In this document: positions 1 through 49,114 of the stretch, piece by piece
How positions within the stretch are numbered: position 1 is the stretch's first letter
Layout: every line of letters starts with the position of its first letter
Source of the DNA: Candidatus Moranbacteria bacterium CG_4_9_14_3_um_filter_44_28
GTDB taxonomy: Bacteria; Patescibacteriota; Minisyncoccia; Moranbacterales; UBA11712
Length of the DNA: 49,114 bases
Assembly: GCA_002790655.1 (NCBI GenBank)
Contig: PFVO01000008.1
Coordinates: 1 to 49,114, forward strand
Direction of reading: 5' to 3'
Translations under genes and position numbers: made by a program
The notes under the pieces: generated by a model
Told to the model about the DNA's origin: nothing
The model's database searches: none
Seen by the model: only the letters and a program-made list of their open reading frames with translations

Positions 1-323
1 GCATTCCAGTTTTTTTGAACATCCTCGCCGCTGTGTTCGTGTTCCATATTCCCAAGGTTCGACCTTGGGGAACCCGAAGGTCGAACCTTGGAATTCAACG
101 CTGTTTCGGTTTCAATTATCTTATATCCGTTATCTCTGATTACCCGCTTCACATTTTCCTTGTCCAAAACATCCGCATCATATTCAACATAGGCTTTTTT
201 GGTCGCAAAATTCACGGACGCGTCCAAAATGCCTTTGGTTTTCAAAAGTTCCTTTTCGTTCGAGACGGCACAACTGGCACAGGACATCCCGGAGATATTT
301 AAAATAATTTTTGCGTGTTTCAT
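1..323 (-). CDS. copA: Heavy-metal (copper) translocating P-type ATPase, N-terminal part; runs off the window
   Basis: Not in ORF track. Read manually from ATG at 323: MKHAKIILNISGMSCASCAVSNEKELLKTKGILDASVNFATKKAYVEYD, an HMA domain with GMxCxxC, followed by a His-containing linker. ATPase body is not visible. Confidence 0.75.
   Translation of the reverse strand, partial: MKHAKIILNISGMSCASCAVSNEKELLKTKGILDASVNFATKKAYVEYDADVLDKENVKRVIRDNGYKIIETETALNSKVRPSGSPRSNLGNMEHEHSGEDVQKNWN
52..91. repeat. 15-bp perfect inverted repeat inside the copA coding region
   Basis: CCAAGGTTCGACCTT (52-66) and AAGGTCGAACCTTGG (77-91). Confidence 0.9.
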
Positions 324-392
324 AAAAATAACCTAAATCACAGCCGAGTTTGAGTTTGCGAAAAACTAATGTTCTTCAAAAAATTTATTTTC

Positions 393-1550
393 CTATTCCA
401 CCAAAAATTTACCGCGTACCATTCCCATTCCGCAACTGAATGGTATTTCGCGCGTGCCGGTTGGCGTAAAACTGATTATATTTTCCCCGCTATTGATGTT
501 TTTGGCAATACCAAGGATCGGGATAATAATTTTATTCGTGCAACCGCTTACCTGAACGCCTTTTACAATCCATTTTACCGGAACACCTTTCTTGATTTTC
601 AAAGTGCTCGGTTCGAATCCCCGGCTTGTGACGGACATTTCTATTTTTTGCTCATTTTGATTTGAAGAAACGTCTGAATTATCTTTTTCCGCCGCCCGGT
701 CAATGCTTGCGATATTACTGATCACGCTATTTTTGACTCCTTTGAGCGCCAGGGCCGATTTAAAAGTAAAAATTGCAAAAACCAAAATTAAAATCCCGGC
801 AACTTTCTGAAATACCCCGAACTTTTTATCCCGCGCCCAGGTGGCGGCAATCCCCAAAACCAAAAGAACCGGCATTGTTCCCAGAGCGAAAAGAAACAAA
901 CTCAAAGCTCCTCTTGAGAAACTCCCCGAAACCAAAGCCAGAACCTGCATGCTCTGAGTGAAGCCGCAGGGAAGAAAAAAAGTGATTGCTCCTAAAAGAA
1001 ACGGGGCGGCCTGATGTTGGGATTCTTCCAGCCTTATCAGTTTTTTCGTCATGCTGGGAAAAAACCTGATCCCCGTTTCGGAAAGCGAAGGCGTAATTCC
1101 CAGAATAGAAAGACCTAGCTAGCCCATTATTGCCGCAACGACGATTGTATAAACCGAAACAAAATTTCCGCTGATATTGATTGTTCCGCCAATCACACCC
1201 AGCAATCCGCCGAGCAGGAAAAAAGTGATTAGTCTCCCAATGTGAAAAAGAAAATTCGGCTTGACGGTTCGGCTGAAAAAATCTTTTTCGCCGCTCCTGT
1301 ACTTTTCCGAAAAAACGATTACCACTCCTTCGACAACGGCGAGACACGAGAAAACTGACGCGACAAGGCCTACAAGAAAAGAAATACCAAGCGTAAGATT
1401 TGACCCTCGAAAATTGAATTTATCCAGCCAGCCCGCGTTCTGAAATTCCCGGTACAAAAAAAGAACGACTGTTATAATTAAAACCGCGAAAACCCAGCTT
1501 GATAAGCTGTTTTTTGAATTTTCTCCTGTTTTACGATCCGGAAACTGCAT
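393..1550 (-). pseudogene. DsbD_2/TauE-like membrane protein with C-terminal cupredoxin-like domain, split by in-frame TAG at 1119-1121
   Basis: ORFs 1119..1550 and 393..1052 share a frame. Motifs SCLAVV, FHIGR, FFLPCG and C-terminal FSCGMGM. Confidence 0.8.
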
Positions 1551-1608
1551 TGAGAAAACTTACAGGTTGCTTTAGATAATACGCCGGCAAAAAAGAAATA
1601 TTTGCACG

Positions 1609-1638
1609 AAAAAGACCGGGCATTGGCCCGGCCTTTTT
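1609..1638. terminator. Intrinsic terminator after the serine protease gene
   Basis: AAAAAGACCGGGC-ATTG-GCCCGGCCTTTTT. Confidence 0.7.
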
Positions 1639-1660
1639 ATCTCAAGATTATATCTGAAGA

Positions 1661-3073
1661 TCATTTCTTTTCTGAACTTTTCTCCACGCTCTTGGCCTGT
1701 TCCTGTTTTCCACCACTTTTTTTCACCACCAAAACAATTATCAACACCACAATCCCCACGAAAATCAGCCCGCCGACCGCCAGCGCCGCGAAAATTATCC
1801 AGCCCCAGCCGGAAGAGGATTTATTCTCCCCGCGGGCGACTGCTTCCTGAGACTTGGTGATATAGCTTTGCACATCGAGATTGTCCGGATACAAATTTTT
1901 CGCTTTTTCAAATTCCTTGAGGGCGTCGGAATATTCTTTCTGATTGAAAAATTCCAGTCCTTTCGCCCAAGCGGCCGTGGAAAGACTTTGAGCGGTCAGG
2001 TTGACGTTGTTTCTCGAGAGCAGTCTTTTCACTTCGTCAACTGAAATCAAAAAGTTGAATCCCTCCCCGCCCGGCTGGTCGCCCAGACTCCAGGTGGTGA
2101 CGCCGACTACTTCTCCGCCCGTGTCCACCGCCGGCCCGCCGGAATTGCCGTGAGTGATAGCCGCGTCGGTCTGAAAGGCCTCCGTTCCGTCGGTCAGTTT
2201 CTTTTTGGCCGAAATCACGCCCTTAGTCATCGAAGGCTCAAGCTGCGATCCTTCATCGGTTAGTTGTCCCATCAGTTCCTGAACGATTCCCGGATATCCG
2301 ATGGCGTAAACTTCTTTACCAATCTGAATATTTTGGGTGTCGCCTAATTGAATGGTCGGGAAGTTGCTTCCCTCAATTTTCAAGACCGCCAAATCGTTGG
2401 AATCGAATTCGCCTTTGTAAGGCGAATCAATAAACCGGGCCGGTTTTCCGACCTGCTCCACTTTTTTCTGGCTTCCGAAAGCATATCCGGTCTGGATATA
2501 ATTTGATTTTTTGATGTTATCAATCTTCAGCTTCCCGCTCCGGTAGTCCTGATAAAGGTCATCGGCCAGTTTCTGGACATCGCCCCCGTAGGTTGACTGC
2601 AAAGTCTGCTGATAGGCCTGCTCGACGATGTCGGCGGGGGGATTGTAGCCAAGCGTCGCCGCCGCCACCGTGCTCACCGCGTCTTTGAAAATGATCGGCG
2701 CCATATCGGAAAGAGCGTAATAGGCCGTAAGCTGATCATCCGGATTGGCCACGTGCCCGTTTGTCACAAAATACCCGTCGGGGCTTACGAAAAATCCAGA
2801 GCCAGTTGCTCCGATCGTAAAGGGATAACTTTTCCCCGCGAGAGCCGGCGTATTTAGCTCCATCGCCGCCGCGGCCTGGATGATTATTTCTCCCGTGACG
2901 ATGTTGGTCACCTGCACCACGGCCGGCTTGGCAAGAAGCAGGTTTGTCTGTATCGCGTCCGCGCCCGTTGCCGCATTTGACGCGCCAAGACACGCCGCCG
3001 GAGAGAAAGAAATTAAAAATGCCATCAGCAAAACTCCCATTTTTGCCGACAGCTTGGTTTTGAGATGCTTCAT
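1661..3073 (-). CDS. Trypsin-like (S1C/HtrA-type, no PDZ) serine protease with signal peptide, TPR-like segment and C-terminal TM anchor
   Basis: GSGFFVS..TNGHV (His), DLAVLKI (Asp), GNSGGP (Ser). Confidence 0.9.
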   Translation of the reverse strand: MKHLKTKLSAKMGVLLMAFLISFSPAACLGASNAATGADAIQTNLLLAKPAVVQVTNIVTGEIIIQAAAAMELNTPALAGKSYPFTIGATGSGFFVSPDGYFVTNGHVANPDDQLTAYYALSDMAPIIFKDAVSTVAAATLGYNPPADIVEQAYQQTLQSTYGGDVQKLADDLYQDYRSGKLKIDNIKKSNYIQTGYAFGSQKKVEQVGKPARFIDSPYKGEFDSNDLAVLKIEGSNFPTIQLGDTQNIQIGKEVYAIGYPGIVQELMGQLTDEGSQLEPSMTKGVISAKKKLTDGTEAFQTDAAITHGNSGGPAVDTGGEVVGVTTWSLGDQPGGEGFNFLISVDEVKRLLSRNNVNLTAQSLSTAAWAKGLEFFNQKEYSDALKEFEKAKNLYPDNLDVQSYITKSQEAVARGENKSSSGWGWIIFAALAVGGLIFVGIVVLIIVLVVKKSGGKQEQAKSVEKSSEKK

Positions 3074-3298
3074 TTTGTTTTTGTTATTTGATTACCAGTT
3101 TGATTACCAGCCCGAAAGCCTGGTTTTATTATATACCATATCGGGAAATTAGAACAATAGGGAAGAAAAATTGACAAATTTTCAGATTTTTTAGATTTGT
3201 GGTATTATAAAAATAATCCATCCCGCCGCTCGCGAGCAGCAGGATACCTAAATTTTTGATTTTTGATATTTTATATAAACTTAGATCAGGGGTGACTT

Positions 3299-3724
3299 AT
3301 GGATTACAGCTCAAGCTATCAATATTCGGGAAACGTGCCGCCGGAAGCCGGAGCGGCCGCTTTTGCTCTCGCTGGAGGAATGTTTTTGTTCGTAATGTTT
3401 TTGGTGCTGGTAGTTTATGTGATCGCGGCGATTTCGCTCATGAAAATCGCCAATCGCACCAACACTCCCAACGCCTGGTTCGCCTGGATTCCGATTTTGA
3501 ATCTTATTTTGATGATTCAAATCGCCCAGCGTCCGATGTGGTGGCTGGTTTTCTTTCTGGTGCCGATCCTGAACATCGCCGGAATTGTTTTCGGCATCAT
3601 TCTCTGGATTGACATCGCCAAGCGGCTTGGGAAATCCGCGGTTTTCGGAGTTCTGGCCGCTCTTATTCCGATTATCTTTATGCCTTATCTGGCTTTTTCC
3701 AAGAGTGACATTCCCGCGCAGTAG
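3299..3724 (+). CDS. Membrane protein (DUF5684-like)
   Basis: AWFAWIPILN motif, several TM helices, C-terminal YLAFS. Confidence 0.75.
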   Translation: MDYSSSYQYSGNVPPEAGAAAFALAGGMFLFVMFLVLVVYVIAAISLMKIANRTNTPNAWFAWIPILNLILMIQIAQRPMWWLVFFLVPILNIAGIVFGIILWIDIAKRLGKSAVFGVLAALIPIIFMPYLAFSKSDIPAQ

Positions 3725-3846
3725 AAACAAAAATACTGAAATTTATACTACGCAGCCAGACTTTCTTTGGTTTGGCTGTGTTTTTATAGCAGGAATTATG
3801 CTAACTTACGAATAGAATTCATCGGCAGACTAGTATTAATATTCAA

Positions 3847-4983
3847 ATGACGAAGAAAAATATTCTTGTTATTGCTATTCTCGTTGTCGCCCTGGCCATT
3901 TTTGTCAGCCTGACCTATTTTTTGTTTATTCCGAAACAGACGAAAACGATCGAGAACAGCCCCATCCAAAACTCATCAATCCCCCAACTGAAATCCTTCA
4001 AGGGCGTCTTGGCAGGTATCCTCGAAGAAGCCGAAATCAAAACCGAGGAAATCAAAAAGGAAATCACCGAAGCAATTCCCAATCCGTTCGCCAACAAAAA
4101 AACGGAAAATGCAACGCCAAATCCGGACAATAGTTTCACTTTCGCCATTCTCGGCGATACGCAATATTTCACCGCCGGAAACCCGAAAGGAAATTTTCAA
4201 AAAGCGGTTTCCCAAATAAAAGAGCATAATCCCGATCTCATTATCGCCGTGGGCGACCTCGTCAGCAACTGCAAGGGAAAAAGCAGTGACGCGCAGGATT
4301 ATAATAACTGGAAAAATATTTTGGGCACGTTTATCGGGAAAACCTACGCCGTTCAGGGAAATCACGATCGGGTGAAAAACGTTGACAAATGCGATAAATT
4401 TTGGACGGATACTTTCAGTTTTCCAACTAATGGCCCGGAAGGTTTCGCCGAGTTTGCCTATTCCCTCGATGTCAAAAACTCCCATTTTGTTTTTCTGGAC
4501 AGCGACAAGCCGGACAGCCACCAGATAAATAAAACTCAAAGAGAATGGCTGGAAAAAAATTTAGCCGCCAACAAAAAAGAAAATACTTTTGCCATATTTC
4601 ACGAACCGGCTTATCCGGTGAGCGACAAAAAGGGAGAAAGTCTTGATTTTGATCCTTCGCAGCGAAATGCTCTCTGGGAAATTCTGGACCGGCACAATAT
4701 CACGGCCGTTTTCAATGGCCACGAGCACATCGTGAGTCGCCGGAAAATCACAAGTCAAGTTTCTTCCGTCGCCAAAAACAGCGTTTATCAGTTCGTCTTC
4801 GGAAACACCGATTCTTTTAACCATGGTCTCCCCGCCGCCGGCGTCGCCGAATACGCGAACCAGGGACAGGGCCGCTTCGGCCTTGTTCGCGTGAACGGCA
4901 AAGAAATCACGGTCGAAACTTATGACCCCAACGGAAAACTCCTCAACACTTTCACCCACACACCAGAAAGCCCTGGACGCTGA
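3847..4983 (+). CDS. Membrane-anchored calcineurin-like metallophosphoesterase
   Basis: GDTQ, GDLV, GNHD, HEP, GHEH motifs; N-terminal TM helix. Confidence 0.9.
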   Translation: MTKKNILVIAILVVALAIFVSLTYFLFIPKQTKTIENSPIQNSSIPQLKSFKGVLAGILEEAEIKTEEIKKEITEAIPNPFANKKTENATPNPDNSFTFAILGDTQYFTAGNPKGNFQKAVSQIKEHNPDLIIAVGDLVSNCKGKSSDAQDYNNWKNILGTFIGKTYAVQGNHDRVKNVDKCDKFWTDTFSFPTNGPEGFAEFAYSLDVKNSHFVFLDSDKPDSHQINKTQREWLEKNLAANKKENTFAIFHEPAYPVSDKKGESLDFDPSQRNALWEILDRHNITAVFNGHEHIVSRRKITSQVSSVAKNSVYQFVFGNTDSFNHGLPAAGVAEYANQGQGRFGLVRVNGKEITVETYDPNGKLLNTFTHTPESPGR

Positions 4984-5027
4984 CCCGAGGAGCTAACAAG
5001 CCAATGCGGCTTTCGGTGCGGGGTAAA
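4950..5027. repeat. Imperfect inverted-repeat element overlapping the 3' end of the phosphoesterase gene
   Basis: TTTCACCCACACACCAGAAAGCC ... GGCTTTCGGTGCGGGGTAAA. Confidence 0.65.
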
Positions 5028-5062
5028 CTTTTTCGAAATAGAGAATTCTGAATTTATCTTGC

Positions 5063-5097
5063 AAAAAATACGTACTCAAATACGTACGTATTTTTTA
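5063..5097. terminator. Possible bidirectional terminator between convergent genes
   Basis: AAAAAATACGTAC-TCAAATAC-GTACGTATTTTTT. Confidence 0.55.
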
Positions 5098-5100
5098 TCT

Positions 5101-5122
5101 CCCCCGCCGAAACCCGCGGGGG
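5101..5122. repeat. GC-rich quasi-palindromic repeat, copy 1 of 3
   Basis: CCCCCGCCGAAACCCGCGGGGG. Confidence 0.8.
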
Positions 5123-5139
5123 TCAAAACTGGCAAAAAA

Positions 5140-5886
5140 TTATTTTTTTCTTTTTGTCGCTTTTATCTTGAGACTCTCAAGAGGAATTCCCTGATATTGC
5201 TTTTTGCTGATATCTTTGTCCTCGGAAAGTATTTCGACCTCGAAACCGGCTTTTTTTATTTTCTCGATATAGTCGTCGCGTAGAAGCGCTCCGGCGACGC
5301 ACCCGGCAAGAAGGCTCTCATCGTTTCGCATTTCTTCGGGAAGATCCTCAAGAAGCACAATATCCGACACGAACATTTTTCCGCCGGGCTTCAGCACCCG
5401 CCAAACTTCCCGAAAAACCTTGCTCTTGTCAGGCGCTAGGTTGATAACGCAGTTGCTGATCGCGATATCAAAAGAATTGTCAGCGACCGGAAGCTCCTCG
5501 ATATCTCCCAGTTTGAACTCGACGTTTTTATACCCGTATTTTTCGGCATTTTCCCGGGCTTTTTCGACCATCTCGGCAGTCATATCCACCCCGACAACTT
5601 TACCCGCCTTGCCCACACGCGTGGCCGCCAGAAAACAATCGAATCCCGCTCCGGACCCGAGATCCAAAACGATGTCCCCTTCTTTGATTTCAGCCATTGC
5701 CACCGGATTGCCGCAGCCAAGCCCCAGATTGGCCTCGGAAAATTTCGCGATATCGTCTTTCGAATAGCCAATTTCCGCGGCGACTTTGCCGGATGTCTTT
5801 CCGTTTCCGCAACAAGAACACCCGGAAGATTTCGCGATCTTCGAATAGCTGTTCCTCACAACTTCTTTCACTTCGTCTTTTCGCAT
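5140..5886 (-). CDS. arsM: Arsenite S-adenosylmethionine methyltransferase
   Basis: [37 protein letters not shown]. Confidence 0.92.
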
Positions 5887-5920
5887 AATTTTTTTGAGAA
5901 TATTTTAATTGCTTATAATT

Positions 5921-5943
5921 CCCCCGCCGAAATCCGCGGAGGA
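5921..5943. repeat. GC-rich repeat, copy 2 of 3
   Basis: CCCCCGCCGAAATCCGCGGAGGA. Confidence 0.8.
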
Positions 5944-5966
5944 GTTTAAATAAAACAATTTTACAA

Positions 5967-6377
5967 TCAATGAAATTTTAACCTCGATTGTTTCCGATGT
6001 ATAAATGCTTCGGCTTTCAGAAAAACTTTTTTCGTCCAGTCCAAATATTCTTTCGCTTCTTTTTGCGAAATTATGATTCCGTCTCCGTATAAGTCCCAGT
6101 TTCTTTTCGAGCGCATTTCATCGGCCAGGATTTCAATTTCCGAATCTTTCAAAAAGAAAGCCAGTTTCCTTATAAGCTCGACATAATGGCCCCGGCGTGA
6201 TTTTACCCGCAGGCCATTTTCAGCGCAAACGGCCATGGCCAGTTTAAGGAGCGCGTCGTAACAAAAGCGGAAACGCACTTCTGGCACATCGGCTTCGGCA
6301 GCAATTCTCAAATCCCTTCCAGCTGATTTGTAGTATTTTTCTATTTGTTTTCGGGAAAACCGAAATTTCTCAAACAT
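5967..6377 (-). CDS. HEPN-like protein (putative toxin)
   Basis: Helical HEPN-like pattern (A..DL..A, YDA, G.R....GH, MRSKRNWDLY); directly downstream of the MNT gene. Confidence 0.7.
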   Translation of the reverse strand: MFEKFRFSRKQIEKYYKSAGRDLRIAAEADVPEVRFRFCYDALLKLAMAVCAENGLRVKSRRGHYVELIRKLAFFLKDSEIEILADEMRSKRNWDLYGDGIIISQKEAKEYLDWTKKVFLKAEAFIHRKQSRLKFH

Positions 6378-6923
6378 TCAGATTATTTTTATTTTTTTCT
6401 GCGAGAATATATTTTTCAAAAATTCATCGCCAGCTTTTTTCTTTTTTTTGAATTCCGCGGAAGAAAAATCGACGATATTGATTTCCCTCTGAATTTCCTT
6501 CATGAGAGGAAGGATCAGTCTCTTAGCCTCAAGGGAGGAGTGTTCACCGACAAGCAAAAGGTCAATGTCGCTTTCCTGCTGAAGAGAATCTTTGGCGTAG
6601 GAGCCGAAAATATAGGCTTCCCGCAAACCTTTCAGTTTTGAGAGTTTTTCTTTCAGCGATTCTTCGATTCCGTATTTTGCCCGGAAGAAATGCTCCAGCT
6701 CCCGAAGCAACGGGTATTTTTTGTTCAGATTGAAATATCTTTGGTTACCTTGCATCTCTGAAACGAGGACTCCTTCGTTTTCCAGTTCCTTCAGCTTCCT
6801 GAAGAGATTTCCCGGATTCACCCCCAAAAGATCCGCCAGTTCATTGACATAGTGGCGCCTCTTCTGGTTCAAGAGAAAATATCTCAAGACTTTAATTGTA
6901 ATTTTCGAGCGGAACTCGAACAT
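6378..6923 (-). CDS. HTH + minimal nucleotidyltransferase (MNT) protein (putative antitoxin)
   Basis: N-terminal winged HTH; YIFGSYAK..ESDIDLLLVG. Confidence 0.88.
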   Translation of the reverse strand: MFEFRSKITIKVLRYFLLNQKRRHYVNELADLLGVNPGNLFRKLKELENEGVLVSEMQGNQRYFNLNKKYPLLRELEHFFRAKYGIEESLKEKLSKLKGLREAYIFGSYAKDSLQQESDIDLLLVGEHSSLEAKRLILPLMKEIQREINIVDFSSAEFKKKKKAGDEFLKNIFSQKKIKII

Positions 6924-6926
6924 TTG

Positions 6927-6978
6927 TTATTGTTTATTATTACAATAATCATTGTATATTATTACAATAATATGTCAA
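6927..6978 (-). promoter_or_regulatory. Sigma70 promoter overlapped by two tandem 22-bp palindromic operators
   Basis: TTGACA (6978-6973), 16 bp, TACAAT (6956-6951). Operators TTATTGT-N8-ACAATAA (6927-6948) and TCATTGT-N8-ACAATAA (6949-6970). Confidence 0.7.
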
Positions 6979-6985
6979 CCCCGGC

Positions 6986-7013
6986 TCCCCCCGCCGTCGA
7001 AATCCGCGGAGGA
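6986..7013. repeat. GC-rich repeat, copy 3 of 3
   Basis: CCCCCCGCCGTCGAAATCCGCGGAGGA. Confidence 0.75.
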
Positions 7014-7043
7014 TTGTTCGACCTTAGTGAAGCATTAATATCG

Positions 7044-7699
7044 CTAGGTGAATAAAGATAGTAATCTATAGAGTCCCCAAAGACCAAGTGATATACCTAC
7101 GAGCGATATGAAGCCAAATATTTTTCCATAATTTACTACACCGGAATTTAGTCTTGTTACATAAACTAAGGTTCTATAATCAGTCATTCGCCTTTTTAAT
7201 CCGAAAAGGAATGAATACATTCTTCCTTGAGATTCAAATTTTTTTCAAGATCTTCTCTTAATTCATCATTTAGCTCATCCATTTCAGGAAATTTATCCGG
7301 AAATAAAACCCAACAAAATTTTTTGAACTTATAGTGTAAAGTATATTTTTCGTATTCTTTTTCGCCAAAATCAAATCCTTTGATTAATATTTTTCCCCAC
7401 ATAATTTCTCTTTCTTTATATATCGAGTAAGTAATAGCAATAATATTCAACGCTATTGATAACAACAATATTTTTAGTGACAATGCAAAATCAGATTGAT
7501 CAATTTTTTTATTGAGAAAACTAGAAGATACTATTGTGAAAAAAATACTTAATGCTCCACCAAGAAACAAAACAAGATAATACAGGTATTTTCTCCATTC
7601 CCTTATTATCGAATTGTATTCTTTATGAAATTCAAGCGTATCTTTCTTAATTTTTTCTAATTCTGCATTTTGTCTATTTTTTATTTCTTCAATATTCAT
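7044..7699 (-). pseudogene. AT-rich hypothetical membrane protein, probably frameshifted near 7220-7240
   Basis: ORF 7196..7699 has two TM helices. A second frame (MYSFLFGL...GLWGLYRLLSLFT) stays open to 7044 and ends in a TM helix. Confidence 0.45.
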
Positions 7700-7893
7700 T
7701 ATAATTTATTATCTCCTTTTTACTATATGTCACTTCTTAGAGCGTTAGATGCAAAAGACACTAATCTGCTCTCGGTGGGTTGCCAGCTCCTGGAATTAAG
7801 TATTTTCTGCCCCTATCCTATTCCCAAACCGCCTGTTTTATCAAGAAAAAAAGCCCCGGGTGAGGCAGAAAGATCATATCTTATTTATTTTTC

Positions 7894-8289
7894 TCACTTC
7901 TTTTCTTTTAATTCAATCTCCTCTTTTTTATAGTCAAACTTGACGACAAACAAATCAAAGAATCCTACTTGTCCGAGCACTCCATATCCCATCTTGGCAA
8001 TACCCGGCAGAAATCCCGCTTTTATTTTGTGCGGCCAGCCGCCAACCCGAATGATAATTGGATAAATATAATGAGGTTCAAGAGCTCCAGTTATTCCACA
8101 CACATCCTGTCTTTCACCTGAAGTTATATCGATGCCTAATAATTATCCTATTTGAGCGTCAAATATGCAACAATCCGCGCCAGAGTCAATTAGTACTTCA
8201 TAATAGACAGAATACTCTTCGTATAATATTTCAACAGGAATGACCGACCTCAAAATTTCCGGGCCGTATTTTTTGTATTTGAATTTCAT
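7894..8289 (-). pseudogene. Retropepsin-like aspartyl protease with in-frame TAA at 8143-8145
   Basis: MKFKYKK...VLIDSGADCCIFDAQIG*LLGIDI...GVLGQVGFFDLF; same frame on both sides of the stop. Confidence 0.8.
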
Positions 8290-8482
8290 AGCCCGAAGCC
8301 AACGTAGGTAATCAACTTCTCTGGCATGCGCGTCAAAATCGGGTCGTTATAACCCTTTTTTTTGCTTTTTCCATTACTTCTCTAACTGTTTTCCCACTCG
8401 CGACAACTGTTTTCTCATCTTGCTTCAAAGCAACCCAAAGACCTTTGTATTTTTTATAAATTTTTGTCCAATCAATAGCCAT
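8286..8482 (-). pseudogene. Small DUF5678-like protein, frameshifted in an A8 run
   Basis: MAIDWTKIYKKYKGLWVALKQDEKTVVASGKT.. One extra A restores KGYNDPIL..GL* with ATGA overlap onto the protease gene. Confidence 0.7.
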
Positions 8483-8761
8483 ATAATGATATTACTATAA
8501 GTTAATAGGAAAGTAAAGCGTATTTCGCTCATTTTATTATACAAACGACGAGGAAATTTAAATTCATGCATGATGTAAAAACAGGCCACTTTATTTACCC
8601 TGATATTCAATGTTGGGGTGAAGGAAAAATTCACTTTCTTGCCCCTATCCTATCTCAAACTGCCAAATTTGCCAAGAAAAAAGGGGTACCAAGGTCTCGA
8701 TGTCCAATGACACCAACTTTGATTTTTTTCAAAATCATTTCCTCCTTTTATTTTTAAGTTG

Positions 8762-8930
8762 CAAAAAACAGCCCCTGAGGCTGTTTGCTTTTTTCACGAT
8801 TGAATTAAAAACTATCTAGTACACAAAAAAGCGAACAACCCCAAGCGATTCTGGTTTCGGTGATTCCTTCTGAAGTTGTTTGCAAAATATCTCATGCTTT
8901 CAGTTTATACTACAATACATTTTTCTGCAA
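8762..8930 (-). promoter_or_regulatory. Putative leader-peptide transcription attenuator with promoter
   Basis: TTGCAG-17-TAAACT, 27-codon ORF 8895-8812, terminator AAACAGCC-TCAGG-GGCTGTTT-TTT, and an alternative pairing with the leader. Confidence 0.55.
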
Positions 8931-8967
8931 ACTAGATACCAAATACTTAATACTCTATACTTTATAC

Positions 8968-9816
8968 ATGCTATTCAACACATATTCTTGGCAGCATTTG
9001 CCCCAAAATTTAAATCCAATTGCTTTCAACATCGGCCAAATTGAAATTTCCTGGTACGGGATTATGTACCTGGTTGCTTTTGCGATTGTTTATTTTTTGG
9101 TCCGCTACCGGATCCGGACGGAGAAATTGGGAATTTCGTTTGAAACCGTTCAAGACTTTTTCCCATGGGGAATTGCCGGATTATTATTAGGCGCAAGACT
9201 CGGGGATGTTTTCATTTATGACTGGGGTTATTTCCAAAATCATCTCTCCCAAATTTTTCTGCCGTTTGACATTTACAACCACTGGCAATATATCGGGATT
9301 TATGGAATGTCGTATTTTGGAGGATTGATTGGCCTCGCGATCGCTTTTTATATTTTTTGTAAAGTAAAAAAAATAAGCTTTTTAGAATTTAGCGACCTTT
9401 TCGCCCCTGCCATTCCGCTTGCATTCACTTTCGGCCGGATTGGAAATTTTATTAACGGAGAACTTTGGGGACGCGTGACGAAAGTTTCTTGGGGAATTTA
9501 TTTTCCGGCGGATTTTTCCGGACAGCTCCGACATCCTTCGCAGATTTATGAAGCATTCCTCGAAGGAATTTTTCTTTTCGTAATTTTATGGAGCATTAGA
9601 AAAATAAAATTTCCGGTCGGATATCTTACTGCGTTTTATCTTATCGGCTACGGCCTCGTCCGCTTCACCAGCGAATTTTTCCGTGAGCCAGACAACGGGT
9701 GGTTTGTTTTTTCGCTTACGATTGGGCAGTGGTTTTCGGTAGCAATAATGATAATGGGAATAATAATCATTTTCCCAAAAAGAAAGAGTAGCCAAAATAA
9801 TGGCCAATCCGCTTGA
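8968..9816 (+). CDS. lgt: Prolipoprotein diacylglyceryl transferase
   Basis: WYGIMY, GARLG, GRIGNFINGELWGR, RHPSQIYEA. Start moved to the ATG at 8968. Confidence 0.95.
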   Translation: MLFNTYSWQHLPQNLNPIAFNIGQIEISWYGIMYLVAFAIVYFLVRYRIRTEKLGISFETVQDFFPWGIAGLLLGARLGDVFIYDWGYFQNHLSQIFLPFDIYNHWQYIGIYGMSYFGGLIGLAIAFYIFCKVKKISFLEFSDLFAPAIPLAFTFGRIGNFINGELWGRVTKVSWGIYFPADFSGQLRHPSQIYEAFLEGIFLFVILWSIRKIKFPVGYLTAFYLIGYGLVRFTSEFFREPDNGWFVFSLTIGQWFSVAIMIMGIIIIFPKRKSSQNNGQSA

Positions 9817-9875
9817 TAATTTTCTGTTTTCCCCCTACTATTTTATTAGATATTCTTACGTCAATTCCAACCTCT

Positions 9876-11204
9876 ATGATCCCAAGATATACAAAGAAAG
9901 AAATGAGCCAAATTTGGAGTAATGAAGCCAAATTTCACAATTGGGCAAGAGTTGAGGTAGCCGTTCTTCAAGCGAAAGTTAATCTCGGCTTGCTCGACAT
10001 CACCATTCCAGATAAATTGGCGGAAAAAATTAAAATTGATCCTACCGAAATCGACCGGATAGAAAAAGAAATTACTAGACATGATATGGCCGCGTTTCTC
10101 TTGCATACTTCTCCTCAACTTCCCGAAGAGTTGCGTCCGTTTTGGCATGCCGGAATGACGTCATACGACATAGAGGATACGGCTTTGAGCCTGCAGCTTA
10201 TAGCAAGCGTAAAACAGATTATTGCAAGAATAAAAAAAGTAAAAGAAGTTCTAAGGATCAAAGCGCTTAAGTATAAATACACTCCGCAAATTGGGCGAAC
10301 GCACGGAGTGCACGCTGAGCCAATCACATTCGGGGTGAAGTTAGCAAAATGGTATGATGAATTTTCCCGCCATGAGAAGAGAATGGCAAAGCTGCTTGAA
10401 CAAGTTTCTGTCGGGAAAATATCCGGAGCAGTTGGGATGTACACGCTCGACCCAAAAATCGAAGAGGAAGCGTGTAAATTGCTAGGCCTTAAGCCGGTGA
10501 TGGCAACACAAATAGTTGCTCGCGATATCATCGCTGAATACATTTCGACATTGGCGATCATTGGAGGGACACTGGAAAAAATCGCGGTTACAATTCGGAC
10601 ACTTCAGCGAACAGAGATTCTCGAAATGCAAGAATATTTTGATATGAAAAAACAAAAGGGTTCATCTGCCATGCCTCACAAAAGAAATCCGTGGGGACAT
10701 GAGAATGTTTCTGGAATGGCGAACGTCATGCGAGGCTATGCTGGAATGGCACTCGCAACAATTTCCAGCTGGGATGAGCGAGATCTTTCAAATTCAGGAC
10801 AAGAGAGGATTTATATTCCAGATTCTTCGATTCTTCTTGACTATATGTTCGCCCGCCTGACCGGTGAGATGGAAAAATGGATTATCTATCCCAAAAAAAT
10901 GAAAGATAATTTGAATCTTACGAAAGGATTAGTATTTTCACAGAATGTGCAGACGCTACTTGCTGAAAAGAGCAGTCTGCCCAGAGAAGTTGCCTACAAG
11001 ATTGTGCAGGATATTGCCCAGGCCTGCTGGGAAAACAAGAAGGATTTTTTTAAAGCCCTCAACAAAAACAAGAAAGTAAGAAAATACTTAAGTGAAAAGG
11101 AGCTTAAGAAATGTTTTGATCTCGACGCCAAGCTCAAGTACGTGGATTATATTTTCAAAAAAGTATTTGGAACAAATATCCCGAGCGGAGTCGAGGGATC
11201 TTAA
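9876..11204 (+). CDS. purB: Adenylosuccinate lyase
   Basis: MIPRY, TRHD, GRTHGVHAEP, GSSAMPHKRNP. Confidence 0.96.
   Translation: MIPRYTKKEMSQIWSNEAKFHNWARVEVAVLQAKVNLGLLDITIPDKLAEKIKIDPTEIDRIEKEITRHDMAAFLLHTSPQLPEELRPFWHAGMTSYDIEDTALSLQLIASVKQIIARIKKVKEVLRIKALKYKYTPQIGRTHGVHAEPITFGVKLAKWYDEFSRHEKRMAKLLEQVSVGKISGAVGMYTLDPKIEEEACKLLGLKPVMATQIVARDIIAEYISTLAIIGGTLEKIAVTIRTLQRTEILEMQEYFDMKKQKGSSAMPHKRNPWGHENVSGMANVMRGYAGMALATISSWDERDLSNSGQERIYIPDSSILLDYMFARLTGEMEKWIIYPKKMKDNLNLTKGLVFSQNVQTLLAEKSSLPREVAYKIVQDIAQACWENKKDFFKALNKNKKVRKYLSEKELKKCFDLDAKLKYVDYIFKKVFGTNIPSGVEGS
11178..11199. repeat. Short palindromic element forming the last codons of purB
   Basis: ATCCCGAGCGGAGTCGAGGGAT, read as IPSGVEG. 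Confidence 0.5.
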
Positions 11205-11221
11205 TAAATTACTAAAATAAT

Positions 11222-12541
11222 ATGGCCGGATACAAAAAAGGAAAACTCGTCGCGGAGGGGAAAACGAAAAAAATTTGGGAAAACAAAAATGACCGCAAAA
11301 CGGTCATCGTTGAATACAAAGACGACATCACGGCTTTCAACGATCCCAAATTCACCAAAAAATTCAAAAGCAAGGGGAAGAGCTCTAATCACACAACCTG
11401 CCGGGTGTTCGAACTCCTCGCGAAAGCCGGCATTCCAACAGCCTACCTTGAACAAATTTCCGACATGGAGTTTGCGGCTGAAAAATGCGAGATGATTCTC
11501 TTGGAAGCCGTGTCCCGGCGCTATGCGTTCGGTAGCTATCTCAAGCGCAATCCCCAATTTGCGGCGCCTGTTGGCAAACCGCCGGTATATTTCCGCAAAC
11601 TGGTCAATGAACTTTTCATAAAAAGCACCAAAGGAAAATTGGTAATTGGCGGAGAAACGCTGGTGAAAGGGCTTACGATGGAGCAGGACGATCCGCTGAT
11701 TCTCGATCCTTTTCAGAAAAAATGGAAACTGATGTTTCCGAAAATACCGATTTGGGATCCGAAATCCGATTTGAAAAGAACCGTTGAGCGCAAAAAAGTG
11801 CTTCTGGGAGATTCGAAGCGGCTGGAGATTATAGACGAGATAATGCGAAAGACTTTTCTCGTCCTTGAAGGAGCATTTTCCCAAAAAAAATTCAGGCTCA
11901 TTGACATGAAAATTGAATTCGGGATTACGGAAAAAGGAAAGCTCGTCGTCGCGGATGTCATTGACAATGACTCCTGGCGGCTTCGCGATACGGAGTGGAA
12001 AGAATTTTCAAAACAGGCTTTCCGGGATGGAGAAGCGCTCGGCGAAGTTGAATTCAAATACGGGGTTGTGTCTGATCTGGTAAGCGATTTTCCGAATATC
12101 CCTTCCCAGGCATTGGTCTTGTGGACGGGTTCCGAAAAGGACGAAATGCCGGAAGTTCCCGAGATTCCCGGAATATTGATGATAAAAAAAGTTATTTCGG
12201 GGCATAAAAAGACTTCTTTTTGTCTTGACGAGCTAAAAAAACTCGAGAGAGAATTTCCGGGCGGCGGGGTTATCATCGCCAAAGTGGGAATGAGCAACGG
12301 GCTCGGGCCAATTCTTGCGACTCACACCCACTGGCCGGTGATTTCCATTCCGGCGAGTGCCAAGTCATTTCCGGACGATGTTTGGAGCGCGCTTCGCATG
12401 CCTTCCGACGTTCCCATGGCGCTTATCGAAAAAGACTCCAACGCGGTTGATTTCGCGCTCAACATTCTTGCCAAAAAAAATCCGATTCTCTATATGAACC
12501 GGAGGTACAAAATCGAACAGCTCGACACGGATACTAATTAA
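11222..12541 (+). CDS. purC: SAICAR synthetase fused to a C-terminal AIR carboxylase (PurE-like) domain
   Basis: EGKTK, DDITAF, LIDMKIEFG, ADVIDNDSWRL; then SGHK, GMSNGLGP, WSALRMPS. Confidence 0.9.
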   Translation: MAGYKKGKLVAEGKTKKIWENKNDRKTVIVEYKDDITAFNDPKFTKKFKSKGKSSNHTTCRVFELLAKAGIPTAYLEQISDMEFAAEKCEMILLEAVSRRYAFGSYLKRNPQFAAPVGKPPVYFRKLVNELFIKSTKGKLVIGGETLVKGLTMEQDDPLILDPFQKKWKLMFPKIPIWDPKSDLKRTVERKKVLLGDSKRLEIIDEIMRKTFLVLEGAFSQKKFRLIDMKIEFGITEKGKLVVADVIDNDSWRLRDTEWKEFSKQAFRDGEALGEVEFKYGVVSDLVSDFPNIPSQALVLWTGSEKDEMPEVPEIPGILMIKKVISGHKKTSFCLDELKKLEREFPGGGVIIAKVGMSNGLGPILATHTHWPVISIPASAKSFPDDVWSALRMPSDVPMALIEKDSNAVDFALNILAKKNPILYMNRRYKIEQLDTDTN

Positions 12542-12543
12542 AC

Positions 12544-13719
12544 TCAAAATTCAAAGGTCCCTAAACTCGAAGCAATATTTACTTTATTTCCTTTATTTTT
12601 ATTTCTTTCACACTTCCCCAATTCGTAGAAAGCGACGTTTGTTTTTTTGGAAACAGAATCTATCGCATCTTTCAGTATTCCACCCTCGCCGGAGCCGACC
12701 GCTTCCATTCCTATCCCCATATTGAAAGTCACGCACATATTTTTCCAGCTTTCTCCGCTTTCGCTTTGAATTAATCTGAATAATGGCGGCGGATCGGGAA
12801 TTTTTTTTACGTATTTTATGCCTTTTCCCAAGTTGCTTATTTTCGTCAGCCCCCCGCCCGTGTTTATCGAAATGCCATGAAGAAGGCGAAATGCTTCCTT
12901 TTTTTTGAGCTCATCAATCAACAGTTTAATTACAATCGCCCATTGGCGCATGGGGGAAAGAATGGCTTTTCCCACGGTCATTTCCAGTTCTTCTTTATAA
13001 TCTCCGACTTTATATCGTCCCGCATACTTGTTTTTTCCGAAAAGAAACGGGTATTTTTTGTTGTAATCGGAATGCATTAGCGCCGTTCTCGTGAAGGTGA
13101 GTCCGTTCGTCATCTGACCGGAGTTCGGTTTTTCCTCCCACTTCGCCTGCCCGGCGCTCGAAAAACCGAAAATCAAATCCCCCGATTTAATGTTGCCCTT
13201 TATTATGTCTTCTTCGCGAGCCTTGGAACGAATATCCATGTCGATAGCGTAAGAGTTCACTTGATCCGGAAGATCGGCGGTTTCCCCTCCCAGAAATTCG
13301 ATATTGATTCCGAATTGTTTGTACAATTCAATATTTTTTTGGATTCCCATCCCAAGCTGCCCGAGAATTATGTCTTTCGGAACATTTTTTGAGTTTATGT
13401 TGACAACATCCGTAAGCTCGTAGTGCTCAATGAATCCGCTCGCGGCGATATCGCTCGCGTTCGAGGAAAGAGCGTCGTTAATATCTCCCTGAAAAATAGT
13501 TTCGTCTCTCGTTTCAAAATAGTGGAGGCACCTCTGGATGCTTTTACTGCCGCTTCCGTCGGAATGTTTCACTTTCATGAAGCCTGGATTTTTTTTATCA
13601 CGCGCCATCACGCAAAAAGCGCCGGGAAAATCGTTCCTCACAATTTTTTCAAAGACACTCTTCACGGCACCTTTGTGCGGATCAACGCCCAATTTTTCGT
13701 AAATGCTCTTTTTCGCCAT
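12544..13719 (-). CDS. purM: AIR synthase (phosphoribosylformylglycinamidine cyclo-ligase), divergent type
   Basis: YEKLGVD, HSDGSGSKS, GGETADLPD, TGGG, TFNMGIG; purine cluster context. Confidence 0.88.
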   Translation of the reverse strand: MAKKSIYEKLGVDPHKGAVKSVFEKIVRNDFPGAFCVMARDKKNPGFMKVKHSDGSGSKSIQRCLHYFETRDETIFQGDINDALSSNASDIAASGFIEHYELTDVVNINSKNVPKDIILGQLGMGIQKNIELYKQFGINIEFLGGETADLPDQVNSYAIDMDIRSKAREEDIIKGNIKSGDLIFGFSSAGQAKWEEKPNSGQMTNGLTFTRTALMHSDYNKKYPFLFGKNKYAGRYKVGDYKEELEMTVGKAILSPMRQWAIVIKLLIDELKKKEAFRLLHGISINTGGGLTKISNLGKGIKYVKKIPDPPPLFRLIQSESGESWKNMCVTFNMGIGMEAVGSGEGGILKDAIDSVSKKTNVAFYELGKCERNKNKGNKVNIASSLGTFEF

Positions 13720-13727
13720 CTTATGCG

Positions 13728-14270
13728 CTATAAATTATTTAAGATGAAATCAACCCGCTCTTTGACAGTCGGCATCACCGGCACTTTGACAATCGGATAA
13801 CCAAGACGCTTGTAACTCGATTCCAGCAATCTTTGAATCTTGAGTGCATCTTCCTTTGGTTGTATTCTCGCGTAATCCTTTTTGTAAGGATACATCTCTA
13901 ATAGAAATATTTTTTTGTAACTGCTCCCTTCCACAGCTTTTGTGAGATATGTATCTTTTGTGGAAAGCCCCGCCATTTGATAATAGGCGATGCTGTCCGG
14001 AACACCAAGATCAAAAAAAATAATTTTACCTTTGGGCAATTTTTTTTCGAGTTCGACTTTCATCTTGAGCATTTTCTTCTGAAACGCTCCCTCGTCGCCC
14101 CGGATGTCTTCTATATTTTTCCCCCGGGCAATTTCTTTATCAATAAAAATTCGCGCCATTTCATACTGAACTTTGTATCCGCGCCGTTCCAGTTCCTTGA
14201 GAGCTGTTGTTTTTCCCGCGCAAGGACCTCCGGTGATGATGTACCAGTTGTTGCTTTTCTTCGCTGGCAT
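13728..14270 (-). CDS. P-loop ATPase/kinase (AAA_28-like)
   Basis: IITGGPCAGKTT Walker A. Confidence 0.8.
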   Translation of the reverse strand: MPAKKSNNWYIITGGPCAGKTTALKELERRGYKVQYEMARIFIDKEIARGKNIEDIRGDEGAFQKKMLKMKVELEKKLPKGKIIFFDLGVPDSIAYYQMAGLSTKDTYLTKAVEGSSYKKIFLLEMYPYKKDYARIQPKEDALKIQRLLESSYKRLGYPIVKVPVMPTVKERVDFILNNL

Positions 14271-14273
14271 TTT

Positions 14274-15050
14274 TTATTTGAAATATTTAACCGCGTTTTG
14301 GAAAATCTTTATCCCGGGACCATCTTTTGGGACTGGTTTTCCTTCGCGCATATATTTTTCCTTGAGATACGGCCAGTGGGGCAGCTGGTGAAAAAACATC
14401 GCCCTTTCCGGATGAGGCATCATCCCAAGTACTCGTCCTTCACACCCTAAAACTCCAGCAATATCTTCGAGCGAACCGTTAGGATTGGCTTCGAGATTCT
14501 GATAGCGGCAGATTTCTCCCCGGATATACTTCGCGGCAACCAATTTTTTTCTTTTCAAATCGGCAAGCGTTCTCTTGTCGGCGTAATATTTTCCTTCCCC
14601 GTGCGCGATCGGAATCATGAGCGTCCTGATCCCTTCCAGCCACGGACTCTTTCCTTCGATTTTAATATCAACCCACCTATCGAGGTATCGGGCTGAATCA
14701 TTGAAAGTCAAGGCGCCGGGCAAGAGCCCGAGATTGGTGATAATCTGAAATCCATTGCAAATTCCGATTGCCAGTTTGTCCTCGCCGACAAAGCGCTCCA
14801 GTTCCTCCCAAAGGTGATTTCTCGCCTTGTTAGCATAAGCTTTGCCTGATCCGGTGTCATCGCCGTAGGAAAAACCGCCTGGGAATGCCAATATCTGGTA
14901 GTCTCTTAACCTTTTCTTGTTTTCAATCAAATCATTTATGTGGACAATATCTGCCCGGGCTCCGGCTTTTTCAAAGGCAAATTTTGTCTCTTCTTCGCAA
15001 TTAAGTCCGTATCCCGAAAATACAAGCGCTTTTGGCATTTTTCTCTTCAT
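14274..15050 (-). CDS. purQ: FGAM synthase glutaminase subunit
   Basis: PGGFSYGD, GICNGFQ, AHGEG, GMMPHPER. Confidence 0.96.
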   Translation of the reverse strand: MKRKMPKALVFSGYGLNCEEETKFAFEKAGARADIVHINDLIENKKRLRDYQILAFPGGFSYGDDTGSGKAYANKARNHLWEELERFVGEDKLAIGICNGFQIITNLGLLPGALTFNDSARYLDRWVDIKIEGKSPWLEGIRTLMIPIAHGEGKYYADKRTLADLKRKKLVAAKYIRGEICRYQNLEANPNGSLEDIAGVLGCEGRVLGMMPHPERAMFFHQLPHWPYLKEKYMREGKPVPKDGPGIKIFQNAVKYFK

Positions 15051-15057
15051 AAAAATT

Positions 15058-18033
15058 CTAGAAATTCTTAAATTTTTCCTTATACGCTTTCAATGCCTTG
15101 CTAACTCCCAGATTAACAATACTTTCCCCTGTTTTATTCTTTATCCTGATGTTTTCGCCTCTCGTTATTTTTCCTATCAAAACCGGTTTATTGCGGGCCA
15201 TTATCTTTTCAAAATTTTCCCTGTTCTTCGGCGCGACCGTGGCCAGAATTCTTCCCTGGCTTTCCGAAAACAGAACCTCGCCGTCGCTTTCGGCCGAGCC
15301 CGGAATATTCTCAAGGGAAATATCCATCCCCAGTTGCCCCGCCATAGCCATTTTCATGAGCGCCACCGCCAAGCCACCTCTTCCAACACTGATGGAAGAA
15401 GAAATTATTTCCTGCTGCGCGCATTCATAGAAATCTTCGTATATTTTTTTGTTTTTCGCCGCGTCAACTCTCGGAACTTTGTTTCCCAGATAATCTTTTC
15501 TTTCTTTCTGGCTGATCATAGAAAAATATTCGGAAGCTCCCAGCTCGTCATTGGTCTCGCCCAGAATGTATGCCAGATCACCCGGAAATTTCGGTTCGAT
15601 TGAAACAGCCTTATAAACGTCGGGAATTATTCCGATGGCGGAAATGAGAAGAGTGGGCGGAACCGAAATCTTGATTGGATGTCCTTGATCGTCAAATCCT
15701 TTGAAGTCGTTGAACATGCTGTCTTTTCCGGAAATAAACGGCGTGCCGAAAGAAACGGCGCAGTCGTAGCAGGCTTTTACCGCCTGCTTCAGTTGATAGA
15801 GCTTTTCCGGCTCGTTTGAACTGCACCAGCAGAAATTGTCGAGAAGCGCCAGCCTGCTTATATCGGCTCCGCCCGATACCGCCGCGCGAATGGCGGAATC
15901 AATCGCCGAGCTCGCCATATGATAGGTATCAATGTCCGAGTAGCTTGGATTTATTCCGAAAGAAAGAGCTATTCCTCTGTCCGAGTGAAGCACCGGTTTT
16001 ACAACCGCCACATCAGCATTGATTCTTCCCCGACCCTGAATGGGTTTTATTACCGATGTTCCCTGTACCTCATGGTCGTATTGGCGGGAAATGAAATCAT
16101 AGCCGGAAATATTGAGCCTCCTTAGCATCTCCACGACCGTCTTCGTCCAGTCTTTTTTCGGCTCATATGGAGGCTCCTGGTGCCTCATGGCGATTTTTTT
16201 CGTCTTTATTTTTTTCTCGGGTAGCCCGTCGTGAAGAAAATCCATATCAACATCCATGATTGTCTTTCCTTTGGATTTCACGACGCACTTTCCGCTGTCC
16301 GTGAATTTCCCGATGACAGTGGCCTCAACGCCTCTTTTCTCCATTAGGTTTCTGAACTCTTTCCATTTTTTTTCCGGGATGGCAAGTGTCATTCTTTCCT
16401 GCGATTCGGAAATCCAGATTTCCCACGGTTCGAGCCCCGGATATTTCAAGGGGACTTTGTCCAGCTGAACCGCGCACCCGCCGCACTCCTTGGCCATTTC
16501 CGCAACGGAACACGAAAGTCCCCCCGCGCCATTGTCGGTGATGCTGTTGTATAAGCCCAGATCTCTCGCCTCTTTCACCACCGAGTCGCTAAGTTTTTTT
16601 TGGGTTATGGGATCTCCGATTTGAACGGCCGTGGCAGGACTGCCGCTGTCCATGGCTTCGGAAGAAAAAGTCGCGCCGTGAATTCCGTCCCGCCCCACCC
16701 TTCCGCCGATCATGACGACAAGATCTCCCGGTTGAGCTTTCTTGTTGTGGGAGTCGCGACCTTGAATTTTTCTTGGTATGAGCCCGACTGTTCCCACGAA
16801 CACAAGAGGTTTTCCTCTGTAACGCTCGTCAAAAAAGACAAATCCCTGCGAAGTCGGGATGCCGCTGCAGTTTCCGCCGACATTTACTCCCTGAATCACG
16901 CCCTCCATGATTCGTTTTGGAGACAGCATTTTTTGCTTTCTTTCGGCGTCCCGGTACAAAGACCTTTTTTCTTCCGGATCGGCAAAACAATATCCGTAGA
17001 TATTCACGATAGGTTTTGCTCCCAGCCCGAAGCCGATGGTGTCGCGGTTTACTCCCACAATCCCTGTAATTGCGCCGCCGAAGGGATCAAGAGCCGAGGG
17101 ACTGTTATGCGTTTCCGCTTTGTGGGTTACGAGATAATCCCTGTCGAATTCGATAGCGCCCGAGTTGTCGGTGAAAACGGAAACGCAAAAATCTTTTCCG
17201 CCTTTCTTTTTTCTGATTTTTTCGGTGGCCGCTTTGATATAGCCCCTGAAAAGTCCATCTTTTATTTCATCCATCGGATCGGCGAAGATCGTGTGTTTGC
17301 AGTGCTCTGACCATGTTTGGGCGATGGACTCGAGTTCAATATCAGTCGGTTTTCTGCCAAGATTGTTGAAATAATTTCTGATGGCATAAAGATAATCCAA
17401 ATCCAGAGCCAAGGGTCCTCTTCTGGTCCCGTCGGAATTTTCAATCCCCTTTTTCCCGAGGAGCGCCAGTTCTTCGTCACTGATATTCAGATCGACTTCT
17501 TTAATCAAAAAACTCGCATCCAATTTCACCTTGGGAACAACAATTCCCATTCCTTTGTCTTTTTTGTACTCGGCGTACGATTTAATTTTCGCTCTTTGGA
17601 TCAACGGGTTGTATAAGCTGTCGGCAATTTTTTGGATATCTTTTTTTGAAAGTTTCTCTTCAACGAAAAAAACGAGCGAAGAATAAACACCTTCGCCGCT
17701 TTTGAATTTCTTTTTCAGCAAATCCTCTATAGTTTCCTTTGCGGTGTTCCCAACATTATCCGTCACGCCGGGAAGAAATCCAATCTCAACCGCCCAGTCG
17801 AATTTTTGCGGCATTTCACAATTACCGGCCAAAGCCTTTTCCATCAGAGGATTAGCCAAAACCTGCGCGGCTTTTCGGACTTCACCGGCGCTTATATTCG
17901 CATCAATTGTATAGCAGTCTCTGATCCGAACTGATCTTATTTTTCCCTTAAAACCAAGGTTTTCAAACTGTTTTTTCTTGACAGCGGCCCTCGCGTCGGG
18001 GATTATATATTTTATCTCAATTCTCGCTGGCAT
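15058..18033 (-). CDS. purL: FGAM synthase subunit PurL with PurS-like N-terminal extension
   Basis: QTWSEHCKH, ETHNSPS, DNGAGGLS, SESQERM, LDNF. Confidence 0.96.
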   Translation of the reverse strand: MPARIEIKYIIPDARAAVKKKQFENLGFKGKIRSVRIRDCYTIDANISAGEVRKAAQVLANPLMEKALAGNCEMPQKFDWAVEIGFLPGVTDNVGNTAKETIEDLLKKKFKSGEGVYSSLVFFVEEKLSKKDIQKIADSLYNPLIQRAKIKSYAEYKKDKGMGIVVPKVKLDASFLIKEVDLNISDEELALLGKKGIENSDGTRRGPLALDLDYLYAIRNYFNNLGRKPTDIELESIAQTWSEHCKHTIFADPMDEIKDGLFRGYIKAATEKIRKKKGGKDFCVSVFTDNSGAIEFDRDYLVTHKAETHNSPSALDPFGGAITGIVGVNRDTIGFGLGAKPIVNIYGYCFADPEEKRSLYRDAERKQKMLSPKRIMEGVIQGVNVGGNCSGIPTSQGFVFFDERYRGKPLVFVGTVGLIPRKIQGRDSHNKKAQPGDLVVMIGGRVGRDGIHGATFSSEAMDSGSPATAVQIGDPITQKKLSDSVVKEARDLGLYNSITDNGAGGLSCSVAEMAKECGGCAVQLDKVPLKYPGLEPWEIWISESQERMTLAIPEKKWKEFRNLMEKRGVEATVIGKFTDSGKCVVKSKGKTIMDVDMDFLHDGLPEKKIKTKKIAMRHQEPPYEPKKDWTKTVVEMLRRLNISGYDFISRQYDHEVQGTSVIKPIQGRGRINADVAVVKPVLHSDRGIALSFGINPSYSDIDTYHMASSAIDSAIRAAVSGGADISRLALLDNFCWCSSNEPEKLYQLKQAVKACYDCAVSFGTPFISGKDSMFNDFKGFDDQGHPIKISVPPTLLISAIGIIPDVYKAVSIEPKFPGDLAYILGETNDELGASEYFSMISQKERKDYLGNKVPRVDAAKNKKIYEDFYECAQQEIISSSISVGRGGLAVALMKMAMAGQLGMDISLENIPGSAESDGEVLFSESQGRILATVAPKNRENFEKIMARNKPVLIGKITRGENIRIKNKTGESIVNLGVSKALKAYKEKFKNF

Positions 18034-18165
18034 TGTTAAAATATCGCATAAATACTTTATTTAATGATATCAAAGCAACCACAAAAATACAATAAATTTG
18101 ACAACCCCTTTACTAATTTGCGATGATGTTTTTAAAGATCTGACATCCAAAAAGCAGGAGGCGTC

Positions 18166-18522
18166 ATGCTGAACAAAATTTCTCTAACCGGCAAAAAGTG
18201 CGTTATCGCCCACCTGCTCAATGAGAGTCAGGTGAGAAGTTTTCTGGAGTATTGCTGCATCCGGTCCGGACTCAAAGCCAAAGGTAGTCCTAAGGTTAAG
18301 CTGCACCAGAAACACATGGTGCCTGAAGCCTCAGGTTTGGGCGGCTACCAAAAACTGCAGGAAAATGGATCTATCGGGGTCAGTACTTTTCCCTATCTCG
18401 ACAGAGATGGAGGGTTTGTCGAGGTTTCTGTAAAATTAACCGGAGAGGTCGAAAACTTCCGGGAAATTGCCGAGGCCGGCATTCAACAGTTTTTCGGAGC
18501 TCTCACGGTCATTGAAAACTGA
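18166..18522 (+). CDS. Hypothetical protein, remote S-adenosylmethionine decarboxylase-like pattern
   Basis: AGGAGG RBS, downstream terminator; GLGGYQKLQENGSIGVSTFPY..GFVEVSV resembles the AdoMetDC core. Confidence 0.5.
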   Translation: MLNKISLTGKKCVIAHLLNESQVRSFLEYCCIRSGLKAKGSPKVKLHQKHMVPEASGLGGYQKLQENGSIGVSTFPYLDRDGGFVEVSVKLTGEVENFREIAEAGIQQFFGALTVIEN

Positions 18523-18539
18523 TTAAGTTCCGAAGAACC

Positions 18540-18567
18540 AGGCAGGGTCGAAGACCCTGCCTCTTTT
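18540..18567 (+). terminator. Intrinsic terminator
   Basis: AGGCAGGGTC-GAA-GACCCTGCCT-CTTTT. Confidence 0.8.
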
Positions 18568-18707
18568 AATTTGTTTAGAGATTAATTCTGATGTTTTATT
18601 TGCTTCTTAATATCCTAATACATTATATTTAAATCAAGAAACAGCACCTATCAAATCCAAAAAGAGGGTTGATTGAAAACCCGCAATGAAAACAGGAGGA
18701 ACATCAG

Positions 18708-19655
18708 ATGAATAACATTCCCTATCTGCTTCTTTGCGACTATGATCTAACCCTCTTTAATACCAAAGACCGCTCCCCCAGAGGGATCGGTCTTGCGGAG
18801 GGTTACGAGTATGCGGTCCTGCAAACTTTTGGACCGCAAGGATTAATTTATTTTCGTGAAGGGGGAGGACTTCACAATCGGGCGTGCAGCGAAGTTGTGG
18901 TTTCACTGGTAAAACGAGATCAAAATCTTCTCAATATTGCGCGTGAAAAACATGCGGAATTAATTTCCTCTTCTCAGGAACTGCTGCGAGTCATTGCGGC
19001 TCCATGGAATGAATCAAACCCGATAGCCACTCTCTCCGAATTGCTGGTTTATCATAAACTCCAGTTATTTCTAGAAGAGATAGGGCTTAACTGGCCTCTA
19101 CCTTATTCCGGAGTATGCGATTTTTTCCAAACTGTTACGAGCTTAAGAGAAAAGGAGGGATTGCCAATTCAGATCGGTATACTAAGTTCGGGACACACCC
19201 CCTTCATTGAAAAGACGCTTTCTCTTTGGAAAATCCCCTACCCGCGGATAATGGTTATGGATGATGACATCCGTTATCTGAAGCATCCAAAGGATCCCCA
19301 GGACAAGGTAAAACCGGCGCCATTCCCATTCAAATTTCTTCAGATCCGTTGGCTGAAACAGTTCAACGGCAATACGCCGGTTAGCCCGGCTCAACTCCGC
19401 GCCAGCCTGCCACGGATTATGTACTTCGGAGATGATCCTCACAAGGACGGAGGACTGGCAAAAAACGTTGGAGTTCTCTTTGGATGGTTCCGCGAGAAGA
19501 ACAAGGATGAAACCGGTGCTTACCCTAACGAACTCCCTGAAAATTTCTTTTCTTTCTCTGATTGGGGCAAGGTCGTTGATTTCCTCGCACGGCGCGACGT
19601 GAAAAAAATGCTGAAAAGCGGCATTCCGCTGGAGGAAATTTTTTCCCATTTTTGA
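18708..19655 (+). CDS. HAD-superfamily hydrolase
   Basis: DYDLT motif I, ILSSG, KP.P, YFGDD..KD; AGGAGG RBS. Confidence 0.8.
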   Translation: MNNIPYLLLCDYDLTLFNTKDRSPRGIGLAEGYEYAVLQTFGPQGLIYFREGGGLHNRACSEVVVSLVKRDQNLLNIAREKHAELISSSQELLRVIAAPWNESNPIATLSELLVYHKLQLFLEEIGLNWPLPYSGVCDFFQTVTSLREKEGLPIQIGILSSGHTPFIEKTLSLWKIPYPRIMVMDDDIRYLKHPKDPQDKVKPAPFPFKFLQIRWLKQFNGNTPVSPAQLRASLPRIMYFGDDPHKDGGLAKNVGVLFGWFREKNKDETGAYPNELPENFFSFSDWGKVVDFLARRDVKKMLKSGIPLEEIFSHF

Positions 19656-19680
19656 GAACAAAGGACGCCCTGCATGAAAA

Positions 19681-19716
19681 AAGGGTGGAATCAACTGGTT
19701 CCACCCTTGTTTTTTT
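19681..19716. terminator. Terminator between convergent genes
   Basis: AAGGGTGGAATC-AACT-GGTTCCACCCTT-GTTTTTTT. Confidence 0.75.
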
Positions 19717-19761
19717 ACCTTTCAAACGCACTACCGCTGAATCCTTTTGGCGCTGGCTTTA

Positions 19762-20457
19762 TTAAGTTTTCATCAGCCGGGGGTATCGCTCTTTCGCCGC
19801 AATTCGCGCCTGGTCCATCAGCGTTCTTTCCTCATCCGTTTCGTACACCCGAGGCACGGGAATGGGCTTAGCTTTCCCGGTTGCCAAAAGATAAAGCCCT
19901 TCGATCTGTACTTCGTGCTCGATCGGCAGCAATCGGCGGGAAATTTCTTCATCTGTTTCATGCTCCTAATAATCTTCGTAGTGGACATAGACGACATCGC
20001 CGTCGTCATAATCCTTGTGGGCATACTGGCAAAAGACAGGAATAGGCCGTTTTTCGCCTATCTTTTTACAGAACCAGAGCTGGGCGTATATTCTCCTCTC
20101 GTAATACATGAATCTTCCGCCGGGACCCAGGTGCTGGTTTAGTCCCTGAAAGCGCTCGGTGACATAATCCGGCGTATAGGGCTCCCAGCCCAACTGATGA
20201 AAATAATCCGGCCTGTAGATGTCCATAATTTCCAGAAGTTGCTGACCAAGGTTATCCCTTTTGCTATTGATGACGTAGATATTCTTTTGCGGAAAACCGG
20301 CATCAATGACTTTTTTTATTCCGCCAGCCATTGGATTACTTGAAATTATAGCCACGGTTTTTACTAATCCATGTAGTTTTCCACCCGGCTTTTGCGCTTC
20401 AAGAATAGCCAGATTTGTAGAACCCCCACCCGAAATTAAATTTACCGTAGTAATCAT
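19762..20457 (-). pseudogene. purN: Divergent GAR formyltransferase with in-frame TAG at 19966-19968
   Basis: LISGGGSTNLAIL, LNQHLG, YDDGDV. Frame continues after TAG as EHETDEEISRRLLPIEH... to TAA at 19762. Confidence 0.75.
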
Positions 20458-20556
20458 ATTTCCTCCAAATCTAATAGGATCTTTTTAAAAGGAGCGACCT
20501 CCTGGCCCCTCCATTTTGCCTGTTATCAAGCTAACAAATACACCGCCCAAAAGCAA

Positions 20557-20585
20557 TTGACAGAAAAAACTATATATGATACTAT
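20557..20585 (+). promoter_or_regulatory. Near-consensus sigma70 promoter
   Basis: TTGACA (20557-20562), 17 bp, TGnTACTAT (extended -10, 20580-20585). Confidence 0.75.
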
Positions 20586-20613
20586 CATCAGCAGTTATCG
20601 AATTAGGCGTATC

Positions 20614-20903
20614 ATCCCTCACCACTTTTACTTTTATGTATTTTATGTGTATCTCATAAAGAATGAGAAAAATGAGATTTACACAGGTTGTACAAGCGAT
20701 CTTAGAAAGAGAATAGCGGAGCATAATAAGAACAGAGTTGCGTACACAAAGCATAAAGGTCTATGGGAAATCAGATACTACGAGGCTTTCTCTTGCAAAT
20801 ACGATGCATTCAAGCGGGAAAAGAGCTTGAAAAGGCACGCGAGAGGAACTCAAGAGTTGAAAGAGCGGCTGGCTGGCAGTCTAAAGTAAAAGTGGTGAGG
20901 GAT
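20614..20903. mobile_element. GIY-YIG cassette bounded by perfect 21-bp inverted repeats
   Basis: ATCCCTCACCACTTTTACTTT (20614-20634) / AAAGTAAAAGTGGTGAGGGAT (20883-20903). Confidence 0.7.
20647..20889 (+). CDS. Stand-alone GIY-YIG nuclease (start uncertain)
   Basis: YVYLI..IYTGCTSDLRKRIAEHN..YT..W..YYEAF..DA.KRE..LK. ATG at 20636 is one base out of frame; GTG at 20647 is in frame. Confidence 0.88.
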   Translation: MYLIKNEKNEIYTGCTSDLRKRIAEHNKNRVAYTKHKGLWEIRYYEAFSCKYDAFKREKSLKRHARGTQELKERLAGSLK

Positions 20904-20983
20904 AAAATAAAGTCGTTCGCCTAAGTGAGAACTATCTTGAGCCGAAAGGCCCGGGATTATTAACAAGTTAGGCGAAACGAGAA

Positions 20984-21211
20984 ATGGATTATCAAAACAG
21001 ACCCCAGCGCCAGATGCACGACGTGTCTGCTCTGGGACTCAAGTGCGAGGAATGCGGCGCCGAAATCAAAGAGCTTCCGTTCGAGCCCACCAAGCGCGAC
21101 GACGGAACCTACGGCCGGCTTTACTGTCAGCCTTGCAACCGCAACCGGCGCAAAAGCTTCGGCGGCGGCGACAGAGGCGGATTCGGCGGCGGTCGAAGAG
21201 ACCGATACTGA
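20984..21211 (+). CDS. Small zinc-binding CxxC-x17-CxxC-like protein with RGG-type tail
   Basis: RQMH..CEECG..LPFEP..LYCQPC; GGGDRGGFGGGRR. Confidence 0.82.
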   Translation: MDYQNRPQRQMHDVSALGLKCEECGAEIKELPFEPTKRDDGTYGRLYCQPCNRNRRKSFGGGDRGGFGGGRRDRY

Positions 21212-21221
21212 ACCGAATCGC

Positions 21222-21255
21222 AAAACAACCCCGACACAACGTCGGGGTTGTTTTT
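21222..21255 (+). terminator. Intrinsic terminator
   Basis: AAAACAACCCCGAC-ACAAC-GTCGGGGTTGTTTTT. Confidence 0.85.
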
Positions 21256-21290
21256 GTTATTTCAACTGCTAATGTTACAATAACACCTGG

Positions 21291-22088
21291 ATGCGAAAAG
21301 GATACAAAAAACTGCTCGTAATCCTTCTGACAGCCGCCGTGTTGCTGGCGGGATATTTCCTCTTTTTCTGGAAAAAGCTGGCCTCGGAACCCCCGAAGCC
21401 AACTGCCCAAAATAACCAGATCGCCCAGAATCAAAAAGGAGAAGCGAAAAACTCCGAAACGGAAAACCAGACGGAGGAAAAGAAAACCGAGCCAGCCGAA
21501 GAAAAACCCGCTCCCAATATCCCCGAAAAATTTCTTCTCGAAATTCCCTTCTATTCCCAGACTCCGCTTTCCAAATGGGACGCTTTTCACGAGGAAATGT
21601 GCGAGGAAGCCTCGGTCCTGAACGCCGGCCTGTATCTTGCCGGCAAAAAACTGACCAAAGAAGAATTTGAAGCCGAGCTTCAGAAAATGCAAAAAACCGA
21701 AAAAAAAGAAATCGGCGAGTGGAAAAGCACGACTATCACCCAGATAAAAAAACTAGTTGATGTATATTTTGATGGAGCGATAAAAAGCAAAATTGTCGAT
21801 AATCCTTCAATCGAAGATATTGAAACGGAAATCTCTGCCGGAAATCCGGTGATTATTCCTCTTTCCGGCCGCGACATCGGAAACCCGAACTTTACTCCCC
21901 CGGGACCGGTCTATCACATGCTGGTCATCAAAGGCTATGATTCGCAAAACTTTATCACCAACGACGTCGGCACGAGAAAAGGAAATTCATACGTTTACAA
22001 AAAAGAAGTGCTTATGAAAAATATGCATGATTGGAACAAGAAAAATATACATGCGGGAGGCAAAAGAATTTTAGTGCTTACAAAATGA
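21291..22088 (+). CDS. Membrane-anchored peptidase C39-like protein
   Basis: IPFYSQ.P..W..CEEAS, GNPVI, HMLVIKGYD, ITND. Confidence 0.82.
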   Translation: MRKGYKKLLVILLTAAVLLAGYFLFFWKKLASEPPKPTAQNNQIAQNQKGEAKNSETENQTEEKKTEPAEEKPAPNIPEKFLLEIPFYSQTPLSKWDAFHEEMCEEASVLNAGLYLAGKKLTKEEFEAELQKMQKTEKKEIGEWKSTTITQIKKLVDVYFDGAIKSKIVDNPSIEDIETEISAGNPVIIPLSGRDIGNPNFTPPGPVYHMLVIKGYDSQNFITNDVGTRKGNSYVYKKEVLMKNMHDWNKKNIHAGGKRILVLTK

Positions 22089-22186
22089 CTAATTTCTATT
22101 AGAAATTGGATATTGGATATTCTAAAACTTGCCGTTTTGCCAAATCTGCTATAATATAACTAAAGCCATAACCAAAAAACTATTTT

Positions 22187-23188
22187 ATGTACTGTTTAGT
22201 TGACTTCAGAAACCGTCCTCAACTTCAATATACTTTCCGATCCCGCGGAAAAGCCCGCGAGTATCTCGGGAAAATAAAAAACAATCCTTTGGGAGTAACT
22301 GCCATTTATCCCGACGGCCGGCGGGAGTATTTTGAACAGGGCCTGCCCAACGGGTTTCTCCGGCACTGCGACAAGAGCGCCCAAATAAAAAAGGGCTGTC
22401 ACGCGAAATACAAAATCCGGGAACTCAATACCATTGACGGATTAAGAAGGAACGCGAGCACCCCGGAAAGCGCAAATCTTGGAAACTGGAGAGGAAAATC
22501 CGTTTTTTCTCTTTTTATGCTGGGGAATAAAAAAGTTTACGCGGGGCTGGCAATCGTTTCACTCATCGTATTTTCCTCTTCCTGGTATTTTCAAAATCAA
22601 TACGGAGAGAACGCCATTGCCCAGTCAGAAAACGCGGGAAATGAAACCTCCGGCCGGGTTGCCGGCGCGGCTGACGAGAAAATCGGGAATTCCGAAGAAC
22701 CGGCCGATTCGCTTCAGCTTGCCGACGAAGAAATCATTATGAGTCTTCTCGGAAAAATCGAGGAGGCAAAACAAGGAGAGTTTGAAACCGAAATTCTGCG
22801 CTACATCAAAGGCCGGCCGATGGAAAAAATGGCGCCCTATATCGCCAAACAGCCGAGAATCGTCGCCGCTTTCATTGTCGGAATTGCCATGAAGGAAAGC
22901 AAGTTTGGTCTTTACGCCCCGCACAGCGGCGGGCGGGATTGCTATAACTACTGGGGCTATAAAGGCCGGGAAAACACGACTGCTTCCGGATATTCCTGTT
23001 TCAATTCACCCGAGCATGCCATTCAGGTGGTCGGGAAAAAGATCAATTCTCTTGTCGCCCGGGGAATATCAAATCCGGCCCAGATGATCAGCTGGAAATG
23101 CGGCTCGACCTGCTCGTGGGACAACCCCGAAAACGTGCGCAAATGGATCGCGGACGTGGGAATTTATTTTCACAAGATAAACTCATAA
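22187..23188 (+). CDS. Membrane-anchored protein with C-terminal lysozyme-like domain (paralog 1)
   Basis: One TM helix; IVGIAMKESKFG..NYWGY..GYSCF.S. Confidence 0.65.
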   Translation: MYCLVDFRNRPQLQYTFRSRGKAREYLGKIKNNPLGVTAIYPDGRREYFEQGLPNGFLRHCDKSAQIKKGCHAKYKIRELNTIDGLRRNASTPESANLGNWRGKSVFSLFMLGNKKVYAGLAIVSLIVFSSSWYFQNQYGENAIAQSENAGNETSGRVAGAADEKIGNSEEPADSLQLADEEIIMSLLGKIEEAKQGEFETEILRYIKGRPMEKMAPYIAKQPRIVAAFIVGIAMKESKFGLYAPHSGGRDCYNYWGYKGRENTTASGYSCFNSPEHAIQVVGKKINSLVARGISNPAQMISWKCGSTCSWDNPENVRKWIADVGIYFHKINS

Positions 23189-23317
23189 TTTTGCTTATAT
23201 AAGCAATTTTTAGAGCGTCGTAAAAAACCCCTTGACGGCCTTTGCCGCTTCTGCTAGCATAACTCTCGTCAATAATAAATGGAGTAGCTATTAGTGCTAT
23301 TCTTTTTTTGTTGTTCA

Positions 23318-23389
23318 CCCCGTCGAATTTCGCGCAAGCGAAACATTCTGCGGGGCCTGCCCCGTTAAATATACAAATTTAACCGGGGC
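23318..23389. repeat. Two tandem CCCCGT..CGGGG palindromes
   Basis: CCCCGTCGAAT..ATTCTGCGGGG and GCCCCGTTAAAT..ATTTAACCGGGGC. Confidence 0.75.
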
Positions 23390-23437
23390 CGCAAGCCGAA
23401 AACGGCCCAAAATGGTCTTTTCAGCCCAAGATAAATT

Positions 23438-24403
23438 TTGAAAAACTTGCCAATGAGTAACTGGAGTAAATCCGCTTTCTACGGGGGGATTTATACCAAA
23501 ACTCAACCGCAAACAAACTGCCTGCAGTGTGATGCGAAAATCAGCTGCAAATACTACAAATTCGCAAACCAGCTCAAAAACTATCAGGAAATTCTGAAGG
23601 CGGGCTGGGAGAAGTCAAAAAACTTGTCCCGTACCACAGGGACTTTCGGTCAGCTATATAGACACACCCAAACCAAAGTACAGGCAAAATGGCCTGTAGT
23701 GCGGGGACTATATCTTTCGATAAAAGACAACCTGAAGATCCACCTGACCAAAAAGCAGGAGCTTTACTGGCCGCTTTTGATTTCGGCCGTCCTTTTGCTT
23801 TTAGTTCTTGTTTCCAAAATCGCTTTTGCCGGGAGTCTCGCGTCGCCCAATAATTTTCCCATTGAGGATAGTTCGAAATTCAATCTGATCGGCTTTGAAA
23901 AGAAAACTGCCTCGGGAAAAATCTGCTCAAAAGATGAAAAAGCCGACAGCCGGATCGAAAAAGTAGCCGAAGCAAGCGACAATAAAAAAGAAGAGCTCAA
24001 AAACGAAATCGCAAGCGTCGTGAAAAATACTCCCATGGCCGCTATGATTGATTCTATTTCCGAAAAACCGCGTCCGGTCGCCGCTTTCATTGTCGGAATC
24101 GCGATGAAGGAAAGCAAATTCGGAGTCTACTCGCCGAAGAAGGACAGGCGGGATTGTTATAACTACTGGGGCTATAAAGGAAGAGAAAACGTGACAGCCG
24201 GCGGATATTCCTGCTTCAGCTCGCCCGAGCATGCCGTCGAAGTTGTTGGTGGAAAAATAGAATCACTTGTTGACCGCGGCGTGAAAAACCCGGCTCAAAT
24301 GATTTCCTGGAAATGCGGCCGATCCTGCGCCGGCCACGGCCAAGCCAACGTTCAGAAATGGATTTCGGACGTGGCGATATACTTCAATAGAATAAATTCA
24401 TAA
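23438..24403 (+). CDS. Membrane-anchored protein with C-terminal lysozyme-like domain (paralog 2; start uncertain)
   Basis: C-terminal ~125 aa aligns closely with paralog 1. Confidence 0.65.
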   Translation: MKNLPMSNWSKSAFYGGIYTKTQPQTNCLQCDAKISCKYYKFANQLKNYQEILKAGWEKSKNLSRTTGTFGQLYRHTQTKVQAKWPVVRGLYLSIKDNLKIHLTKKQELYWPLLISAVLLLLVLVSKIAFAGSLASPNNFPIEDSSKFNLIGFEKKTASGKICSKDEKADSRIEKVAEASDNKKEELKNEIASVVKNTPMAAMIDSISEKPRPVAAFIVGIAMKESKFGVYSPKKDRRDCYNYWGYKGRENVTAGGYSCFSSPEHAVEVVGGKIESLVDRGVKNPAQMISWKCGRSCAGHGQANVQKWISDVAIYFNRINS

Positions 24404-24411
24404 AAACCTTC

Positions 24412-24442
24412 AGAAAAACGGCCTTCGGGCCGTTTTTCTTTT
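24412..24442. terminator. Bidirectional terminator
   Basis: AGAAAAACGGCC-TTCG-GGCCGTTTTTCT. Confidence 0.85.
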
Positions 24443-24473
24443 GTGTTATGTGTTGCGTGTTATGTGCCACGTG
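24442..24473. repeat. Degenerate heptamer array (YGTGTTR)n
   Basis: TGTGTTA TGTGTTG CGTGTTA TGTGCCA CGTG. Confidence 0.7.
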
Positions 24474-24474
24474 A

Positions 24475-25767
24475 TCAATAATCCTTCAGTTTCCCCGCCA
24501 AACCGCTCTGCCTGATTTTTTCCAAGGCTTTGGCTTCGATTTGGCGAATGCGCTCGCGCGTCACTCCGAATTCATGTCCAACCTCTTCAAGCGTGTGCGT
24601 CACTCCGTCTTCAAGTCCAAATCGGATTTTCAATATTTTTTGCTCACGCGGGGTCAAATCTTTCAAAACCAAGTCAACGTGATCGGCCAGAAGTTTTCTG
24701 GCCGCGCTGTGATGAGGCATAATCGTCTCCGTGTCTTCAATGAAGTCTCCGAGAATGCTGTCATCCTCGCTGTCTCCCACCGGCGTTTCGATGGAAACGG
24801 TCTCCTGGGAAATTTTCATGATATGGCGCACTTTTTCCACTTCAATTCCCATTTCGGCCGCGATTTCTTCAGGAAGCGGATCGCGCCCCAAATCCTGCAC
24901 CAGCCGCCTCGTCGCCTGCGTGTATTTGTTGATTGTCTCCACCATATGCACCGGAATGCGGATTGTCCGGGACTGGTCGGCCAGCGCCCGCGTGATGGCC
25001 TGCCTGATCCACCAGGTGGCATAAGTGGAGAATTTATAACCTTTTCGGTAATCAAATTTCTCGACCGCCCGAAACAAACCGATGTTTCCCTCCTGAATGA
25101 GATCCAGCAAAGATAGATTGGCGCTCCGCCCGACATATTTTTTGGCAATGGAAACAACAAGACGCAAATTTGCTTCCGCCAATTTTTGCTTGGCGGCAAG
25201 ATCTCCTTTTTCGATTCTCTTGGCCAAATGGACTTCTTCCTCGGCTTTGAGAAGCGGAACTCGGCCGATCTCGCGAAGATACATCTGGACCGAATCCGCG
25301 GAAATGTCACCAAGATCCAGCGGAATGTCTATGTCTTCAACCTTTTTTTCCTGAATTTCGGCTTCTCTTTCAACTTCTCCCTTTATCACTTCGTCGGAAC
25401 TGACAATCTTCACTCCGGTTTTTTCCAGTTTTTCATAAAGTTCCTCAAGCCCGCTCAAATTTTTTTCCACTTCGGGAATAGCGTGAAGAATTTCATCTTC
25501 CGTGATAAAGCCTCTTTGCTTTCCAACCCGCAACAGTTCGCTTATCTGACTTGTTTCTTTTGCCGCAATTGGTTTCCCCGGCAGTTTTGGAGCACCTTTT
25601 CTTTTTTTCTCTTTCGTTCCCGATTTTCTTTTTCTCGAGGCAACTTTTTTCCGAACAGCTTTCCCTCCTCTCCTTTCAAGCCTTCCTTTTTTCGCCGTTT
25701 TTCTCATTGCCCTTTTCTTCCGCCGTTTTTCCTTTCTTTTTTTCCCGGCTTTCTTTTTCCTCGCCAT
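24475..25767 (-). CDS. rpoD: Primary sigma factor sigma70
   Basis: [48 protein letters not shown]. Confidence 0.97.
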
Positions 25768-25774
25768 AAAAATG

Positions 25775-27586
25775 TTAACTTATTTGACTTAACATCGAAG
25801 TGAGATTCTGAAATTCGCCCATAAGTTCTTTGACTTTTTTCCTGTCCCCGCTTTTTTCCGCCGCTTTGATATCCTGCGCAATCCCGACAATTTTCCTCTT
25901 CATATTTTCGCTTTTCAGGCGCTTGAGGCTTTTTTTGAGCTCTTCCGCCGGGTCCAGACCCGACAAATCGCCGAACTCCACTTCCGCCTCAAAAACCGCT
26001 TCGTCGAGAAACTTCTCTGTTTCGTAATCAGGAAAAACGGCCTTAAGCGCCTCAAGGCTCGCATTTTCTCTTTTTTCTTTTATCGCTGAAATAATTTTTT
26101 TCTCCTTTTCGCCCTGAAAATCAGAAATGCTTACTTTCTCGATTTCCCGCCGGCATTCTTTGGGAAAAGCCGCGAAAATTCCGATCATTCTTTTTGTCAA
26201 AACTGACTGGCCGCCGGCGCCGGCAGTCTTTTGCTTTTCGGGGGAAACAGCTTCTTTCTTTTCCGATTTTACTTTTCGGATCACTTCAGACAAAACTTTT
26301 TCGCCCGTTTCCAGCTTTTCCGAGAGAACTCTTATCCAATGAGCCTGCTCCACGGGATTAGCGACGTCTTTTATCACATTGAGAAGCTCCCGGGCAATTT
26401 TTTTCTTGCCGACAGGGCTTTTCGCGTCGTAACGGGAAAAAGCGTCTTTGAAATAATAGTCTAAAATGCTCTCGGCTCTTTCAACCGCCTCTCGCCAGAG
26501 CTTTGGATTTTCCCGAATGACATCGGCCGCGTCTTTTCCGCCGTCAAGCAGAATTATTTTAACATCTAATTCACTCCCAAGACAAATCCTGATGCTTCTT
26601 TTAGCCGCCTCTTGGCCGGCCACGTCCATATCGAATCCGATTTTCAGGTTTTCCGTATAGCGCTTGATGGTTTTTACCTGCTCCGGCGCGAGCGCCGTTC
26701 CTGAAACGGCAATTGTGTTTCCGAATCCGGCCTGATGCGAGGCAATCACATCCATATTGCCCTCAACCAGAATCGCCTCATCTCGTTTTTTGATTTCAGT
26801 TTTGGCCAGATGCAAGCCGTACAAAATTTTGCTTTTGTCATAAAGCTCGGTTTGAGAGGTATTGATATATTTAGCTGTTTTTTCATCGCCTCCTGGAGCC
26901 ACCCGGGCGGAAAAACCGACCACTCGTCCCATAATATCCTGAATGGGAAACATAATCCGGTCCCGGAAACGGTCGTAGTATTTTGTATCTTGTATTTCGT
27001 ATTGTGTATTTTGTATTTTTTGTGCCGAATCTTTTTCGACCAATATTCCTGTTTTGGAAATATCAGCAATATCATAATTCTTCTTTAGTAAAAATTCCAG
27101 CAGATTCCGCCATCCGTCCGGCGCGTATCCCAAACGGAATTTTTTTATCGTTCCATCATTGAGTCCCCGTTCATGCAGGTAATTCAAAATTTTTTCTTTC
27201 CCTCTTCCTTCCCAAAGATTTTTCTCGTACCACTTCGTCGCCAACTCGAGAATTTCAAATAATTTCTTTTTGCTGGATTCCAACTTCTCATCTCTCGCCT
27301 CCCGCTTCTTAAGCGTAATCCCCGCCTTCTGCGCCAGCTGCTCGAGGGCTTCCCGAAAACCGATTCCCTCCATTTCCATGACAAATGTGAAAATGTCTCC
27401 GCCTTTTGAGCACCCAAAACAATGAAAACTCTTTCGCTCCTCGCTTACCATAAAAGACGGCGTTTTTTCATTATGAAAAGGACAGAGAGCTTTCCAGTTG
27501 CTCCCTGCTTTTGTGAGCCGGATATACTCACCGACCAAATCAACGATGTCTATTCGATTTTTTATTTCTTCAACGTCGGAGGACAT
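25775..27586 (-). CDS. dnaG: DNA primase
   Basis: [11 protein letters not shown] zinc finger, [23 protein letters not shown]. Confidence 0.97.
26978..27019. repeat. Six heptamers (GTATTTT-like) in frame inside dnaG
   Basis: GTATTTT GTATCTT GTATTTC GTATTGT GTATTTT GTATTTT. Confidence 0.85.
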
Positions 27587-27624
27587 TTAAGCTAATAACA
27601 CTCTAGCTGAAAGCCAAGATTTAT

Positions 27625-27942
27625 TCAACCTTGCACGCCTATTTCCCCAATCAACCATTCTTTATACTTTCTACTGAATCCAACCGGCAGTTTCGCAACA
27701 CACGGCACCGAATAAGAATGCATTTTTTCGACTTCGCTGACAATTTTCCGGTATTTTTTCTCTGTTGTCTTTCCAATCAGCACGTACTCTTTGCTCTGCT
27801 CGATTTTGTTCTTCCACCAATACAAACTTTCAATTGGAAAAATATTAGCGCAGACAATCAGGCGCTTTTTGAGCAAATACCGCGCGATTTTTTCGGCTTC
27901 TTTTTTGGTCGGATTGGTGATATATACAAAAACGTATTTCAT
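27625..27942 (-). CDS. cutA: Divalent-cation tolerance protein
   Basis: YITNP..EA..IA..L...CANI.PIES.YWW, HSYSVPC; ATGA overlap with the upstream gene. Confidence 0.9.
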
Positions 27943-28344
27943 GTTTTCCATAACCCGTGCAAATTGCAGTATTCTCTCGCAATTATATTTTCCGCCTCGA
28001 CGCAAAATTCGGCTTCGGGCTTGCCCGCCAAAGCTTTAGCGTCGGCGGGCGCATCTCCGGGTTTCAGAAATTTCCGATAAACTTTTCCGTCAACCAGAAT
28101 TTCGATCCACTCTATATAGTGAGCTTCCTCCATCGGGTGAGGTACTGACCCGACTTTCACTTTCACTCCTTTTTCTGTTTTTTCAATCACCGGAACGTGT
28201 TTTTCTAACCCCTCATCCTGATTTTTTTTCAATCAGTAATTCCATGGGCTCATTACAACAGACCAACTGCCCCGCTCCCGCGTGCACAACTTCCACAACA
28301 TTCCCGCAAATATTGCATTTATAGATCTCGTTTATTTGTGTCAC
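27939..28344 (-). pseudogene. dfx: Desulfoferrodoxin (superoxide reductase), frameshifted in an A8 run at ~28222-28229
   Basis: [20 protein letters not shown] in one frame; [24 protein letters not shown] in the next. Confidence 0.85.
28023..28050. repeat. Palindromic element in frame inside dfx
   Basis: GCCCGCC-AAAGCTTTAGCGTC-GGCGGGC. Confidence 0.75.
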
Positions 28345-28403
28345 GAAATCCCCTTAATATTTACTATTTTTTAATACGCTAACGCCTATCATTTCTTCCG
28401 ATT

Positions 28404-29303
28404 TTATTCATTCTCCAAACGCAGCCTCCATTTTTTCACCATCTCCACCGCCTCCTCGTACTCCTCCTTGGTAATTGGTCCCTCAAGCTCCGGATATTCG
28501 CTTGCCTTCCAGTAGGGGCGATACTGGTCCATGATGTTTATAAAAGTATTTTTGGAAATTTCCGCCGCCAGAAATTTCATAACTTCTTGCGTGCCAGCTA
28601 GGTCATTGGGCAGAACCAGATGGCGAACAAGCAATCCTCTTTTGGCAATTCCGTCTTCAACTACTAAATCTCCGACCTGCCAGTGCATTTCACGGATAGC
28701 TTTTTTCATTATGTCGAAATAATCAGAAGCAGCAGAATATTTTTGAGCAACCTTATCATCAGCATATTTGGCATCGGGCATATAGATGTCGACGATTCCA
28801 TCCAGAAGTTTCAGCGTCTCAATTGAATCGTAGGCATTGGTGTTATAAACAAGAGGAATCTTGAGTCCCCTTTCAACCGCAAGCGGCAAAGCCTCGAGAA
28901 TTTGCGGAACTTGGGAGGTGGGCGTTACGAAATTTATATTGTGACACCCCAAGCTCTGAAGCTCCATCATCATCTGCGCCAATTCCCCGGCATCAACTTC
29001 TGCTCCAATGCTCAATTGCGAAATATCATAGTTTTGGCAATAAACGCAAGCCAGATTGCAACGGGTGAAAAAAATTGTTCCCGACCCGCGCCGGCCAACC
29101 AGACAACTTTCCTCGCCAAAATGGAGGTGATGCGACGAAACCATTGCCTTTGCCCCCAGTTTGCAAAACCCTCTTTCACCTTCCAGTCGATTCACCCCGC
29201 ACTTCCGCGGACACACGCGGCAATTTGTAAGCAACGTTCGAGCTTTTTTGATTCTTTTATCAAATCTCTTCTTGCCAAGATTAAGATAGGCAGGATATTT
29301 CAT
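28404..29303 (-). CDS. Radical SAM protein, PflX-like
   Basis: CPRKCGVNR, HFGEE, CNLACVYCQN, RHLVLP, MDQYRP. Confidence 0.88.
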   Translation of the reverse strand: MKYPAYLNLGKKRFDKRIKKARTLLTNCRVCPRKCGVNRLEGERGFCKLGAKAMVSSHHLHFGEESCLVGRRGSGTIFFTRCNLACVYCQNYDISQLSIGAEVDAGELAQMMMELQSLGCHNINFVTPTSQVPQILEALPLAVERGLKIPLVYNTNAYDSIETLKLLDGIVDIYMPDAKYADDKVAQKYSAASDYFDIMKKAIREMHWQVGDLVVEDGIAKRGLLVRHLVLPNDLAGTQEVMKFLAAEISKNTFINIMDQYRPYWKASEYPELEGPITKEEYEEAVEMVKKWRLRLENE

Positions 29304-29371
29304 TTAGCTAAACTTCTTAACTCCTCCTTCGCCAGTGTCAATTATTTCTTCGTTAGGAAAAAGTATTTTTC

Positions 29372-29650
29372 TCACTTTTTTAACCTTCTTAGCTCCTTTT
29401 TCGCTTTCTCCAGTATTTTTTTCTGTTTCAAGTCCAAATTCTTCCCCGCCCGGTTGATATAGAAATTGAGCATTGACATCGCCGACTGAAAGGGACCGGC
29501 TTTGCGCCTAGTGCTCCCCATCGCCGAACGCATCAAAGACTTCGCGATTTTTTTCGGATTTTTCCACGTAAATACTCCTGTTTCAAGATCGAGGGCGGTA
29601 CTTTCTTTAGTTACTTCCTGTGACCACTTGGATTTCTTTTTTCTAGCCAT
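29372..29650 (-). CDS. DUF3175-like small basic protein
   Basis: KWSQEVT, ALDLE.GVF, SAMSMLNFYINRAGKNL. Confidence 0.8.
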   Translation of the reverse strand: MARKKKSKWSQEVTKESTALDLETGVFTWKNPKKIAKSLMRSAMGSTRRKAGPFQSAMSMLNFYINRAGKNLDLKQKKILEKAKKELRRLKK

Positions 29651-30368
29651 TAAAATACTTTTTTATATACCCAACTTCTTTTTTCAGAAACGCAATATTT
29701 TTTATTTTGATATCGCCTTCAATAACAATCGGCACATATAAATCTTGAAGCGGTTGAATAGATTTCAGAAAATCTTTTGATACTATTCGCAGAGATTGAT
29801 GGGTTCTTTTTCTAAAAGTTCCGCTAAAATGAATTTGAGATATCCTAGATCTATATTTTTTCACTATGTATTCTGTTTCGTACCTTGACTATGAATAGGC
29901 GTGTGAGACATCGAGGCAGAGCTTTATATTCCGATACCTCCTGAAAATATTTTTGAGATTTGACGATTTGTATTTGCTATTGATCGAAAGATTTTCCGTT
30001 GCAACATTGAATTTATATTTTTGAAGAACATGGGGCGGGGGCAAATTGTCCGGATGAATTATTACATTCTTCGCATCCACCTTTTTATATAATTTCTCGA
30101 TAACATCCAGTTGCTTAATTAATTCTCTTCGATTTTCGCTTTTCTTTGCTAATTCAAAAGGAGCGTGAATAGTCACATATTCCAGAAACTTTAACTAGGC
30201 TGTGTTTCGTGGCGACAGTTGAGTAGCATACAATTCTTCCCGCGACCCGAACGTTATCTCAATCCCTGAAACATCCAAATTTCTAGCATATTTGATTAAT
30301 TTATCTTTATCCTTTGATTTTTCCCAGCTCCAGACATTGCCCAAAGCAAAACTAAAAATTCTTGGCAT
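29643..30368 (-). pseudogene. Xylose-isomerase-like TIM-barrel protein with two in-frame TAG codons (30195-30197, 29889-29891)
   Basis: Three ORF-track fragments share one frame: GIE, TIHAP, IIHP, ATEN, CLDVSHA, IHFS, VIE. Confidence 0.8.
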
Positions 30369-30429
30369 AAATAATTGAAAAATTTTAATTGCGGCGGGGA
30401 CTTTTCTTTTGCTAGTCTTTACCAAAATT

Positions 30430-30711
30430 TTAGCTTCGCCACCTTTTGAGTTTCGGAATTGTGCTTTCCGCCATTTCGCGGGCTTTTTCTTCCGGCATTC
30501 CGAATTTTTCCATCGCAATTTTCACCTGCATTTCAATGAATTCCGGCATTTCCATCTTAGCCGTGAACTCGCCGTTTTGAAAGCAATATCTGCAATACTC
30601 ACTACTCGGGCTCCCATCCGCGTTCGTCCCAAAATCTTCGGGCTTTGCCATCGGCATCCCGTAGCTTTGACAGATTTTTCCGCCGCCTGGCACGGTCTGC
30701 ACTTTATTCAT
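30430..30711 (-). CDS. Putative zinc-ribbon protein (one Cys apparently replaced by Tyr)
   Basis: CQSYGMPM..GTNADGS..EYCRYCFQNG..PKLKRW. Confidence 0.82.
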   Translation of the reverse strand: MNKVQTVPGGGKICQSYGMPMAKPEDFGTNADGSPSSEYCRYCFQNGEFTAKMEMPEFIEMQVKIAMEKFGMPEEKAREMAESTIPKLKRWRS

Positions 30712-30739
30712 GGTTTTATTTCTTAAAATTAATTATTTT

Positions 30740-30824
30740 CGGAAGGGGAGGGAGTCGAACCCTCGATACCTTGCGGTATACCCGCTTTCCAAGCGAGCGC
30801 ACTAGGCCACTATGCGACCCTTCC
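30740..30824 (-). tRNA. tRNA-Ser(GGA), CCA not encoded
   Basis: GGAAGGG acceptor stem, anticodon arm CTCGC-TTGGAAA-GCGGG, long variable arm, GGTTCGACT T-loop. Confidence 0.95.
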
Positions 30825-30831
30825 AGACTAT

Positions 30832-30858
30832 AAAGCGAGGCTTAGTTGCCTCGCTTTT
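30832..30858. terminator. Terminator-like hairpin after ppsA
   Basis: AAAGCGAGGC-TTAGTT-GCCTCGCTTT. Confidence 0.65.
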
Positions 30859-30887
30859 AATCTAGCAGAAACATGGTAAAATTCAAA

Positions 30888-33401
30888 TTACTTTTCCATT
30901 TTCTCTATCTCGACCATCGTCTTTATCACCGTATCGGGATTCAAGGAAATCGAATCGATTTTTTCTTCAACGAGGAATTTGGCGAAATCGAGAAAGTCTG
31001 ACGGAGCCTGGCCGCAGATGCCGACTTTGCGGCGAGCTTTATGCGCTTTTTGGATCACTTGCCGGATAAGTTCTTTCACGGCATCGTTGCGTTCGTCATA
31101 GACATGCGAAACCTTGGCACTGTCGCGGTCCACTCCCAAAGTCAGTTGCGTCAAATCATTCGAACCGATGGAAAATCCGTCGAAAATTTTTGAAAATTCT
31201 TTTGCTAAAATAACATTCGAAGGAATTTCGCACATCACATAGACCTGAAGTCCATTCACGCCGCGTTTGAGACCGTATTTTTCCATTTCGGCGAGTACTT
31301 TTTTTCCTTCTTCGACCGTGCGGCAAAAGGGGATCATCGCTTTCATGTTCGTGAGCCCCATCTCGTCACGGACTTTTTTGAAAGCCAAACACTCAAGCCG
31401 AAACCCTTCTTTGTAGTCATCGTCGTAATACCGCGAGGCGCCCCGCCAGCCGATCATCGGATTTTCTTCCGCCGGCTCGAAATCGGCGCCGCCGATGAGA
31501 GTCGCGTATTCATTCGTCTTGAAGTCTGACATTCGGACAATCACATCCTTTGGATAGAAGGCGGCGCAAATCCGCCCGATCCCTTCGGCCAGTTTGTCCA
31601 CAAAAAATTCTTCTTTGTTTTTATAGCCCTGCGTAAGCTCATTGATTTTCTTTTTTTCCTCTTTGTCTTTCACTTTTTCAAAATGAATGAGCGCCATCGG
31701 ATGAATTTTGATGTATTCGGTGATAATGAATTCTTCGCGGGCGAGCCCCACCCCATCATTGGGGATGAAAGACAGGTCAAACGCCTGTTCGGGATTTCCC
31801 ACGTTCATCATTATTTTAGTTTTAGTTTTTTTGATTTCCCGGAGATTGGTTTTTTTGATTTCAAATTTCAAGAGTCCCTCATAGACGTGGCCCTCTTCGC
31901 CCTCGGCACAGCAAACTGTTACTGGTTTTGTGTCTTTGATGGCATTCGTTGCGTTTCCGGTTCCGACAATGCACGGAATCCCAAGCTCGCGCGAGACAAT
32001 AGCCGCGTGGGATGTCCTGCCGCCGGAATTGGTGACGATGGCCGCCGCAATTTTCATGATCGGCTCCCAATCCGGATCGGTCATCTCGGTCACCAAAACT
32101 TCTCCTTTTTTGAACTCGGAAATCTTGGCCACTTCTTTGATCACATTGGCTTTCCCTTGTCCAATCTTATTCCCCACCGCCGCGCCGGAGCATAAAATTC
32201 TTCCTTTTGATTTCAGAATATATTCTTCGAGAACATTTTTCTTTTTTTGCGACTGAACGGTTTCGGGCCGGGCCTGGACGATATACAAATTTTTGTCCCG
32301 TCCGTCTTTGGCCCACTCGATATCCATCGGTTTTTTGTAATGCTCTTCAATAAGCACTCCCCAGTTTGCCAACTTCAAAACTTCCTCATCCGTGAGACAA
32401 AAATGTTTCCGGTCTTCCTGAGAAACTGCCACGTTTTGCGTCGAAGCGCTTCCCCCGACGGAATAAACAAGTTTTGTTTCTTTGCTACCCAGCTTTTTCC
32501 CGACAATGGACTTAAAGCCCTTTTTGAGCGTCGGCTTGTGAACAAAAAACTCGTCCGGATTGACTTTTCCTTTGACGATATTTTCCCCGAGTCCCCAAGA
32601 GCCGTTGATGACAACAACATCTTTGAATCCAGACTCCGTGTCGATAGTAAACATCACCCCACTTGAAGCCTCATCCGAGCGGACCATCTTTTGTACGCCC
32701 ACCGAAAGAGCGATTTCGAGGTGATCAAAACCCTTATCCACGCGGTAGGAAATGGCCCGGTCGGTAAAAAGAGAAGCAAAACATTTCTTAATAGACTCCA
32801 GGAGCTGATATTCGCCGGTCACGTTGAGATATGATTCCTGCTGGCCGGCAAAAGAAGCTTCTGTTAAGTCTTCAGCAGTTGCCGAGGAGCGAACGGCGAC
32901 GTCCACTCCGCCCGCGAAATGATTGGTGTGGTCTTTTCTGTCCCAGGAAATTTTGAAGCTGCGACTGGGATTATATTCTTTGGAAAGTTTCACGTACGCG
33001 TCAACGATGGCATTCCGGAGGTCAACTGGAAATTCCGCCGAAAGAATGGCTTGGCGTGCCCGATATCCCCGCTCGGCCAGATTTCGCATATTACCGGTAT
33101 CAAGACCCTCGAGAATTTTTTCAATATCGTCATCAACTTCATTTTGGCGCAGGAAATACCGATACGCTTCCGAAGTTATCGCAAAGCCATCCGGTACTCG
33201 AATGCCTTTTTTTCGAAGATTCCGGTACATCTCCCCGAGAGAAGCATTTTTCCCACCAACGAGAGGAACGTCTTTGATGCCGGTTTCCCGAAACCAAAGA
33301 ATATATTTGTTTTTTCCGCCAGAGGCGCCTGCCCGAATTGCTTTGCGAATCAAAGCAGGCGGGGACCAGCCTTTGGCTAGCATTTTCTTATGGCTTATCA
33401 T
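30888..33401 (-). CDS. ppsA: Phosphoenolpyruvate synthase
   Basis: VGGKNASLGEM, AVRSSATAED, GGRTSHAAIVSRE, GFSIGSNDLTQ. Confidence 0.97.
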   Translation of the reverse strand: MISHKKMLAKGWSPPALIRKAIRAGASGGKNKYILWFRETGIKDVPLVGGKNASLGEMYRNLRKKGIRVPDGFAITSEAYRYFLRQNEVDDDIEKILEGLDTGNMRNLAERGYRARQAILSAEFPVDLRNAIVDAYVKLSKEYNPSRSFKISWDRKDHTNHFAGGVDVAVRSSATAEDLTEASFAGQQESYLNVTGEYQLLESIKKCFASLFTDRAISYRVDKGFDHLEIALSVGVQKMVRSDEASSGVMFTIDTESGFKDVVVINGSWGLGENIVKGKVNPDEFFVHKPTLKKGFKSIVGKKLGSKETKLVYSVGGSASTQNVAVSQEDRKHFCLTDEEVLKLANWGVLIEEHYKKPMDIEWAKDGRDKNLYIVQARPETVQSQKKKNVLEEYILKSKGRILCSGAAVGNKIGQGKANVIKEVAKISEFKKGEVLVTEMTDPDWEPIMKIAAAIVTNSGGRTSHAAIVSRELGIPCIVGTGNATNAIKDTKPVTVCCAEGEEGHVYEGLLKFEIKKTNLREIKKTKTKIMMNVGNPEQAFDLSFIPNDGVGLAREEFIITEYIKIHPMALIHFEKVKDKEEKKKINELTQGYKNKEEFFVDKLAEGIGRICAAFYPKDVIVRMSDFKTNEYATLIGGADFEPAEENPMIGWRGASRYYDDDYKEGFRLECLAFKKVRDEMGLTNMKAMIPFCRTVEEGKKVLAEMEKYGLKRGVNGLQVYVMCEIPSNVILAKEFSKIFDGFSIGSNDLTQLTLGVDRDSAKVSHVYDERNDAVKELIRQVIQKAHKARRKVGICGQAPSDFLDFAKFLVEEKIDSISLNPDTVIKTMVEIEKMEK
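33318..33378 (+). repeat. 61-bp composite palindromic repeat, copy 1, in the ppsA 5' end
   Basis: 56/61 identical to the reverse complement of 35500-35560. Confidence 0.9.
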
Positions 33402-33425
33402 TTATTTTTATTTTCAAATTTTGAA

Positions 33426-34868
33426 CTACTTTATCTCTTCTATCTTAACGAGACTCATATGCTCCCGTTTGACATGCGGGCGGCCGGCAACAATTACCAC
33501 CCGGTCACCTTTCTTAAACACTTTGTTTTTTTTGAGAGTTTCAATCGAACGATCGAGTAGCTCATCCAGATCCCGGCAGTCAGGGAGGATGAAGCTCTCA
33601 ACGCCCCAGACAAGGGTGAGTTGATTGCTTGTTTTCTCGTTGTTGGTCATCACGAACACTTCCTGCTCCGGCCGGTGGCGGGTAATCATCCGGGCTGTAA
33701 ATCCGCTGACGCTCGCCACTACAATCGCTTTTGCGCCGCTGTCTTTCAAAAGTTCGTGGGCCGATTGGGCCACCGCCGCCGAAACCGAAGACGTTTGGTC
33801 TCCCAAAAATCCGTGTCCGAGATCATCAAAAGGCGATTCTTCCGTTTTTTCGATAATTTGACGCATCGTCCGAACCGCTTCAACCGGATATTTTCCGCTG
33901 GCCGTCTCGCCGGAAAGCATAACCGCGTCGGCATGGTCAACCACGGCGTTGGCGACATCCGTCACTTCAGCCCGCGTCGGCCGGGGATTCCTGATCATCG
34001 AGTCAAGCATTTGAGTGGCTACAATGGCCGGCTTTCCCGCCCGAAGGCTCTTGGCTGTCATTTCTTTTTGCAAAATCGGAATCTCCTCCTGCGGCATTTC
34101 AATCCCAAGGTCGCCCCGGGCCACCATGATCGCGTCCGCCGCCCGGAGAATCTCGTCAAAATTTTTCACTGCTTCCCTCCGTTCAATTTTGGCAATCACC
34201 TGCGGCAGCCGGCCGTGGTTTTTTGTTTTTTTCTTGATCAATTTTTTGAGATTTCCAATTTCTCCGGCTGATCGCACAAAAGACATTGCCACAAAATCAA
34301 CATCTTGAGACAGAATAAAATCCAAAACTTCTTTGTCTTTTTGTGTTAGCGCTCCGATTTTTGCCGAGATTCCGGGAATATTCACACCTTTTTTCGGCTT
34401 GATAATTCCTTCGTTCATCGCTTCGCACTTCACGAACTTCCCGTTTTTGCCGATAACTTTCAGTTTGATCAATCCGTCTTCAATCAGAATCTCGTTGCCG
34501 AGTTTTGCCAGCCTAACTGCTTCCGGAAGGTCCAAAAAAATAATTTTTCCTGCTTCCCCCAATCTCCCCAATTTCCCCAATCTGCCTAATCCGGCTCCAA
34601 CCCGAACAATTTCTCCTCTTTTTACTTTTTGATCCTTGCCATTTGCTATCCTTATCCTCGGCCCCTGGAGATCCGCCATTATCCCAATCGGCCGTTTCAT
34701 CTTCTTCCCGATTTTCCTAATCTCTCTTATCACCCTCCCGTGCCAGGCAAAATCAGAGTGCGAAAAATTGAGCCGGGCGACGTTCGTCCCATCTTCAATT
34801 ATCTTCGTCAAAACTTTTCTTCCCTCCGACGCCGGGCCGATAGTGGCGATAATTTTGGTACGTTTCAT
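33426..34868 (-). CDS. pyk: Pyruvate kinase
   Basis: KRTKIIATIGPAS, ARLNFSH, IAKIE, MVARGDLG, ATQMLDSM, MLSGETA. Confidence 0.97.
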   Translation of the reverse strand: MKRTKIIATIGPASEGRKVLTKIIEDGTNVARLNFSHSDFAWHGRVIREIRKIGKKMKRPIGIMADLQGPRIRIANGKDQKVKRGEIVRVGAGLGRLGKLGRLGEAGKIIFLDLPEAVRLAKLGNEILIEDGLIKLKVIGKNGKFVKCEAMNEGIIKPKKGVNIPGISAKIGALTQKDKEVLDFILSQDVDFVAMSFVRSAGEIGNLKKLIKKKTKNHGRLPQVIAKIERREAVKNFDEILRAADAIMVARGDLGIEMPQEEIPILQKEMTAKSLRAGKPAIVATQMLDSMIRNPRPTRAEVTDVANAVVDHADAVMLSGETASGKYPVEAVRTMRQIIEKTEESPFDDLGHGFLGDQTSSVSAAVAQSAHELLKDSGAKAIVVASVSGFTARMITRHRPEQEVFVMTNNEKTSNQLTLVWGVESFILPDCRDLDELLDRSIETLKKNKVFKKGDRVVIVAGRPHVKREHMSLVKIEEIK

Positions 34869-34943
34869 GATCTTATTGTAAACCAAAACGAGCAAACTTA
34901 AAAGAGCTTGCTCGCCTTACATTTCAAGAAATTGCCGGCTGTT

Positions 34944-35294
34944 CTAACTTATCAGCTTGAAACCGCCAATCACCGGAAGCTCCTTCATTTCGCCTTTGGC
35001 CGCACTCACGATTCCCAAAATCATAAACACAAGTCCGGCAATGGCTACCAGCGGCATAAGGAAAATCCCGATTACAACGAACGAGAGAACCGCTGAAACC
35101 GTCCATCCGATAAATCCAAAGAGAAGAAGATCCAACTGCTGATTGGCATGAAATTTGGCAAAGGGGCTGTTTTTCGCATCCGTCACTAAAGGGATAAAAA
35201 ACAAAATCGGAATAATATAGCCAATAATAGCAAAAGCTTTGTTTTTTTCCGCGTCTTGCGGATCCGCTTTTTGAGTTTGGTTTTCTTCGGTCAT
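34944..35294 (-). CDS. Membrane protein (DUF4870-like)
   Basis: FAKFHANQ, three TM helices, C-terminal LPVIG. Confidence 0.8.
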   Translation of the reverse strand: MTEENQTQKADPQDAEKNKAFAIIGYIIPILFFIPLVTDAKNSPFAKFHANQQLDLLLFGFIGWTVSAVLSFVVIGIFLMPLVAIAGLVFMILGIVSAAKGEMKELPVIGGFKLIS

Positions 35295-35373
35295 AAATTC
35301 ACCTCGCTTTCTGTTTTAAAGATTTTTAATTTATTAGCAAACTTCCAAGTTCGACTTGATTTCCCTTACTATA

Positions 35374-35817
35374 TTAAAGCATACTTTTTAATTCTCGCAA
35401 AATATCGTCCGGGATTGGGTCTCTTTTCGGACTTATTCCCGAATACCGCCACGTACTGATCAAACGAATCTTTTGCTGCGTAAAAGTTTTTCTTTTTTCA
35501 GCCAAAGACTGATTCCCGCCTGCTTTGATTTGCAAAGCAATTCGGGCAGGTGCCTCTGGCATGACATTTTTACTTTTTCCTTTTATCTGGTACATTGCCC
35601 AAATTTCACTCGACCATACTCTTTTTCCATTTTTGGTATGAGTCGAGGCGGGTTGCATAACCGCGATGGTATTTGCCGCCACTCCCTCCTCCACTCTCTG
35701 CGGATTATTCACCAAGCGCAAAACTCTCTGAGCCGTCAATCCATAATGCCTCATCTTCCCAATGGCGTGCTGTGTCCACTCATATTTTTCCGTATTTTTG
35801 GGAATTTTAAATCGCAT
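35374..35817 (-). CDS. Hypothetical protein (possible DUF4258/BrnT-like fold) carrying a repeat insertion
   Basis: WTQHA..KM..YGL...V...NP; ISTWRY. Confidence 0.6.
   Translation of the reverse strand: MRFKIPKNTEKYEWTQHAIGKMRHYGLTAQRVLRLVNNPQRVEEGVAANTIAVMQPASTHTKNGKRVWSSEIWAMYQIKGKSKNVMPEAPARIALQIKAGGNQSLAEKRKTFTQQKIRLISTWRYSGISPKRDPIPDDILRELKSML
35500..35560 (-). repeat. 61-bp composite palindromic repeat, copy 2
   Basis: Reverse complement of 33318-33378 with 5 substitutions. Confidence 0.9.
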
Positions 35818-35853
35818 ATAAAAAACTTTCTAAAGTGTAGCCTTAGGAAATAA

Positions 35854-36741
35854 TTACACATCCATTCCCCGCAACCTCTTTACTCTCTCCGCGATCGGCG
35901 GGTGGGTTTGGAAGAGATTTGATATTTTTTTGCCTTTGAAAGGATTAGCGATAAAGAGATGCGCTGTTGCTCGGTTGGCGTGGCGCATCGGCGTCGGGTC
36001 GGCGGAGATTTTTTCGAGCGCGCCGGCAAGGCCTTCCGGATAACGGGTTAACAACGCTCCGTCGGCGTCGGCCAGAAATTCGCGCTTTCGGGAAATAGCC
36101 AGTTGCACAAGCATCGCCGCCAGCGGCGCCAAAATCGATAAAATTATTCCCGCAATGAATAAAATTAATCCCAGTTGTCCGCGATCCCGGTCACCATCTC
36201 CGCCTCCAAACCACGCCCAGCGGCGAAACCAATCAGCCATAAGAGCCACAAACCCGACTAAAACTACGATAATAGTCGAAAGCAGTATGTCTCGATTGCC
36301 GATATGGGAAAGTTCGTGGGCGATAACGCCTTCCAATTCTTTCTTCTCCAATTTTTCCGCCAGACCCGTTGTAACAGCAATCACCGCATGTTCCGGATCA
36401 CGCCCGGTTGCAAAGGCGTTCGGAGACGGATCATTGATGACGTAAATTTTCGGCACCGGTAGTCCGGCCGTGATGCAAAGATTCTCGACAATGTGATAGA
36501 TTTCCTTCGCGTTTTCGTGGGTCACTTCCTTCGCCCCGCTCATAGCAAGAACAATTTTGTCGCTCCACCAGTAAGAAGCAAAGCTCATGAGCGTGCTGAA
36601 AATAACCGCGACGACCAAAATCACCGAATTGTTCATCGCCTGCGCGAAAACATATCCAACACCAATGACAAAGATTAAAAAACCTGTGATATAGATCCAG
36701 GTGAGTCGGGTATTTTTATCGGCTTGGGTATATATTGTCAT
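35854..36741 (-). CDS. htpX: M48 zinc metalloprotease HtpX
   Basis: PNAFATG, AHELSH, SRKREFLAD, THPP. Confidence 0.95.
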   Translation of the reverse strand: MTIYTQADKNTRLTWIYITGFLIFVIGVGYVFAQAMNNSVILVVAVIFSTLMSFASYWWSDKIVLAMSGAKEVTHENAKEIYHIVENLCITAGLPVPKIYVINDPSPNAFATGRDPEHAVIAVTTGLAEKLEKKELEGVIAHELSHIGNRDILLSTIIVVLVGFVALMADWFRRWAWFGGGDGDRDRGQLGLILFIAGIILSILAPLAAMLVQLAISRKREFLADADGALLTRYPEGLAGALEKISADPTPMRHANRATAHLFIANPFKGKKISNLFQTHPPIAERVKRLRGMDV

Positions 36742-36749
36742 GATATTGC

Positions 36750-36841
36750 AATTCGTAAATTGTAATCAGTAATTTGGATTTACATAAACCAAAACCGAAG
36801 GATTTTCTATCCCAATTACAAATTACCAATTACTAATTACA
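36750..36841. repeat. Two opposed heptamer arrays, intergenic
   Basis: AATTCGT AAATTGT AATCAGT AATTTGG ... AATTACA AATTACC AATTACT AATTACA. Confidence 0.75.
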
Positions 36842-36845
36842 AGTT

Positions 36846-37394
36846 TTAGAATTCCACTTTCACGGCCTCTTTAGCTTCACCTTCCGCTTCAAAAAATTCC
36901 CGGGCAGTAAAATTCAGCATTCCCGCAAAGATGTTGTTCGGGAAAACCTGAATTTTTATATTGAAGTCGCGAACGTTTCCGTTGTAGAATCGGCGCGATG
37001 CCTGAATTTTGTCTTCAGTGTCAGCCAGTTCTCCCTGAAGCTCCAAAAAATTCTGATTTGCCTTGAGATCCGGATAAGCTTCCGCCACCGCAAACAAACT
37101 TTTGAGAGTCTGCGAAAGCATATTTTCGGCTTGCGCCTTGTCGCCGGCCGATTGGGCCGCCATCGCCCGGGTTCGAGCTTCGGTCACTTTTTCAAAAACT
37201 TCTTTTTCGTGCTGGGCATAGCCTTTCACCGTATTTACAAGATTCGGGATGAGGTCATACCGCCTCTTGAGCTGGACGTCAATGTCACTCCAAGCCTCAT
37301 CCACCCGGTTTTTGAGTCGGATAAGCCCGTTATAGATCGCAACCGCCCAAATGACGAGCACGGCAACTATTCCCAATATAATCCACATAACCAT
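36846..37394 (-). CDS. lemA: LemA family protein
   Basis: AWSDIDVQLKRRYDLIPNLV, AYPDLKANQNF. Confidence 0.96.
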   Translation of the reverse strand: MVMWIILGIVAVLVIWAVAIYNGLIRLKNRVDEAWSDIDVQLKRRYDLIPNLVNTVKGYAQHEKEVFEKVTEARTRAMAAQSAGDKAQAENMLSQTLKSLFAVAEAYPDLKANQNFLELQGELADTEDKIQASRRFYNGNVRDFNIKIQVFPNNIFAGMLNFTAREFFEAEGEAKEAVKVEF

Positions 37395-37436
37395 ATGTTT
37401 GTTAGTTAATGCTTATTTTTTAATGTCAAAATAACG

Positions 37437-38252
37437 TTACTGATTAATGTCTCTCTCCATCGCCGCCCGCAACATCACCCTTGCAAATGAAACATTTTCT
37501 TTCACTCTGTCTCCCTTGTTACCCAGATAATCCAGTGAAGAATTTTTAACAAGCGACAAGTCCACCCTATTGGAATACGCCCCCGCCACTTTTCCTGATT
37601 CAACGCCGGCAATTTCTAGTATTTCTTTTCTATAAAAAAATCCGATTTGAAAGAGCAGGAAAAATAGTAGCACCAAAGACGCGCCAAAAGCAAATTTTGG
37701 AAGAAATGGCAATTTCCCGACCGGCTCCGGCGCAAAACTCGGCGAAAATCTTCTCGCTTCATTTCGGACCTCAAATTCTTTTATTGTTTCCTGATTTTTC
37801 TTTTCAGTCTTCTGAATCTTTACCTGCACTATTTTTCTTAAATCAACTGTCGGCAGTCTTCTCCCAATCCGCAGAGAAGTAAAATCTGTCTTTCGCATAT
37901 CTGCTTTCCGTTCAATTTGGTTTGTTTGGTTTGCCTGATTCACCGCAAATGCTTTTTGCAATCCGGGTTCTTGTTTCAGTTCTGTTTTTTCCACCGCAAT
38001 TTTTTCTTTCTCGACAGGTTTGATTTCAGCTTCCAATATTTTTGCTTCCGCTTTTTTCGCCGCAATATCTTTTTCAAACTCCCAAAACCACTCCCATATT
38101 GTATACCAGCGTTTGCCAATTCGGATTGAACCGAGATCACCTCGCCTCGCCAAAAGACCCAAATACTCTTGGGCATATTTTTTTTCTTTGGCAACTTGAG
38201 AGAGCAAGACAAATTTTTTTCTGAAGTCCTCCTGCATAGCTATATAATACAA
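37437..38252 (-). CDS. Hypothetical protein: N-terminal excisionase/HTH-like domain plus a single TM helix
   Basis: YAQEYLGLLARRGDLGSIRIGKRWY; TM near the C-terminus. Confidence 0.65.
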   Translation of the reverse strand: MYYIAMQEDFRKKFVLLSQVAKEKKYAQEYLGLLARRGDLGSIRIGKRWYTIWEWFWEFEKDIAAKKAEAKILEAEIKPVEKEKIAVEKTELKQEPGLQKAFAVNQANQTNQIERKADMRKTDFTSLRIGRRLPTVDLRKIVQVKIQKTEKKNQETIKEFEVRNEARRFSPSFAPEPVGKLPFLPKFAFGASLVLLFFLLFQIGFFYRKEILEIAGVESGKVAGAYSNRVDLSLVKNSSLDYLGNKGDRVKENVSFARVMLRAAMERDINQ

Positions 38253-38373
38253 TAGGAACGCATTTGATGTCTACAACAAATATCGGGTATTTATTCCCGC
38301 ACTATATAACTATTATGCATTATACAATTTTTACTTATTTCCATTTTCGCAAAAGTTATTGTAAAATATAGCT

Positions 38374-38820
38374 ATGGAGACTTTCAAAGACTATTTTATC
38401 CTTATTGTTCCCCTCGCCGTAGGAGGATTTACTCTTACTCTTAAGTTTGTCATCTTTTCCGTTAAACACGGGGTCAAGTGGGAATATTTGCTAACCCACG
38501 GCCACATGCCAAGTTTCCATACGGCCTTCACTATCTCGACGTTAACCTCGATCGGCTACTACGCCGGCACTGCCACTCCAATCTTTGCTCTTGCCGCCAT
38601 TTTTGCCATAGTCATTATCGATGACGCCATCAGACTTCGAGTTTACTTGGGTGATCAGGGAAGATATCTAAACAAACTGGTTGAGGAATTGCCAATTAAC
38701 AAGAAAAAATTCCCTCGCCTCAAAGAGAGAATCGGCCACCGCATGAGCGAAGTAATTGTCGGCGGAATAATAGGCTTTGGACTTACCCTAATTCTCGCAA
38801 AACTTCTCGAATCACTTTAG
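38374..38820 (+). CDS. Divergent PAP2 family (DUF212-like) protein
   Basis: GHMPSFHTA, DA..LR..G.Q, LKERIGH..EV..G. Confidence 0.85.
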   Translation: METFKDYFILIVPLAVGGFTLTLKFVIFSVKHGVKWEYLLTHGHMPSFHTAFTISTLTSIGYYAGTATPIFALAAIFAIVIIDDAIRLRVYLGDQGRYLNKLVEELPINKKKFPRLKERIGHRMSEVIVGGIIGFGLTLILAKLLESL

Positions 38821-40129
38821 GGTCGTTCCAAGGAATTCTTTTTTTGCCGATTGCCATCGTTTCTTCCGCTCCTTTTCCGGTGACAATGACAATATCTCCG
38901 CGCTTTGCAACTTGCAGAGCTTTTTTTATCGCTTCGCGGCGATCCAATATACGCCAGGCGTTCATATTTTCTTTCCGGTATTTAGAGACTCCGTCAAAAA
39001 CTTCGTCAATAATTTTCTGTGGATCCTCATTATACGGATCTTCATTTGTTACGATACAATAATCCGCATGCCGCGCCACAATCTCTCCCATAATCGGACG
39101 CTTGCCTCGATCTCTTTCCCCGCACGCCCCAAACACAGCAATAATTTTCGACTCCCCCATTTTCCTTATTTCCCCAATCTCCCCGATTAATCGATACAAT
39201 TTCTCCAGCGAATCCGGCGTCACCGCGTAATCAACAATTATTTCAAGTCCGCGATCATTTTCGATGCGTTCCATTCTCCCCGGAATTTTTTTTATCTCTT
39301 CTAGCGATTCGGAAATTTTTTCGAGCGGAATTCCCTGTGAAAGCCCCACGCAAGTCGCCGCCAGAGCATTTTCGATATTAAATTCGCCAGGCAAATGTAA
39401 AGTGAATTGAGAATTGAGAATTGTGAATTGTGAATGATCGATATTCAGCTTAATATTTTCAGCTACAACTGTTTTAAAATTTGAAATTTGAACTTGATTT
39501 GAAATTTGAAATTTGAAATTTGAAATTTTTAAGGCATAGCCGTAAATTTTCCTCGCTGGATACTTCAGAAAATCTTCCGCATTCTCCATATTGAGATTGA
39601 CTACTGCTACCCCATTTTTATTTTTCGCTATCATCGCAAACAATTTTTCTTTCGCCTTCCGGTAATTTTCCATCGTCTTATGGTAATCCATGTGCTCCCG
39701 CGTCACATTCGTGATGACCACCACATTAAAATCCACGCCCCAAACCCGATTTTGATCCAGCGAATGCGATGTCACTTCGATCACTGCATAATCACAGCCG
39801 GCTCGAACCGCCTCTCGCAAATGTTTTTGCAACCGAAAACTTGAAAGGGTCGTGAATTTTGTATCGTTTATCCATTCTTTCTCGCCAATCTTAAAATTAA
39901 TCGTCGAAGCGACCGCGATTTTGCTTGCCCTGTGGCCATCAGGCTTTACGGGGCGCCCCGCTTCTTCCAAGATCTTCGCAATCATCTGCACTGTCGTCGT
40001 TTTTCCGTTCGTCCCCGTTACTCCGATAACCTTCAATTTTCTCGACGGAAACCCATACCAAACATTCGCCAAGACGGCTTGGAAGAGATGGTAGATATTT
40101 TTGATGGATTGGGGGATAACTTTCTTCAT
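38783..40129 (-). CDS. murE: UDP-MurNAc-tripeptide synthetase (MurE-like Mur ligase)
   Basis: GVTGTNGKTTT, EVTSH, EHMDYH, PGRME, VDYA, GERDRGKR, GKGAE. Confidence 0.9.
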   Translation of the reverse strand: MKKVIPQSIKNIYHLFQAVLANVWYGFPSRKLKVIGVTGTNGKTTTVQMIAKILEEAGRPVKPDGHRASKIAVASTINFKIGEKEWINDTKFTTLSSFRLQKHLREAVRAGCDYAVIEVTSHSLDQNRVWGVDFNVVVITNVTREHMDYHKTMENYRKAKEKLFAMIAKNKNGVAVVNLNMENAEDFLKYPARKIYGYALKISNFKFQISNQVQISNFKTVVAENIKLNIDHSQFTILNSQFTLHLPGEFNIENALAATCVGLSQGIPLEKISESLEEIKKIPGRMERIENDRGLEIIVDYAVTPDSLEKLYRLIGEIGEIRKMGESKIIAVFGACGERDRGKRPIMGEIVARHADYCIVTNEDPYNEDPQKIIDEVFDGVSKYRKENMNAWRILDRREAIKKALQVAKRGDIVIVTGKGAEETMAIGKKRIPWNDPKVIREVLRELG

Positions 40130-40164
40130 TTTTCTAGTGAGCTAAGCCCGACTTAGCTCAGTCA

Positions 40165-41223
40165 TTATAAGAGTCTTTTTATTTTCTGCAATATTTTATA
40201 CAAGCTGTATTTTCCCGGATTTAAAACTATATCCCAGCACCCCGGAAACCGAATCGGCTCAACTTCCGGCGCAAAGCCGGTTTTGAATTTTGTGATTCCT
40301 TCCCGACTACTCATGTTATGTGTTGCGTGTTGCATGTTGCGTGATATTTTCACTCCTCCAAAATCATACCTCACGCATCCGGCTTTTTTTGCATCCAAGA
40401 TTTGCTGCCACTGGAGAAGATACGGTGCCATTACATCGCGGTAAGCATAATCCGACGCCCCGTGCATGTAGGTCGCTACTTTTCCGAAAAAAGAAACGAT
40501 GTTTGCGGATATAACTTTCCCCTCATATTCTGCCACGTATAATTTCAAAACGTCGTCCGAAATCATCTCAAACATTTTCCGATAATACTCATCCGGATGC
40601 GGCGTTATTTTATCGCGCCTCGCCGTAATTTTTATTAACCTCAAAAACTCACCAAAATACTTTATGCTTTCTACTTGATACTTGATACTTTTTACTTTCA
40701 CTCCTCGCTTTTCCGCCAATCTTATATTGTATCTCGTCTTCTGTTTCATCTGCGCCAAAATTTCCCCTTCGTTTCCCGAAATATCAACCACCAATATCTC
40801 CCCTGACTGAACATCAACCGGCGATTTTTTGATCTTTATTCCGCTCGGTAAATTTTCTTTAATTAATTTCAGATCCTCCTCGCTGTTCGGTTCAACCCGA
40901 ATCCATCCAATTCTATTCTTCCGAGCTAAAATAAACAAACCGTCCAAAAACTTTTTTATTTTTGATATGTATATTTGCTTTTTGCTATTTACTATTTTAT
41001 TTATTATCGGGCCGCGCGGAATATAAAAATAATCACCGACTATCGGCAATGTATGAGTGATGATGTTCGCATATGCCACTGGTTCGCCGTCGTCATCACT
41101 TGCTGAAACGTCATGCGTTTTTCTACCATAACTCTCCTGAAACTTCCACCAGTGTTCCGACTGCAAAAAACCGCCGTCAGGAGAATTGATTTGAATAAAG
41201 TTATCAGTCTGATTGTTTGCCAT
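40165..41223 (-). CDS. FemABX-family peptidoglycan peptidyltransferase
   Basis: FLQS..W, YIPRGP, KQKTRYNIRLAEKRGV, YDFGG, KFKTGF. Confidence 0.88.
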   Translation of the reverse strand: MANNQTDNFIQINSPDGGFLQSEHWWKFQESYGRKTHDVSASDDDGEPVAYANIITHTLPIVGDYFYIPRGPIINKIVNSKKQIYISKIKKFLDGLFILARKNRIGWIRVEPNSEEDLKLIKENLPSGIKIKKSPVDVQSGEILVVDISGNEGEILAQMKQKTRYNIRLAEKRGVKVKSIKYQVESIKYFGEFLRLIKITARRDKITPHPDEYYRKMFEMISDDVLKLYVAEYEGKVISANIVSFFGKVATYMHGASDYAYRDVMAPYLLQWQQILDAKKAGCVRYDFGGVKISRNMQHATHNMSSREGITKFKTGFAPEVEPIRFPGCWDIVLNPGKYSLYKILQKIKRLL

Positions 41224-41230
41224 GTATGAA

Positions 41231-41299
41231 TTGTCATCCCTGCGAAAGCAGGGATCCAGAAAATTAATTGCTAGATTCCCGCTTTCGCGGGAATGACAA
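41231..41299. repeat. REP-like doublet of opposed palindromes
   Basis: TTGTCATCCCTGCGAAAGCAGGGATCCAG ... CTAGATTCCCGCTTTCGCGGGAATGACAA. Confidence 0.88.
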
Positions 41300-41302
41300 G
41301 TA

Positions 41303-41872
41303 TTACTTCCCGAGATTCTTCAGCGCCTGTTTCACCCTATCTGATACATCTTTGATATCCTTCGGCACGACTTTCAAGGCTTCGCGGGCTTGCGACACCG
41401 TATACCCCAAAGAGGCAAGTGCTTCAATGGCTTCCGAATCGGCTATGGCCGCTCCTTGGTCTTCGCCCGGAAGCTCCGCGATTCTGTTTTTAAGCTCGAG
41501 GATGACCCGCTCGGCTGTCTTTTTGCCGACACCAGATACCCTGGTTAATATCGAGGAATCACCGGAAATCACCGCCGCTCGGATTGTTTTTGGTTCGGCA
41601 ATGGAAAGAATTCCAATACCCGCCTTCGGCCCGATTCCGGAAATGGAAATGAGAAGTTCGAACATTTCAAGCTCGTCCAAAGTCATAAAGCCGTACAAAG
41701 ATAAAGTATCCTCACGAACATAAATGTATGTGTAGAGTTCAATCTCATCTTTTCCGGCAATTTTCCCCATTGCGAAATCGGTAACAAAAATCTTGTAACC
41801 CACGCCAGCTACATCCACAACTACGTAATGATCCCTGAAAAAGGCAATTTTTCCTTTGATTTTAGCAATCAT
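41303..41872 (-). CDS. ruvA: Holliday junction branch migration protein
   Basis: GVGY, VRED..LYGF, GIGPK, GVGKKTAERVILELK, ALASLGY. Confidence 0.96.
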   Translation of the reverse strand: MIAKIKGKIAFFRDHYVVVDVAGVGYKIFVTDFAMGKIAGKDEIELYTYIYVREDTLSLYGFMTLDELEMFELLISISGIGPKAGIGILSIAEPKTIRAAVISGDSSILTRVSGVGKKTAERVILELKNRIAELPGEDQGAAIADSEAIEALASLGYTVSQAREALKVVPKDIKDVSDRVKQALKNLGK

Positions 41873-41878
41873 TGAGAT

Positions 41879-41960
41879 GCGAATTTACGCGAATTACAAA
41901 GCGAATTAATCCGAATAATAATATTCGCATACATTTGCTTAAACATTCGCGGCTATTCGC
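41879..41960. repeat. Opposed arrays of GCGAAT / ATTCGC units, period ~10-12 nt
   Basis: Four GCGAAT-like units followed by four ATTCGC-like units. Confidence 0.75.
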
Positions 41961-42031
41961 ATTCTAGCATTTGGTTGCCAAAAAACAAGCGTTGTGTTAG
42001 AAATACTAAGGTAAAAATAATCTACTCATTT

Positions 42032-42298
42032 ATGCCAATAAAGCAATCTGCCAAAAAATATCTGCGCGCCTCACGAAAACGCGCAGCGCAAAACGCGAAG
42101 ATTAAGAAAACTTTCAAGGAAGCGGTGAAAAAAATTAGCGACCTAGCAAAAGCCGGAAAAATTGAAGATGCCAAAAAAATGTTTCCTTCTGTCCAAAAAG
42201 CCCTCGACAAAGCCGCCAAAGTCGGTGTCATCACCAAAAACACCGCCGCCCGCAAAAAATCCCGGCTTGTGAAGATGATGAAGAAAGCGGGAAAATAA
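42032..42298 (+). CDS. rpsT: 30S ribosomal protein S20
   Basis: MPIKQSAKK, LDKAAKVGVITKNTAARKKSRL. Confidence 0.95.
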   Translation: MPIKQSAKKYLRASRKRAAQNAKIKKTFKEAVKKISDLAKAGKIEDAKKMFPSVQKALDKAAKVGVITKNTAARKKSRLVKMMKKAGK

Positions 42299-42312
42299 TA
42301 TCTCTTCCAAAT

Positions 42313-42349
42313 AAAAAGACCGCCCTGATTCAATGTCGGAGCGGTTTTT
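42313..42349. terminator. Terminator after rpsT
   Basis: AAAAAGACCGC...GCGGTTTTT. Confidence 0.6.
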
Positions 42350-42397
42350 GGCTTCATGGTCTTTTTCTAATCAACGAGATTAGGAATTTTCCAATTT

Positions 42398-42784
42398 TCA
42401 AATTCCCTTAACAAAAAGGCCTGAATTCGGCAACGGCCTTTTTATAATTTGGCCATTATAGGTTATTGCTATGCTCGCCACGCCACTTCCCAGAAAGCAA
42501 TAAGGGCAAATGTTATCCCTCCGGAAAGCGCGCATGAAACCAGATGGATCCTGACCGCTTCCCTTGCAAGATTCACAAAGATGAAGACTTATTTTCAATC
42601 TTTTTTTCCCAGAAATGACGACTAGTGGAATGCGTCGGTCGTGTTTGAGCTTGATAGCAATCCACCGCTTGAAAAAATTATATATTTGATTATTGGCCTC
42701 CCCGATATTTGCTTTCTTTTCTGCACGAAGAAATTTTTGAATCGCCACAAACATTTGCCGGTCAGAAACTTCTCTTGCCTCCAT
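42398..42784 (-). CDS. Hypothetical protein with DnaJ-type zinc-finger motifs
   Basis: CESCKGSG ... CPYCFLGSG; GGAGG RBS. Confidence 0.65.
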   Translation of the reverse strand: MEAREVSDRQMFVAIQKFLRAEKKANIGEANNQIYNFFKRWIAIKLKHDRRIPLVVISGKKRLKISLHLCESCKGSGQDPSGFMRAFRRDNICPYCFLGSGVASIAITYNGQIIKRPLPNSGLFVKGI

Positions 42785-42796
42785 AAGTATTCCTCC

Positions 42797-43318
42797 TTAT
42801 TTCATCCCCAGCTCTTTTTCCAGAGCGGCGATTTCAGTTTTAAGTTTCTCGATCTTATCCGGCATCTGCACAAGATATTGTTCCTTGCTTGCCAGCACTT
42901 TGAATTTTTTCAACGCTTCCTTGAGTTCACATCCGTCGTCTTGAGTATAAGATTCTTGAATCAGTTCACCGATTCGTTTGGCATATTCCGGGCATATCTT
43001 TATTACTTCTTTGGCTTCTTGCGCTTGGACTTCCGGAAGATACCATCTCCAAGTGAATTCGGAGGAAAATACATGAAAGCATACGACGAGATAGTACAGA
43101 AGAAAAAAACAACCAAAGACAATTTTCAATCGTGTTGATGATGTTCCGCCAAATTCAAGATGCAAAAGTATCCACAAACCGCATACTGTAGCCGCGAGAG
43201 CCGACAGAACAATCACCTTCAACACAAATCCCGATAGATTATTGCACCACCGCGCCAGTTTCTTTTGAAACGGATTCAGTTTTTTCATCGCCATATCTCC
43301 TTTGGATGTTTTATTCAA
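42797..43318 (-). CDS. Hypothetical membrane protein (2 TM + coiled coil); start may be ~43294
   Basis: Two hydrophobic segments; AAGGAG precedes the internal ATG. Confidence 0.65.
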   Translation of the reverse strand: MNKTSKGDMAMKKLNPFQKKLARWCNNLSGFVLKVIVLSALAATVCGLWILLHLEFGGTSSTRLKIVFGCFFLLYYLVVCFHVFSSEFTWRWYLPEVQAQEAKEVIKICPEYAKRIGELIQESYTQDDGCELKEALKKFKVLASKEQYLVQMPDKIEKLKTEIAALEKELGMK

Positions 43319-43335
43319 TTGTTAAACAACAGCCC

Positions 43336-43474
43336 TTTATAGATATTTCTCAATTTAGTGTCAAGTATTTTGTCTAATTTAAAAGAATAATTGGCTTTTA
43401 TAACAGCAGTAATGCGATTATTGATTGTAATTGTTGACAATTTTATTGACACTAAAATATAAGCGTGCTATCCT
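43336..43474. promoter_or_regulatory. Divergent sigma70 promoters sharing a mirrored 21-bp motif
   Basis: Minus: TTGACA(43364)-17-TATAAA. Plus: TTGACA(43446)-17-TGnTATCCT. Confidence 0.7.
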
Positions 43475-43476
43475 AA

Positions 43477-43557
43477 CCTCACCCTAACCCTCTCCTTATC
43501 AAGGAGAGGGAAATCGTCGCCTCCTTCTCCTTAACAAGGAGAAGGCTGGGATGAGGT
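43477..43557. repeat. Palindromic doublet in the 5' UTR of the TrmB-like gene
   Basis: CCTCACCCTAACCCTCTCCTTATCAAGGAGAGGG ... CCTTCTCCTTAACAAGGAGAAGGCTGGGATGAGG. Confidence 0.85.
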
Positions 43558-43565
43558 GAAAACTT

Positions 43566-44315
43566 ATGACCCTCGAAAAACAACTCCAACAACTCGGATT
43601 CCACGAAAAAGAGGCAAAAGTGTATCTCGCCTCTCTTCAGCTTGGGCAGGACACGGCTTATCACATTGCCCAAAAGTGCGGACTGAAAAGAGCTACGGTA
43701 TATTTCACGCTCAACCTCCTTGTCGAGCGCGGACTCGTTTCCATTTGGAAAACAAAAAAGGCGACGCTTTTTCGGGCCGCCAACCCTAAAAAGCTTTTCA
43801 CCCAGCTCAAACGAAAAGAAGAAACGCTCGCAGAAATTTTTCCCCTACTTCAATCAATTTATAACTTCGACGAAGACCGGCCGAACATCCAAGTCTTTGA
43901 AGGGCAAGAAGGCGTGCGGCAAATTTACGCGGAAATTGTTGAATATCTCGCGAGAGGAAAAGAAATTCAGTGCTGGGGAGACATCAGTCATGTTTTCGAC
44001 TACCTCGAAGATATAACCGAAAAATTATTCAGAGAAACCAAAACCAGAAAATACAAGATCCGGGAAATTCTGAACGCGAGTGAGAAAAACAAGGAATACG
44101 TGAAATCAATCCGCAAAAACAAAAATCCGAATCATAAGATCCGGTTTCTTTCGGAAGACAAAATGTTTTCCGGAAACGACAATATTGTTTTCGGAAACAA
44201 AATGGCCATCTTTTCCACCCAAAACAAGCTTTTCGCGACTGTCATAGAAAGCCAGGATATTGCCAGATCATATAAAATACTATTCAACCTCGCCTGGGAA
44301 AATGCAATTGATTAA
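43566..44315 (+). CDS. TrmB-family HTH transcriptional regulator
   Basis: LGFHEKEAKVYLASL..IA...GLKRATVY..L..L..RGLV; FEGQEGV. Confidence 0.88.
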   Translation: MTLEKQLQQLGFHEKEAKVYLASLQLGQDTAYHIAQKCGLKRATVYFTLNLLVERGLVSIWKTKKATLFRAANPKKLFTQLKRKEETLAEIFPLLQSIYNFDEDRPNIQVFEGQEGVRQIYAEIVEYLARGKEIQCWGDISHVFDYLEDITEKLFRETKTRKYKIREILNASEKNKEYVKSIRKNKNPNHKIRFLSEDKMFSGNDNIVFGNKMAIFSTQNKLFATVIESQDIARSYKILFNLAWENAID

Positions 44316-44320
44316 AAAAT

Positions 44321-44773
44321 TTATTTCTTCATTTTCAACCGATAGACATTCGTCTCCCGCAATTCAAATTTGAGTTTTTAATAAAGTTTGTTGGCAACAA
44401 CGCGGGAAGGACGGCTAGTAAGCTCTAGAAAATGAAGCCTTTGTTCTTTGGCTCGTTTAATTAAATGATTCATCATTTTTGTTCCATACCCCTTGCCCTG
44501 ATGTCTGGGATGAACAACGACATCATCAATATGCGCGCCCTTTTGCACCAAGCTTTCGAGATAATGCAAACTTCCCATACCAATGATTTTCCCCTCGATC
44601 TCTAGCAAATGCACTTCCAGTGAGGGAGATTTTTTCAATTCTTTGAGTCTTTCTTTCTCGATTTTTATTCCCTTGTCAGATAAAACTGCTAGAAGATCGT
44701 TTATATCATCGGCATGTTCGGCGGATATTTTCTTCTTATATTTTAGTTGATAAATTTTTTCTTTTTTATTCAT
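44321..44773 (-). pseudogene. GNAT acetyltransferase with in-frame TAA at 44378-44380
   Basis: IDDVVV..HQGKGYG, LTSRPSRVVANKLY*KLKFELRETNVYR. Confidence 0.8.
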
Positions 44774-44805
44774 AAAATTTATTCGGAAACCCGGCTTCTT
44801 AAATT

Positions 44806-45765
44806 TTATATCATCGCCACAAATCTATCCAGCGCCAGTTCAATATCAACTTTTCCGGTCTTCGACTGAATATCAATCTCGCAAAGTTTCTTGTATAAAT
44901 TCTTCAATTCCTCAAGGGAAAATTTTCCTGCCTGTTCCGCACTTTTTTTCGCCACAAAGGGATGAATCTTGAGTTTACTGGCAATTTCCGGCGGTGAAAT
45001 ATTTTTCTCGGTGAGTGGTTTCACCTTCAAGAGATTTCGAAACTGGAAAAAATACATCGAAAGGAGATAGAAAGGATCATCACCGGCGCTCAAATGGTCA
45101 TGAAGCAATTTCACGGCCGTTTTTTTGTCGCCCCGCGCAAGCGCGTCAACCGTCCTGAAAATATCCGTGTCAATTTTCGATTTCACCAAAAACTCAACGT
45201 CTTCGCCCGTAATTTCTCCGCTATTTTTGTAGTTTATCAACTTTTCAATTTCTTTCGAAAGCAAATCCAGATTGTTCCCAATAAAAAGAGACAATTTTTC
45301 AACCGCCCCGGCGCTAATTGAAATTTTACCGCCCCCCATTTCCCTGATCGTCCCAGTTATCCAATTTTTCAGTTTCACCCCGTCGAGCATTTCAAATTTC
45401 TGGCATTTTCCCGCCTTGAGCAAAAATTTCGCCAGCGGATTTTTTCTGTCAAGATCATCCCCTTCCCAAAAAACAAGAATGGCGCTTTCAAATTCACCTT
45501 TGCTTTTTCTCTTGAGAAATTCAAGCAGGCTCTCGCCGGCCAAATCTTTTTTCGCAAGAATATTTTTAATCACAATCAGTTGTTTTAATGAAAACAGACT
45601 ATCTGAAGAAGCGTCGAGGATAATTTTATCTAAATCGTGGTCTTTCTCCGAAAAATCAAACAGTCCCGCCACGGCGGGATTGTTTTTTTCAGCGAACTTT
45701 TGTTTTATCTCGGCAAGTTTCCGGTTTGAGCGAAACTCATCCCCGCCGTAAAGAAATATAATCAT
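44806..45765 (-). CDS. holA: DNA polymerase III delta subunit
   Basis: MIIFLYG.D, SLF, EIEKL, IHPFVAKK, KTG. Confidence 0.9.
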   Translation of the reverse strand: MIIFLYGGDEFRSNRKLAEIKQKFAEKNNPAVAGLFDFSEKDHDLDKIILDASSDSLFSLKQLIVIKNILAKKDLAGESLLEFLKRKSKGEFESAILVFWEGDDLDRKNPLAKFLLKAGKCQKFEMLDGVKLKNWITGTIREMGGGKISISAGAVEKLSLFIGNNLDLLSKEIEKLINYKNSGEITGEDVEFLVKSKIDTDIFRTVDALARGDKKTAVKLLHDHLSAGDDPFYLLSMYFFQFRNLLKVKPLTEKNISPPEIASKLKIHPFVAKKSAEQAGKFSLEELKNLYKKLCEIDIQSKTGKVDIELALDRFVAMI

Positions 45766-45787
45766 GTTGTTTGCCTAACGTTCGATG

Positions 45788-46900
45788 TTAGGGTTGCAGT
45801 ACCCACTTCAGCGCCTGCCCCGGCTCGAGAACCTCAACCCAGATTTGCCCGGGAACAAACTTCACTTCTTCACCCTTGTCATCGTACATAAAAAGTTTCG
45901 AAGCCCATTTGGACTTGTCCTTTTTCCAGCGGCCTTTCATTTCTTTTCCGTTGAAATAATAATAGGCATCGCCCTCACTCACCGAGTCAAATTGGGGATC
46001 GCCGATCTGAACATTATTATACTGACCTTCGATTTGCTCAGAAGAAGCGATTACAATTGCAATGTTTTTTGGCGCCAGTCTCTTTCCATTGTTCGCGTCA
46101 ATGTCAGCCACCTTGTTCCAGCTTCGAAGATAGGTATTGGTCGCTTTGTCATAATCATAATCTGCCGCGTACGGCCCGGCAAAACCAACCCGCAAATGCC
46201 CTCCGCTCGGCCGCTGATCCACGGGAGCTTCAGCTTGGTGAGGATAACCCGAAAATTTGTTTTCCATTCGATAGTTTCTCGCCTTGGCACATTCCAAAAG
46301 CTTGTCGAATCTGGCAAACCCATTATCCGGCGCCGGAACTCCCGCTTTTCGAAAACCACATTCGGGGGCCTTGTTTCCAAAACTGCCGTTGAGATCAAGA
46401 TTGTCAATCACTTTTTTGTTCAAAATATCTCCGGCAAAATGAGATCCTCCCCAATGGGCAAAGATCGCGTCCCACCCGGCGGCCAGCGCAATATAATCAT
46501 GACGGGAAGAGCGAATAGAGCCCACTTCGGACGGATTTCCGCAAACATAAACGGCCATAAGCCGCGTGATACTGGCAGTAATCGCCGGCATTTCAAGAAC
46601 GAGATCGGCGTCTGAAAACCCGCTGTCGGGCCGCACCGAAAGATCAGCCGCTTCCATCACCGCAATCGGCCGGCGGTTCCAGTTCGTACAGGTAAGACTC
46701 GTAAAGGGACTCACTTCTCCGGTATTCAGCGGCGCGCCCATTTCCACTTCTCCCTTCATTGAGTTGAGGTTCAGAGGATTAACCTTTTTCCTGTACCAGC
46801 CAAAATAAAATACCAGCCCCGCCATAATGACCAGAATAACAATGATAATTATCACTTTAGTTTTCTTCTCCGTAATCTGAAATCTTTCGATTAAGTTCAT
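45788..46900 (-). CDS. DUF3048-like membrane-anchored protein
   Basis: N-terminal TM; RP.SG...AD.V.E, TRLMA, GSIRSSR, PGQIWVE. Confidence 0.8.
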   Translation of the reverse strand: MNLIERFQITEKKTKVIIIIVILVIMAGLVFYFGWYRKKVNPLNLNSMKGEVEMGAPLNTGEVSPFTSLTCTNWNRRPIAVMEAADLSVRPDSGFSDADLVLEMPAITASITRLMAVYVCGNPSEVGSIRSSRHDYIALAAGWDAIFAHWGGSHFAGDILNKKVIDNLDLNGSFGNKAPECGFRKAGVPAPDNGFARFDKLLECAKARNYRMENKFSGYPHQAEAPVDQRPSGGHLRVGFAGPYAADYDYDKATNTYLRSWNKVADIDANNGKRLAPKNIAIVIASSEQIEGQYNNVQIGDPQFDSVSEGDAYYYFNGKEMKGRWKKDKSKWASKLFMYDDKGEEVKFVPGQIWVEVLEPGQALKWVLQP

Positions 46901-46917
46901 ATTTTTTATTTTAATAA

Positions 46918-47808
46918 TTACTTCTGGCACCGGGGGCAAAAGAAGGTCCCGCGTTGCCCCATTTTTTCTCTCTGAATAATTGTACCACACCGCGGACATT
47001 TCTTGCCAGCCTGACGGTAGACTTTCATAACTTCCTGAAATCTTCCCGGCGCGCCAGCTGTGTCGCGGTAGTCGGAATCTGACGTCCCGCGAAGTTTTAT
47101 CGCTTTTTCAAGAACTTTTTTGATAGCTATGAATAATTTTCGCCTCTCTTCTTTTTTTACTTTATCCGCCGGGCGGCTCGGCAAAATTCCGGCTTCAAAC
47201 AAAATTTCGCTGATATAAATATTTCCGATTCCGGCAATTTTACTCTGGTCCATCAAGAGTAGCTTGATTTTCGTTTTTCGCTTGTCCAGAATCTCGTCAA
47301 ATTTTTCAAAAGTGAAATCGGCGTTCATTGCGTCCACTCCTAACTTCCCGATTTCCCCAATCTCCCCGATTTTATCCGAATCCACCAACATTATTTTTCC
47401 AAATTTTCGAAGATCCGAAAACTCCAACGTTCTCCCGGATTTGAGGTAAAAAATATGATGAATATATTGATTGACTTTTTCAGAAAAATAATCACCCCCC
47501 CTTTTGTTCCCCCCCTTGGCAAGGGGGGGAGGTGGAGGGGGGATCCTGTAATTTTTCGGCTTAACGAGCAAATGTCCCGTCATTTTGAGATGAATATAAA
47601 TCGTTCTCCCACCCGATAAATTCAAAAAGATATTTTTTCCAATTCTTTTCGCTCCCAAAATTTCTCTATCCCTTATCTCTTTCTCAAATCTCTCGAGCGG
47701 TATTTTCACCGACTTTTTCCAGTCACTCCAAAAACCGGTGATTATATCACCCTTGATTTTTCCGTTCAAATCCGAAATGATTGTTTGAACTTCGGGTAAT
47801 TCCGGCAT
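46918..47808 (-). CDS. mutM: Formamidopyrimidine-DNA glycosylase
   Basis: MPELPEV, HLKMTG, GIGNIY..E, CPRC..CPRCQ. Confidence 0.96.
   Translation of the reverse strand: MPELPEVQTIISDLNGKIKGDIITGFWSDWKKSVKIPLERFEKEIRDREILGAKRIGKNIFLNLSGGRTIYIHLKMTGHLLVKPKNYRIPPPPPPLAKGGNKRGGDYFSEKVNQYIHHIFYLKSGRTLEFSDLRKFGKIMLVDSDKIGEIGEIGKLGVDAMNADFTFEKFDEILDKRKTKIKLLLMDQSKIAGIGNIYISEILFEAGILPSRPADKVKKEERRKLFIAIKKVLEKAIKLRGTSDSDYRDTAGAPGRFQEVMKVYRQAGKKCPRCGTIIQREKMGQRGTFFCPRCQK
47491..47545. repeat. C/G-tract palindromic element in frame inside mutM
   Basis: ATCACCCCCCC..TCCCCCCCTTGGCAAGGGGGGGA..GGGGGGAT, read as IPPPPPPLAKGGNKRGGD. Confidence 0.8.
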
Positions 47809-47818
47809 AAGCGCTTCG

Positions 47819-49114
47819 CTAAATTTCCCCCCAATTATCTCCTACTTTCACGTCTGCTGCCAGCGGGGCTGAAAGTTTATAGATGCTTTCCATCGTTGCT
47901 TTGATATCTTTGGCGAGTTTCTCCACTGCCTCTTCCGGAACTTCAAAAAGAAGTTCGTCATGAATCTGAAGAACCATTCGAGCTTTAGGATGTTTCTCTC
48001 GAATCAATTTATCCGCTTCAATCATTGCCAGTTTGATAATATCGGCCGCCAGCCCCTGAATGGGCATATTGACCGCCATCCTTTCGGCTTGATTGCGAAG
48101 CTGAATGTTAGTCGAATTAATCTCCGGAATATAGCGGCGTCGGCCGAGTTCGGTCTCAACATAACCTTTCTCGCGAGCGGAAATTTTCACTTCATCCAAA
48201 AATTGAGCCACTTGGGGATAGTTCTCAAAATATTTGCGAATGAATTCGCGGGCCTCTTCCTGCTTCACTCCCGCGCTCTGGGCAAAGCCGAAAGTGCTCA
48301 TTCCATATATAATCCCGAAATTGAGAGCTTTGGCCGCCCGGCGCATCTTGTCCGTGACTTTTCCCGGATCAATCTTATTGATTCGGGCCGCCGTTGCCGT
48401 GTGGATATCTTCATTATTAAGAAATGTTGTAATCATTTTCACGTCGCCGGAGAGATGAGCGACGATGTGAAGCTCGATTTGCGAATAATCAGCGCTTATC
48501 AATTTGTAGCCGTTTTCTGCTTCAAAAGCGGTTCGAATAAGCTGTCCCAGTTCTGTACGGATAGGAATATTTTGCAAATTTGGCTCTGAAGAAGACAAGC
48601 GGCCAGTAGCTGTCACAGCCTGATTGAAAGTTGTGTGAATTCTTGATTTTTCATCAGCCAGATTCGGAAGTGTATCGAGATATGTCGTTTTCAGTTTGAA
48701 TAATTCTCTGTACTCCTCGATTTTTCCGATTATTGGGTGAAGACCTTTTATTTTCTGAAGTTCCGGCGAAGCCGTTGAAAAACCGGTTTTCCCCTTTTTA
48801 ATGTCTTTGGCGGGAATTTTCAGCTTTTCAAATAAAACTTCCCGCAGTTGAACCGAGGAATTGACGTTGAATTCAGCGCCCGCCAATTTTTGAATTTCCT
48901 TTTCCAGCTTCTTGACTCTCCGGTCGAGCTTGGCCGAAATTCCCTTGAGCACTGTTTTGTTTATCTTTATTCCCGCCTTTTCCATATCAGCCAAAATCTC
49001 AACGAGTGGCATCTCAAGCTCCTCAAAAAGATTCTTCAATGTTTTCTCTCTTCCCTCGGAAATCTGCTCCCGGCTGATTTCCTCGAGTTTTTCCTCGAGT
49101 TTTTCCTTGAGCGC
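47819..49114 (-). CDS. polA: DNA polymerase I, C-terminal part; 5' end is outside the window
   Basis: TGRLSS..PNLQNIP, ADYSQIEL, AKALNFGIIYG, LQIHDEL. Confidence 0.97.
   Translation of the reverse strand, partial: ALKEKLEEKLEEISREQISEGREKTLKNLFEELEMPLVEILADMEKAGIKINKTVLKGISAKLDRRVKKLEKEIQKLAGAEFNVNSSVQLREVLFEKLKIPAKDIKKGKTGFSTASPELQKIKGLHPIIGKIEEYRELFKLKTTYLDTLPNLADEKSRIHTTFNQAVTATGRLSSSEPNLQNIPIRTELGQLIRTAFEAENGYKLISADYSQIELHIVAHLSGDVKMITTFLNNEDIHTATAARINKIDPGKVTDKMRRAAKALNFGIIYGMSTFGFAQSAGVKQEEAREFIRKYFENYPQVAQFLDEVKISAREKGYVETELGRRRYIPEINSTNIQLRNQAERMAVNMPIQGLAADIIKLAMIEADKLIREKHPKARMVLQIHDELLFEVPEEAVEKLAKDIKATMESIYKLSAPLAADVKVGDNWGEI

Follow-up and report, generated by a model that had tools for sequence, protein, structure and literature searches.

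A 0.79-Mb groundwater genome of a Moranbacteria-like lineage (Patescibacteria) carries three separate classes of short repeats, namely heptanucleotide tandem arrays, 9-nt GGGGARATY arrays, and GC-rich palindromic mini-elements of several families. We think that two or three independent DNA-level processes, common to the Moranbacteria-like lineage, probably write these repeats, and that selection purges the harmful copies. The genome-wide repeat search confirmed for the window (the whole stretch of 49,114 nucleotides analysed here) what the first-pass annotation had stated, that several unrelated repeat families lie in frame within conserved genes and have intergenic copies too.

Gene identities in the window were assigned by Pfam (Table 1). 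Among the genes named earlier as repeat hosts, purB, dnaG, ppsA, pyk, murE, the Fem gene and mutM were recognized, and the one called copA is an ORF with an HMA domain. The label dfx for ORF 35374-35817 (minus strand), which holds the repeat copy at 35500-35560, was not confirmed; this ORF has no Pfam family, and desulfoferrodoxin had no Pfam match anywhere.

Logan contigs of four runs bridged the repeat sites without indels, indicating that the repeats are real DNA and not an assembly error. The dnaG, ppsA, pyk, ORF 35374, murE-B and Fem sites were each spanned by single contigs with 0 gaps, and arrays in the same loops are also present in independent assemblies of about 30 relatives. Contig breaks and depth spikes do occur at the repeats 39503-39523, 28020-28047 and 41233-41262, but an assembly or binning artefact is an extremely improbable account of the repeats.

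Table 1. Genes and repeat features of the window. Coordinates are those of the window.
Feature	Coordinates	Strand	Basis
"copA", HMA-domain ORF truncated by contig end	3-323	-	Pfam
GC-rich double hairpin, CCAAGGTTCGACCTTGG type, in the HMA-domain ORF directly past the HMA domain; 14-bp stem	52..91
Intergenic heptamer arrays	3252, 22097, 24442, 36814		TRF
Intergenic hairpin CCCCCGC..GCGGGGG	5093..5122; copies 5913-5942, 6983-7012		Repeat family D10
Array AATACTT x3.7 in lgt N-terminal extension	8942..8967	+	TRF, Pfam
purB	9813-11204	+	Pfam
Imperfect palindrome ATCCCGAGCGGAGTCGAGGGATCT, final 8 codons of purB	11178..11201	+	Ortholog comparison
GIY-YIG gene	20557-20889	+	Pfam
GIY-YIG gene within perfect 21-nt inverted repeat, ATCCCTCACCACTTTTACTTT	20614..20903	+	Pair I19, Pfam
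Intergenic heptamer array TGTGTTA/GTGTTGC	24442..24473		TRF; repeat family D19
dnaG	25775-27586	-	Pfam
dnaG array AAAATAC x6 (sense strand), 15 residues	26978..27019	-	TRF, ortholog alignment
ppsA	30888-33401	-	Pfam
66-nt palindromic element, ppsA N-terminus	33315..33380	-	Repeat pair I1, orthologs
pyk	33426-34895	-	Pfam
pyk 9-nt array (GGGGARATY family), encodes GRLGKLGRLGEAG; variable pyruvate kinase loop	34557..34591	-	TRF, orthologs
Inverted second copy of 66-nt element, conserved hypothetical ORF 35374-35817	35500..35560	-	Repeat pair I1, orthologs
murE	38783-40129	-	Pfam
murE 9-nt array, LIGEIGEIRK	39162..39188	-	Repeat family D4, orthologs
murE array B, CAATTCA/CAATTCT x4.6, encodes HSQFTILNSQFTLH	39404..39435	-	TRF, orthologs
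murE array A, AAATTTC x8.4, encodes KISNFKFQISNQVQISNFK	39473..39528	-	TRF, orthologs
FemAB-family gene (Fem gene, femX)	40165-41223	-	Pfam
Fem array 3, GCAACAC (sense strand), NMQHATHNM	40320..40343	-	TRF, orthologs
Fem array 2, AAAGTAT x6, KSIKYQVESIKY	40657..40698	-	TRF, orthologs
Fem array 1, NSKKQIYISKIKK; period-7 core 40972-40997	40959..40997	-	TRF, orthologs
Intergenic hairpin pair, ATCCCTGC GAAA GCAGGGAT + ATTCCCGC TTTC GCGGGAAT, outer TGTCAT/ATGACA	41236..41294
Solo double-hairpin module, CCCTCTCCTT..AAGGAGAGGG + CCTTCTCCT..AGGAGAAGG	43468..43558
mutM	46918-47808	-	Pfam
mutM 9-nt array, KIGEIGEIGKLG; orthologs KIGEIKEIKSLG	47345..47371	-	Repeat comparison, orthologs
Hairpin TCCCCCCCTT GGC AAGGGGGGGA (pyrimidine/purine stem), encodes PPPPPPLAKGG in mutM	47508..47530	-	Orthologs

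Tandem arrays of seven and nine nucleotides

Tandem arrays were called with TRF, and for period 7 we used two thresholds, scores of 30 or more and 40 or more. The genome contained 231 period-7 arrays at the lower threshold and 111 at the higher one, and the corresponding values in three third-order Markov simulations were 25, 25 and 27, and 0, 0 and 1. The peak at period 7 was sharp, with 41 arrays of period 6 and 68 of period 8. The arrays use 91 different units, and their typical length is narrow (30-35 nt). The earlier claim of 7-, 9- and ~10-nt arrays holds for 7 and 9 nt; the supposed ~10-nt arrays are two-copy TRF rows only and are unconvincing. Arrays with scores of 40 or more numbered 14 per 100 kb in this genome, 23.6 in the same family (254 kb), 3.2 in other families of the order (277 kb) and 4.4 across the phylum (389 kb), and 7 was the commonest period in every one of these sets. 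That is, the period-7 excess is lineage-wide.

The window holds 11 period-7 arrays, 7 of them within genes (lgt, dnaG, murE, Fem) and 4 intergenic. The intergenic array at 24442..24473 shows 81% identity over 32 nt with the Fem-gene array at 40314-40345. In lgt the Lgt domain begins at residue 53, downstream of the array-bearing extension. Genome-wide, 89 arrays lie wholly within ORFs. The first-pass annotation had proposed comparing 3n and non-3n lengths in the two kinds of DNA, and this gave no clear contrast for heptamer arrays, the remainders 0/1/2 (TRF boundaries) being 17/7/16 in ORFs and 16/14/10 in intergenic DNA.

Within genes, murE array A, the dnaG array and the Fem arrays are variable loops among orthologs. 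Array A is an insert of about 12-13 residues compared with Thermotoga MurE (4BUB). Array B takes the place of a conserved beta-hairpin with the length unchanged. In the same 59-86-residue segment of MurE, at least one heptamer array was present in 18 of 25 orthologs and two in 14, with more than 10 different units. The DnaG array sits in the loop between GLLVEK and YDRFR, which is 8 to 31 residues long among 22 orthologs and short in distant ones, and IPNTKYQIPDTK-type arrays occupy it in several genera. The DnaG and Fem loops follow the behavior of MurE; that is, the orthologous loop keeps arrays, and the units differ between genera. Where orthologous loops differ in length, the difference is a multiple of 7 residues in some cases only.

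The 9-nt GGGGARATY arrays were found at 25 loci genome-wide, pyk, murE and mutM among them. They rewrite pre-existing loops, with a gain of 0 to 4 residues. The pyk array adds only about 3 residues relative to 3 of 5 orthologs, and the mutM array brings no length change; 45 of the 46 orthologs that could be used are equally long. Between murE and mutM, the copies agree at 25 of 27 bases.

Origin of the tandem arrays

We suppose that the tandem arrays arise by a slippage-type duplication with a 7-base, more rarely a 9-base, step, which would start from whatever sequence is present and yield arrays of 4 to 8 units. Recurrent expansion, contraction and homogenisation may then maintain the periodicity while the unit drifts, and for this reason the same MurE, DnaG or FemX loop would carry units that differ between genera. 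Three heptamers make 21 bases, and therefore the translation of an array repeats every 7 residues whichever frame is used. In genes, only units stop-free on the sense strand would persist. For all repeat classes, selection would remove copies that break frame or fold, so that the genic survivors are found where a loop is tolerant, at the ends of proteins and in one beta-hairpin. Slippage with concerted evolution fits the 7-nt and 9-nt arrays better than nuclease footprints do. Part of the heptamer load is made up of dispersed elements and not of local slippage, because some units are shared by many loci: there are 21 TACGAAT arrays, most of them as ~110-nt inverted-array palindromes, and adjacent array pairs are inverted in 28 cases and direct in 1.

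A search for the MutS_V domain in 41 genomes of the order gave no hit in 40 of them, and the control was detected in 11 of 14 model genomes. This absence is permissive for slippage products, and it does not tell the family dense in arrays from those with few. In the contigs of the four runs (2015-2017), none of the arrays varied in copy number; contigs drop rare variants, and these runs represent one near-clonal population. Ongoing slippage is unsupported by these contigs, and this is weak evidence.

The arrays might instead be functional cis-elements, such as sites for DNA- or RNA-binding proteins or translational signals, with the genic copies as tolerated spill-over. Array density is about 9-fold higher in non-coding DNA (10% of the genome), composite TACGAAT palindromes terminate about 10 nt upstream of ATG codons, and both this and the narrow length agree with such a role, for which the proposal made for the TAACTGA repeats of Beggiatoaceae (PMC4679880, excerpt) is a precedent. 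But 91 units are beyond the reading of one factor, arrays lie as near to stops (62 of 130 within 15 nt) as to starts (51 of 151), and genic arrays persist at the same protein loops across genera. We therefore regard this role as unlikely.

Selection at the protein level for 7-residue repeats or low-complexity linkers could also be imagined as the cause of the periodicity, since the peptides at murE site B retain the beta-strand pattern x-x-F/Y-x-I-x-N across genera. However, the periodicity is present at 7 bases and not just at 21, arrays of this kind are most frequent in non-coding DNA, and codon shuffling within ORFs cleared only about half of the arrays with scores of 40 or more, the remainder being outside ORFs. 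These results make such selection very improbable. Equally doubtful are phase-variation switches (contingency loci) like the heptanucleotide repeats of E. coli K1 neuO. Each gain or loss of a non-3n unit would change the reading frame, and the two arrays of murE or the three of the Fem gene could offset each other, but dnaG and murE are single-copy and essential, and the lack of indels at the arrays in the contigs of the four runs is further, though weak, evidence against switching. Slippage-type duplication remains the reading that we prefer for the arrays.

Palindromic elements and small nuclease genes

The genome has 72 GC-rich hairpins whose stem is at least 9 bp long, and each of two simulations gave 10. 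Of the nine palindromes listed by the first-pass annotation, those at 52, 5101, 11178 (imperfect), 23318, 28023, 33318, 41231 and 43477 stood; the one at 4950, with a stem of just 4 bp, was unsupported. Five of them (5101, 23318, 28023, 41231, 43477) are intergenic, and 28023 lies upstream of the cutA start. The family of the hairpin at 52..91 has about 7 loci in the genome (blastn), and no T-run follows the stem at 5093..5122. None of the palindromic elements showed a target-site duplication.

The inserts in mutM, purB, ppsA and ORF 35374 are lineage-specific, all four being missing from orthologs. The ppsA element adds 22 residues directly after the start, is absent from 4 orthologs with an intact N-terminus, and folds as RNA at -34.6 kcal/mol. 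A 61-nt repeat within it, at 33318, is 92% complementary to 35500-35560, where the second copy likewise adds 22 residues missing from 3 orthologs; one relative (G004) has a different 22-residue insert at another place in this ORF. In purB, 3 close orthologs end 8 codons sooner, and with up to 2 mismatches allowed the palindrome core CGAGCGNAGTCGAG occurs at 23 sites, as against 3 for the reversed control. The mutM hairpin, which had no separate entry in the earlier palindrome list, adds about 9 residues and is missing from 46 aligned relatives.

That each copy adds a short odd peptide, as had been claimed, was borne out by orthologs for these four inserts, murE array A, dnaG and the Fem arrays. 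It failed for the mutM 9-nt array, for murE array B and for the 21-nt repeat at purB 10194-10249, which is a conserved helix and adds nothing; in pyk the addition is the small one given above. The repeats were also proposed as a source of new protein loops, and this is apt as a description, as the loops exist. The added peptides are most likely neutral passengers and not adaptations.

Several palindrome families are associated with small nuclease genes. Hairpins with pyrimidine/purine stems lay within 260 nt of all 10 DUF559 genes sampled (2 in this genome and 8 in 5 relatives), on both sides in 9 of them, with 29 hairpins in 5.15 kb of flanks and 7 in 26.8 kb elsewhere at the same loci. The 43488/43523 module and the mutM hairpin at 47508 are of this type, and the module at 43468..43558 is the one that flanks a DUF559 gene on contig C31. 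Eleven inverted-repeat pairs of this genome form the family that includes the 21-nt repeat around the GIY-YIG gene. Of the 10 pairs at other places, 4 are in-frame parts of essential genes, those for an aminoacyl-tRNA synthetase, DnaE, topoisomerase I and GatB. Small GIY-YIG genes, of which 24 of the 25 genomes searched carry between 2 and 14, had flanking inverted repeats of 18-23 nt in 9 of 30 cases, and the maximum in 105 shifted controls was 13 nt. The cassette occupies the same locus in G009, and the site is empty in three genomes, G001, G011 and G014, all from one other genus. Two of the 23 CGAGCGNAGTCGAG sites flank a GIY-YIG gene on contig C14, and the three Y1_Tnp genes of the genome each have their own hairpins.

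We infer from these arrangements that the elements, of 23 to ~100 nt, probably spread with the help of small selfish nuclease genes (DUF559, YhbQ-type GIY-YIG, RAYT-like HUH), as their non-autonomous partners or as their targets, and may be moved by the predicted nucleases. Solo copies would land in intergenic DNA, and also in genes when 3n long and stop-free. The first-pass annotation went further and considered all families, tandem arrays included, to be footprints of small nuclease cassettes. The flanking of DUF559, GIY-YIG and RAYT-like HUH genes supports this for some palindrome families, and GC hairpins inside heptamer arrays at the murE loops of relatives (for example L006, L010, L015 and L016) could be cited for the wider claim. 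However, no nuclease gene adjoins any of the 11 heptamer arrays of the window, the units are of 91 kinds, orthologous sites carry arrays with different units, the heptamer excess extends to genomes across the phylum, and a cut-and-repair footprint would not predict 4 to 8 exact tandem units. The 7-nt and 9-nt arrays showed no tie to any nuclease gene and do not resemble footprints, and the full claim is quite unlikely.

Comparison with known systems

Rickettsia palindromic elements (RPEs) have intergenic copies too, are lacking in orthologs and are not known to code for a protein themselves. They are reportedly dispersed palindromes that sit within conserved protein genes with the frame kept, whichever way round they lie (Ogata et al. 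2000). The 66-nt element resembles them, having one copy in each orientation, both in frame, in two genes whose orthologs lack it. The analogy drawn earlier applies to palindromic elements. In contrast to RPEs, the elements here are smaller (23 to ~100 nt) with fewer copies per family (2 to ~23), the host is of a free-living or episymbiotic CPR lineage, and several families have members that bound or flank a small nuclease gene; the likeness drawn here is one of arrangement.

REPs lie outside genes and number in the hundreds. As in the REP/REPIN system with RAYT, at least in the excerpt of PMC3116915, we find short imperfect palindromes, with a family tied to one HUH (Y1) gene flanked by its hairpins. 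Here, however, copies are few, some lie inside genes including the RAYT-like genes themselves, and for other families the associated genes are DUF559 or GIY-YIG genes, not HUH genes.

Cyanobacterial STRRs are tandem heptanucleotide repeats. The excerpt of PMC4679880 describes the TAACTGA repeats of Beggiatoaceae as tandem 7-nt units, proposes polymerase slippage with a 7-nt contact, and cites Mrazek 2007 for heptanucleotide repeats as the most abundant class of long simple sequence repeats in most prokaryotes, slippage again being proposed. Our arrays are similar in having few copies per array, in being mostly intergenic, and in their occasional presence in ORFs at protein ends. They differ in that none of the 91 units is dominant, that arrays lie in catalytic domains of essential enzymes and in orthologous loops across genera with unit turnover, and that one replaces a conserved beta-hairpin.

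In neuO, heptamers within the coding region are read as a 7-residue repeat if their number is divisible by 3. This phase-variable gene carries a heptanucleotide repeat tract (PMC13001214, excerpt), and our coding-region heptamers are likewise translated as 7-residue repeats, but in housekeeping genes and with constant unit numbers in the four-run contigs.

Free-standing homing endonuclease genes (GIY-YIG; Vsr/DUF559 clade) are also small, multi-copy and patchy, with presence or absence at one locus, and the DUF559 clade includes a known homing endonuclease (PMC3424549, excerpt). The putative nuclease genes here show no target-site duplication, lie outside introns and inteins, and have inverted repeats or hairpin modules at their borders, of which solo copies exist too, so that the arrangement is more like that of a MITE with an autonomous partner.

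Identity and authenticity of the repeat-bearing DNA

The genome comprises 794,432 bases in 48 contigs, and the window, of 49,114 bases, opens one of them (C34); the G+C content is about 44%. The closest public contigs are titled Candidatus Moranbacteria/Moraniibacteriota and other Patescibacteria. Pfam searches supported most of the gene names proposed by the first-pass annotation, namely purB, dnaG, ppsA, pyk, murE, a FemAB-family gene (the Fem gene), mutM and a small GIY-YIG gene. Its copA is an HMA-domain ORF (-) that is truncated by the contig end. Its dfx could not be confirmed; the repeat-bearing ORF 35374-35817 has no Pfam family. Among the relatives, purB was detected in just 4 of 18. 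The sole Rfam match in the window at the gathering threshold was a tRNA-Ser, and none of the repeats corresponds to a described RNA family.

Two further gene arrangements were seen in the window. A DsbD_2 (cytochrome c biogenesis) membrane protein is divided in two, each half having its own ORF (1119-1550 and 393-1052); the gene is either split or frameshifted near 1052-1119. Tandem paralogous genes at 22187-23188 and 23438-24403 have no significant Pfam family; they are 72% identical across a 300-nt stretch, and the pair is kept in relatives.

The stretch from murE to the Fem gene was found nearly word-for-word in 24 aquifer and groundwater runs. When the contigs of four runs were compared with positions 25700-41300, seven listed positions differed, and no letters were inserted or deleted. 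Single contigs span the dnaG, ppsA, pyk and ORF 35374 sites, murE site B and the Fem gene sites. Thus, the repeats are not assembly errors. Contigs break and depth spikes at 39503-39523, 28020-28047 and 41233-41262. No variants in unit number were found in the contigs of the four runs, which speaks weakly against instability of the arrays; rare variants are masked in contigs, and a single population may be present in all of the runs.

Tandem arrays in the genome and in conserved proteins

In the window, TRF detected 11 period-7 arrays, seven of them intragenic (lgt, dnaG, two in murE and three in the Fem gene at 40165-41223(-)) and four intergenic. The whole genome contains 231 such arrays at a score of at least 30 and 111 at a score of at least 40, compared with 25, 25 and 27, and with 0, 0 and 1, respectively, in three third-order Markov simulations. 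Period 7 forms a sharp peak, that is, 231 arrays against 41 at period 6 and 68 at period 8. The arrays have 91 distinct units and are typically 30-35 nt long. On the basis of a rough prediction of 813 ORFs (90% coding), 95 of the 231 are intergenic, 89 lie within ORFs and 47 extend across ORF ends. After codon shuffling within ORFs, 53-57 of the 111 strong arrays remained, which is consistent with about half of the strong arrays being outside ORFs. The arrays outside ORFs showed no positional preference for gene starts or stops, and array lengths that are multiples of three were not clearly commoner or rarer in ORFs than in intergenic DNA, judged by TRF boundaries.

For 224 arrays the consensus unit measures exactly 7 nt. 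Of these, 56 are arranged as 28 pairs of neighbours in inverted orientation, compared with a single direct pair; none of the inverted pairs lies within the window. The two murE arrays were considered as such a pair and rejected, since by inspection their units are not reverse complements. Elsewhere in the genome we observed about 10 copies of a palindrome of about 110 nt, in which a loop separates four TACGAAT boxes from four ATTCGTA boxes (examples in the table), and several of these end about 10 nt 5' of an ATG.

The density of strong arrays (score of at least 40) per 100 kb was 14 in this genome, 23.6 in the same family (254 kb, 15 loci), 3.2 in other families of the order (277 kb) and 4.4 in the phylum (389 kb, 20 genomes). 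In all four sets period 7 was the commonest period, and the heptamer arrays are a trait common to the lineage. We considered whether the absence of MutS causes the high density. Searches of 41 genomes of the order failed to detect the MutS_V domain in 40, this genome included. Since it is missing whatever the array density, its absence is permissive and does not explain the 5- to 7-fold excess in the family.

Conserved proteins show what the arrays do to coding sequence. The surroundings of murE in 30 relatives contain 66 heptamer arrays in about 125 kb. The MurE segment from VVNL to LPGxFN could be anchored in 25 orthologs (the anchor failed in five, L017, L018, L023, L024 and L028, which were dropped); this segment contains one or more heptamer arrays in 18 of the 25 and two in 14. 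At site A the array is an insert, and distant orthologs and the Thermotoga MurE (4BUB) are shorter by at least 12 residues. At site B the array replaces two strands with the length unchanged, and array-free orthologs read GSEFSINGQNFKLNF. The unit varies by genus (AAATTTC, AAAGTTC, AAACGCA, AAACTCA, CAATTCT, ATTCAAA, ATACAAA, AATACCA and others), and the pattern x-x-F/Y-x-I-x-N at site B is retained despite the differing units. Similarly, the DnaG loop between GLLVEK and YDRFR, which is 8-31 residues long in 22 orthologs, is filled here by an AAAATAC array of six units, and IPNTKYQIPDTK-type arrays occupy it in several genera. All three arrays of the Fem gene lie in segments that vary in both length and sequence in the four orthologs compared.

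The second class of arrays has the 9-nt unit GGGGARATY and was found at 25 loci, with 20 within ORF calls and three or four intergenic; one locus called intergenic is actually mutM. In ORFs, 18 of the 20 are on the sense strand, and all three frames are used (8, 8 and 2). The mutM array encodes KIGEIGEIGKLG where orthologs have KIGEIKEIKSLG, with the length unchanged in 45 of 46 usable relatives and one residue shorter in the remaining locus (L098). In pyk a variable loop has been rewritten with about three extra residues, and in murE the array lies within a segment that varies by about four residues. These length comparisons indicate that the GGGGARATY arrays are not simple inserts. Between mutM and murE the patches agree at 25 of 27 bases, from which we infer short-patch copying or parallel homogenisation. 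Eight of the 25 loci cluster in neighbouring genes within 8.6 kb of another contig (C18:4000-12600). As a candidate function we considered a DNA-uptake sequence; the genome has 92 single matches, compared with about 20 expected by a hand estimate, which is far below an uptake signal, and we rejected this function.

Palindromic elements and small nuclease genes

The genome has 72 hairpins with perfect GC-rich stems of at least 9 bp, compared with 10 in each of two simulations; 35 of them lie in ORFs and 32 in the 10% of the DNA that is intergenic. Such hairpins could be intrinsic terminators. Only 13 of 52 intergenic hairpins (stem of at least 8 bp) have at least six T in the next 10 nt, and none of those listed by the first-pass annotation does, so that we rejected this reading for the listed hairpins. 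Of the palindromes in that list, those at 5101, 23318, 28023, 41231 and 43477 proved to be intergenic, and no genuine palindrome was found at 4950. The purB repeat at 10194-10249 encodes a conserved helix without an insert. The elements that do add residues are listed in the table.

Positions of repeat features (without prefix, in the window; with a C-number, in other contigs of the same genome)
Feature	Position	Unit, peptide or content	Relatives or status
HMA-protein linker hairpin	52-91	within gene	
purB palindrome	11178-11201	final 8 codons, +8 aa	3 close orthologs end just before it
GIY-YIG inverted repeat	20614-20634 / 20883-20903	21/21 bases identical	
66-nt palindrome	33315-33380	22 residues directly after ppsA start	missing from 4/4 orthologs compared
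Inverted copy of 66-nt element	~35500-35560	22 residues in ORF 35374-35817	missing from 3/3 orthologs compared
murE site B	39404-39435	peptide HSQFTILNSQFTLH	
murE site A	39473-39528	AAATTTC x8.4; peptide KISNFKFQISNQVQISNFK	insert
Solo double module	43468-43558	pyrimidine/purine hairpins	
mutM hairpin	47508-47530	PPPPPPLAKGG, ~+9 residues	missing from all 46 aligned relatives
TACGAAT...ATTCGTA palindromes	C23:2565-2680; C23:13445-13545; C44:1310-1405; C48:4915-5010		
GCCTGCCCGAAATGCTTTGA ... TTCAAAGCAGGCGGGC family	C20:5787-5893; C2:12941-13047; C41:26138-26245; C36:13639-; C8, C6, C35, C30		

The palindromic elements measure 23-104 nt. The 66-nt element has two full copies and a predicted fold of -34.6 kcal/mol. 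This element also shares a related core with a dispersed family whose members measure about 110-150 nt. The family has conserved arms, GCCTGCCCGAAATGCTTTGA ... TTCAAAGCAGGCGGGC, that enclose about 70 nt of variable loop, and four of its copies are near-identical. In the loop of MutM that carries the hairpin here, other relatives have different inserts (PPKADQP..., NFQFPISNFQ...).

The genome encodes two DUF559 genes, three small GIY-YIG genes and three Y1_Tnp (RAYT-like) genes, the last all matching above the Pfam cut-off. Together with eight DUF559 genes in 5 of 24 relatives, ten could be examined. All ten have hairpins with one all-pyrimidine and one all-purine arm within 260 nt, on both sides in nine. 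Such hairpins numbered 29 in the 5.15 kb of DUF559 flanks and seven in the remaining 26.8 kb of these loci. Of the 14 present genome-wide, six lie beside the two DUF559 genes and three belong to the window, namely the solo double module, which matches the modules around one of the DUF559 genes (on C31), and the mutM hairpin. In one relative (G020), moreover, two DUF559 domains, at loci L168 and L169, are embedded together with the hairpins beside them in long open frames of 1306 and 421 aa, which gives the appearance of a complete nuclease cassette fused in frame into a larger gene.

The small GIY-YIG genes are multi-copy, with 2-14 per genome in 24 of 25 genomes. The one in the window is bounded by a perfect inverted repeat, whose family, with ends TCCCTCACCA...TGGTGAGGGA and arms of 16-21 nt, has 11 pairs in the genome. 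One pair contains the GIY-YIG gene, one a tRNA-Cys and nine 30-100 nt of unrelated sequence; four lie within genes with the frame preserved, namely those for a class-I aminoacyl-tRNA synthetase, DnaE, topoisomerase I (TopA) and GatB. The tRNA-Cys(GCA)-like sequence lies between ATCCCGCACCAAAATT ... AATTTTGGTGCGGGAC at C14:31100-31243. Flanking inverted repeats of 18-23 nt were found at 9 of 30 small GIY-YIG loci (29 from relatives and that of the window), compared with a maximum of 13 nt in shifted controls (n=105). In addition, the second GIY-YIG gene, on C14, has repeats on either side with the same core as the purB palindrome.

The cassette of the window is also present in one relative (G009), with an 83% identical protein and the same inverted repeat. 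In three genomes of one genus (G001, G011 and G014), a 33-35-nt hairpin replaces it between the same flanks, CAGTTATCGAATTAGGCGTA and AAAGTCGTTCGCCTAAGT. No direct repeat indicative of a target-site duplication flanks any inspected copy of the cassette or of the TCCCTCACCA family. GIY-YIG is a nuclease fold and, to our knowledge, no known transposase. Conservation across genera extends to the surrounding region (20560-21045; loci L111, L204 and L203 of G001, G011 and G014), which lies 5' of a small zinc-ribbon-like ORF (21043-21321). Here TTAGGCG and CGCCTAA segments are paired on either side of an apical hairpin that varies, and the cassette occupies exactly the position of this hairpin. The region may correspond to a structured leader RNA.

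Hairpins of the form GTAGAGACGC..GCGTCTCTAC flank one Y1_Tnp gene (C20); the other two (C38 and C40) have their own repeats, which also occur inside the coding sequence at an equal relative position in both (C38:12014-12032 and C40:310-335). None of the hairpins of the window matches those of the three Y1_Tnp genes; their matches are with the DUF559- and GIY-YIG-linked families. The first-pass annotation had proposed that the repeats are footprints of small nuclease cassettes. The association of DUF559 and GIY-YIG genes with hairpins supports this in part, for the palindromes and not for the tandem arrays, and we infer that the nucleases may move or target the hairpins.

Interpretation and comparison with known systems

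The proteins of CPR (Patescibacteria) carry odd lineage-specific inserts, and the genomes are very small. Repeat DNA within essential genes is therefore unexpected. Considering the sharp period, the many units, the differing units at orthologous sites and the lineage-wide spread, we think that the heptamer arrays originate from slippage in steps of 7 bases and then undergo concerted evolution. The palindromes behave as miniature elements of the RPE (Rickettsia palindromic element), REP or MITE type tied to selfish nuclease genes. Their in-frame survival would most simply reflect a filter, that is, only stop-free copies with a length of 3n in tolerant places would persist.

Tentatively, and with more doubt than confidence, these results can be read jointly as follows. 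Moranbacteria and their relatives would harbor an undescribed class of mobile DNA, in which DUF559 and YhbQ-type GIY-YIG genes each own a cognate hairpin or inverted-repeat module, and solo modules spread and are routinely fixed in frame in DnaE, TopA, aminoacyl-tRNA synthetase, GatB, MutM and PpsA. Independently, a 7-base-step process would overwrite and re-homogenise segments of essential proteins, even turning a structural beta-hairpin of MurE into a heptamer array, and the two together would be a main source of CPR lineage-specific inserts.

For many of these inserts the data supply a concrete origin at the DNA level, and they demonstrate that a single protein loop can be rewritten again and again among related genera. 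Testable nuclease-hairpin pairs also emerge (DUF559 with pyrimidine/purine hairpins, and GIY-YIG with TCCCTCACCA inverted repeats), and a new type of miniature mobile element could be defined by them. In annotation, broken contigs, spurious extensions at N and C termini and low-complexity segments within otherwise conserved genes are explained by the repeats.

The kinds of component are already known: heptamer simple repeats, RPE-like in-frame palindromes, REP/RAYT and free-standing nuclease genes. The literature that we searched, of which our coverage was partial, yielded no report of heptamer arrays or in-frame palindromic elements in CPR, nor of hairpins flanking DUF559. Within it, three points appear new: the combined repeat density in a 0.8-Mb CPR genome; heptamer arrays at the same essential-enzyme loops across genera, with the unit turning over and one re-encoding a structural hairpin; and DUF559 and GIY-YIG genes paired with their own hairpin or inverted-repeat families, solo copies of which are in frame in essential genes.

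According to a passage of PMC4679880, heptanucleotide repeats outnumber all other long simple repeats in most prokaryotes, and polymerase slippage has been proposed (Mrazek 2007). The arrays described here resemble these long SSRs, and also STRRs, with tandem 7-nt units genome-wide far beyond chance.

RPEs are about 100-150 bp long, with tens of copies per family. The 66-nt element and the TCCCTCACCA family resemble them in kind, not by homology, being likewise palindromic with a long hairpin, and so do the in-frame inserts that have no counterpart in orthologs (22 residues each in ppsA and ORF 35374, about nine in mutM and eight in purB). However, the elements here are 23-104 nt long, and there are two of the 66-nt element, 11 inverted-repeat pairs and 14 pyrimidine/purine hairpins. 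As in REP/RAYT systems, an HUH Y1 gene is flanked by its own hairpins in this genome, but the palindromes of the window are outside the hairpin families of the RAYT-like genes. As with MITEs and their autonomous partners, terminal inverted repeats are common to the short copies and the GIY-YIG-bearing copy, although here no target-site duplication and no transposase of a known class were seen. Finally, the presence or absence of GIY-YIG at one conserved locus resembles the behavior of free-standing homing endonucleases.

Follow-up and report, generated by a model that had tools for sequence, protein, structure and literature searches.

A GIY-YIG nuclease gene enclosed in the loop of its own hairpin within an mRNA leader of a Moranbacteria genome: a candidate minimal selfish element

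The window analysed here, meaning the whole stretch of DNA under study, comprises 49,114 nucleotides of contig PFVO01000008.1 from Candidatus Moranbacteria bacterium CG_4_9_14_3_um_filter_44_28. It contains a short transcription unit in which a promoter-like site, a leader with mutually complementary segments, a gene for a small zinc-ribbon protein and a terminator-like hairpin follow one another, and a long hairpin carrying a nuclease gene in its loop is inserted into the leader. The features, all on the + strand, are as follows.

20557..20585, +, promoter-like site (TTGACA, 17 nt, TACTAT) that would start the leader transcript; TTGACA...TAnnAT stands at the equivalent place in orthologous loci
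20603..20609, +, leader segment X1 (TTAGGCG), a candidate anti-anti-Shine-Dalgarno, invariant in 12 aligned empty leaders
20614..20903, +, the complete element, in which the two hairpin arms enclose the GIY-YIG gene as their loop and which substitutes for a native leader hairpin of about 30 nt
20614..20634, +, left arm of the 21-nt inverted repeat (repeat search), its core identical in the copies of genomes G009 and G017
20636..20638, +, ATG start of the nuclease, out of frame in the window allele and in frame in G009, in G017 and in contigs of runs X15 and X22
20641..20644, +, T run with a 2-nt insertion that breaks the frame, T4 here and T2 in the intact allele (run contigs)
20647..20889, +, GIY-YIG frame of 80 codons that runs from the first in-frame GTG to TAA and keeps the catalytic residues Y, Y, G, R, H and E
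20883..20903, +, right arm of the repeat, in which the final two codons and the stop of the nuclease lie
20918..20924, +, leader segment anti-X (CGCCTAA), the complement of X1 as well as of X2 (sequence, fold and covariation)
20925..20967, +, inner leader hairpin between anti-X and X2, four pairs of which have compensatory changes among 12 leaders
20968..20974, +, leader segment X2 (TTAGGCG), at the Shine-Dalgarno position 9 nt before the start codon (sequence and fold)
20984..21211, +, host gene encoding a zinc-ribbon protein (CxxC...CxxC) of 75 aa whose tail is rich in Gly and Arg; identity across the family is 72-88%
21222..21254, +, terminator-like hairpin closing the transcription unit (repeat and signal search)

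The GIY-YIG reading frame enclosed in a hairpin of its own is a confirmed, real feature of this locus. The two arms, 248 nt apart, form a perfect inverted repeat with 100% complementarity, and the resulting 21-bp stem is present in both the minimum-energy and the centroid RNA folds (z = -5.9). A search of the 794-kb genome for the 21-mer, allowing up to three mismatches, returned both arms and one further hairpin and nothing else, with 0 matches for the reversed control; because the sequence is restricted to so few sites, the repeat is not a product of chance. Across 20614-20889, the in-frame ORF matches the Pfam family GIY-YIG (PF01541) with an E-value of 2.5e-15 and 57 bits against a cut-off of 22.6, and the residues Y, Y, G, R, H and E are invariant in protein alignment A1. 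The intact protein consists of 83-90 amino acids and one Pfam domain, the catalytic domain alone, with no DNA-binding domain found by Pfam in the 83-aa nuclease. Its stop codon, TAA at 20887-20889, lies within the right arm, a single base separates the end of the left arm from the ATG, and no Shine-Dalgarno sequence was seen by eye upstream of that ATG in the window. The nuclease is the sole ORF of the element, in which no transposase of a known class (DDE, HUH, serine or tyrosine recombinase) was found, and a target-site duplication is absent at the window copy. No intron family was detected at the element at Rfam gathering scores, the only match in the window being one tRNA, and matches with E up to 10 within 20400-21300 were at chance level; the 34 related loci likewise yielded no intron family at gathering scores. 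The original prediction had described a perfect 21-bp inverted repeat around one nuclease ORF, the left repeat abutting the start and the right one holding the stop, with no transposase, intron core or clear target duplication, and all of this is borne out.

The window carries a fresh frameshift allele of the nuclease gene. Two T letters at 20641 are present in contigs of runs X1 and X14 and missing from those of X15 and X22 (two of the four runs), and without them the frame is restored and the start reads MYYVYLIK, as it also does in the G009 and G017 copies. The ATG had correctly been predicted to be out of frame, but the proposed cause, a 1-nt loss or a GTG start, is replaced by a polymorphic 2-nt gain in the T run. 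Another frameshift, at the 3' end, is found in a near-identical metagenome copy. An empty allele was not seen in the contigs of the four runs, which hold no corresponding joints and from which rare variants are dropped.

The leader itself, which precedes the gene of a conserved small zinc-ribbon protein, is a candidate three-part switch that is so far unannotated, and the empty leaders match no Rfam family. In nine of nine loci of other bacterial families, X1 has changed in concert to GGTGA, the X2 segment there being the GGTGA within agaGGTGA. In the minimum-energy fold of the window leader, the CGCCUAA flanking the element pairs with its downstream partner copy rather than with the upstream one, so the leader helix that had been expected to rejoin around the insert would be only one of two alternative states; the accompanying expectation, that the repeats loop the insert out, agrees with the stem that closes it within the leader. 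A separate candidate role for the arms, as a Shine-Dalgarno/anti-Shine-Dalgarno pair, was rejected: the 16S 3' end of the family reads GGATCACCTCCTTTCT, and the right arm offers matches of only 4-5 nt at long spacing.

Of 61 relatives, 26 yielded the zinc-ribbon gene, and three of these 26 orthologous loci carry a GIY-YIG gene. Within the window's own bacterial family, 17 leaders could be compared, including 12 with the native short hairpin, three with this element and two with a gene-less hairpin of another type. The junctions of the three filled leaders (window, G009 and G017) are identical, and genomes G016 and G018, whose sites are empty and retain the native hairpin, belong to the same genus as G009 and G017. 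These comparisons show that filled and empty alleles coexist among close relatives; a search for empty alleles of the leader in related genomes had been suggested at the outset, and they are found even within a carrier genus. The arms of the window and G017 copies agree at 40 of their 42 bases, and the one difference between them is a compensatory change. The three leader copies have diverged as much as the zinc-ribbon host gene. Given their common junctions and this host-like divergence, a single old insertion followed by loss, or replacement through recombination, fits this locus as well as repeated homing.

Enclosure of the gene from start to stop recurs across the nuclease family. A start-stop repeat score of at least 12 was reached by 33 of 53 unique related genes from genome loci, the arms of clamped genes measuring 12-25 bp, against a shuffle null with a mean of 6.1 and a maximum of 11 (n = 318). 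Shuffles were used in place of a cross-locus null, in which 29 of 400 reach 12, because related elements have arms in common and thereby contaminate it. Among full-length genes on metagenome contigs, the repeat was present in 19 of 22, three of those being duplicates of earlier loci; five of the 27 metagenome loci had been dropped for a profile match shorter than 60 positions. Two scans of related loci used the narrower alignment A2 and reach only close type-A relatives. On the nuclease tree, which cuts across host families, 24 type-A rows fall into one clade of 26 (support 96/95), and arm types B and C are likewise clustered, with 0 of 500 shuffles scoring as low. These results show that a large nuclease clade in this order (Moranbacteria-like CPR) inherits the clamp from start to stop codon as a trait, and that the arm sequence tracks the nuclease clade. 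It had also been proposed that homologs at unrelated loci be checked for flanking repeats, and the same start-to-stop type was found there, including in helix 6 of 16S rRNA.

The ATG follows the left arm by 0-5 nt in most type-A and type-B copies, and by up to 24 nt in other types, and in IR-bearing copies the stop codon lies within or adjoins the right arm. Synonymous sites differ at 83% between the window and G017 genes, with a dN of 0.09, and the nuclease protein has been under strong purifying selection, with dN/dS far below 1, over a long time. Mismatches in the stems comprise 11 of the G.U type, 11 of the A.C type and two others, giving no sign of selection on the sense RNA, in a count that includes the row of locus L002 and several mismatches situated in a loosely paired outer extension. 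Profile matches (E <= 1e-12), about 1000 in total, occur in 272 of the order's 319 genomes, with up to 14 family copies per genome of about 1 Mb, several of them broken.

Copies of the element occupy a range of sites. They were found within the 16S rRNA gene in G001, G023 and one metagenome contig, where Infernal aligned the arms as helix 6 with a 285-nt loop. At the helix-6 spot, six 16S genes of the family have 22-25 nt, compared with 315 and 317 nt in carriers (the 16S of G007, locus L102, was left out of this comparison, as it did not match the anchors), and helix 6 holds the insert in G001 but lacks it in G011 of the same genus. Other sites include tRNA 5' flanks, accompanied by a partial tRNA duplicate, and the atpD-atpC spacer. 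A co-oriented ORF begins within 35 nt of 19 of 48 elements, compared with five of 48 in the mirrored control; this set leaves out L002, whose score of 12 stems from TTGTCAT-type flanking hairpins. Co-orientation with neighbours, assessed with crude ORFs of at least 100 aa that include shadow ORFs, was 23 same to 8 opposite upstream and 21 to 6 downstream, near ordinary operon bias. Direct duplicates at other copies measure 11, 22 and about 57 nt, a variation that no single cut-and-paste scheme fits. Overall, the copies lie at many unrelated sites, typically in transcribed, structured RNA contexts.

Additionally, termini of the element type are common to the gene-bearing copy and to short gene-less copies at unrelated loci. 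The window's own genome has seven paired TCCCTCACC...GGTGAGGGA units, one with the gene and six without; unpaired 9-mers of the mini termini number six in the same genome, near the chance number. Such minis are present in seven of 19 family genomes (six in the window's genome, and one to nine in each of the other six), with 0 in the reversed control. Two of the six fall within ORFs, of 499 and 827 aa, whose reading frames continue uninterrupted across the mini. G009 has the gene and no minis, and G001 has four minis and no type-A gene.

Several known systems share parts of this design. Chenal et al. (2025, PMC11893778) describe the Ssn family (cd10448) in their main text as single-domain, site-specific GIY-YIG ssDNA nucleases with NTS/SRM hairpin repeats, and liken the arrangement NTS-ssnA-NTS to an insertion sequence; the identity of the loop is dispensable there, and cutting still takes place when the stem is divided between two oligonucleotides. 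As presented in that text, Ssn systems resemble the element in their stand-alone GIY-YIG protein of less than 150 aa without a DNA-binding domain, the hairpin-forming repeats that bracket the gene, the many genomic copies of the cognate hairpin and the co-variation of nuclease and hairpin. Unlike Ssn, which has two hairpins, the present element has one, with the gene as its loop and the arms before the ATG and over the stop, and its insertions replace hairpins of structured RNAs. GIY-YIG ORFs in CPR 16S rRNA insertions that match no intron model were reported in 2024 in PMC11270868, which cites Brown et al. 2015 and whose main text doubts classical homing. The organism group and the kind of ORF in non-intron 16S insertions are the same as here; relative to that main text, the clamp, the non-rRNA sites (mRNA leader, tRNA flanks and gene fronts), the minis and the link to Ssn are new. 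The main text of PMC11270868 contains the term "inverted repeat" 0 times; that of PMC11893778 uses it once, for SRMs of 20-50 nt. In the main texts of the literature searched, whose supplements may list cases, no GIY-YIG gene enclosed from start to stop by one hairpin was found.

RNase III-cut intervening sequences (IVS) of rRNA are situated in helices 25 and 45 of 23S rRNA and also occur in 16S rRNA. Like them, the element places an extended stem where a terminal helix stood and is sporadic among relatives. To our knowledge, however, classical IVS contain at most a small non-nuclease ORF, whereas the element bears a nuclease ORF and its removal from RNA is putative. With the GIY-YIG homing endonucleases I-TevI and Seg it shares the catalytic core and presence or absence at a conserved site, but the nuclease is not modular (catalytic domain, linker and DNA-binding domain), having neither a DNA-binding domain nor an intron, and it scores 19.5 bits against a cut-off of 56 for the NCBIfam model grpIintron_endo (TIGR01453). 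Hairpin ends, single-strand logic and a master gene with short derivatives characterise IS200/IS605 with REP/RAYT, MITE-like palindromes and the Rickettsia palindromic elements. Hairpin ends and a master gene with many short hairpin derivatives are likewise found here, along with a putative single-strand logic, and some minis lie in frame within host proteins, as in Rickettsia palindromes, but the enzyme is a GIY-YIG hydrolase and not an HUH transposase, and we know of no covalent joining activity for a GIY-YIG hydrolase.

Considered together, these observations probably describe a minimal selfish element, in which the gene of a small single-domain GIY-YIG nuclease lies in the loop of its own long hairpin and replaces the terminal hairpin of the leader. 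A candidate small selfish nuclease element was what the original prediction had proposed, and the empty alleles and the clamped homologs at unrelated loci support it. The arms would be the recognition hairpin of the nuclease itself, corresponding to the hairpin repeats on either side of Ssn-type GIY-YIG ssDNA nucleases but divided into two halves. The nuclease would act on a folded single DNA strand and cause the cassette, and the minis in trans, to be copied to new hairpin sites. Since the insert closes on itself as a helix of 18-25 bp, the host RNA (the leader or 16S helix 6) would be expected to keep its fold and tolerate it, and a double-strand RNase may cut the insert out at the stem. With the stem directly beside the ATG and over the stop codon, translation of the nuclease is expected to be held low. 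Several points count against this reading: the published SRM motif has no match at or beside the element, the stem mismatches give no sign of selection on the sense RNA, the flanking duplicates vary in length, gene and minis do not always occur together, the shared junctions of the three leader copies fit one old insertion equally, and, as far as we know, a hydrolytic GIY-YIG nuclease cannot join DNA alone. An extension of the selfish-element reading is put forward tentatively, as possible but doubtful: a new minimal transposable unit, in which an ssDNA nuclease is encoded inside the loop formed by the hairpin it recognises, and cassette and minis are copied into other hairpins, replacing them, through host replication or repair.

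Three other explanations account for part of the evidence. The repeat could be purely an RNA-level intervening sequence, with RNase III cutting the duplex and removing the ORF, while spread proceeds by ordinary homing and the nuclease never touches the hairpin. Both in the leader and in 16S helix 6, a terminal hairpin has given way to stems of 18-25 perfect pairs, the sites are highly conserved RNA genes that would offer flank homology for homing, and members of different genera and families have the same site filled; furthermore, the main text of PMC11270868 reports that CPR rRNA insertions are removed from transcripts and that those with GIY-YIG ORFs are not introns. Such an arrangement requires pairing rather than a particular sequence, yet the arms are conserved far beyond synonymous sites and follow the nuclease clade, G.U pairs are not in excess over A.C among the stem mismatches, and gene-less minis with the same termini stand at unrelated places, even within protein-coding frames. 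An 83-aa single-domain protein also lacks a DNA-binding domain for sequence-specific homing, and this explanation is considered unlikely.

That the stem serves mainly as a translational clamp, inhibiting a toxic nuclease by fold-back, with the gene domesticated or neutral and its scatter the result of old duplications and losses, is very improbable. It accords with the short distance from arm to ATG in most type-A and type-B copies, the stop in or beside the right arm of IR-bearing copies, the Shine-Dalgarno sequence not seen by eye before the window's ATG and a dN/dS far below 1 for a long time, but it leaves unexplained the gene-less minis, the replaced native hairpins in the leader and 16S, the filled/empty polymorphism inside a genus, the copy numbers of up to 14 per genome of about 1 Mb, several of them broken, and a nuclease tree that crosses host families. 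Least credible of all is a repeat belonging to the target, the gene having been inserted into the loops of pre-existing host hairpins. Although the insertion points are hairpin tips (the leader hairpin and helix 6) and the Infernal alignment with the 16S model puts the arms on the stem of helix 6, native hairpins at empty sites share no sequence with the arms, which contradicts it; the right arm extends over the final codons and the stop, and arms of the same sequence turn up both in minis and at unrelated loci.

The selfish hairpin element, as described above, ties together Ssn-type hairpin-associated nucleases, non-intron GIY-YIG insertions in CPR rRNA and in-frame palindromic mini-elements. 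The exchange of one hairpin for another would be a concrete reason why it can live in essential structured RNAs. Through its abundance the family shapes these tiny genomes, and its 300-nt inserts in V1 affect surveys based on 16S. Each nuclease clade with its own arm sequence constitutes a candidate enzyme/site pair for new ssDNA cleavage specificities. The transposable-unit reading, if true, would explain the non-intron GIY-YIG insertions of CPR rRNA, the hairpin repeats of the NTS/SRM type and the in-frame palindromic elements together.

Among solved structures, the chains nearest to the element nuclease are UPF0213 BH0048 (E 3e-14) and EF2693 (1e-7), followed by SLX1. The published SRM motif has six matches in the window's genome, compared with 0-4 in ten shuffles, and none within 19000-23000 of the contig. 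The element nuclease is 38% identical (E 2.3e-8) to an SRM-flanked paralogue in the same genome. NTS-like copies are also present in this genome, as is a second GIY-YIG gene that has hairpins of the TTGTCAT type on its flanks.

The element at 20614-20903 is a hairpin-bounded, multi-copy nuclease cassette, which is present/absent polymorphic and has gene-less derivatives. The central idea of the original prediction, a small selfish nuclease element that hides in RNA loops, holds, and the element is confirmed as real. A repeat search of the window and a Pfam match bear out its anatomy: the inverted repeat consists of two 21-nt arms (20614-20634 and 20883-20903), 100% complementary and spaced 248 nt apart, the open frame 20614-20889 matches GIY-YIG (E 2.5e-15), and the stop codon TAA (20887-20889) lies inside the right arm, as predicted. 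An ATG (20636-20638) stands one base after the left arm and is out of frame in the window allele. No intron or other Rfam family is found at the element locus, in agreement with the predicted absence of an intron core. The surrounding features are as follows:

20557-20585: promoter-like site (TTGACA, 17 nt, TACTAT)
20984-21211: gene of a 75-aa CxxC...CxxC zinc-ribbon protein
21222-21254: terminator-like hairpin, 3' of the zinc-ribbon gene

The zinc-ribbon protein is present in 26 of 61 related genomes, among them 16 of the 18 further members of the family (identity 72-88%), and by tblastn a GIY-YIG gene lies 5' of it at only three of the 26 loci, those of the window's genome, G009 and G017. 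All 17 same-family loci have in common a promoter, then a segment with TTAGGCG at its end, the variable hairpin and AAAGTCG(T)TCGCCTAAG, and, in the 3' part, another hairpin followed by another TTAGGCG, 8-14 nt ahead of the ATG. The variable hairpin is native and about 30 nt long (GTATCC...GGnATAC) at 12 of these loci, is replaced by the nuclease element with identical junctions at three, and is a gene-less insert of about 100 nt at two (L010 in G006 and L013 in G004). Since the arms of this insert (ACCCTGTTAAAT / ATTTAACAGGGT) equal those of L044, a type-B-like GIY-YIG element, the leader hairpin is a recurrent landing site. Empty alleles of the leader, sought among relatives as a check on the insertion, were found in the 12 native hairpins, which include those of G016 and G018, of the same genus as the filled G009 and G017.

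Judged from its sequence, the unannotated zinc-ribbon leader (window 20586-20986, loci L007-L031) looks like a translational switch of three mutually complementary segments. Within the family these are TTAGGCG, CGCCTAA (anti-X) and TTAGGCG (X2), with X2 at the Shine-Dalgarno (SD) position; at nine of nine loci from other families they are GGTGA, TCACC and GGTGA, the last within agaGGTGA before the ATG. Because all three segments have changed in concert, they would constitute an anti-anti-SD, anti-SD and SD switch. In the 12 empty leaders RNAalifold retains the anti-X:X2 helix, with four compensatory pairs in the inner hairpin. The predicted fold of the window transcript includes the 21-bp stem, in the minimum-energy structure as well as in the centroid (z = -5.9), with CGCCUAA paired with the downstream TTAGGCG. 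No Rfam family matches this leader; at gathering score, Rfam matches nothing in the window except a tRNA (30740-30824, minus strand, 51.7 bits).

The element replaces terminal hairpins of structured RNAs. Elements are present in 16S rRNA at L036 (G001) and at L093 (G023, a genome of another family), and the metagenome contig L122, whose 16S flanks were recognised by eye, is presumably a third case. Infernal aligns both arms to a 16S helix at model positions of about 62-99, with a loop of 285 nt, and the same anchors enclose 22-25 nt in six family genes, as a short hairpin of unrelated sequence, versus 315 and 317 nt in the two carriers. In G011, which shares its genus with G001, the site is empty. 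The element's own hairpin has replaced the native hairpin in 16S, as in the leader.

Further sites adjoin tRNA and protein genes. Each of two GIY-YIG genes at L096 in G218 (1500-1838 and 2854-3159) terminates at the first bases of a tRNA gene, the stop codon of the second being a TGA within the tRNA 5' end, and partial tRNA 5'-end duplicates of 11 nt and 22 nt lie one upstream of each gene. The type-B elements L037 (G003) and L049 (G006) occupy the 3' end of a protein gene, with the host ORF now stopping within the left arm and a diverged duplicate, about 57 nt long, of the upstream gene's original 3' end following the element. L044 fills the spacer between two ORFs that, by eye, we take to be atpD and atpC. 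Flanking duplications differ in length among copies. A co-oriented ORF starts within 35 nt past the stop in 19 of 48 unique clamped elements (those with an inverted repeat running from start to stop), versus 5 in the mirrored control.

Small GIY-YIG genes are abundant in 19 family genomes (up to 9 per genome, some with in-frame stops), and at the order level a profile built from ten clamped genes matches in 272 of 319 genomes at E <= 1e-12, with about 1000 matches and up to 14 per genome. The clamp was scored for every unique gene in related loci as the best ungapped complementarity between positions -60 to +6 around the start and -30 to +45 around the stop, with a threshold of 12; shuffling gave a mean of 6.1 and a maximum of 11 (n=318). 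The anticipated homologs with flanking inverted repeats at unrelated loci do exist, with scores of at least 12 in 33 of 53 unique genes from genome loci and in 19 of 22 full-length genes from metagenome contigs, among which 19 are three duplicates of earlier loci; 5 of 27 metagenome loci, with partial matches, were dropped. L002, one of the 33, has a TTGTCAT-type repeat and was later left out on that account. In most type-A and type-B copies 0-5 nt separate the left arm from the ATG, in other copies up to 24 nt, and the right arm spans the last codons and the stop. Arm types beyond the following three also occur:

Type A arm: (TTC)ATCCC[CT][CT]ACCAC...
Type B arm: ...ACCCCGTTAGAGACAG; protein C-terminus LTG
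Type C arm: ..GCCACACC...

The arms co-vary with the nuclease clade. In a maximum-likelihood tree of 72 proteins, a single clade of 26 (support 96/95) holds 24 type-A rows; the remaining two are L113, which has a type-A arm with one mismatch, and L074, whose left arm is lost and which is preceded by two solo right-arm-like copies. On the tree, types B and C likewise form clusters (0 of 500 shuffles as low), and unclamped genes form long separate branches. The nuclease protein is under selection: the three leader copies have a dN of 0.08-0.09 and saturated synonymous differences of 58-83%, which indicates long-lasting, strong purifying selection. Over the same divergence the arms have one differing pair, which is compensatory (ATCCC../..GGGAT versus ACCCC../..GGGGT), and the outer arm core is kept as TCCC[CT][CT]ACC throughout the type-A clade, whose proteins are 55-65% identical. 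Since the arm sequence is kept, and not pairing alone, the pattern points to a factor recognising the arms, for which the encoded nuclease is the simplest candidate. Stem mismatches (11 G.U-type, 11 A.C-type, 2 other) speak neither for nor against selection on the sense RNA.

The window's genome, G000 (assembly of 794 kb in 48 contigs), contains seven paired TCCCTCACC...GGTGAGGGA units, one being the 288-nt element and six being gene-less hairpins, or minis, of 53-104 nt; its six unpaired 9-mers are about the chance number. Of the 19 family genomes, 7 contain the paired pattern with a loop of 20-120 nt (6 in G000, 9 in G017, 6 in G006, 4 in G001 and 1 in each of three others), and the reversed-pattern control gave 0 in all 19. 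Two of the six are contained in ORFs of 499 and 827 aa whose frames run open through the mini, and they encode SLT...VRD peptides; judging by eye, the hosts are presumably GatB and an aminoacyl-tRNA synthetase. A third mini lies within a doubtful 123-aa frame.

G000 C12:49938-49990: in-frame mini
G000 C32:24347-24444: in-frame mini

Because G009 has the gene without a mini and G001 has minis without a type-A gene, the association of the minis with the gene is loose, as with MITEs. At L074 (G294), L067, L114 and L121, solo arm copies or tiny type-A-ended hairpins lie directly 5' of full elements, which suggests nested or tandem insertions.

Two known systems resemble this arrangement. GIY-YIG proteins are described in CPR rRNA insertions, each in an insertion matching no intron model; they seemingly were not spread by homing, and such insertions are removed from transcripts (PMC11270868, the last point citing Brown et al.). 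The term 'inverted repeat' is absent from the main text of that paper. The Ssn family comprises single-domain, ssDNA-specific and site-specific GIY-YIG nucleases, whose genes have hairpin repeats of 20-50 nt (NTS/SRM) on either side, a layout the authors compare to an IS; cleavage does not require the hairpin loop and also takes place when the stem is divided between two oligonucleotides (PMC11893778). NTS-like copies occur in the window's genome, one of which, TGTCATTCCCGCGAAAGCGGGAATCTAG on the minus strand of the window (about 41270-41298), agrees almost perfectly with the Neisseria NTS consensus given in PMC11893778. A loose TGTCAT-start pattern has 102 matches in this genome, dozens of them hairpins of the form TTGTCAT[CT]CCGA...TCGAGGGATCT, which often converge in pairs with a spacing of about 125 nt. 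The second GIY-YIG gene, L002 (G000 C14:8236-8442), has TTGTCAT-type hairpins on both sides, the classical Ssn-like layout, its protein being 38% identical to the window nuclease. The published SRM motif has no match at the element. The solved chains nearest to the window nuclease are UPF0213 proteins (3e-14, 1e-7), then SLX1, and the nuclease falls far below the cut-off of the NCBIfam intron-endonuclease model.

The element is a variation on Ssn-type nuclease/hairpin modules and CPR rRNA GIY-YIG insertions, not a separate category; the gene-in-hairpin architecture and the link between these two systems were found neither in literature searches nor in the main texts of PMC11270868 and PMC11893778. 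The arms would be the nuclease's cognate hairpin on single-stranded DNA, as in an Ssn/SRM module whose gene has moved into the loop. The self-closing stem would render insertion into RNA helices harmless, would restrain translation of the nuclease, and could serve as a site for RNase III.

The window allele is freshly broken. Its out-of-frame ATG had been attributed to a 1-nt loss or a GTG start; the cause is instead two extra T at 20641, shared by contigs of sequencing runs X1 and X14 and absent from those of X15 and X22, in which ATG TAT TAT GTG... (MYYVYLIK) is restored. The ATG is in frame in the G009 and G017 copies. The near-identical copy that metagenome contig L109 carries in the same leader keeps its start intact and its arms perfect, but a frameshift near its 3' end leads to a premature stop, so this lineage has suffered a second lesion independent of the first. 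No empty allele occurs in the contigs of the four runs. Farther upstream, at 20493-20554, contigs of three runs end, with loose ends at 20502, and the summed depth jumps (e.g., 141 versus 66 in X14). The segment there, around CCTCCTGGCCCCTCC, recurs 5' of the promoter in several orthologous loci; it may be repetitive, or else a conserved part of the divergent formyltransferase-like gene.

Follow-up and report, generated by a model that had tools for sequence, protein, structure and literature searches.

We describe a 61-nt composite of two hairpin repeats that occurs twice, in opposite orientations, inside two protein-coding genes of Candidatus Moranbacteria bacterium CG_4_9_14_3_um_filter_44_28 (here G000), an ultra-small groundwater bacterium. 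The window, that is, the whole stretch of DNA that was analyzed, comprises 49,114 nt of this genome. Probably, the two repeats were copied as one piece and the in-gene copies persist as translated, harmless extra peptide. The best reading of our data is a selfish hairpin repeat of the REP/RPE kind, which survives in genes only where the reading frame is kept.

Results

A repeat finder identified 33318-33378 and 35500-35560 as an inverted pair of 61 nt, 92% complementary and 2121 nt apart, which is the longest inverted repeat of the window. The initial annotation had claimed the same 61-bp unit in opposite orientations in two minus-strand genes, and this pair bears it out; moreover, the two peptides it had named were found exactly, at residues 9-28 of the ppsA ORF and residues 87-106 of the second ORF. 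The features are as follows, the plus orientation of the composite being set by the direction of the core, from CCTGCCCG to CAGGCGGG.

30888..33401, minus strand: host gene 1, ppsA-type PEP synthase (pyruvate, water dikinase), 837 aa, identified from its ORF, domains and orthologues
33318..33378, plus strand: composite copy 1, residues 9-28 of PpsA (AKGWSPPALIRKAIRAGASG), read on the minus strand
33318..33327, plus strand: outer arm of copy 1 (GCCAGAGGCG), half of the 30-nt double mini-hairpin family
33328..33363, plus strand: inner 36-nt imperfect palindrome of copy 1, PpsA residues 14-25 (PPALIRKAIRAG), covariance-model E 1.7e-6
33364..33378, plus strand: outer arm of copy 1 (GACCAGCCTTTGGCT)
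35374..35817, minus strand: host gene 2, conserved 147-aa protein without a Pfam family, identified from its ORF, orthologues and predicted fold
35500..35560, minus strand: composite copy 2, read on the minus strand as 147-aa protein residues 87-106 (PEAPARIALQIKAGGNQSLA)
35515..35550, minus strand: inner 36-nt imperfect palindrome of copy 2, covariance-model E 4.3e-7

The inner unit has the form CCTGCCCG-N20-CAGGCGGG and the outer unit, a 30-nt double mini-hairpin, the form tccGCCAAAGGCGGA-TC-AGCCTCTGGCTGa. A three-tier hairpin fold is predicted for each copy, with DNA folding energies of -17.8, -16.3, -11.3 and -13.6 kcal/mol (z-scores -3.05 to -1.47) and sense-RNA folding energies of -27.1 (z -2.31) and -30.3 kcal/mol (z -4.45). 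The 36-nt core matches the window twice, with 0 and 1 mismatch, versus 0.00 matches expected from 100 dinucleotide shuffles, and the G+C content of the element is 62% versus 43.5% for the genome. Five of the six reading frames are stop-free in copy 1 and four of the six in copy 2, where a TGA lies in the frame that ppsA uses; thus, only the frame in use stayed open in copy 2.

Both copies were present, with no indel or joint, in contigs from four public groundwater runs, which may include the source sample of this genome. Therefore, a fault of one particular assembly does not explain them. The contigs of these four runs contained no empty-site variant at either element, and thus give no sign of present-day movement in this population.

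Copy 1 lies near the 5' end of ppsA, whose ORF contains all three PEP-utilising domains and shares 74-89% identity with its orthologues. The candidate start codons are ATG 33401, ATG 33383 or a TTG within the element, and the stretch from the element to the conserved YILWF start region contains no ATG, GTG or TTG. A start of ppsA downstream of the element, which the initial annotation had considered, thus finds no start codon before the YILWF region. This start-codon logic, together with the orthologue comparison, suggests that the element in ppsA is translated. Among the orthologues compared for insertion sites, which come from other genera, the ppsA 5' end is graded: no insert is present in G001 and G006, a single mini-hairpin in G015 and G002, and the full outer doublet, with an exact 36-nt gap at the place of the inner unit, in G011 and G007. 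Doublet and core together occur at this site in G000 only among the orthologues examined.

Copy 2 lies in the 147-aa protein, which has a match in 32 of the 41 related genomes (G000 included) and 17 invariant columns in its alignment. The predicted fold of this protein has a mean pLDDT of 80.4, with only residues 82-104 below 50, placing the element in a predicted disordered inter-domain linker. This linker is hypervariable among orthologues; the element lengthens it by about 22 residues, and the closest orthologues, of 125 aa, are without the element. GAAAA at 35495-35499 (minus strand), beside copy 2, is common to the related copies in G015 and G004 described below; when it is included, the insert would measure 66 nt, or 22 codons. 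A Foldseek search of the 147-aa protein against the PDB gave a best E of 0.11 (RelE/HigB/BrnT-type toxins), which is not significant.

Judged from ORFs and orthologues, both hosts are real genes with the element in frame in each, which argues that the composite is compatible with coding both ways, as had been proposed. The in-frame position in real genes would also suit a peptide module with a function of its own, or convergence of low-complexity coding sequences, as opposed to a repeat at the DNA level. However, the two orientations encode unrelated peptides, other copies are non-coding, disorder is predicted for the segment, and what is conserved is the DNA sequence, with base-pair covariation (see below). 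The peptide explanation is already contradicted by these data and is scarcely credible.

Copies of both units are found elsewhere. In G000, the outer unit stands alone at eight places and the inner unit alone at nine further places, and a covariance model detects 11 distinct core sites (E<=0.01). Five composites carry the inner unit at one junction, TC^CGCC, and both relative orientations occur. Together with the 36-nt gap in ppsA of G011 and G007, these stand-alone units and composites substantiate the nesting proposed by the initial annotation. Nesting at a hairpin tip recurs at C31:7187-7253, and 4 of 127 family copies lie inside another family member. In addition, in-frame copies of the core or of a short composite are present in SecA, KsgA, an ATP-grasp protein and RtcB, and IF-1 too holds an in-frame copy.

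More importantly, composites 92-97% identical to those of the window occur in two other genera (G015:C82 and G004:C4), at unrelated non-coding places whose flanks are unrelated and full of stop codons. Both contain the 36-mer of copy 2 unchanged, and the G015 composite shows 2-3 differences from the window copies over 61 positions (counted on the alignment). At the orthologous sites of both host genes, the composite is absent from every orthologue examined. Comparison of these loci thus indicates that the element has at least been copied, in line with the mobility claimed for it. A single local inverted duplication or gene conversion over 2.1 kb, with no mobility, would explain why the window copies are near each other, inverted and 92% alike. 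However, this explanation is contradicted by the same composite at unrelated loci in the two other genera, where the G015 copy is nearer to each window copy than the window copies are to one another, and many other genomic copies of both parts also speak against it; we consider it highly improbable.

The core pattern was detected in 23 of the 41 genomes of the order, versus none in any genome for a reversed-pattern control. A stricter core pattern is found at at least 126 loci across many phyla. Per genome, the copy number reaches 93 in G043, 20 in G042 and 18 in G041, all from other phyla. The family is common, sometimes base for base, to Patescibacteria, PVC bacteria, Gammaproteobacteria and others. 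In 41 distinct sequences, stem pair 16:26 is AU in 17, UA in 16, GC in 2, GU in 3 and other in 3, and stem pair 11:21 is AU in 15, UA in 11 and GC in 6. The covariation score was reached by none of 500 shuffles and by no slid control. These compensatory changes at free stem positions show selection on structure.

Such selection raises the question of whether the hairpin mainly serves the host, for example by terminating or attenuating transcription, stabilising mRNA or binding a host protein. The in-gene copies would then be by-products, and the one in ppsA would regulate from the 5' side, as a hairpin between pyk and ppsA. The stem covariation indicates selection on pairing, one identical 36-mer makes up 19 of 127 matches across phyla, several intergenic copies are flanked by T-runs, and copies stand on either side of operons, as at rplA in G011 and ilvB/ilvN in G043. 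At ppsA itself, the sense-RNA hairpin (the one of -27.1 kcal/mol) begins 6 nt after ATG 33383, and pyk and ppsA, which catalyse opposing reactions, are 24 nt apart. However, a selfish element may also need its hairpin, and therefore covariation cannot separate the selfish from the host-functional reading. Moreover, the in-frame copies in SecA, KsgA, RtcB and IF-1 cannot act as terminators and leave the gene unharmed, every other genus examined has empty orthologous sites, and copies occur in both orientations, some nested in one another. A mainly host-serving hairpin is thus unlikely, and we favor a selfish repeat copied as a composite. An Rfam scan of nine loci with related copies (the window copies not among them) returned tmRNA and one sub-threshold chance match to a lncRNA.

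Two further patterns were set aside. Copy density accounts for the distance of about 3 kb that separates pairs in three genomes. A count of copies in relatives within stop-free frames of >=180 aa (12 of 31) was discarded, since at least one of the 12, L095, proved to be an artefact of the antisense strand, located between rplK and rplA.

We searched for a mobilising enzyme and found no transposase or nuclease that neighbours the core in a consistent way. Y1 (RAYT/IS200-type) transposase genes number three in G000 and are present in 29 of the 41 relatives, and no core copy lies at any of the 35 Y1_Tnp loci of G000 and its relatives or the 12 of G041-G043. Among the 41 genomes, 18 have both core and Y1 genes, 5 the element only, 11 Y1 only and 7 neither, a weak co-occurrence that is confounded by kinship. 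One RAYT-like gene of G000 has hairpin and CTAC flanks, but the hairpin is a different one. The RAYT link was rejected for want of adjacency.

Core copies were found at 2 of 18 GIY-YIG loci, both covering one tandem place in G041 (Saccharibacteria), where a core copy lies ahead of each of two GIY-YIG genes; none was found at the other 16 loci examined or at the three GIY-YIG loci of G000. A GIY-YIG/Ssn link would be limited to this one tandem locus. The two DUF559 nuclease genes of G000 have another hairpin, CCCTCTCCTTTATAAGGAGAGGG, on either side, and the core occurs once nearby, about 160 nt downstream of one gene. In G023, the start of an ORF resembling a DUF559 nuclease by eye is overlapped by a core copy. 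This link was inconsistent across loci and was dismissed. Searches of G000 for TnpB (PF07282) and IS110 (PF01548) gave sub-threshold matches only, and paired copies in G043 enclose ordinary genes (ilvB/ilvN) or genes without a Pfam match. Inspection of 37 flank pairs revealed no consistent target-site duplication.

Discussion

Taken together, our data indicate that the composite was copied as a unit to several places, two of which, in opposite orientations, are the 5' end of ppsA and the linker of the small gene. The in-gene copies probably persist because they add whole codons, carry no stop in the frame used and lie in disordered or variable regions, features consistent with their translation as harmless extra peptide. 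We infer that the repeat acts like REP or RPE, as a non-autonomous selfish hairpin; it may be processed in single-stranded form by a trans-acting enzyme, and may prefer to land on the tips of existing hairpins.

RPEs are about 100-150 bp long and not known outside Rickettsia, unlike the units described here, which measure 30, 36 and 61 nt and whose core occurs in many phyla. RPEs are described in PMC3733652 as palindromic repeats inserted in frame in protein genes, N-termini included, and tolerated as extra peptide, RPE-1 being termed a 'longer palindromic insertion' there. By this described behaviour, the window element resembles RPE in that it lies in frame in conserved genes with empty orthologous sites. 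The same source presents REPs as imperfect palindromes of 20-40 bp with many dispersed copies, mostly intergenic and some inside genes (PMC3733652). The 36-nt core is likewise an imperfect palindrome in the REP size range with many dispersed copies, and G043 has seven inverted core pairs about 70-115 nt apart (counted from the copy list), reminiscent of REPIN doublets. However, GTAG/CTAC is found no more than 10 nt from an end in at most 5 of 127 core copies, unlike in GTAG REPs, and CGTC/GACG in at most 6 of 127, unlike in CGTC-tagged REPs. In contrast to REPIN-RAYT systems, no core copy lies at any of the 47 Y1_Tnp loci examined.

The NTS-SRM hairpins described in PMC11893778 are common to distant phyla; they flank the gene encoding a small GIY-YIG nuclease, by which they are recognised in single-stranded form. 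The core is also a hairpin repeat present in distant phyla, whereas the published SRM motif matches none of the 127 family copies and neither of the two window copies. The core fits neither of the two tagged REP superfamilies nor the Ssn motif, and therefore its cognate enzyme may remain to be found. NTS repeats recently provided a precedent for such a late discovery.

We tentatively raise the possibility, which is more doubtful than not, that the 36-nt core is an undescribed selfish single-stranded DNA hairpin element that different phyla share. Owing to two mirror-image helices, either of its strands would fold alike, and it would prefer hairpin tips, including those of its own kind. Some structure-specific enzyme would move it, horizontal transfer would carry it between phyla, and in ultra-small CPR genomes it would enter core genes (IF-1, S9, S11, SecA, KsgA and PpsA). 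A full-text literature search with core 8-9-mers returned only unrelated primer coincidences among the matches listed, and a search on such repeats in CPR/Patescibacteria returned no relevant paper among the matches listed. The core strings are absent from the text of Di Nocera 2013.

The window offers an unusually clean natural experiment on selfish DNA entering proteins. One composite is read both ways in two genes, the ppsA site is kept in four states (empty, half, full outer, and outer plus inner), and structure prediction puts the extra peptide in a disordered loop. For annotation, such inserts account for odd N-terminal extensions and split domain matches in CPR proteins, and they should not be taken for frameshifts or new domains.

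Two other kinds of repeat invite comparison. Like MITEs, the element is short and non-autonomous, with inverted ends and several copies. Unlike MITEs, it shows no consistent target-site duplication and its 8-nt ends, CCTGCCCG and CAGGCGGG, form an imperfect inverted repeat; no related full-length transposon was found. Fungal mitochondrial GC clusters, or double-hairpin elements, are organellar and unrelated in sequence to the window element; they are GC-rich mini-palindromes in AT-richer DNA that also occur in frame inside ORFs.

Two inverted copies of a composite hairpin lie in coding frame

The strongest inverted repeat of the window joins two 61-nt elements that are 92% complementary and lie 2121 nt apart. 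A repeat and ORF search placed both within minus-strand ORFs, inverted relative to each other:

30888-33401, minus strand: PEP synthase gene (ppsA)
33318-33378: element copy 1, in ppsA
33426-34895, minus strand: pyruvate kinase gene
35500-35560: element copy 2, in the minus-strand gene of a 147-aa protein

The initial annotation had described a 61-bp nested, mobile and coding-compatible repeat read in opposite orientations in two genes. That reading is supported and the finding is real; on translation, the two reported peptides are exact, at residues 9-28 of the 837-aa PpsA ORF and 87-106 of the 147-aa ORF, and each copy is in frame in a real host gene. The 36-nt centre has two matches in the window (0 and 1 mismatch) versus none in 100 shuffles, and G+C by sequence count is 62% in the element versus 43.5% across G000, the genome carrying it (794 kb in 48 contigs). 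Copy 1 is stop-free in five of six frames and copy 2 in four; copy 2 has acquired a TGA in the frame used by ppsA, as expected if protection covers only the frame in use. Each copy is predicted to form a three-tier hairpin, with DNA energies of -11.3 to -17.8 kcal/mol (z -1.47 to -3.05) and sense-RNA energies of -27.1 and -30.3 kcal/mol. Both were recovered without indel or joint in contigs of four public groundwater/aquifer runs, which may include the source sample.

Four states of the ppsA 5' end

The 837-aa ORF contains three domains of PEP synthase/pyruvate phosphate dikinase, the first beginning at residue 46. Full-length orthologues with 78-89% identity occur in 16 related genomes, with more fragmentary ones in others, and their matches start at query residues 22-34, past the element. 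Most orthologues begin M-K-x-K-YILWF, versus MISHKKMLAKGWS[PPALIRKAIRAG]ASGGKNKYILWF in G000. DNA alignment of the 5' ends revealed a series of four states.

Element parts at the ppsA 5' end (genome: state)
G001, G006: no element part
G015, G002: single mini-hairpin (M-T/A-A-S/F-GGK)
G011, G007: double mini-hairpin, exact 36-nt gap
G000: doublet plus 36-nt core, junction TC^CGCC

Upstream of YILWF, G000 offers just three possible start codons of the ATG, GTG or TTG type: M1, M7 and one TTG within the element. The MIxxxKML start is common to G011 and G000. Therefore, with any canonical start, at least half of the element would be translated. The whole element in PpsA is probably translated, with a non-canonical start further down being possible. 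The pyruvate kinase gene immediately precedes ppsA in the same orientation, separated from it by 24 nt; the reactions of the two enzymes oppose each other, and the hairpin is located where their genes adjoin.

The 147-aa gene carries the element in a variable linker

The initial annotation had allowed that the second ORF might not be expressed; it has the marks of a real gene, with matches in 32 of 41 related genomes (G000 included) and 17 invariant columns in an alignment of 30 orthologues. The family has two conserved blocks and a linker that varies in length and content in almost all genomes, and the closest relatives are 125 aa long and do not contain the element. A Pfam search assigned the protein to no family. 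An AlphaFold model built from the orthologue alignment has a mean pLDDT of 80.4, falling below 50 only at residues 82-104, which correspond to the element; Foldseek against the PDB returned nothing significant, the best hits (E 0.11) being RelE/HigB/BrnT-type toxins.

In relatives (L049-L077), the same linker carries other repeat-like peptides, ISKSQFPISKQIPNPKSQ and FAKASAG, and in the orthologue L072 a second position holds 22 inserted residues. Insertion into this loop has thus happened repeatedly.

Outer and inner parts are separate repeat families

The proposed nesting holds. The outer part, tccGCCAAAGGCGGA-TC-AGCCTCTGGCTGa, consists of two 15-nt mini-hairpins and stands alone at eight places in G000, while an inner hairpin occupies one common junction in five composites (both counts leave out loose-match rows of that search).

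Composites in G000 (location: inner hairpin)
Window copies 1 and 2: 36 nt
C12:4255 and C41:13249: 21 nt, opposite relative orientation
C24:3855: 21 nt

The core is a 36-nt imperfect palindrome, CCTGCCCG-N20-CAGGCGGG, and a covariance model from 82 copies found 11 distinct core sites in G000 at E<=0.01; one of these, at C31:7187-7253, is a core copy within another. Three proteins contain core copies in frame: SecA, where the copy occupies the linker preceding the SEC-C motif; KsgA/RrnaAD, whose domain match is in two pieces; and an ATP-grasp protein. RtcB contains a short composite, likewise in frame.

G000 also contains eight long forms of about 105-112 nt (C2:12942, C6:8776, C8:1489, C20:5787, C30:15798, C35:13128, C36:13639 and C41:26139), with ends GCCTGCCCGAAATGCTTTG ... 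GCATTTCAAAGCAGGCGGGC as in the window variant around 66-72 nt of AT-rich sequence. In four copies this interior is similar and in the other four it is unrelated; one copy is interrupted by Ns, and none matched Rfam. The seven intact long forms are open in 0-1 frames and are therefore intergenic.

These data show that hairpin tips have been landed on repeatedly, that both orientations occur at one junction, that orthologous sites of both host genes differ in presence, and that copies inside genes persist only in variable or disordered regions and only when they preserve the frame.

Covariation in the core

Pairing was evaluated in 82 core copies (41 distinct), using only positions unconstrained by the search pattern.

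Base pairs at core positions
16:26: AU 17, UA 16, GC 2, GU 3, other 3
17:25: CG 31, UG 5, UA 3, other 2
11:21 (second helix, shifted register): AU 15, UA 11, GC 6, GU 1, other 8
12:20 (second helix): UA 29, CG 4, UG 2, GC 1, other 5

No slid control and none of 500 shuffles attained the covariation score or the percentage of paired cells of either helix; because relatedness among copies remains in the shuffles, these figures support rather than prove that the core structure is under selection. The two helices are mutually exclusive on one strand and mirror images around the element centre, suggesting that either strand would fold alike: an outer stem of 6 bp, a 5' bulge of 5 nt and an inner stem. 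With such a common fold, the element would be well suited to being recognized in single-stranded form.

The composite in other genera and the core across phyla

Two other genera of the family carry this 36-mer within matching outer arms (G015:C82 and G004:C4), between unrelated flanks rich in stop codons, and the boundaries GCCAGAGGC...GCCTTTGGCT(GAAAA) are common to these and the window copies. Judged from these alignments, the composite moved as one piece, and the suggestion that it is mobile or copied is upheld by its unrelated flanks and by the differing presence at orthologous sites. By alignment count, the G015 copy differs from copy 1 at two positions and from copy 2 at three, and five positions separate the two window copies; a purely local duplication is ruled out, since the G015 copy is nearer to each window copy than they are to each other. 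The near-identity across genera means either that the element has recently spread from lineage to lineage or that its sequence is strongly constrained.

A gapped core pattern was found in 23 of the 41 genomes of the order, and the reversed control in none. A stricter 23-base pattern matched at least 126 stretches in a collection of species-representative genomes; the 80 record titles listed include many Patescibacteria classes, Verrucomicrobia, Lentisphaerae, Kiritimatiellia, Gammaproteobacteria, Bdellovibrionales and an Akkermansia MAG. One 36-mer accounts for 19 of 127 matches. Single genomes of Kiritimatiellia, Nomurabacteria and Saccharibacteria hold 93, 20 and 18 core copies, respectively. 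In the Saccharibacteria genome (G041), in-frame core copies occupy the N-terminal parts of ribosomal proteins S9 (rpsI) and S11 (rpsK) and the interior of IF-1 (infA), at L292 (G041:C14:300-5700) and L289 (G041:C1). A Nomurabacteria core copy (L216) has flanks closely resembling those of the rpsI copy L150.

Known repeat systems and candidate enzymes

In-frame palindromic inserts in genes are also described for Rickettsia palindromic elements and for the intragenic REPs of Di Nocera et al. 2013 (PMC3733652). The latter text reports REPs within ORFs, many N-terminal, and cautions that N-terminal REPs may fall outside the true gene. The core family (127 copies) falls outside the GTAG and CGTC REP superfamilies because it lacks either defining tag as a family feature, and outside the Ssn/SRM system (PMC11893778) because none of the 127 copies matches the published SRM motif. 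The repeat family is new, and its behaviour is of a known kind. Two features are of wider interest: the presence across phyla of a core with neither tag nor known enzyme, and the four states of the ppsA site.

By inspection, no consistent target-site duplication was present in 37 flank pairs, and the genes between paired core copies were ordinary at the loci examined. Of 41 genomes, 29 have Y1 transposase genes, and G000 has three such genes; none of 47 Y1 loci examined has a core copy. Among the GIY-YIG genes examined, core copies occur at one tandem place in G041 only.

Y1_Tnp-like ORFs in G000
C38:~11798-12493
C40:~104-775
C20:~42826-43437

The C38 ORF has direct copies of a ~30-nt hairpin sequence on both flanks, and the C20 ORF lies between hairpins with CTAC behind them, a typical RAYT/REP arrangement. 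G041 has a tandem duplication of a unit made up of a core copy and a GIY-YIG gene. The window itself has an ORF with a GIY-YIG nuclease domain (20641-20844, plus strand; E 2.4e-15), with no core copy within 1.5 kb. Two DUF559 nuclease genes of G000 (C31:10416-10739 and C1:1513-1830) are each bracketed by hairpins of a different family, of the CCCTCTCC-TTTATAA-GGAGAGGG type.

Other repeats in the window

Another short repeat family (TTCCCCAATCTCCCCGATT-like) occurs at 34547-34591, 39162-39188 and 47345-47371; its first two copies, arranged in tandem, encode LGRLGKLGRLGEAGK in the pyruvate kinase ORF and fall between the two copies of the element. A 300-nt direct repeat with 72% identity (22840-23139 and 24055-24354) probably represents paralogous genes.
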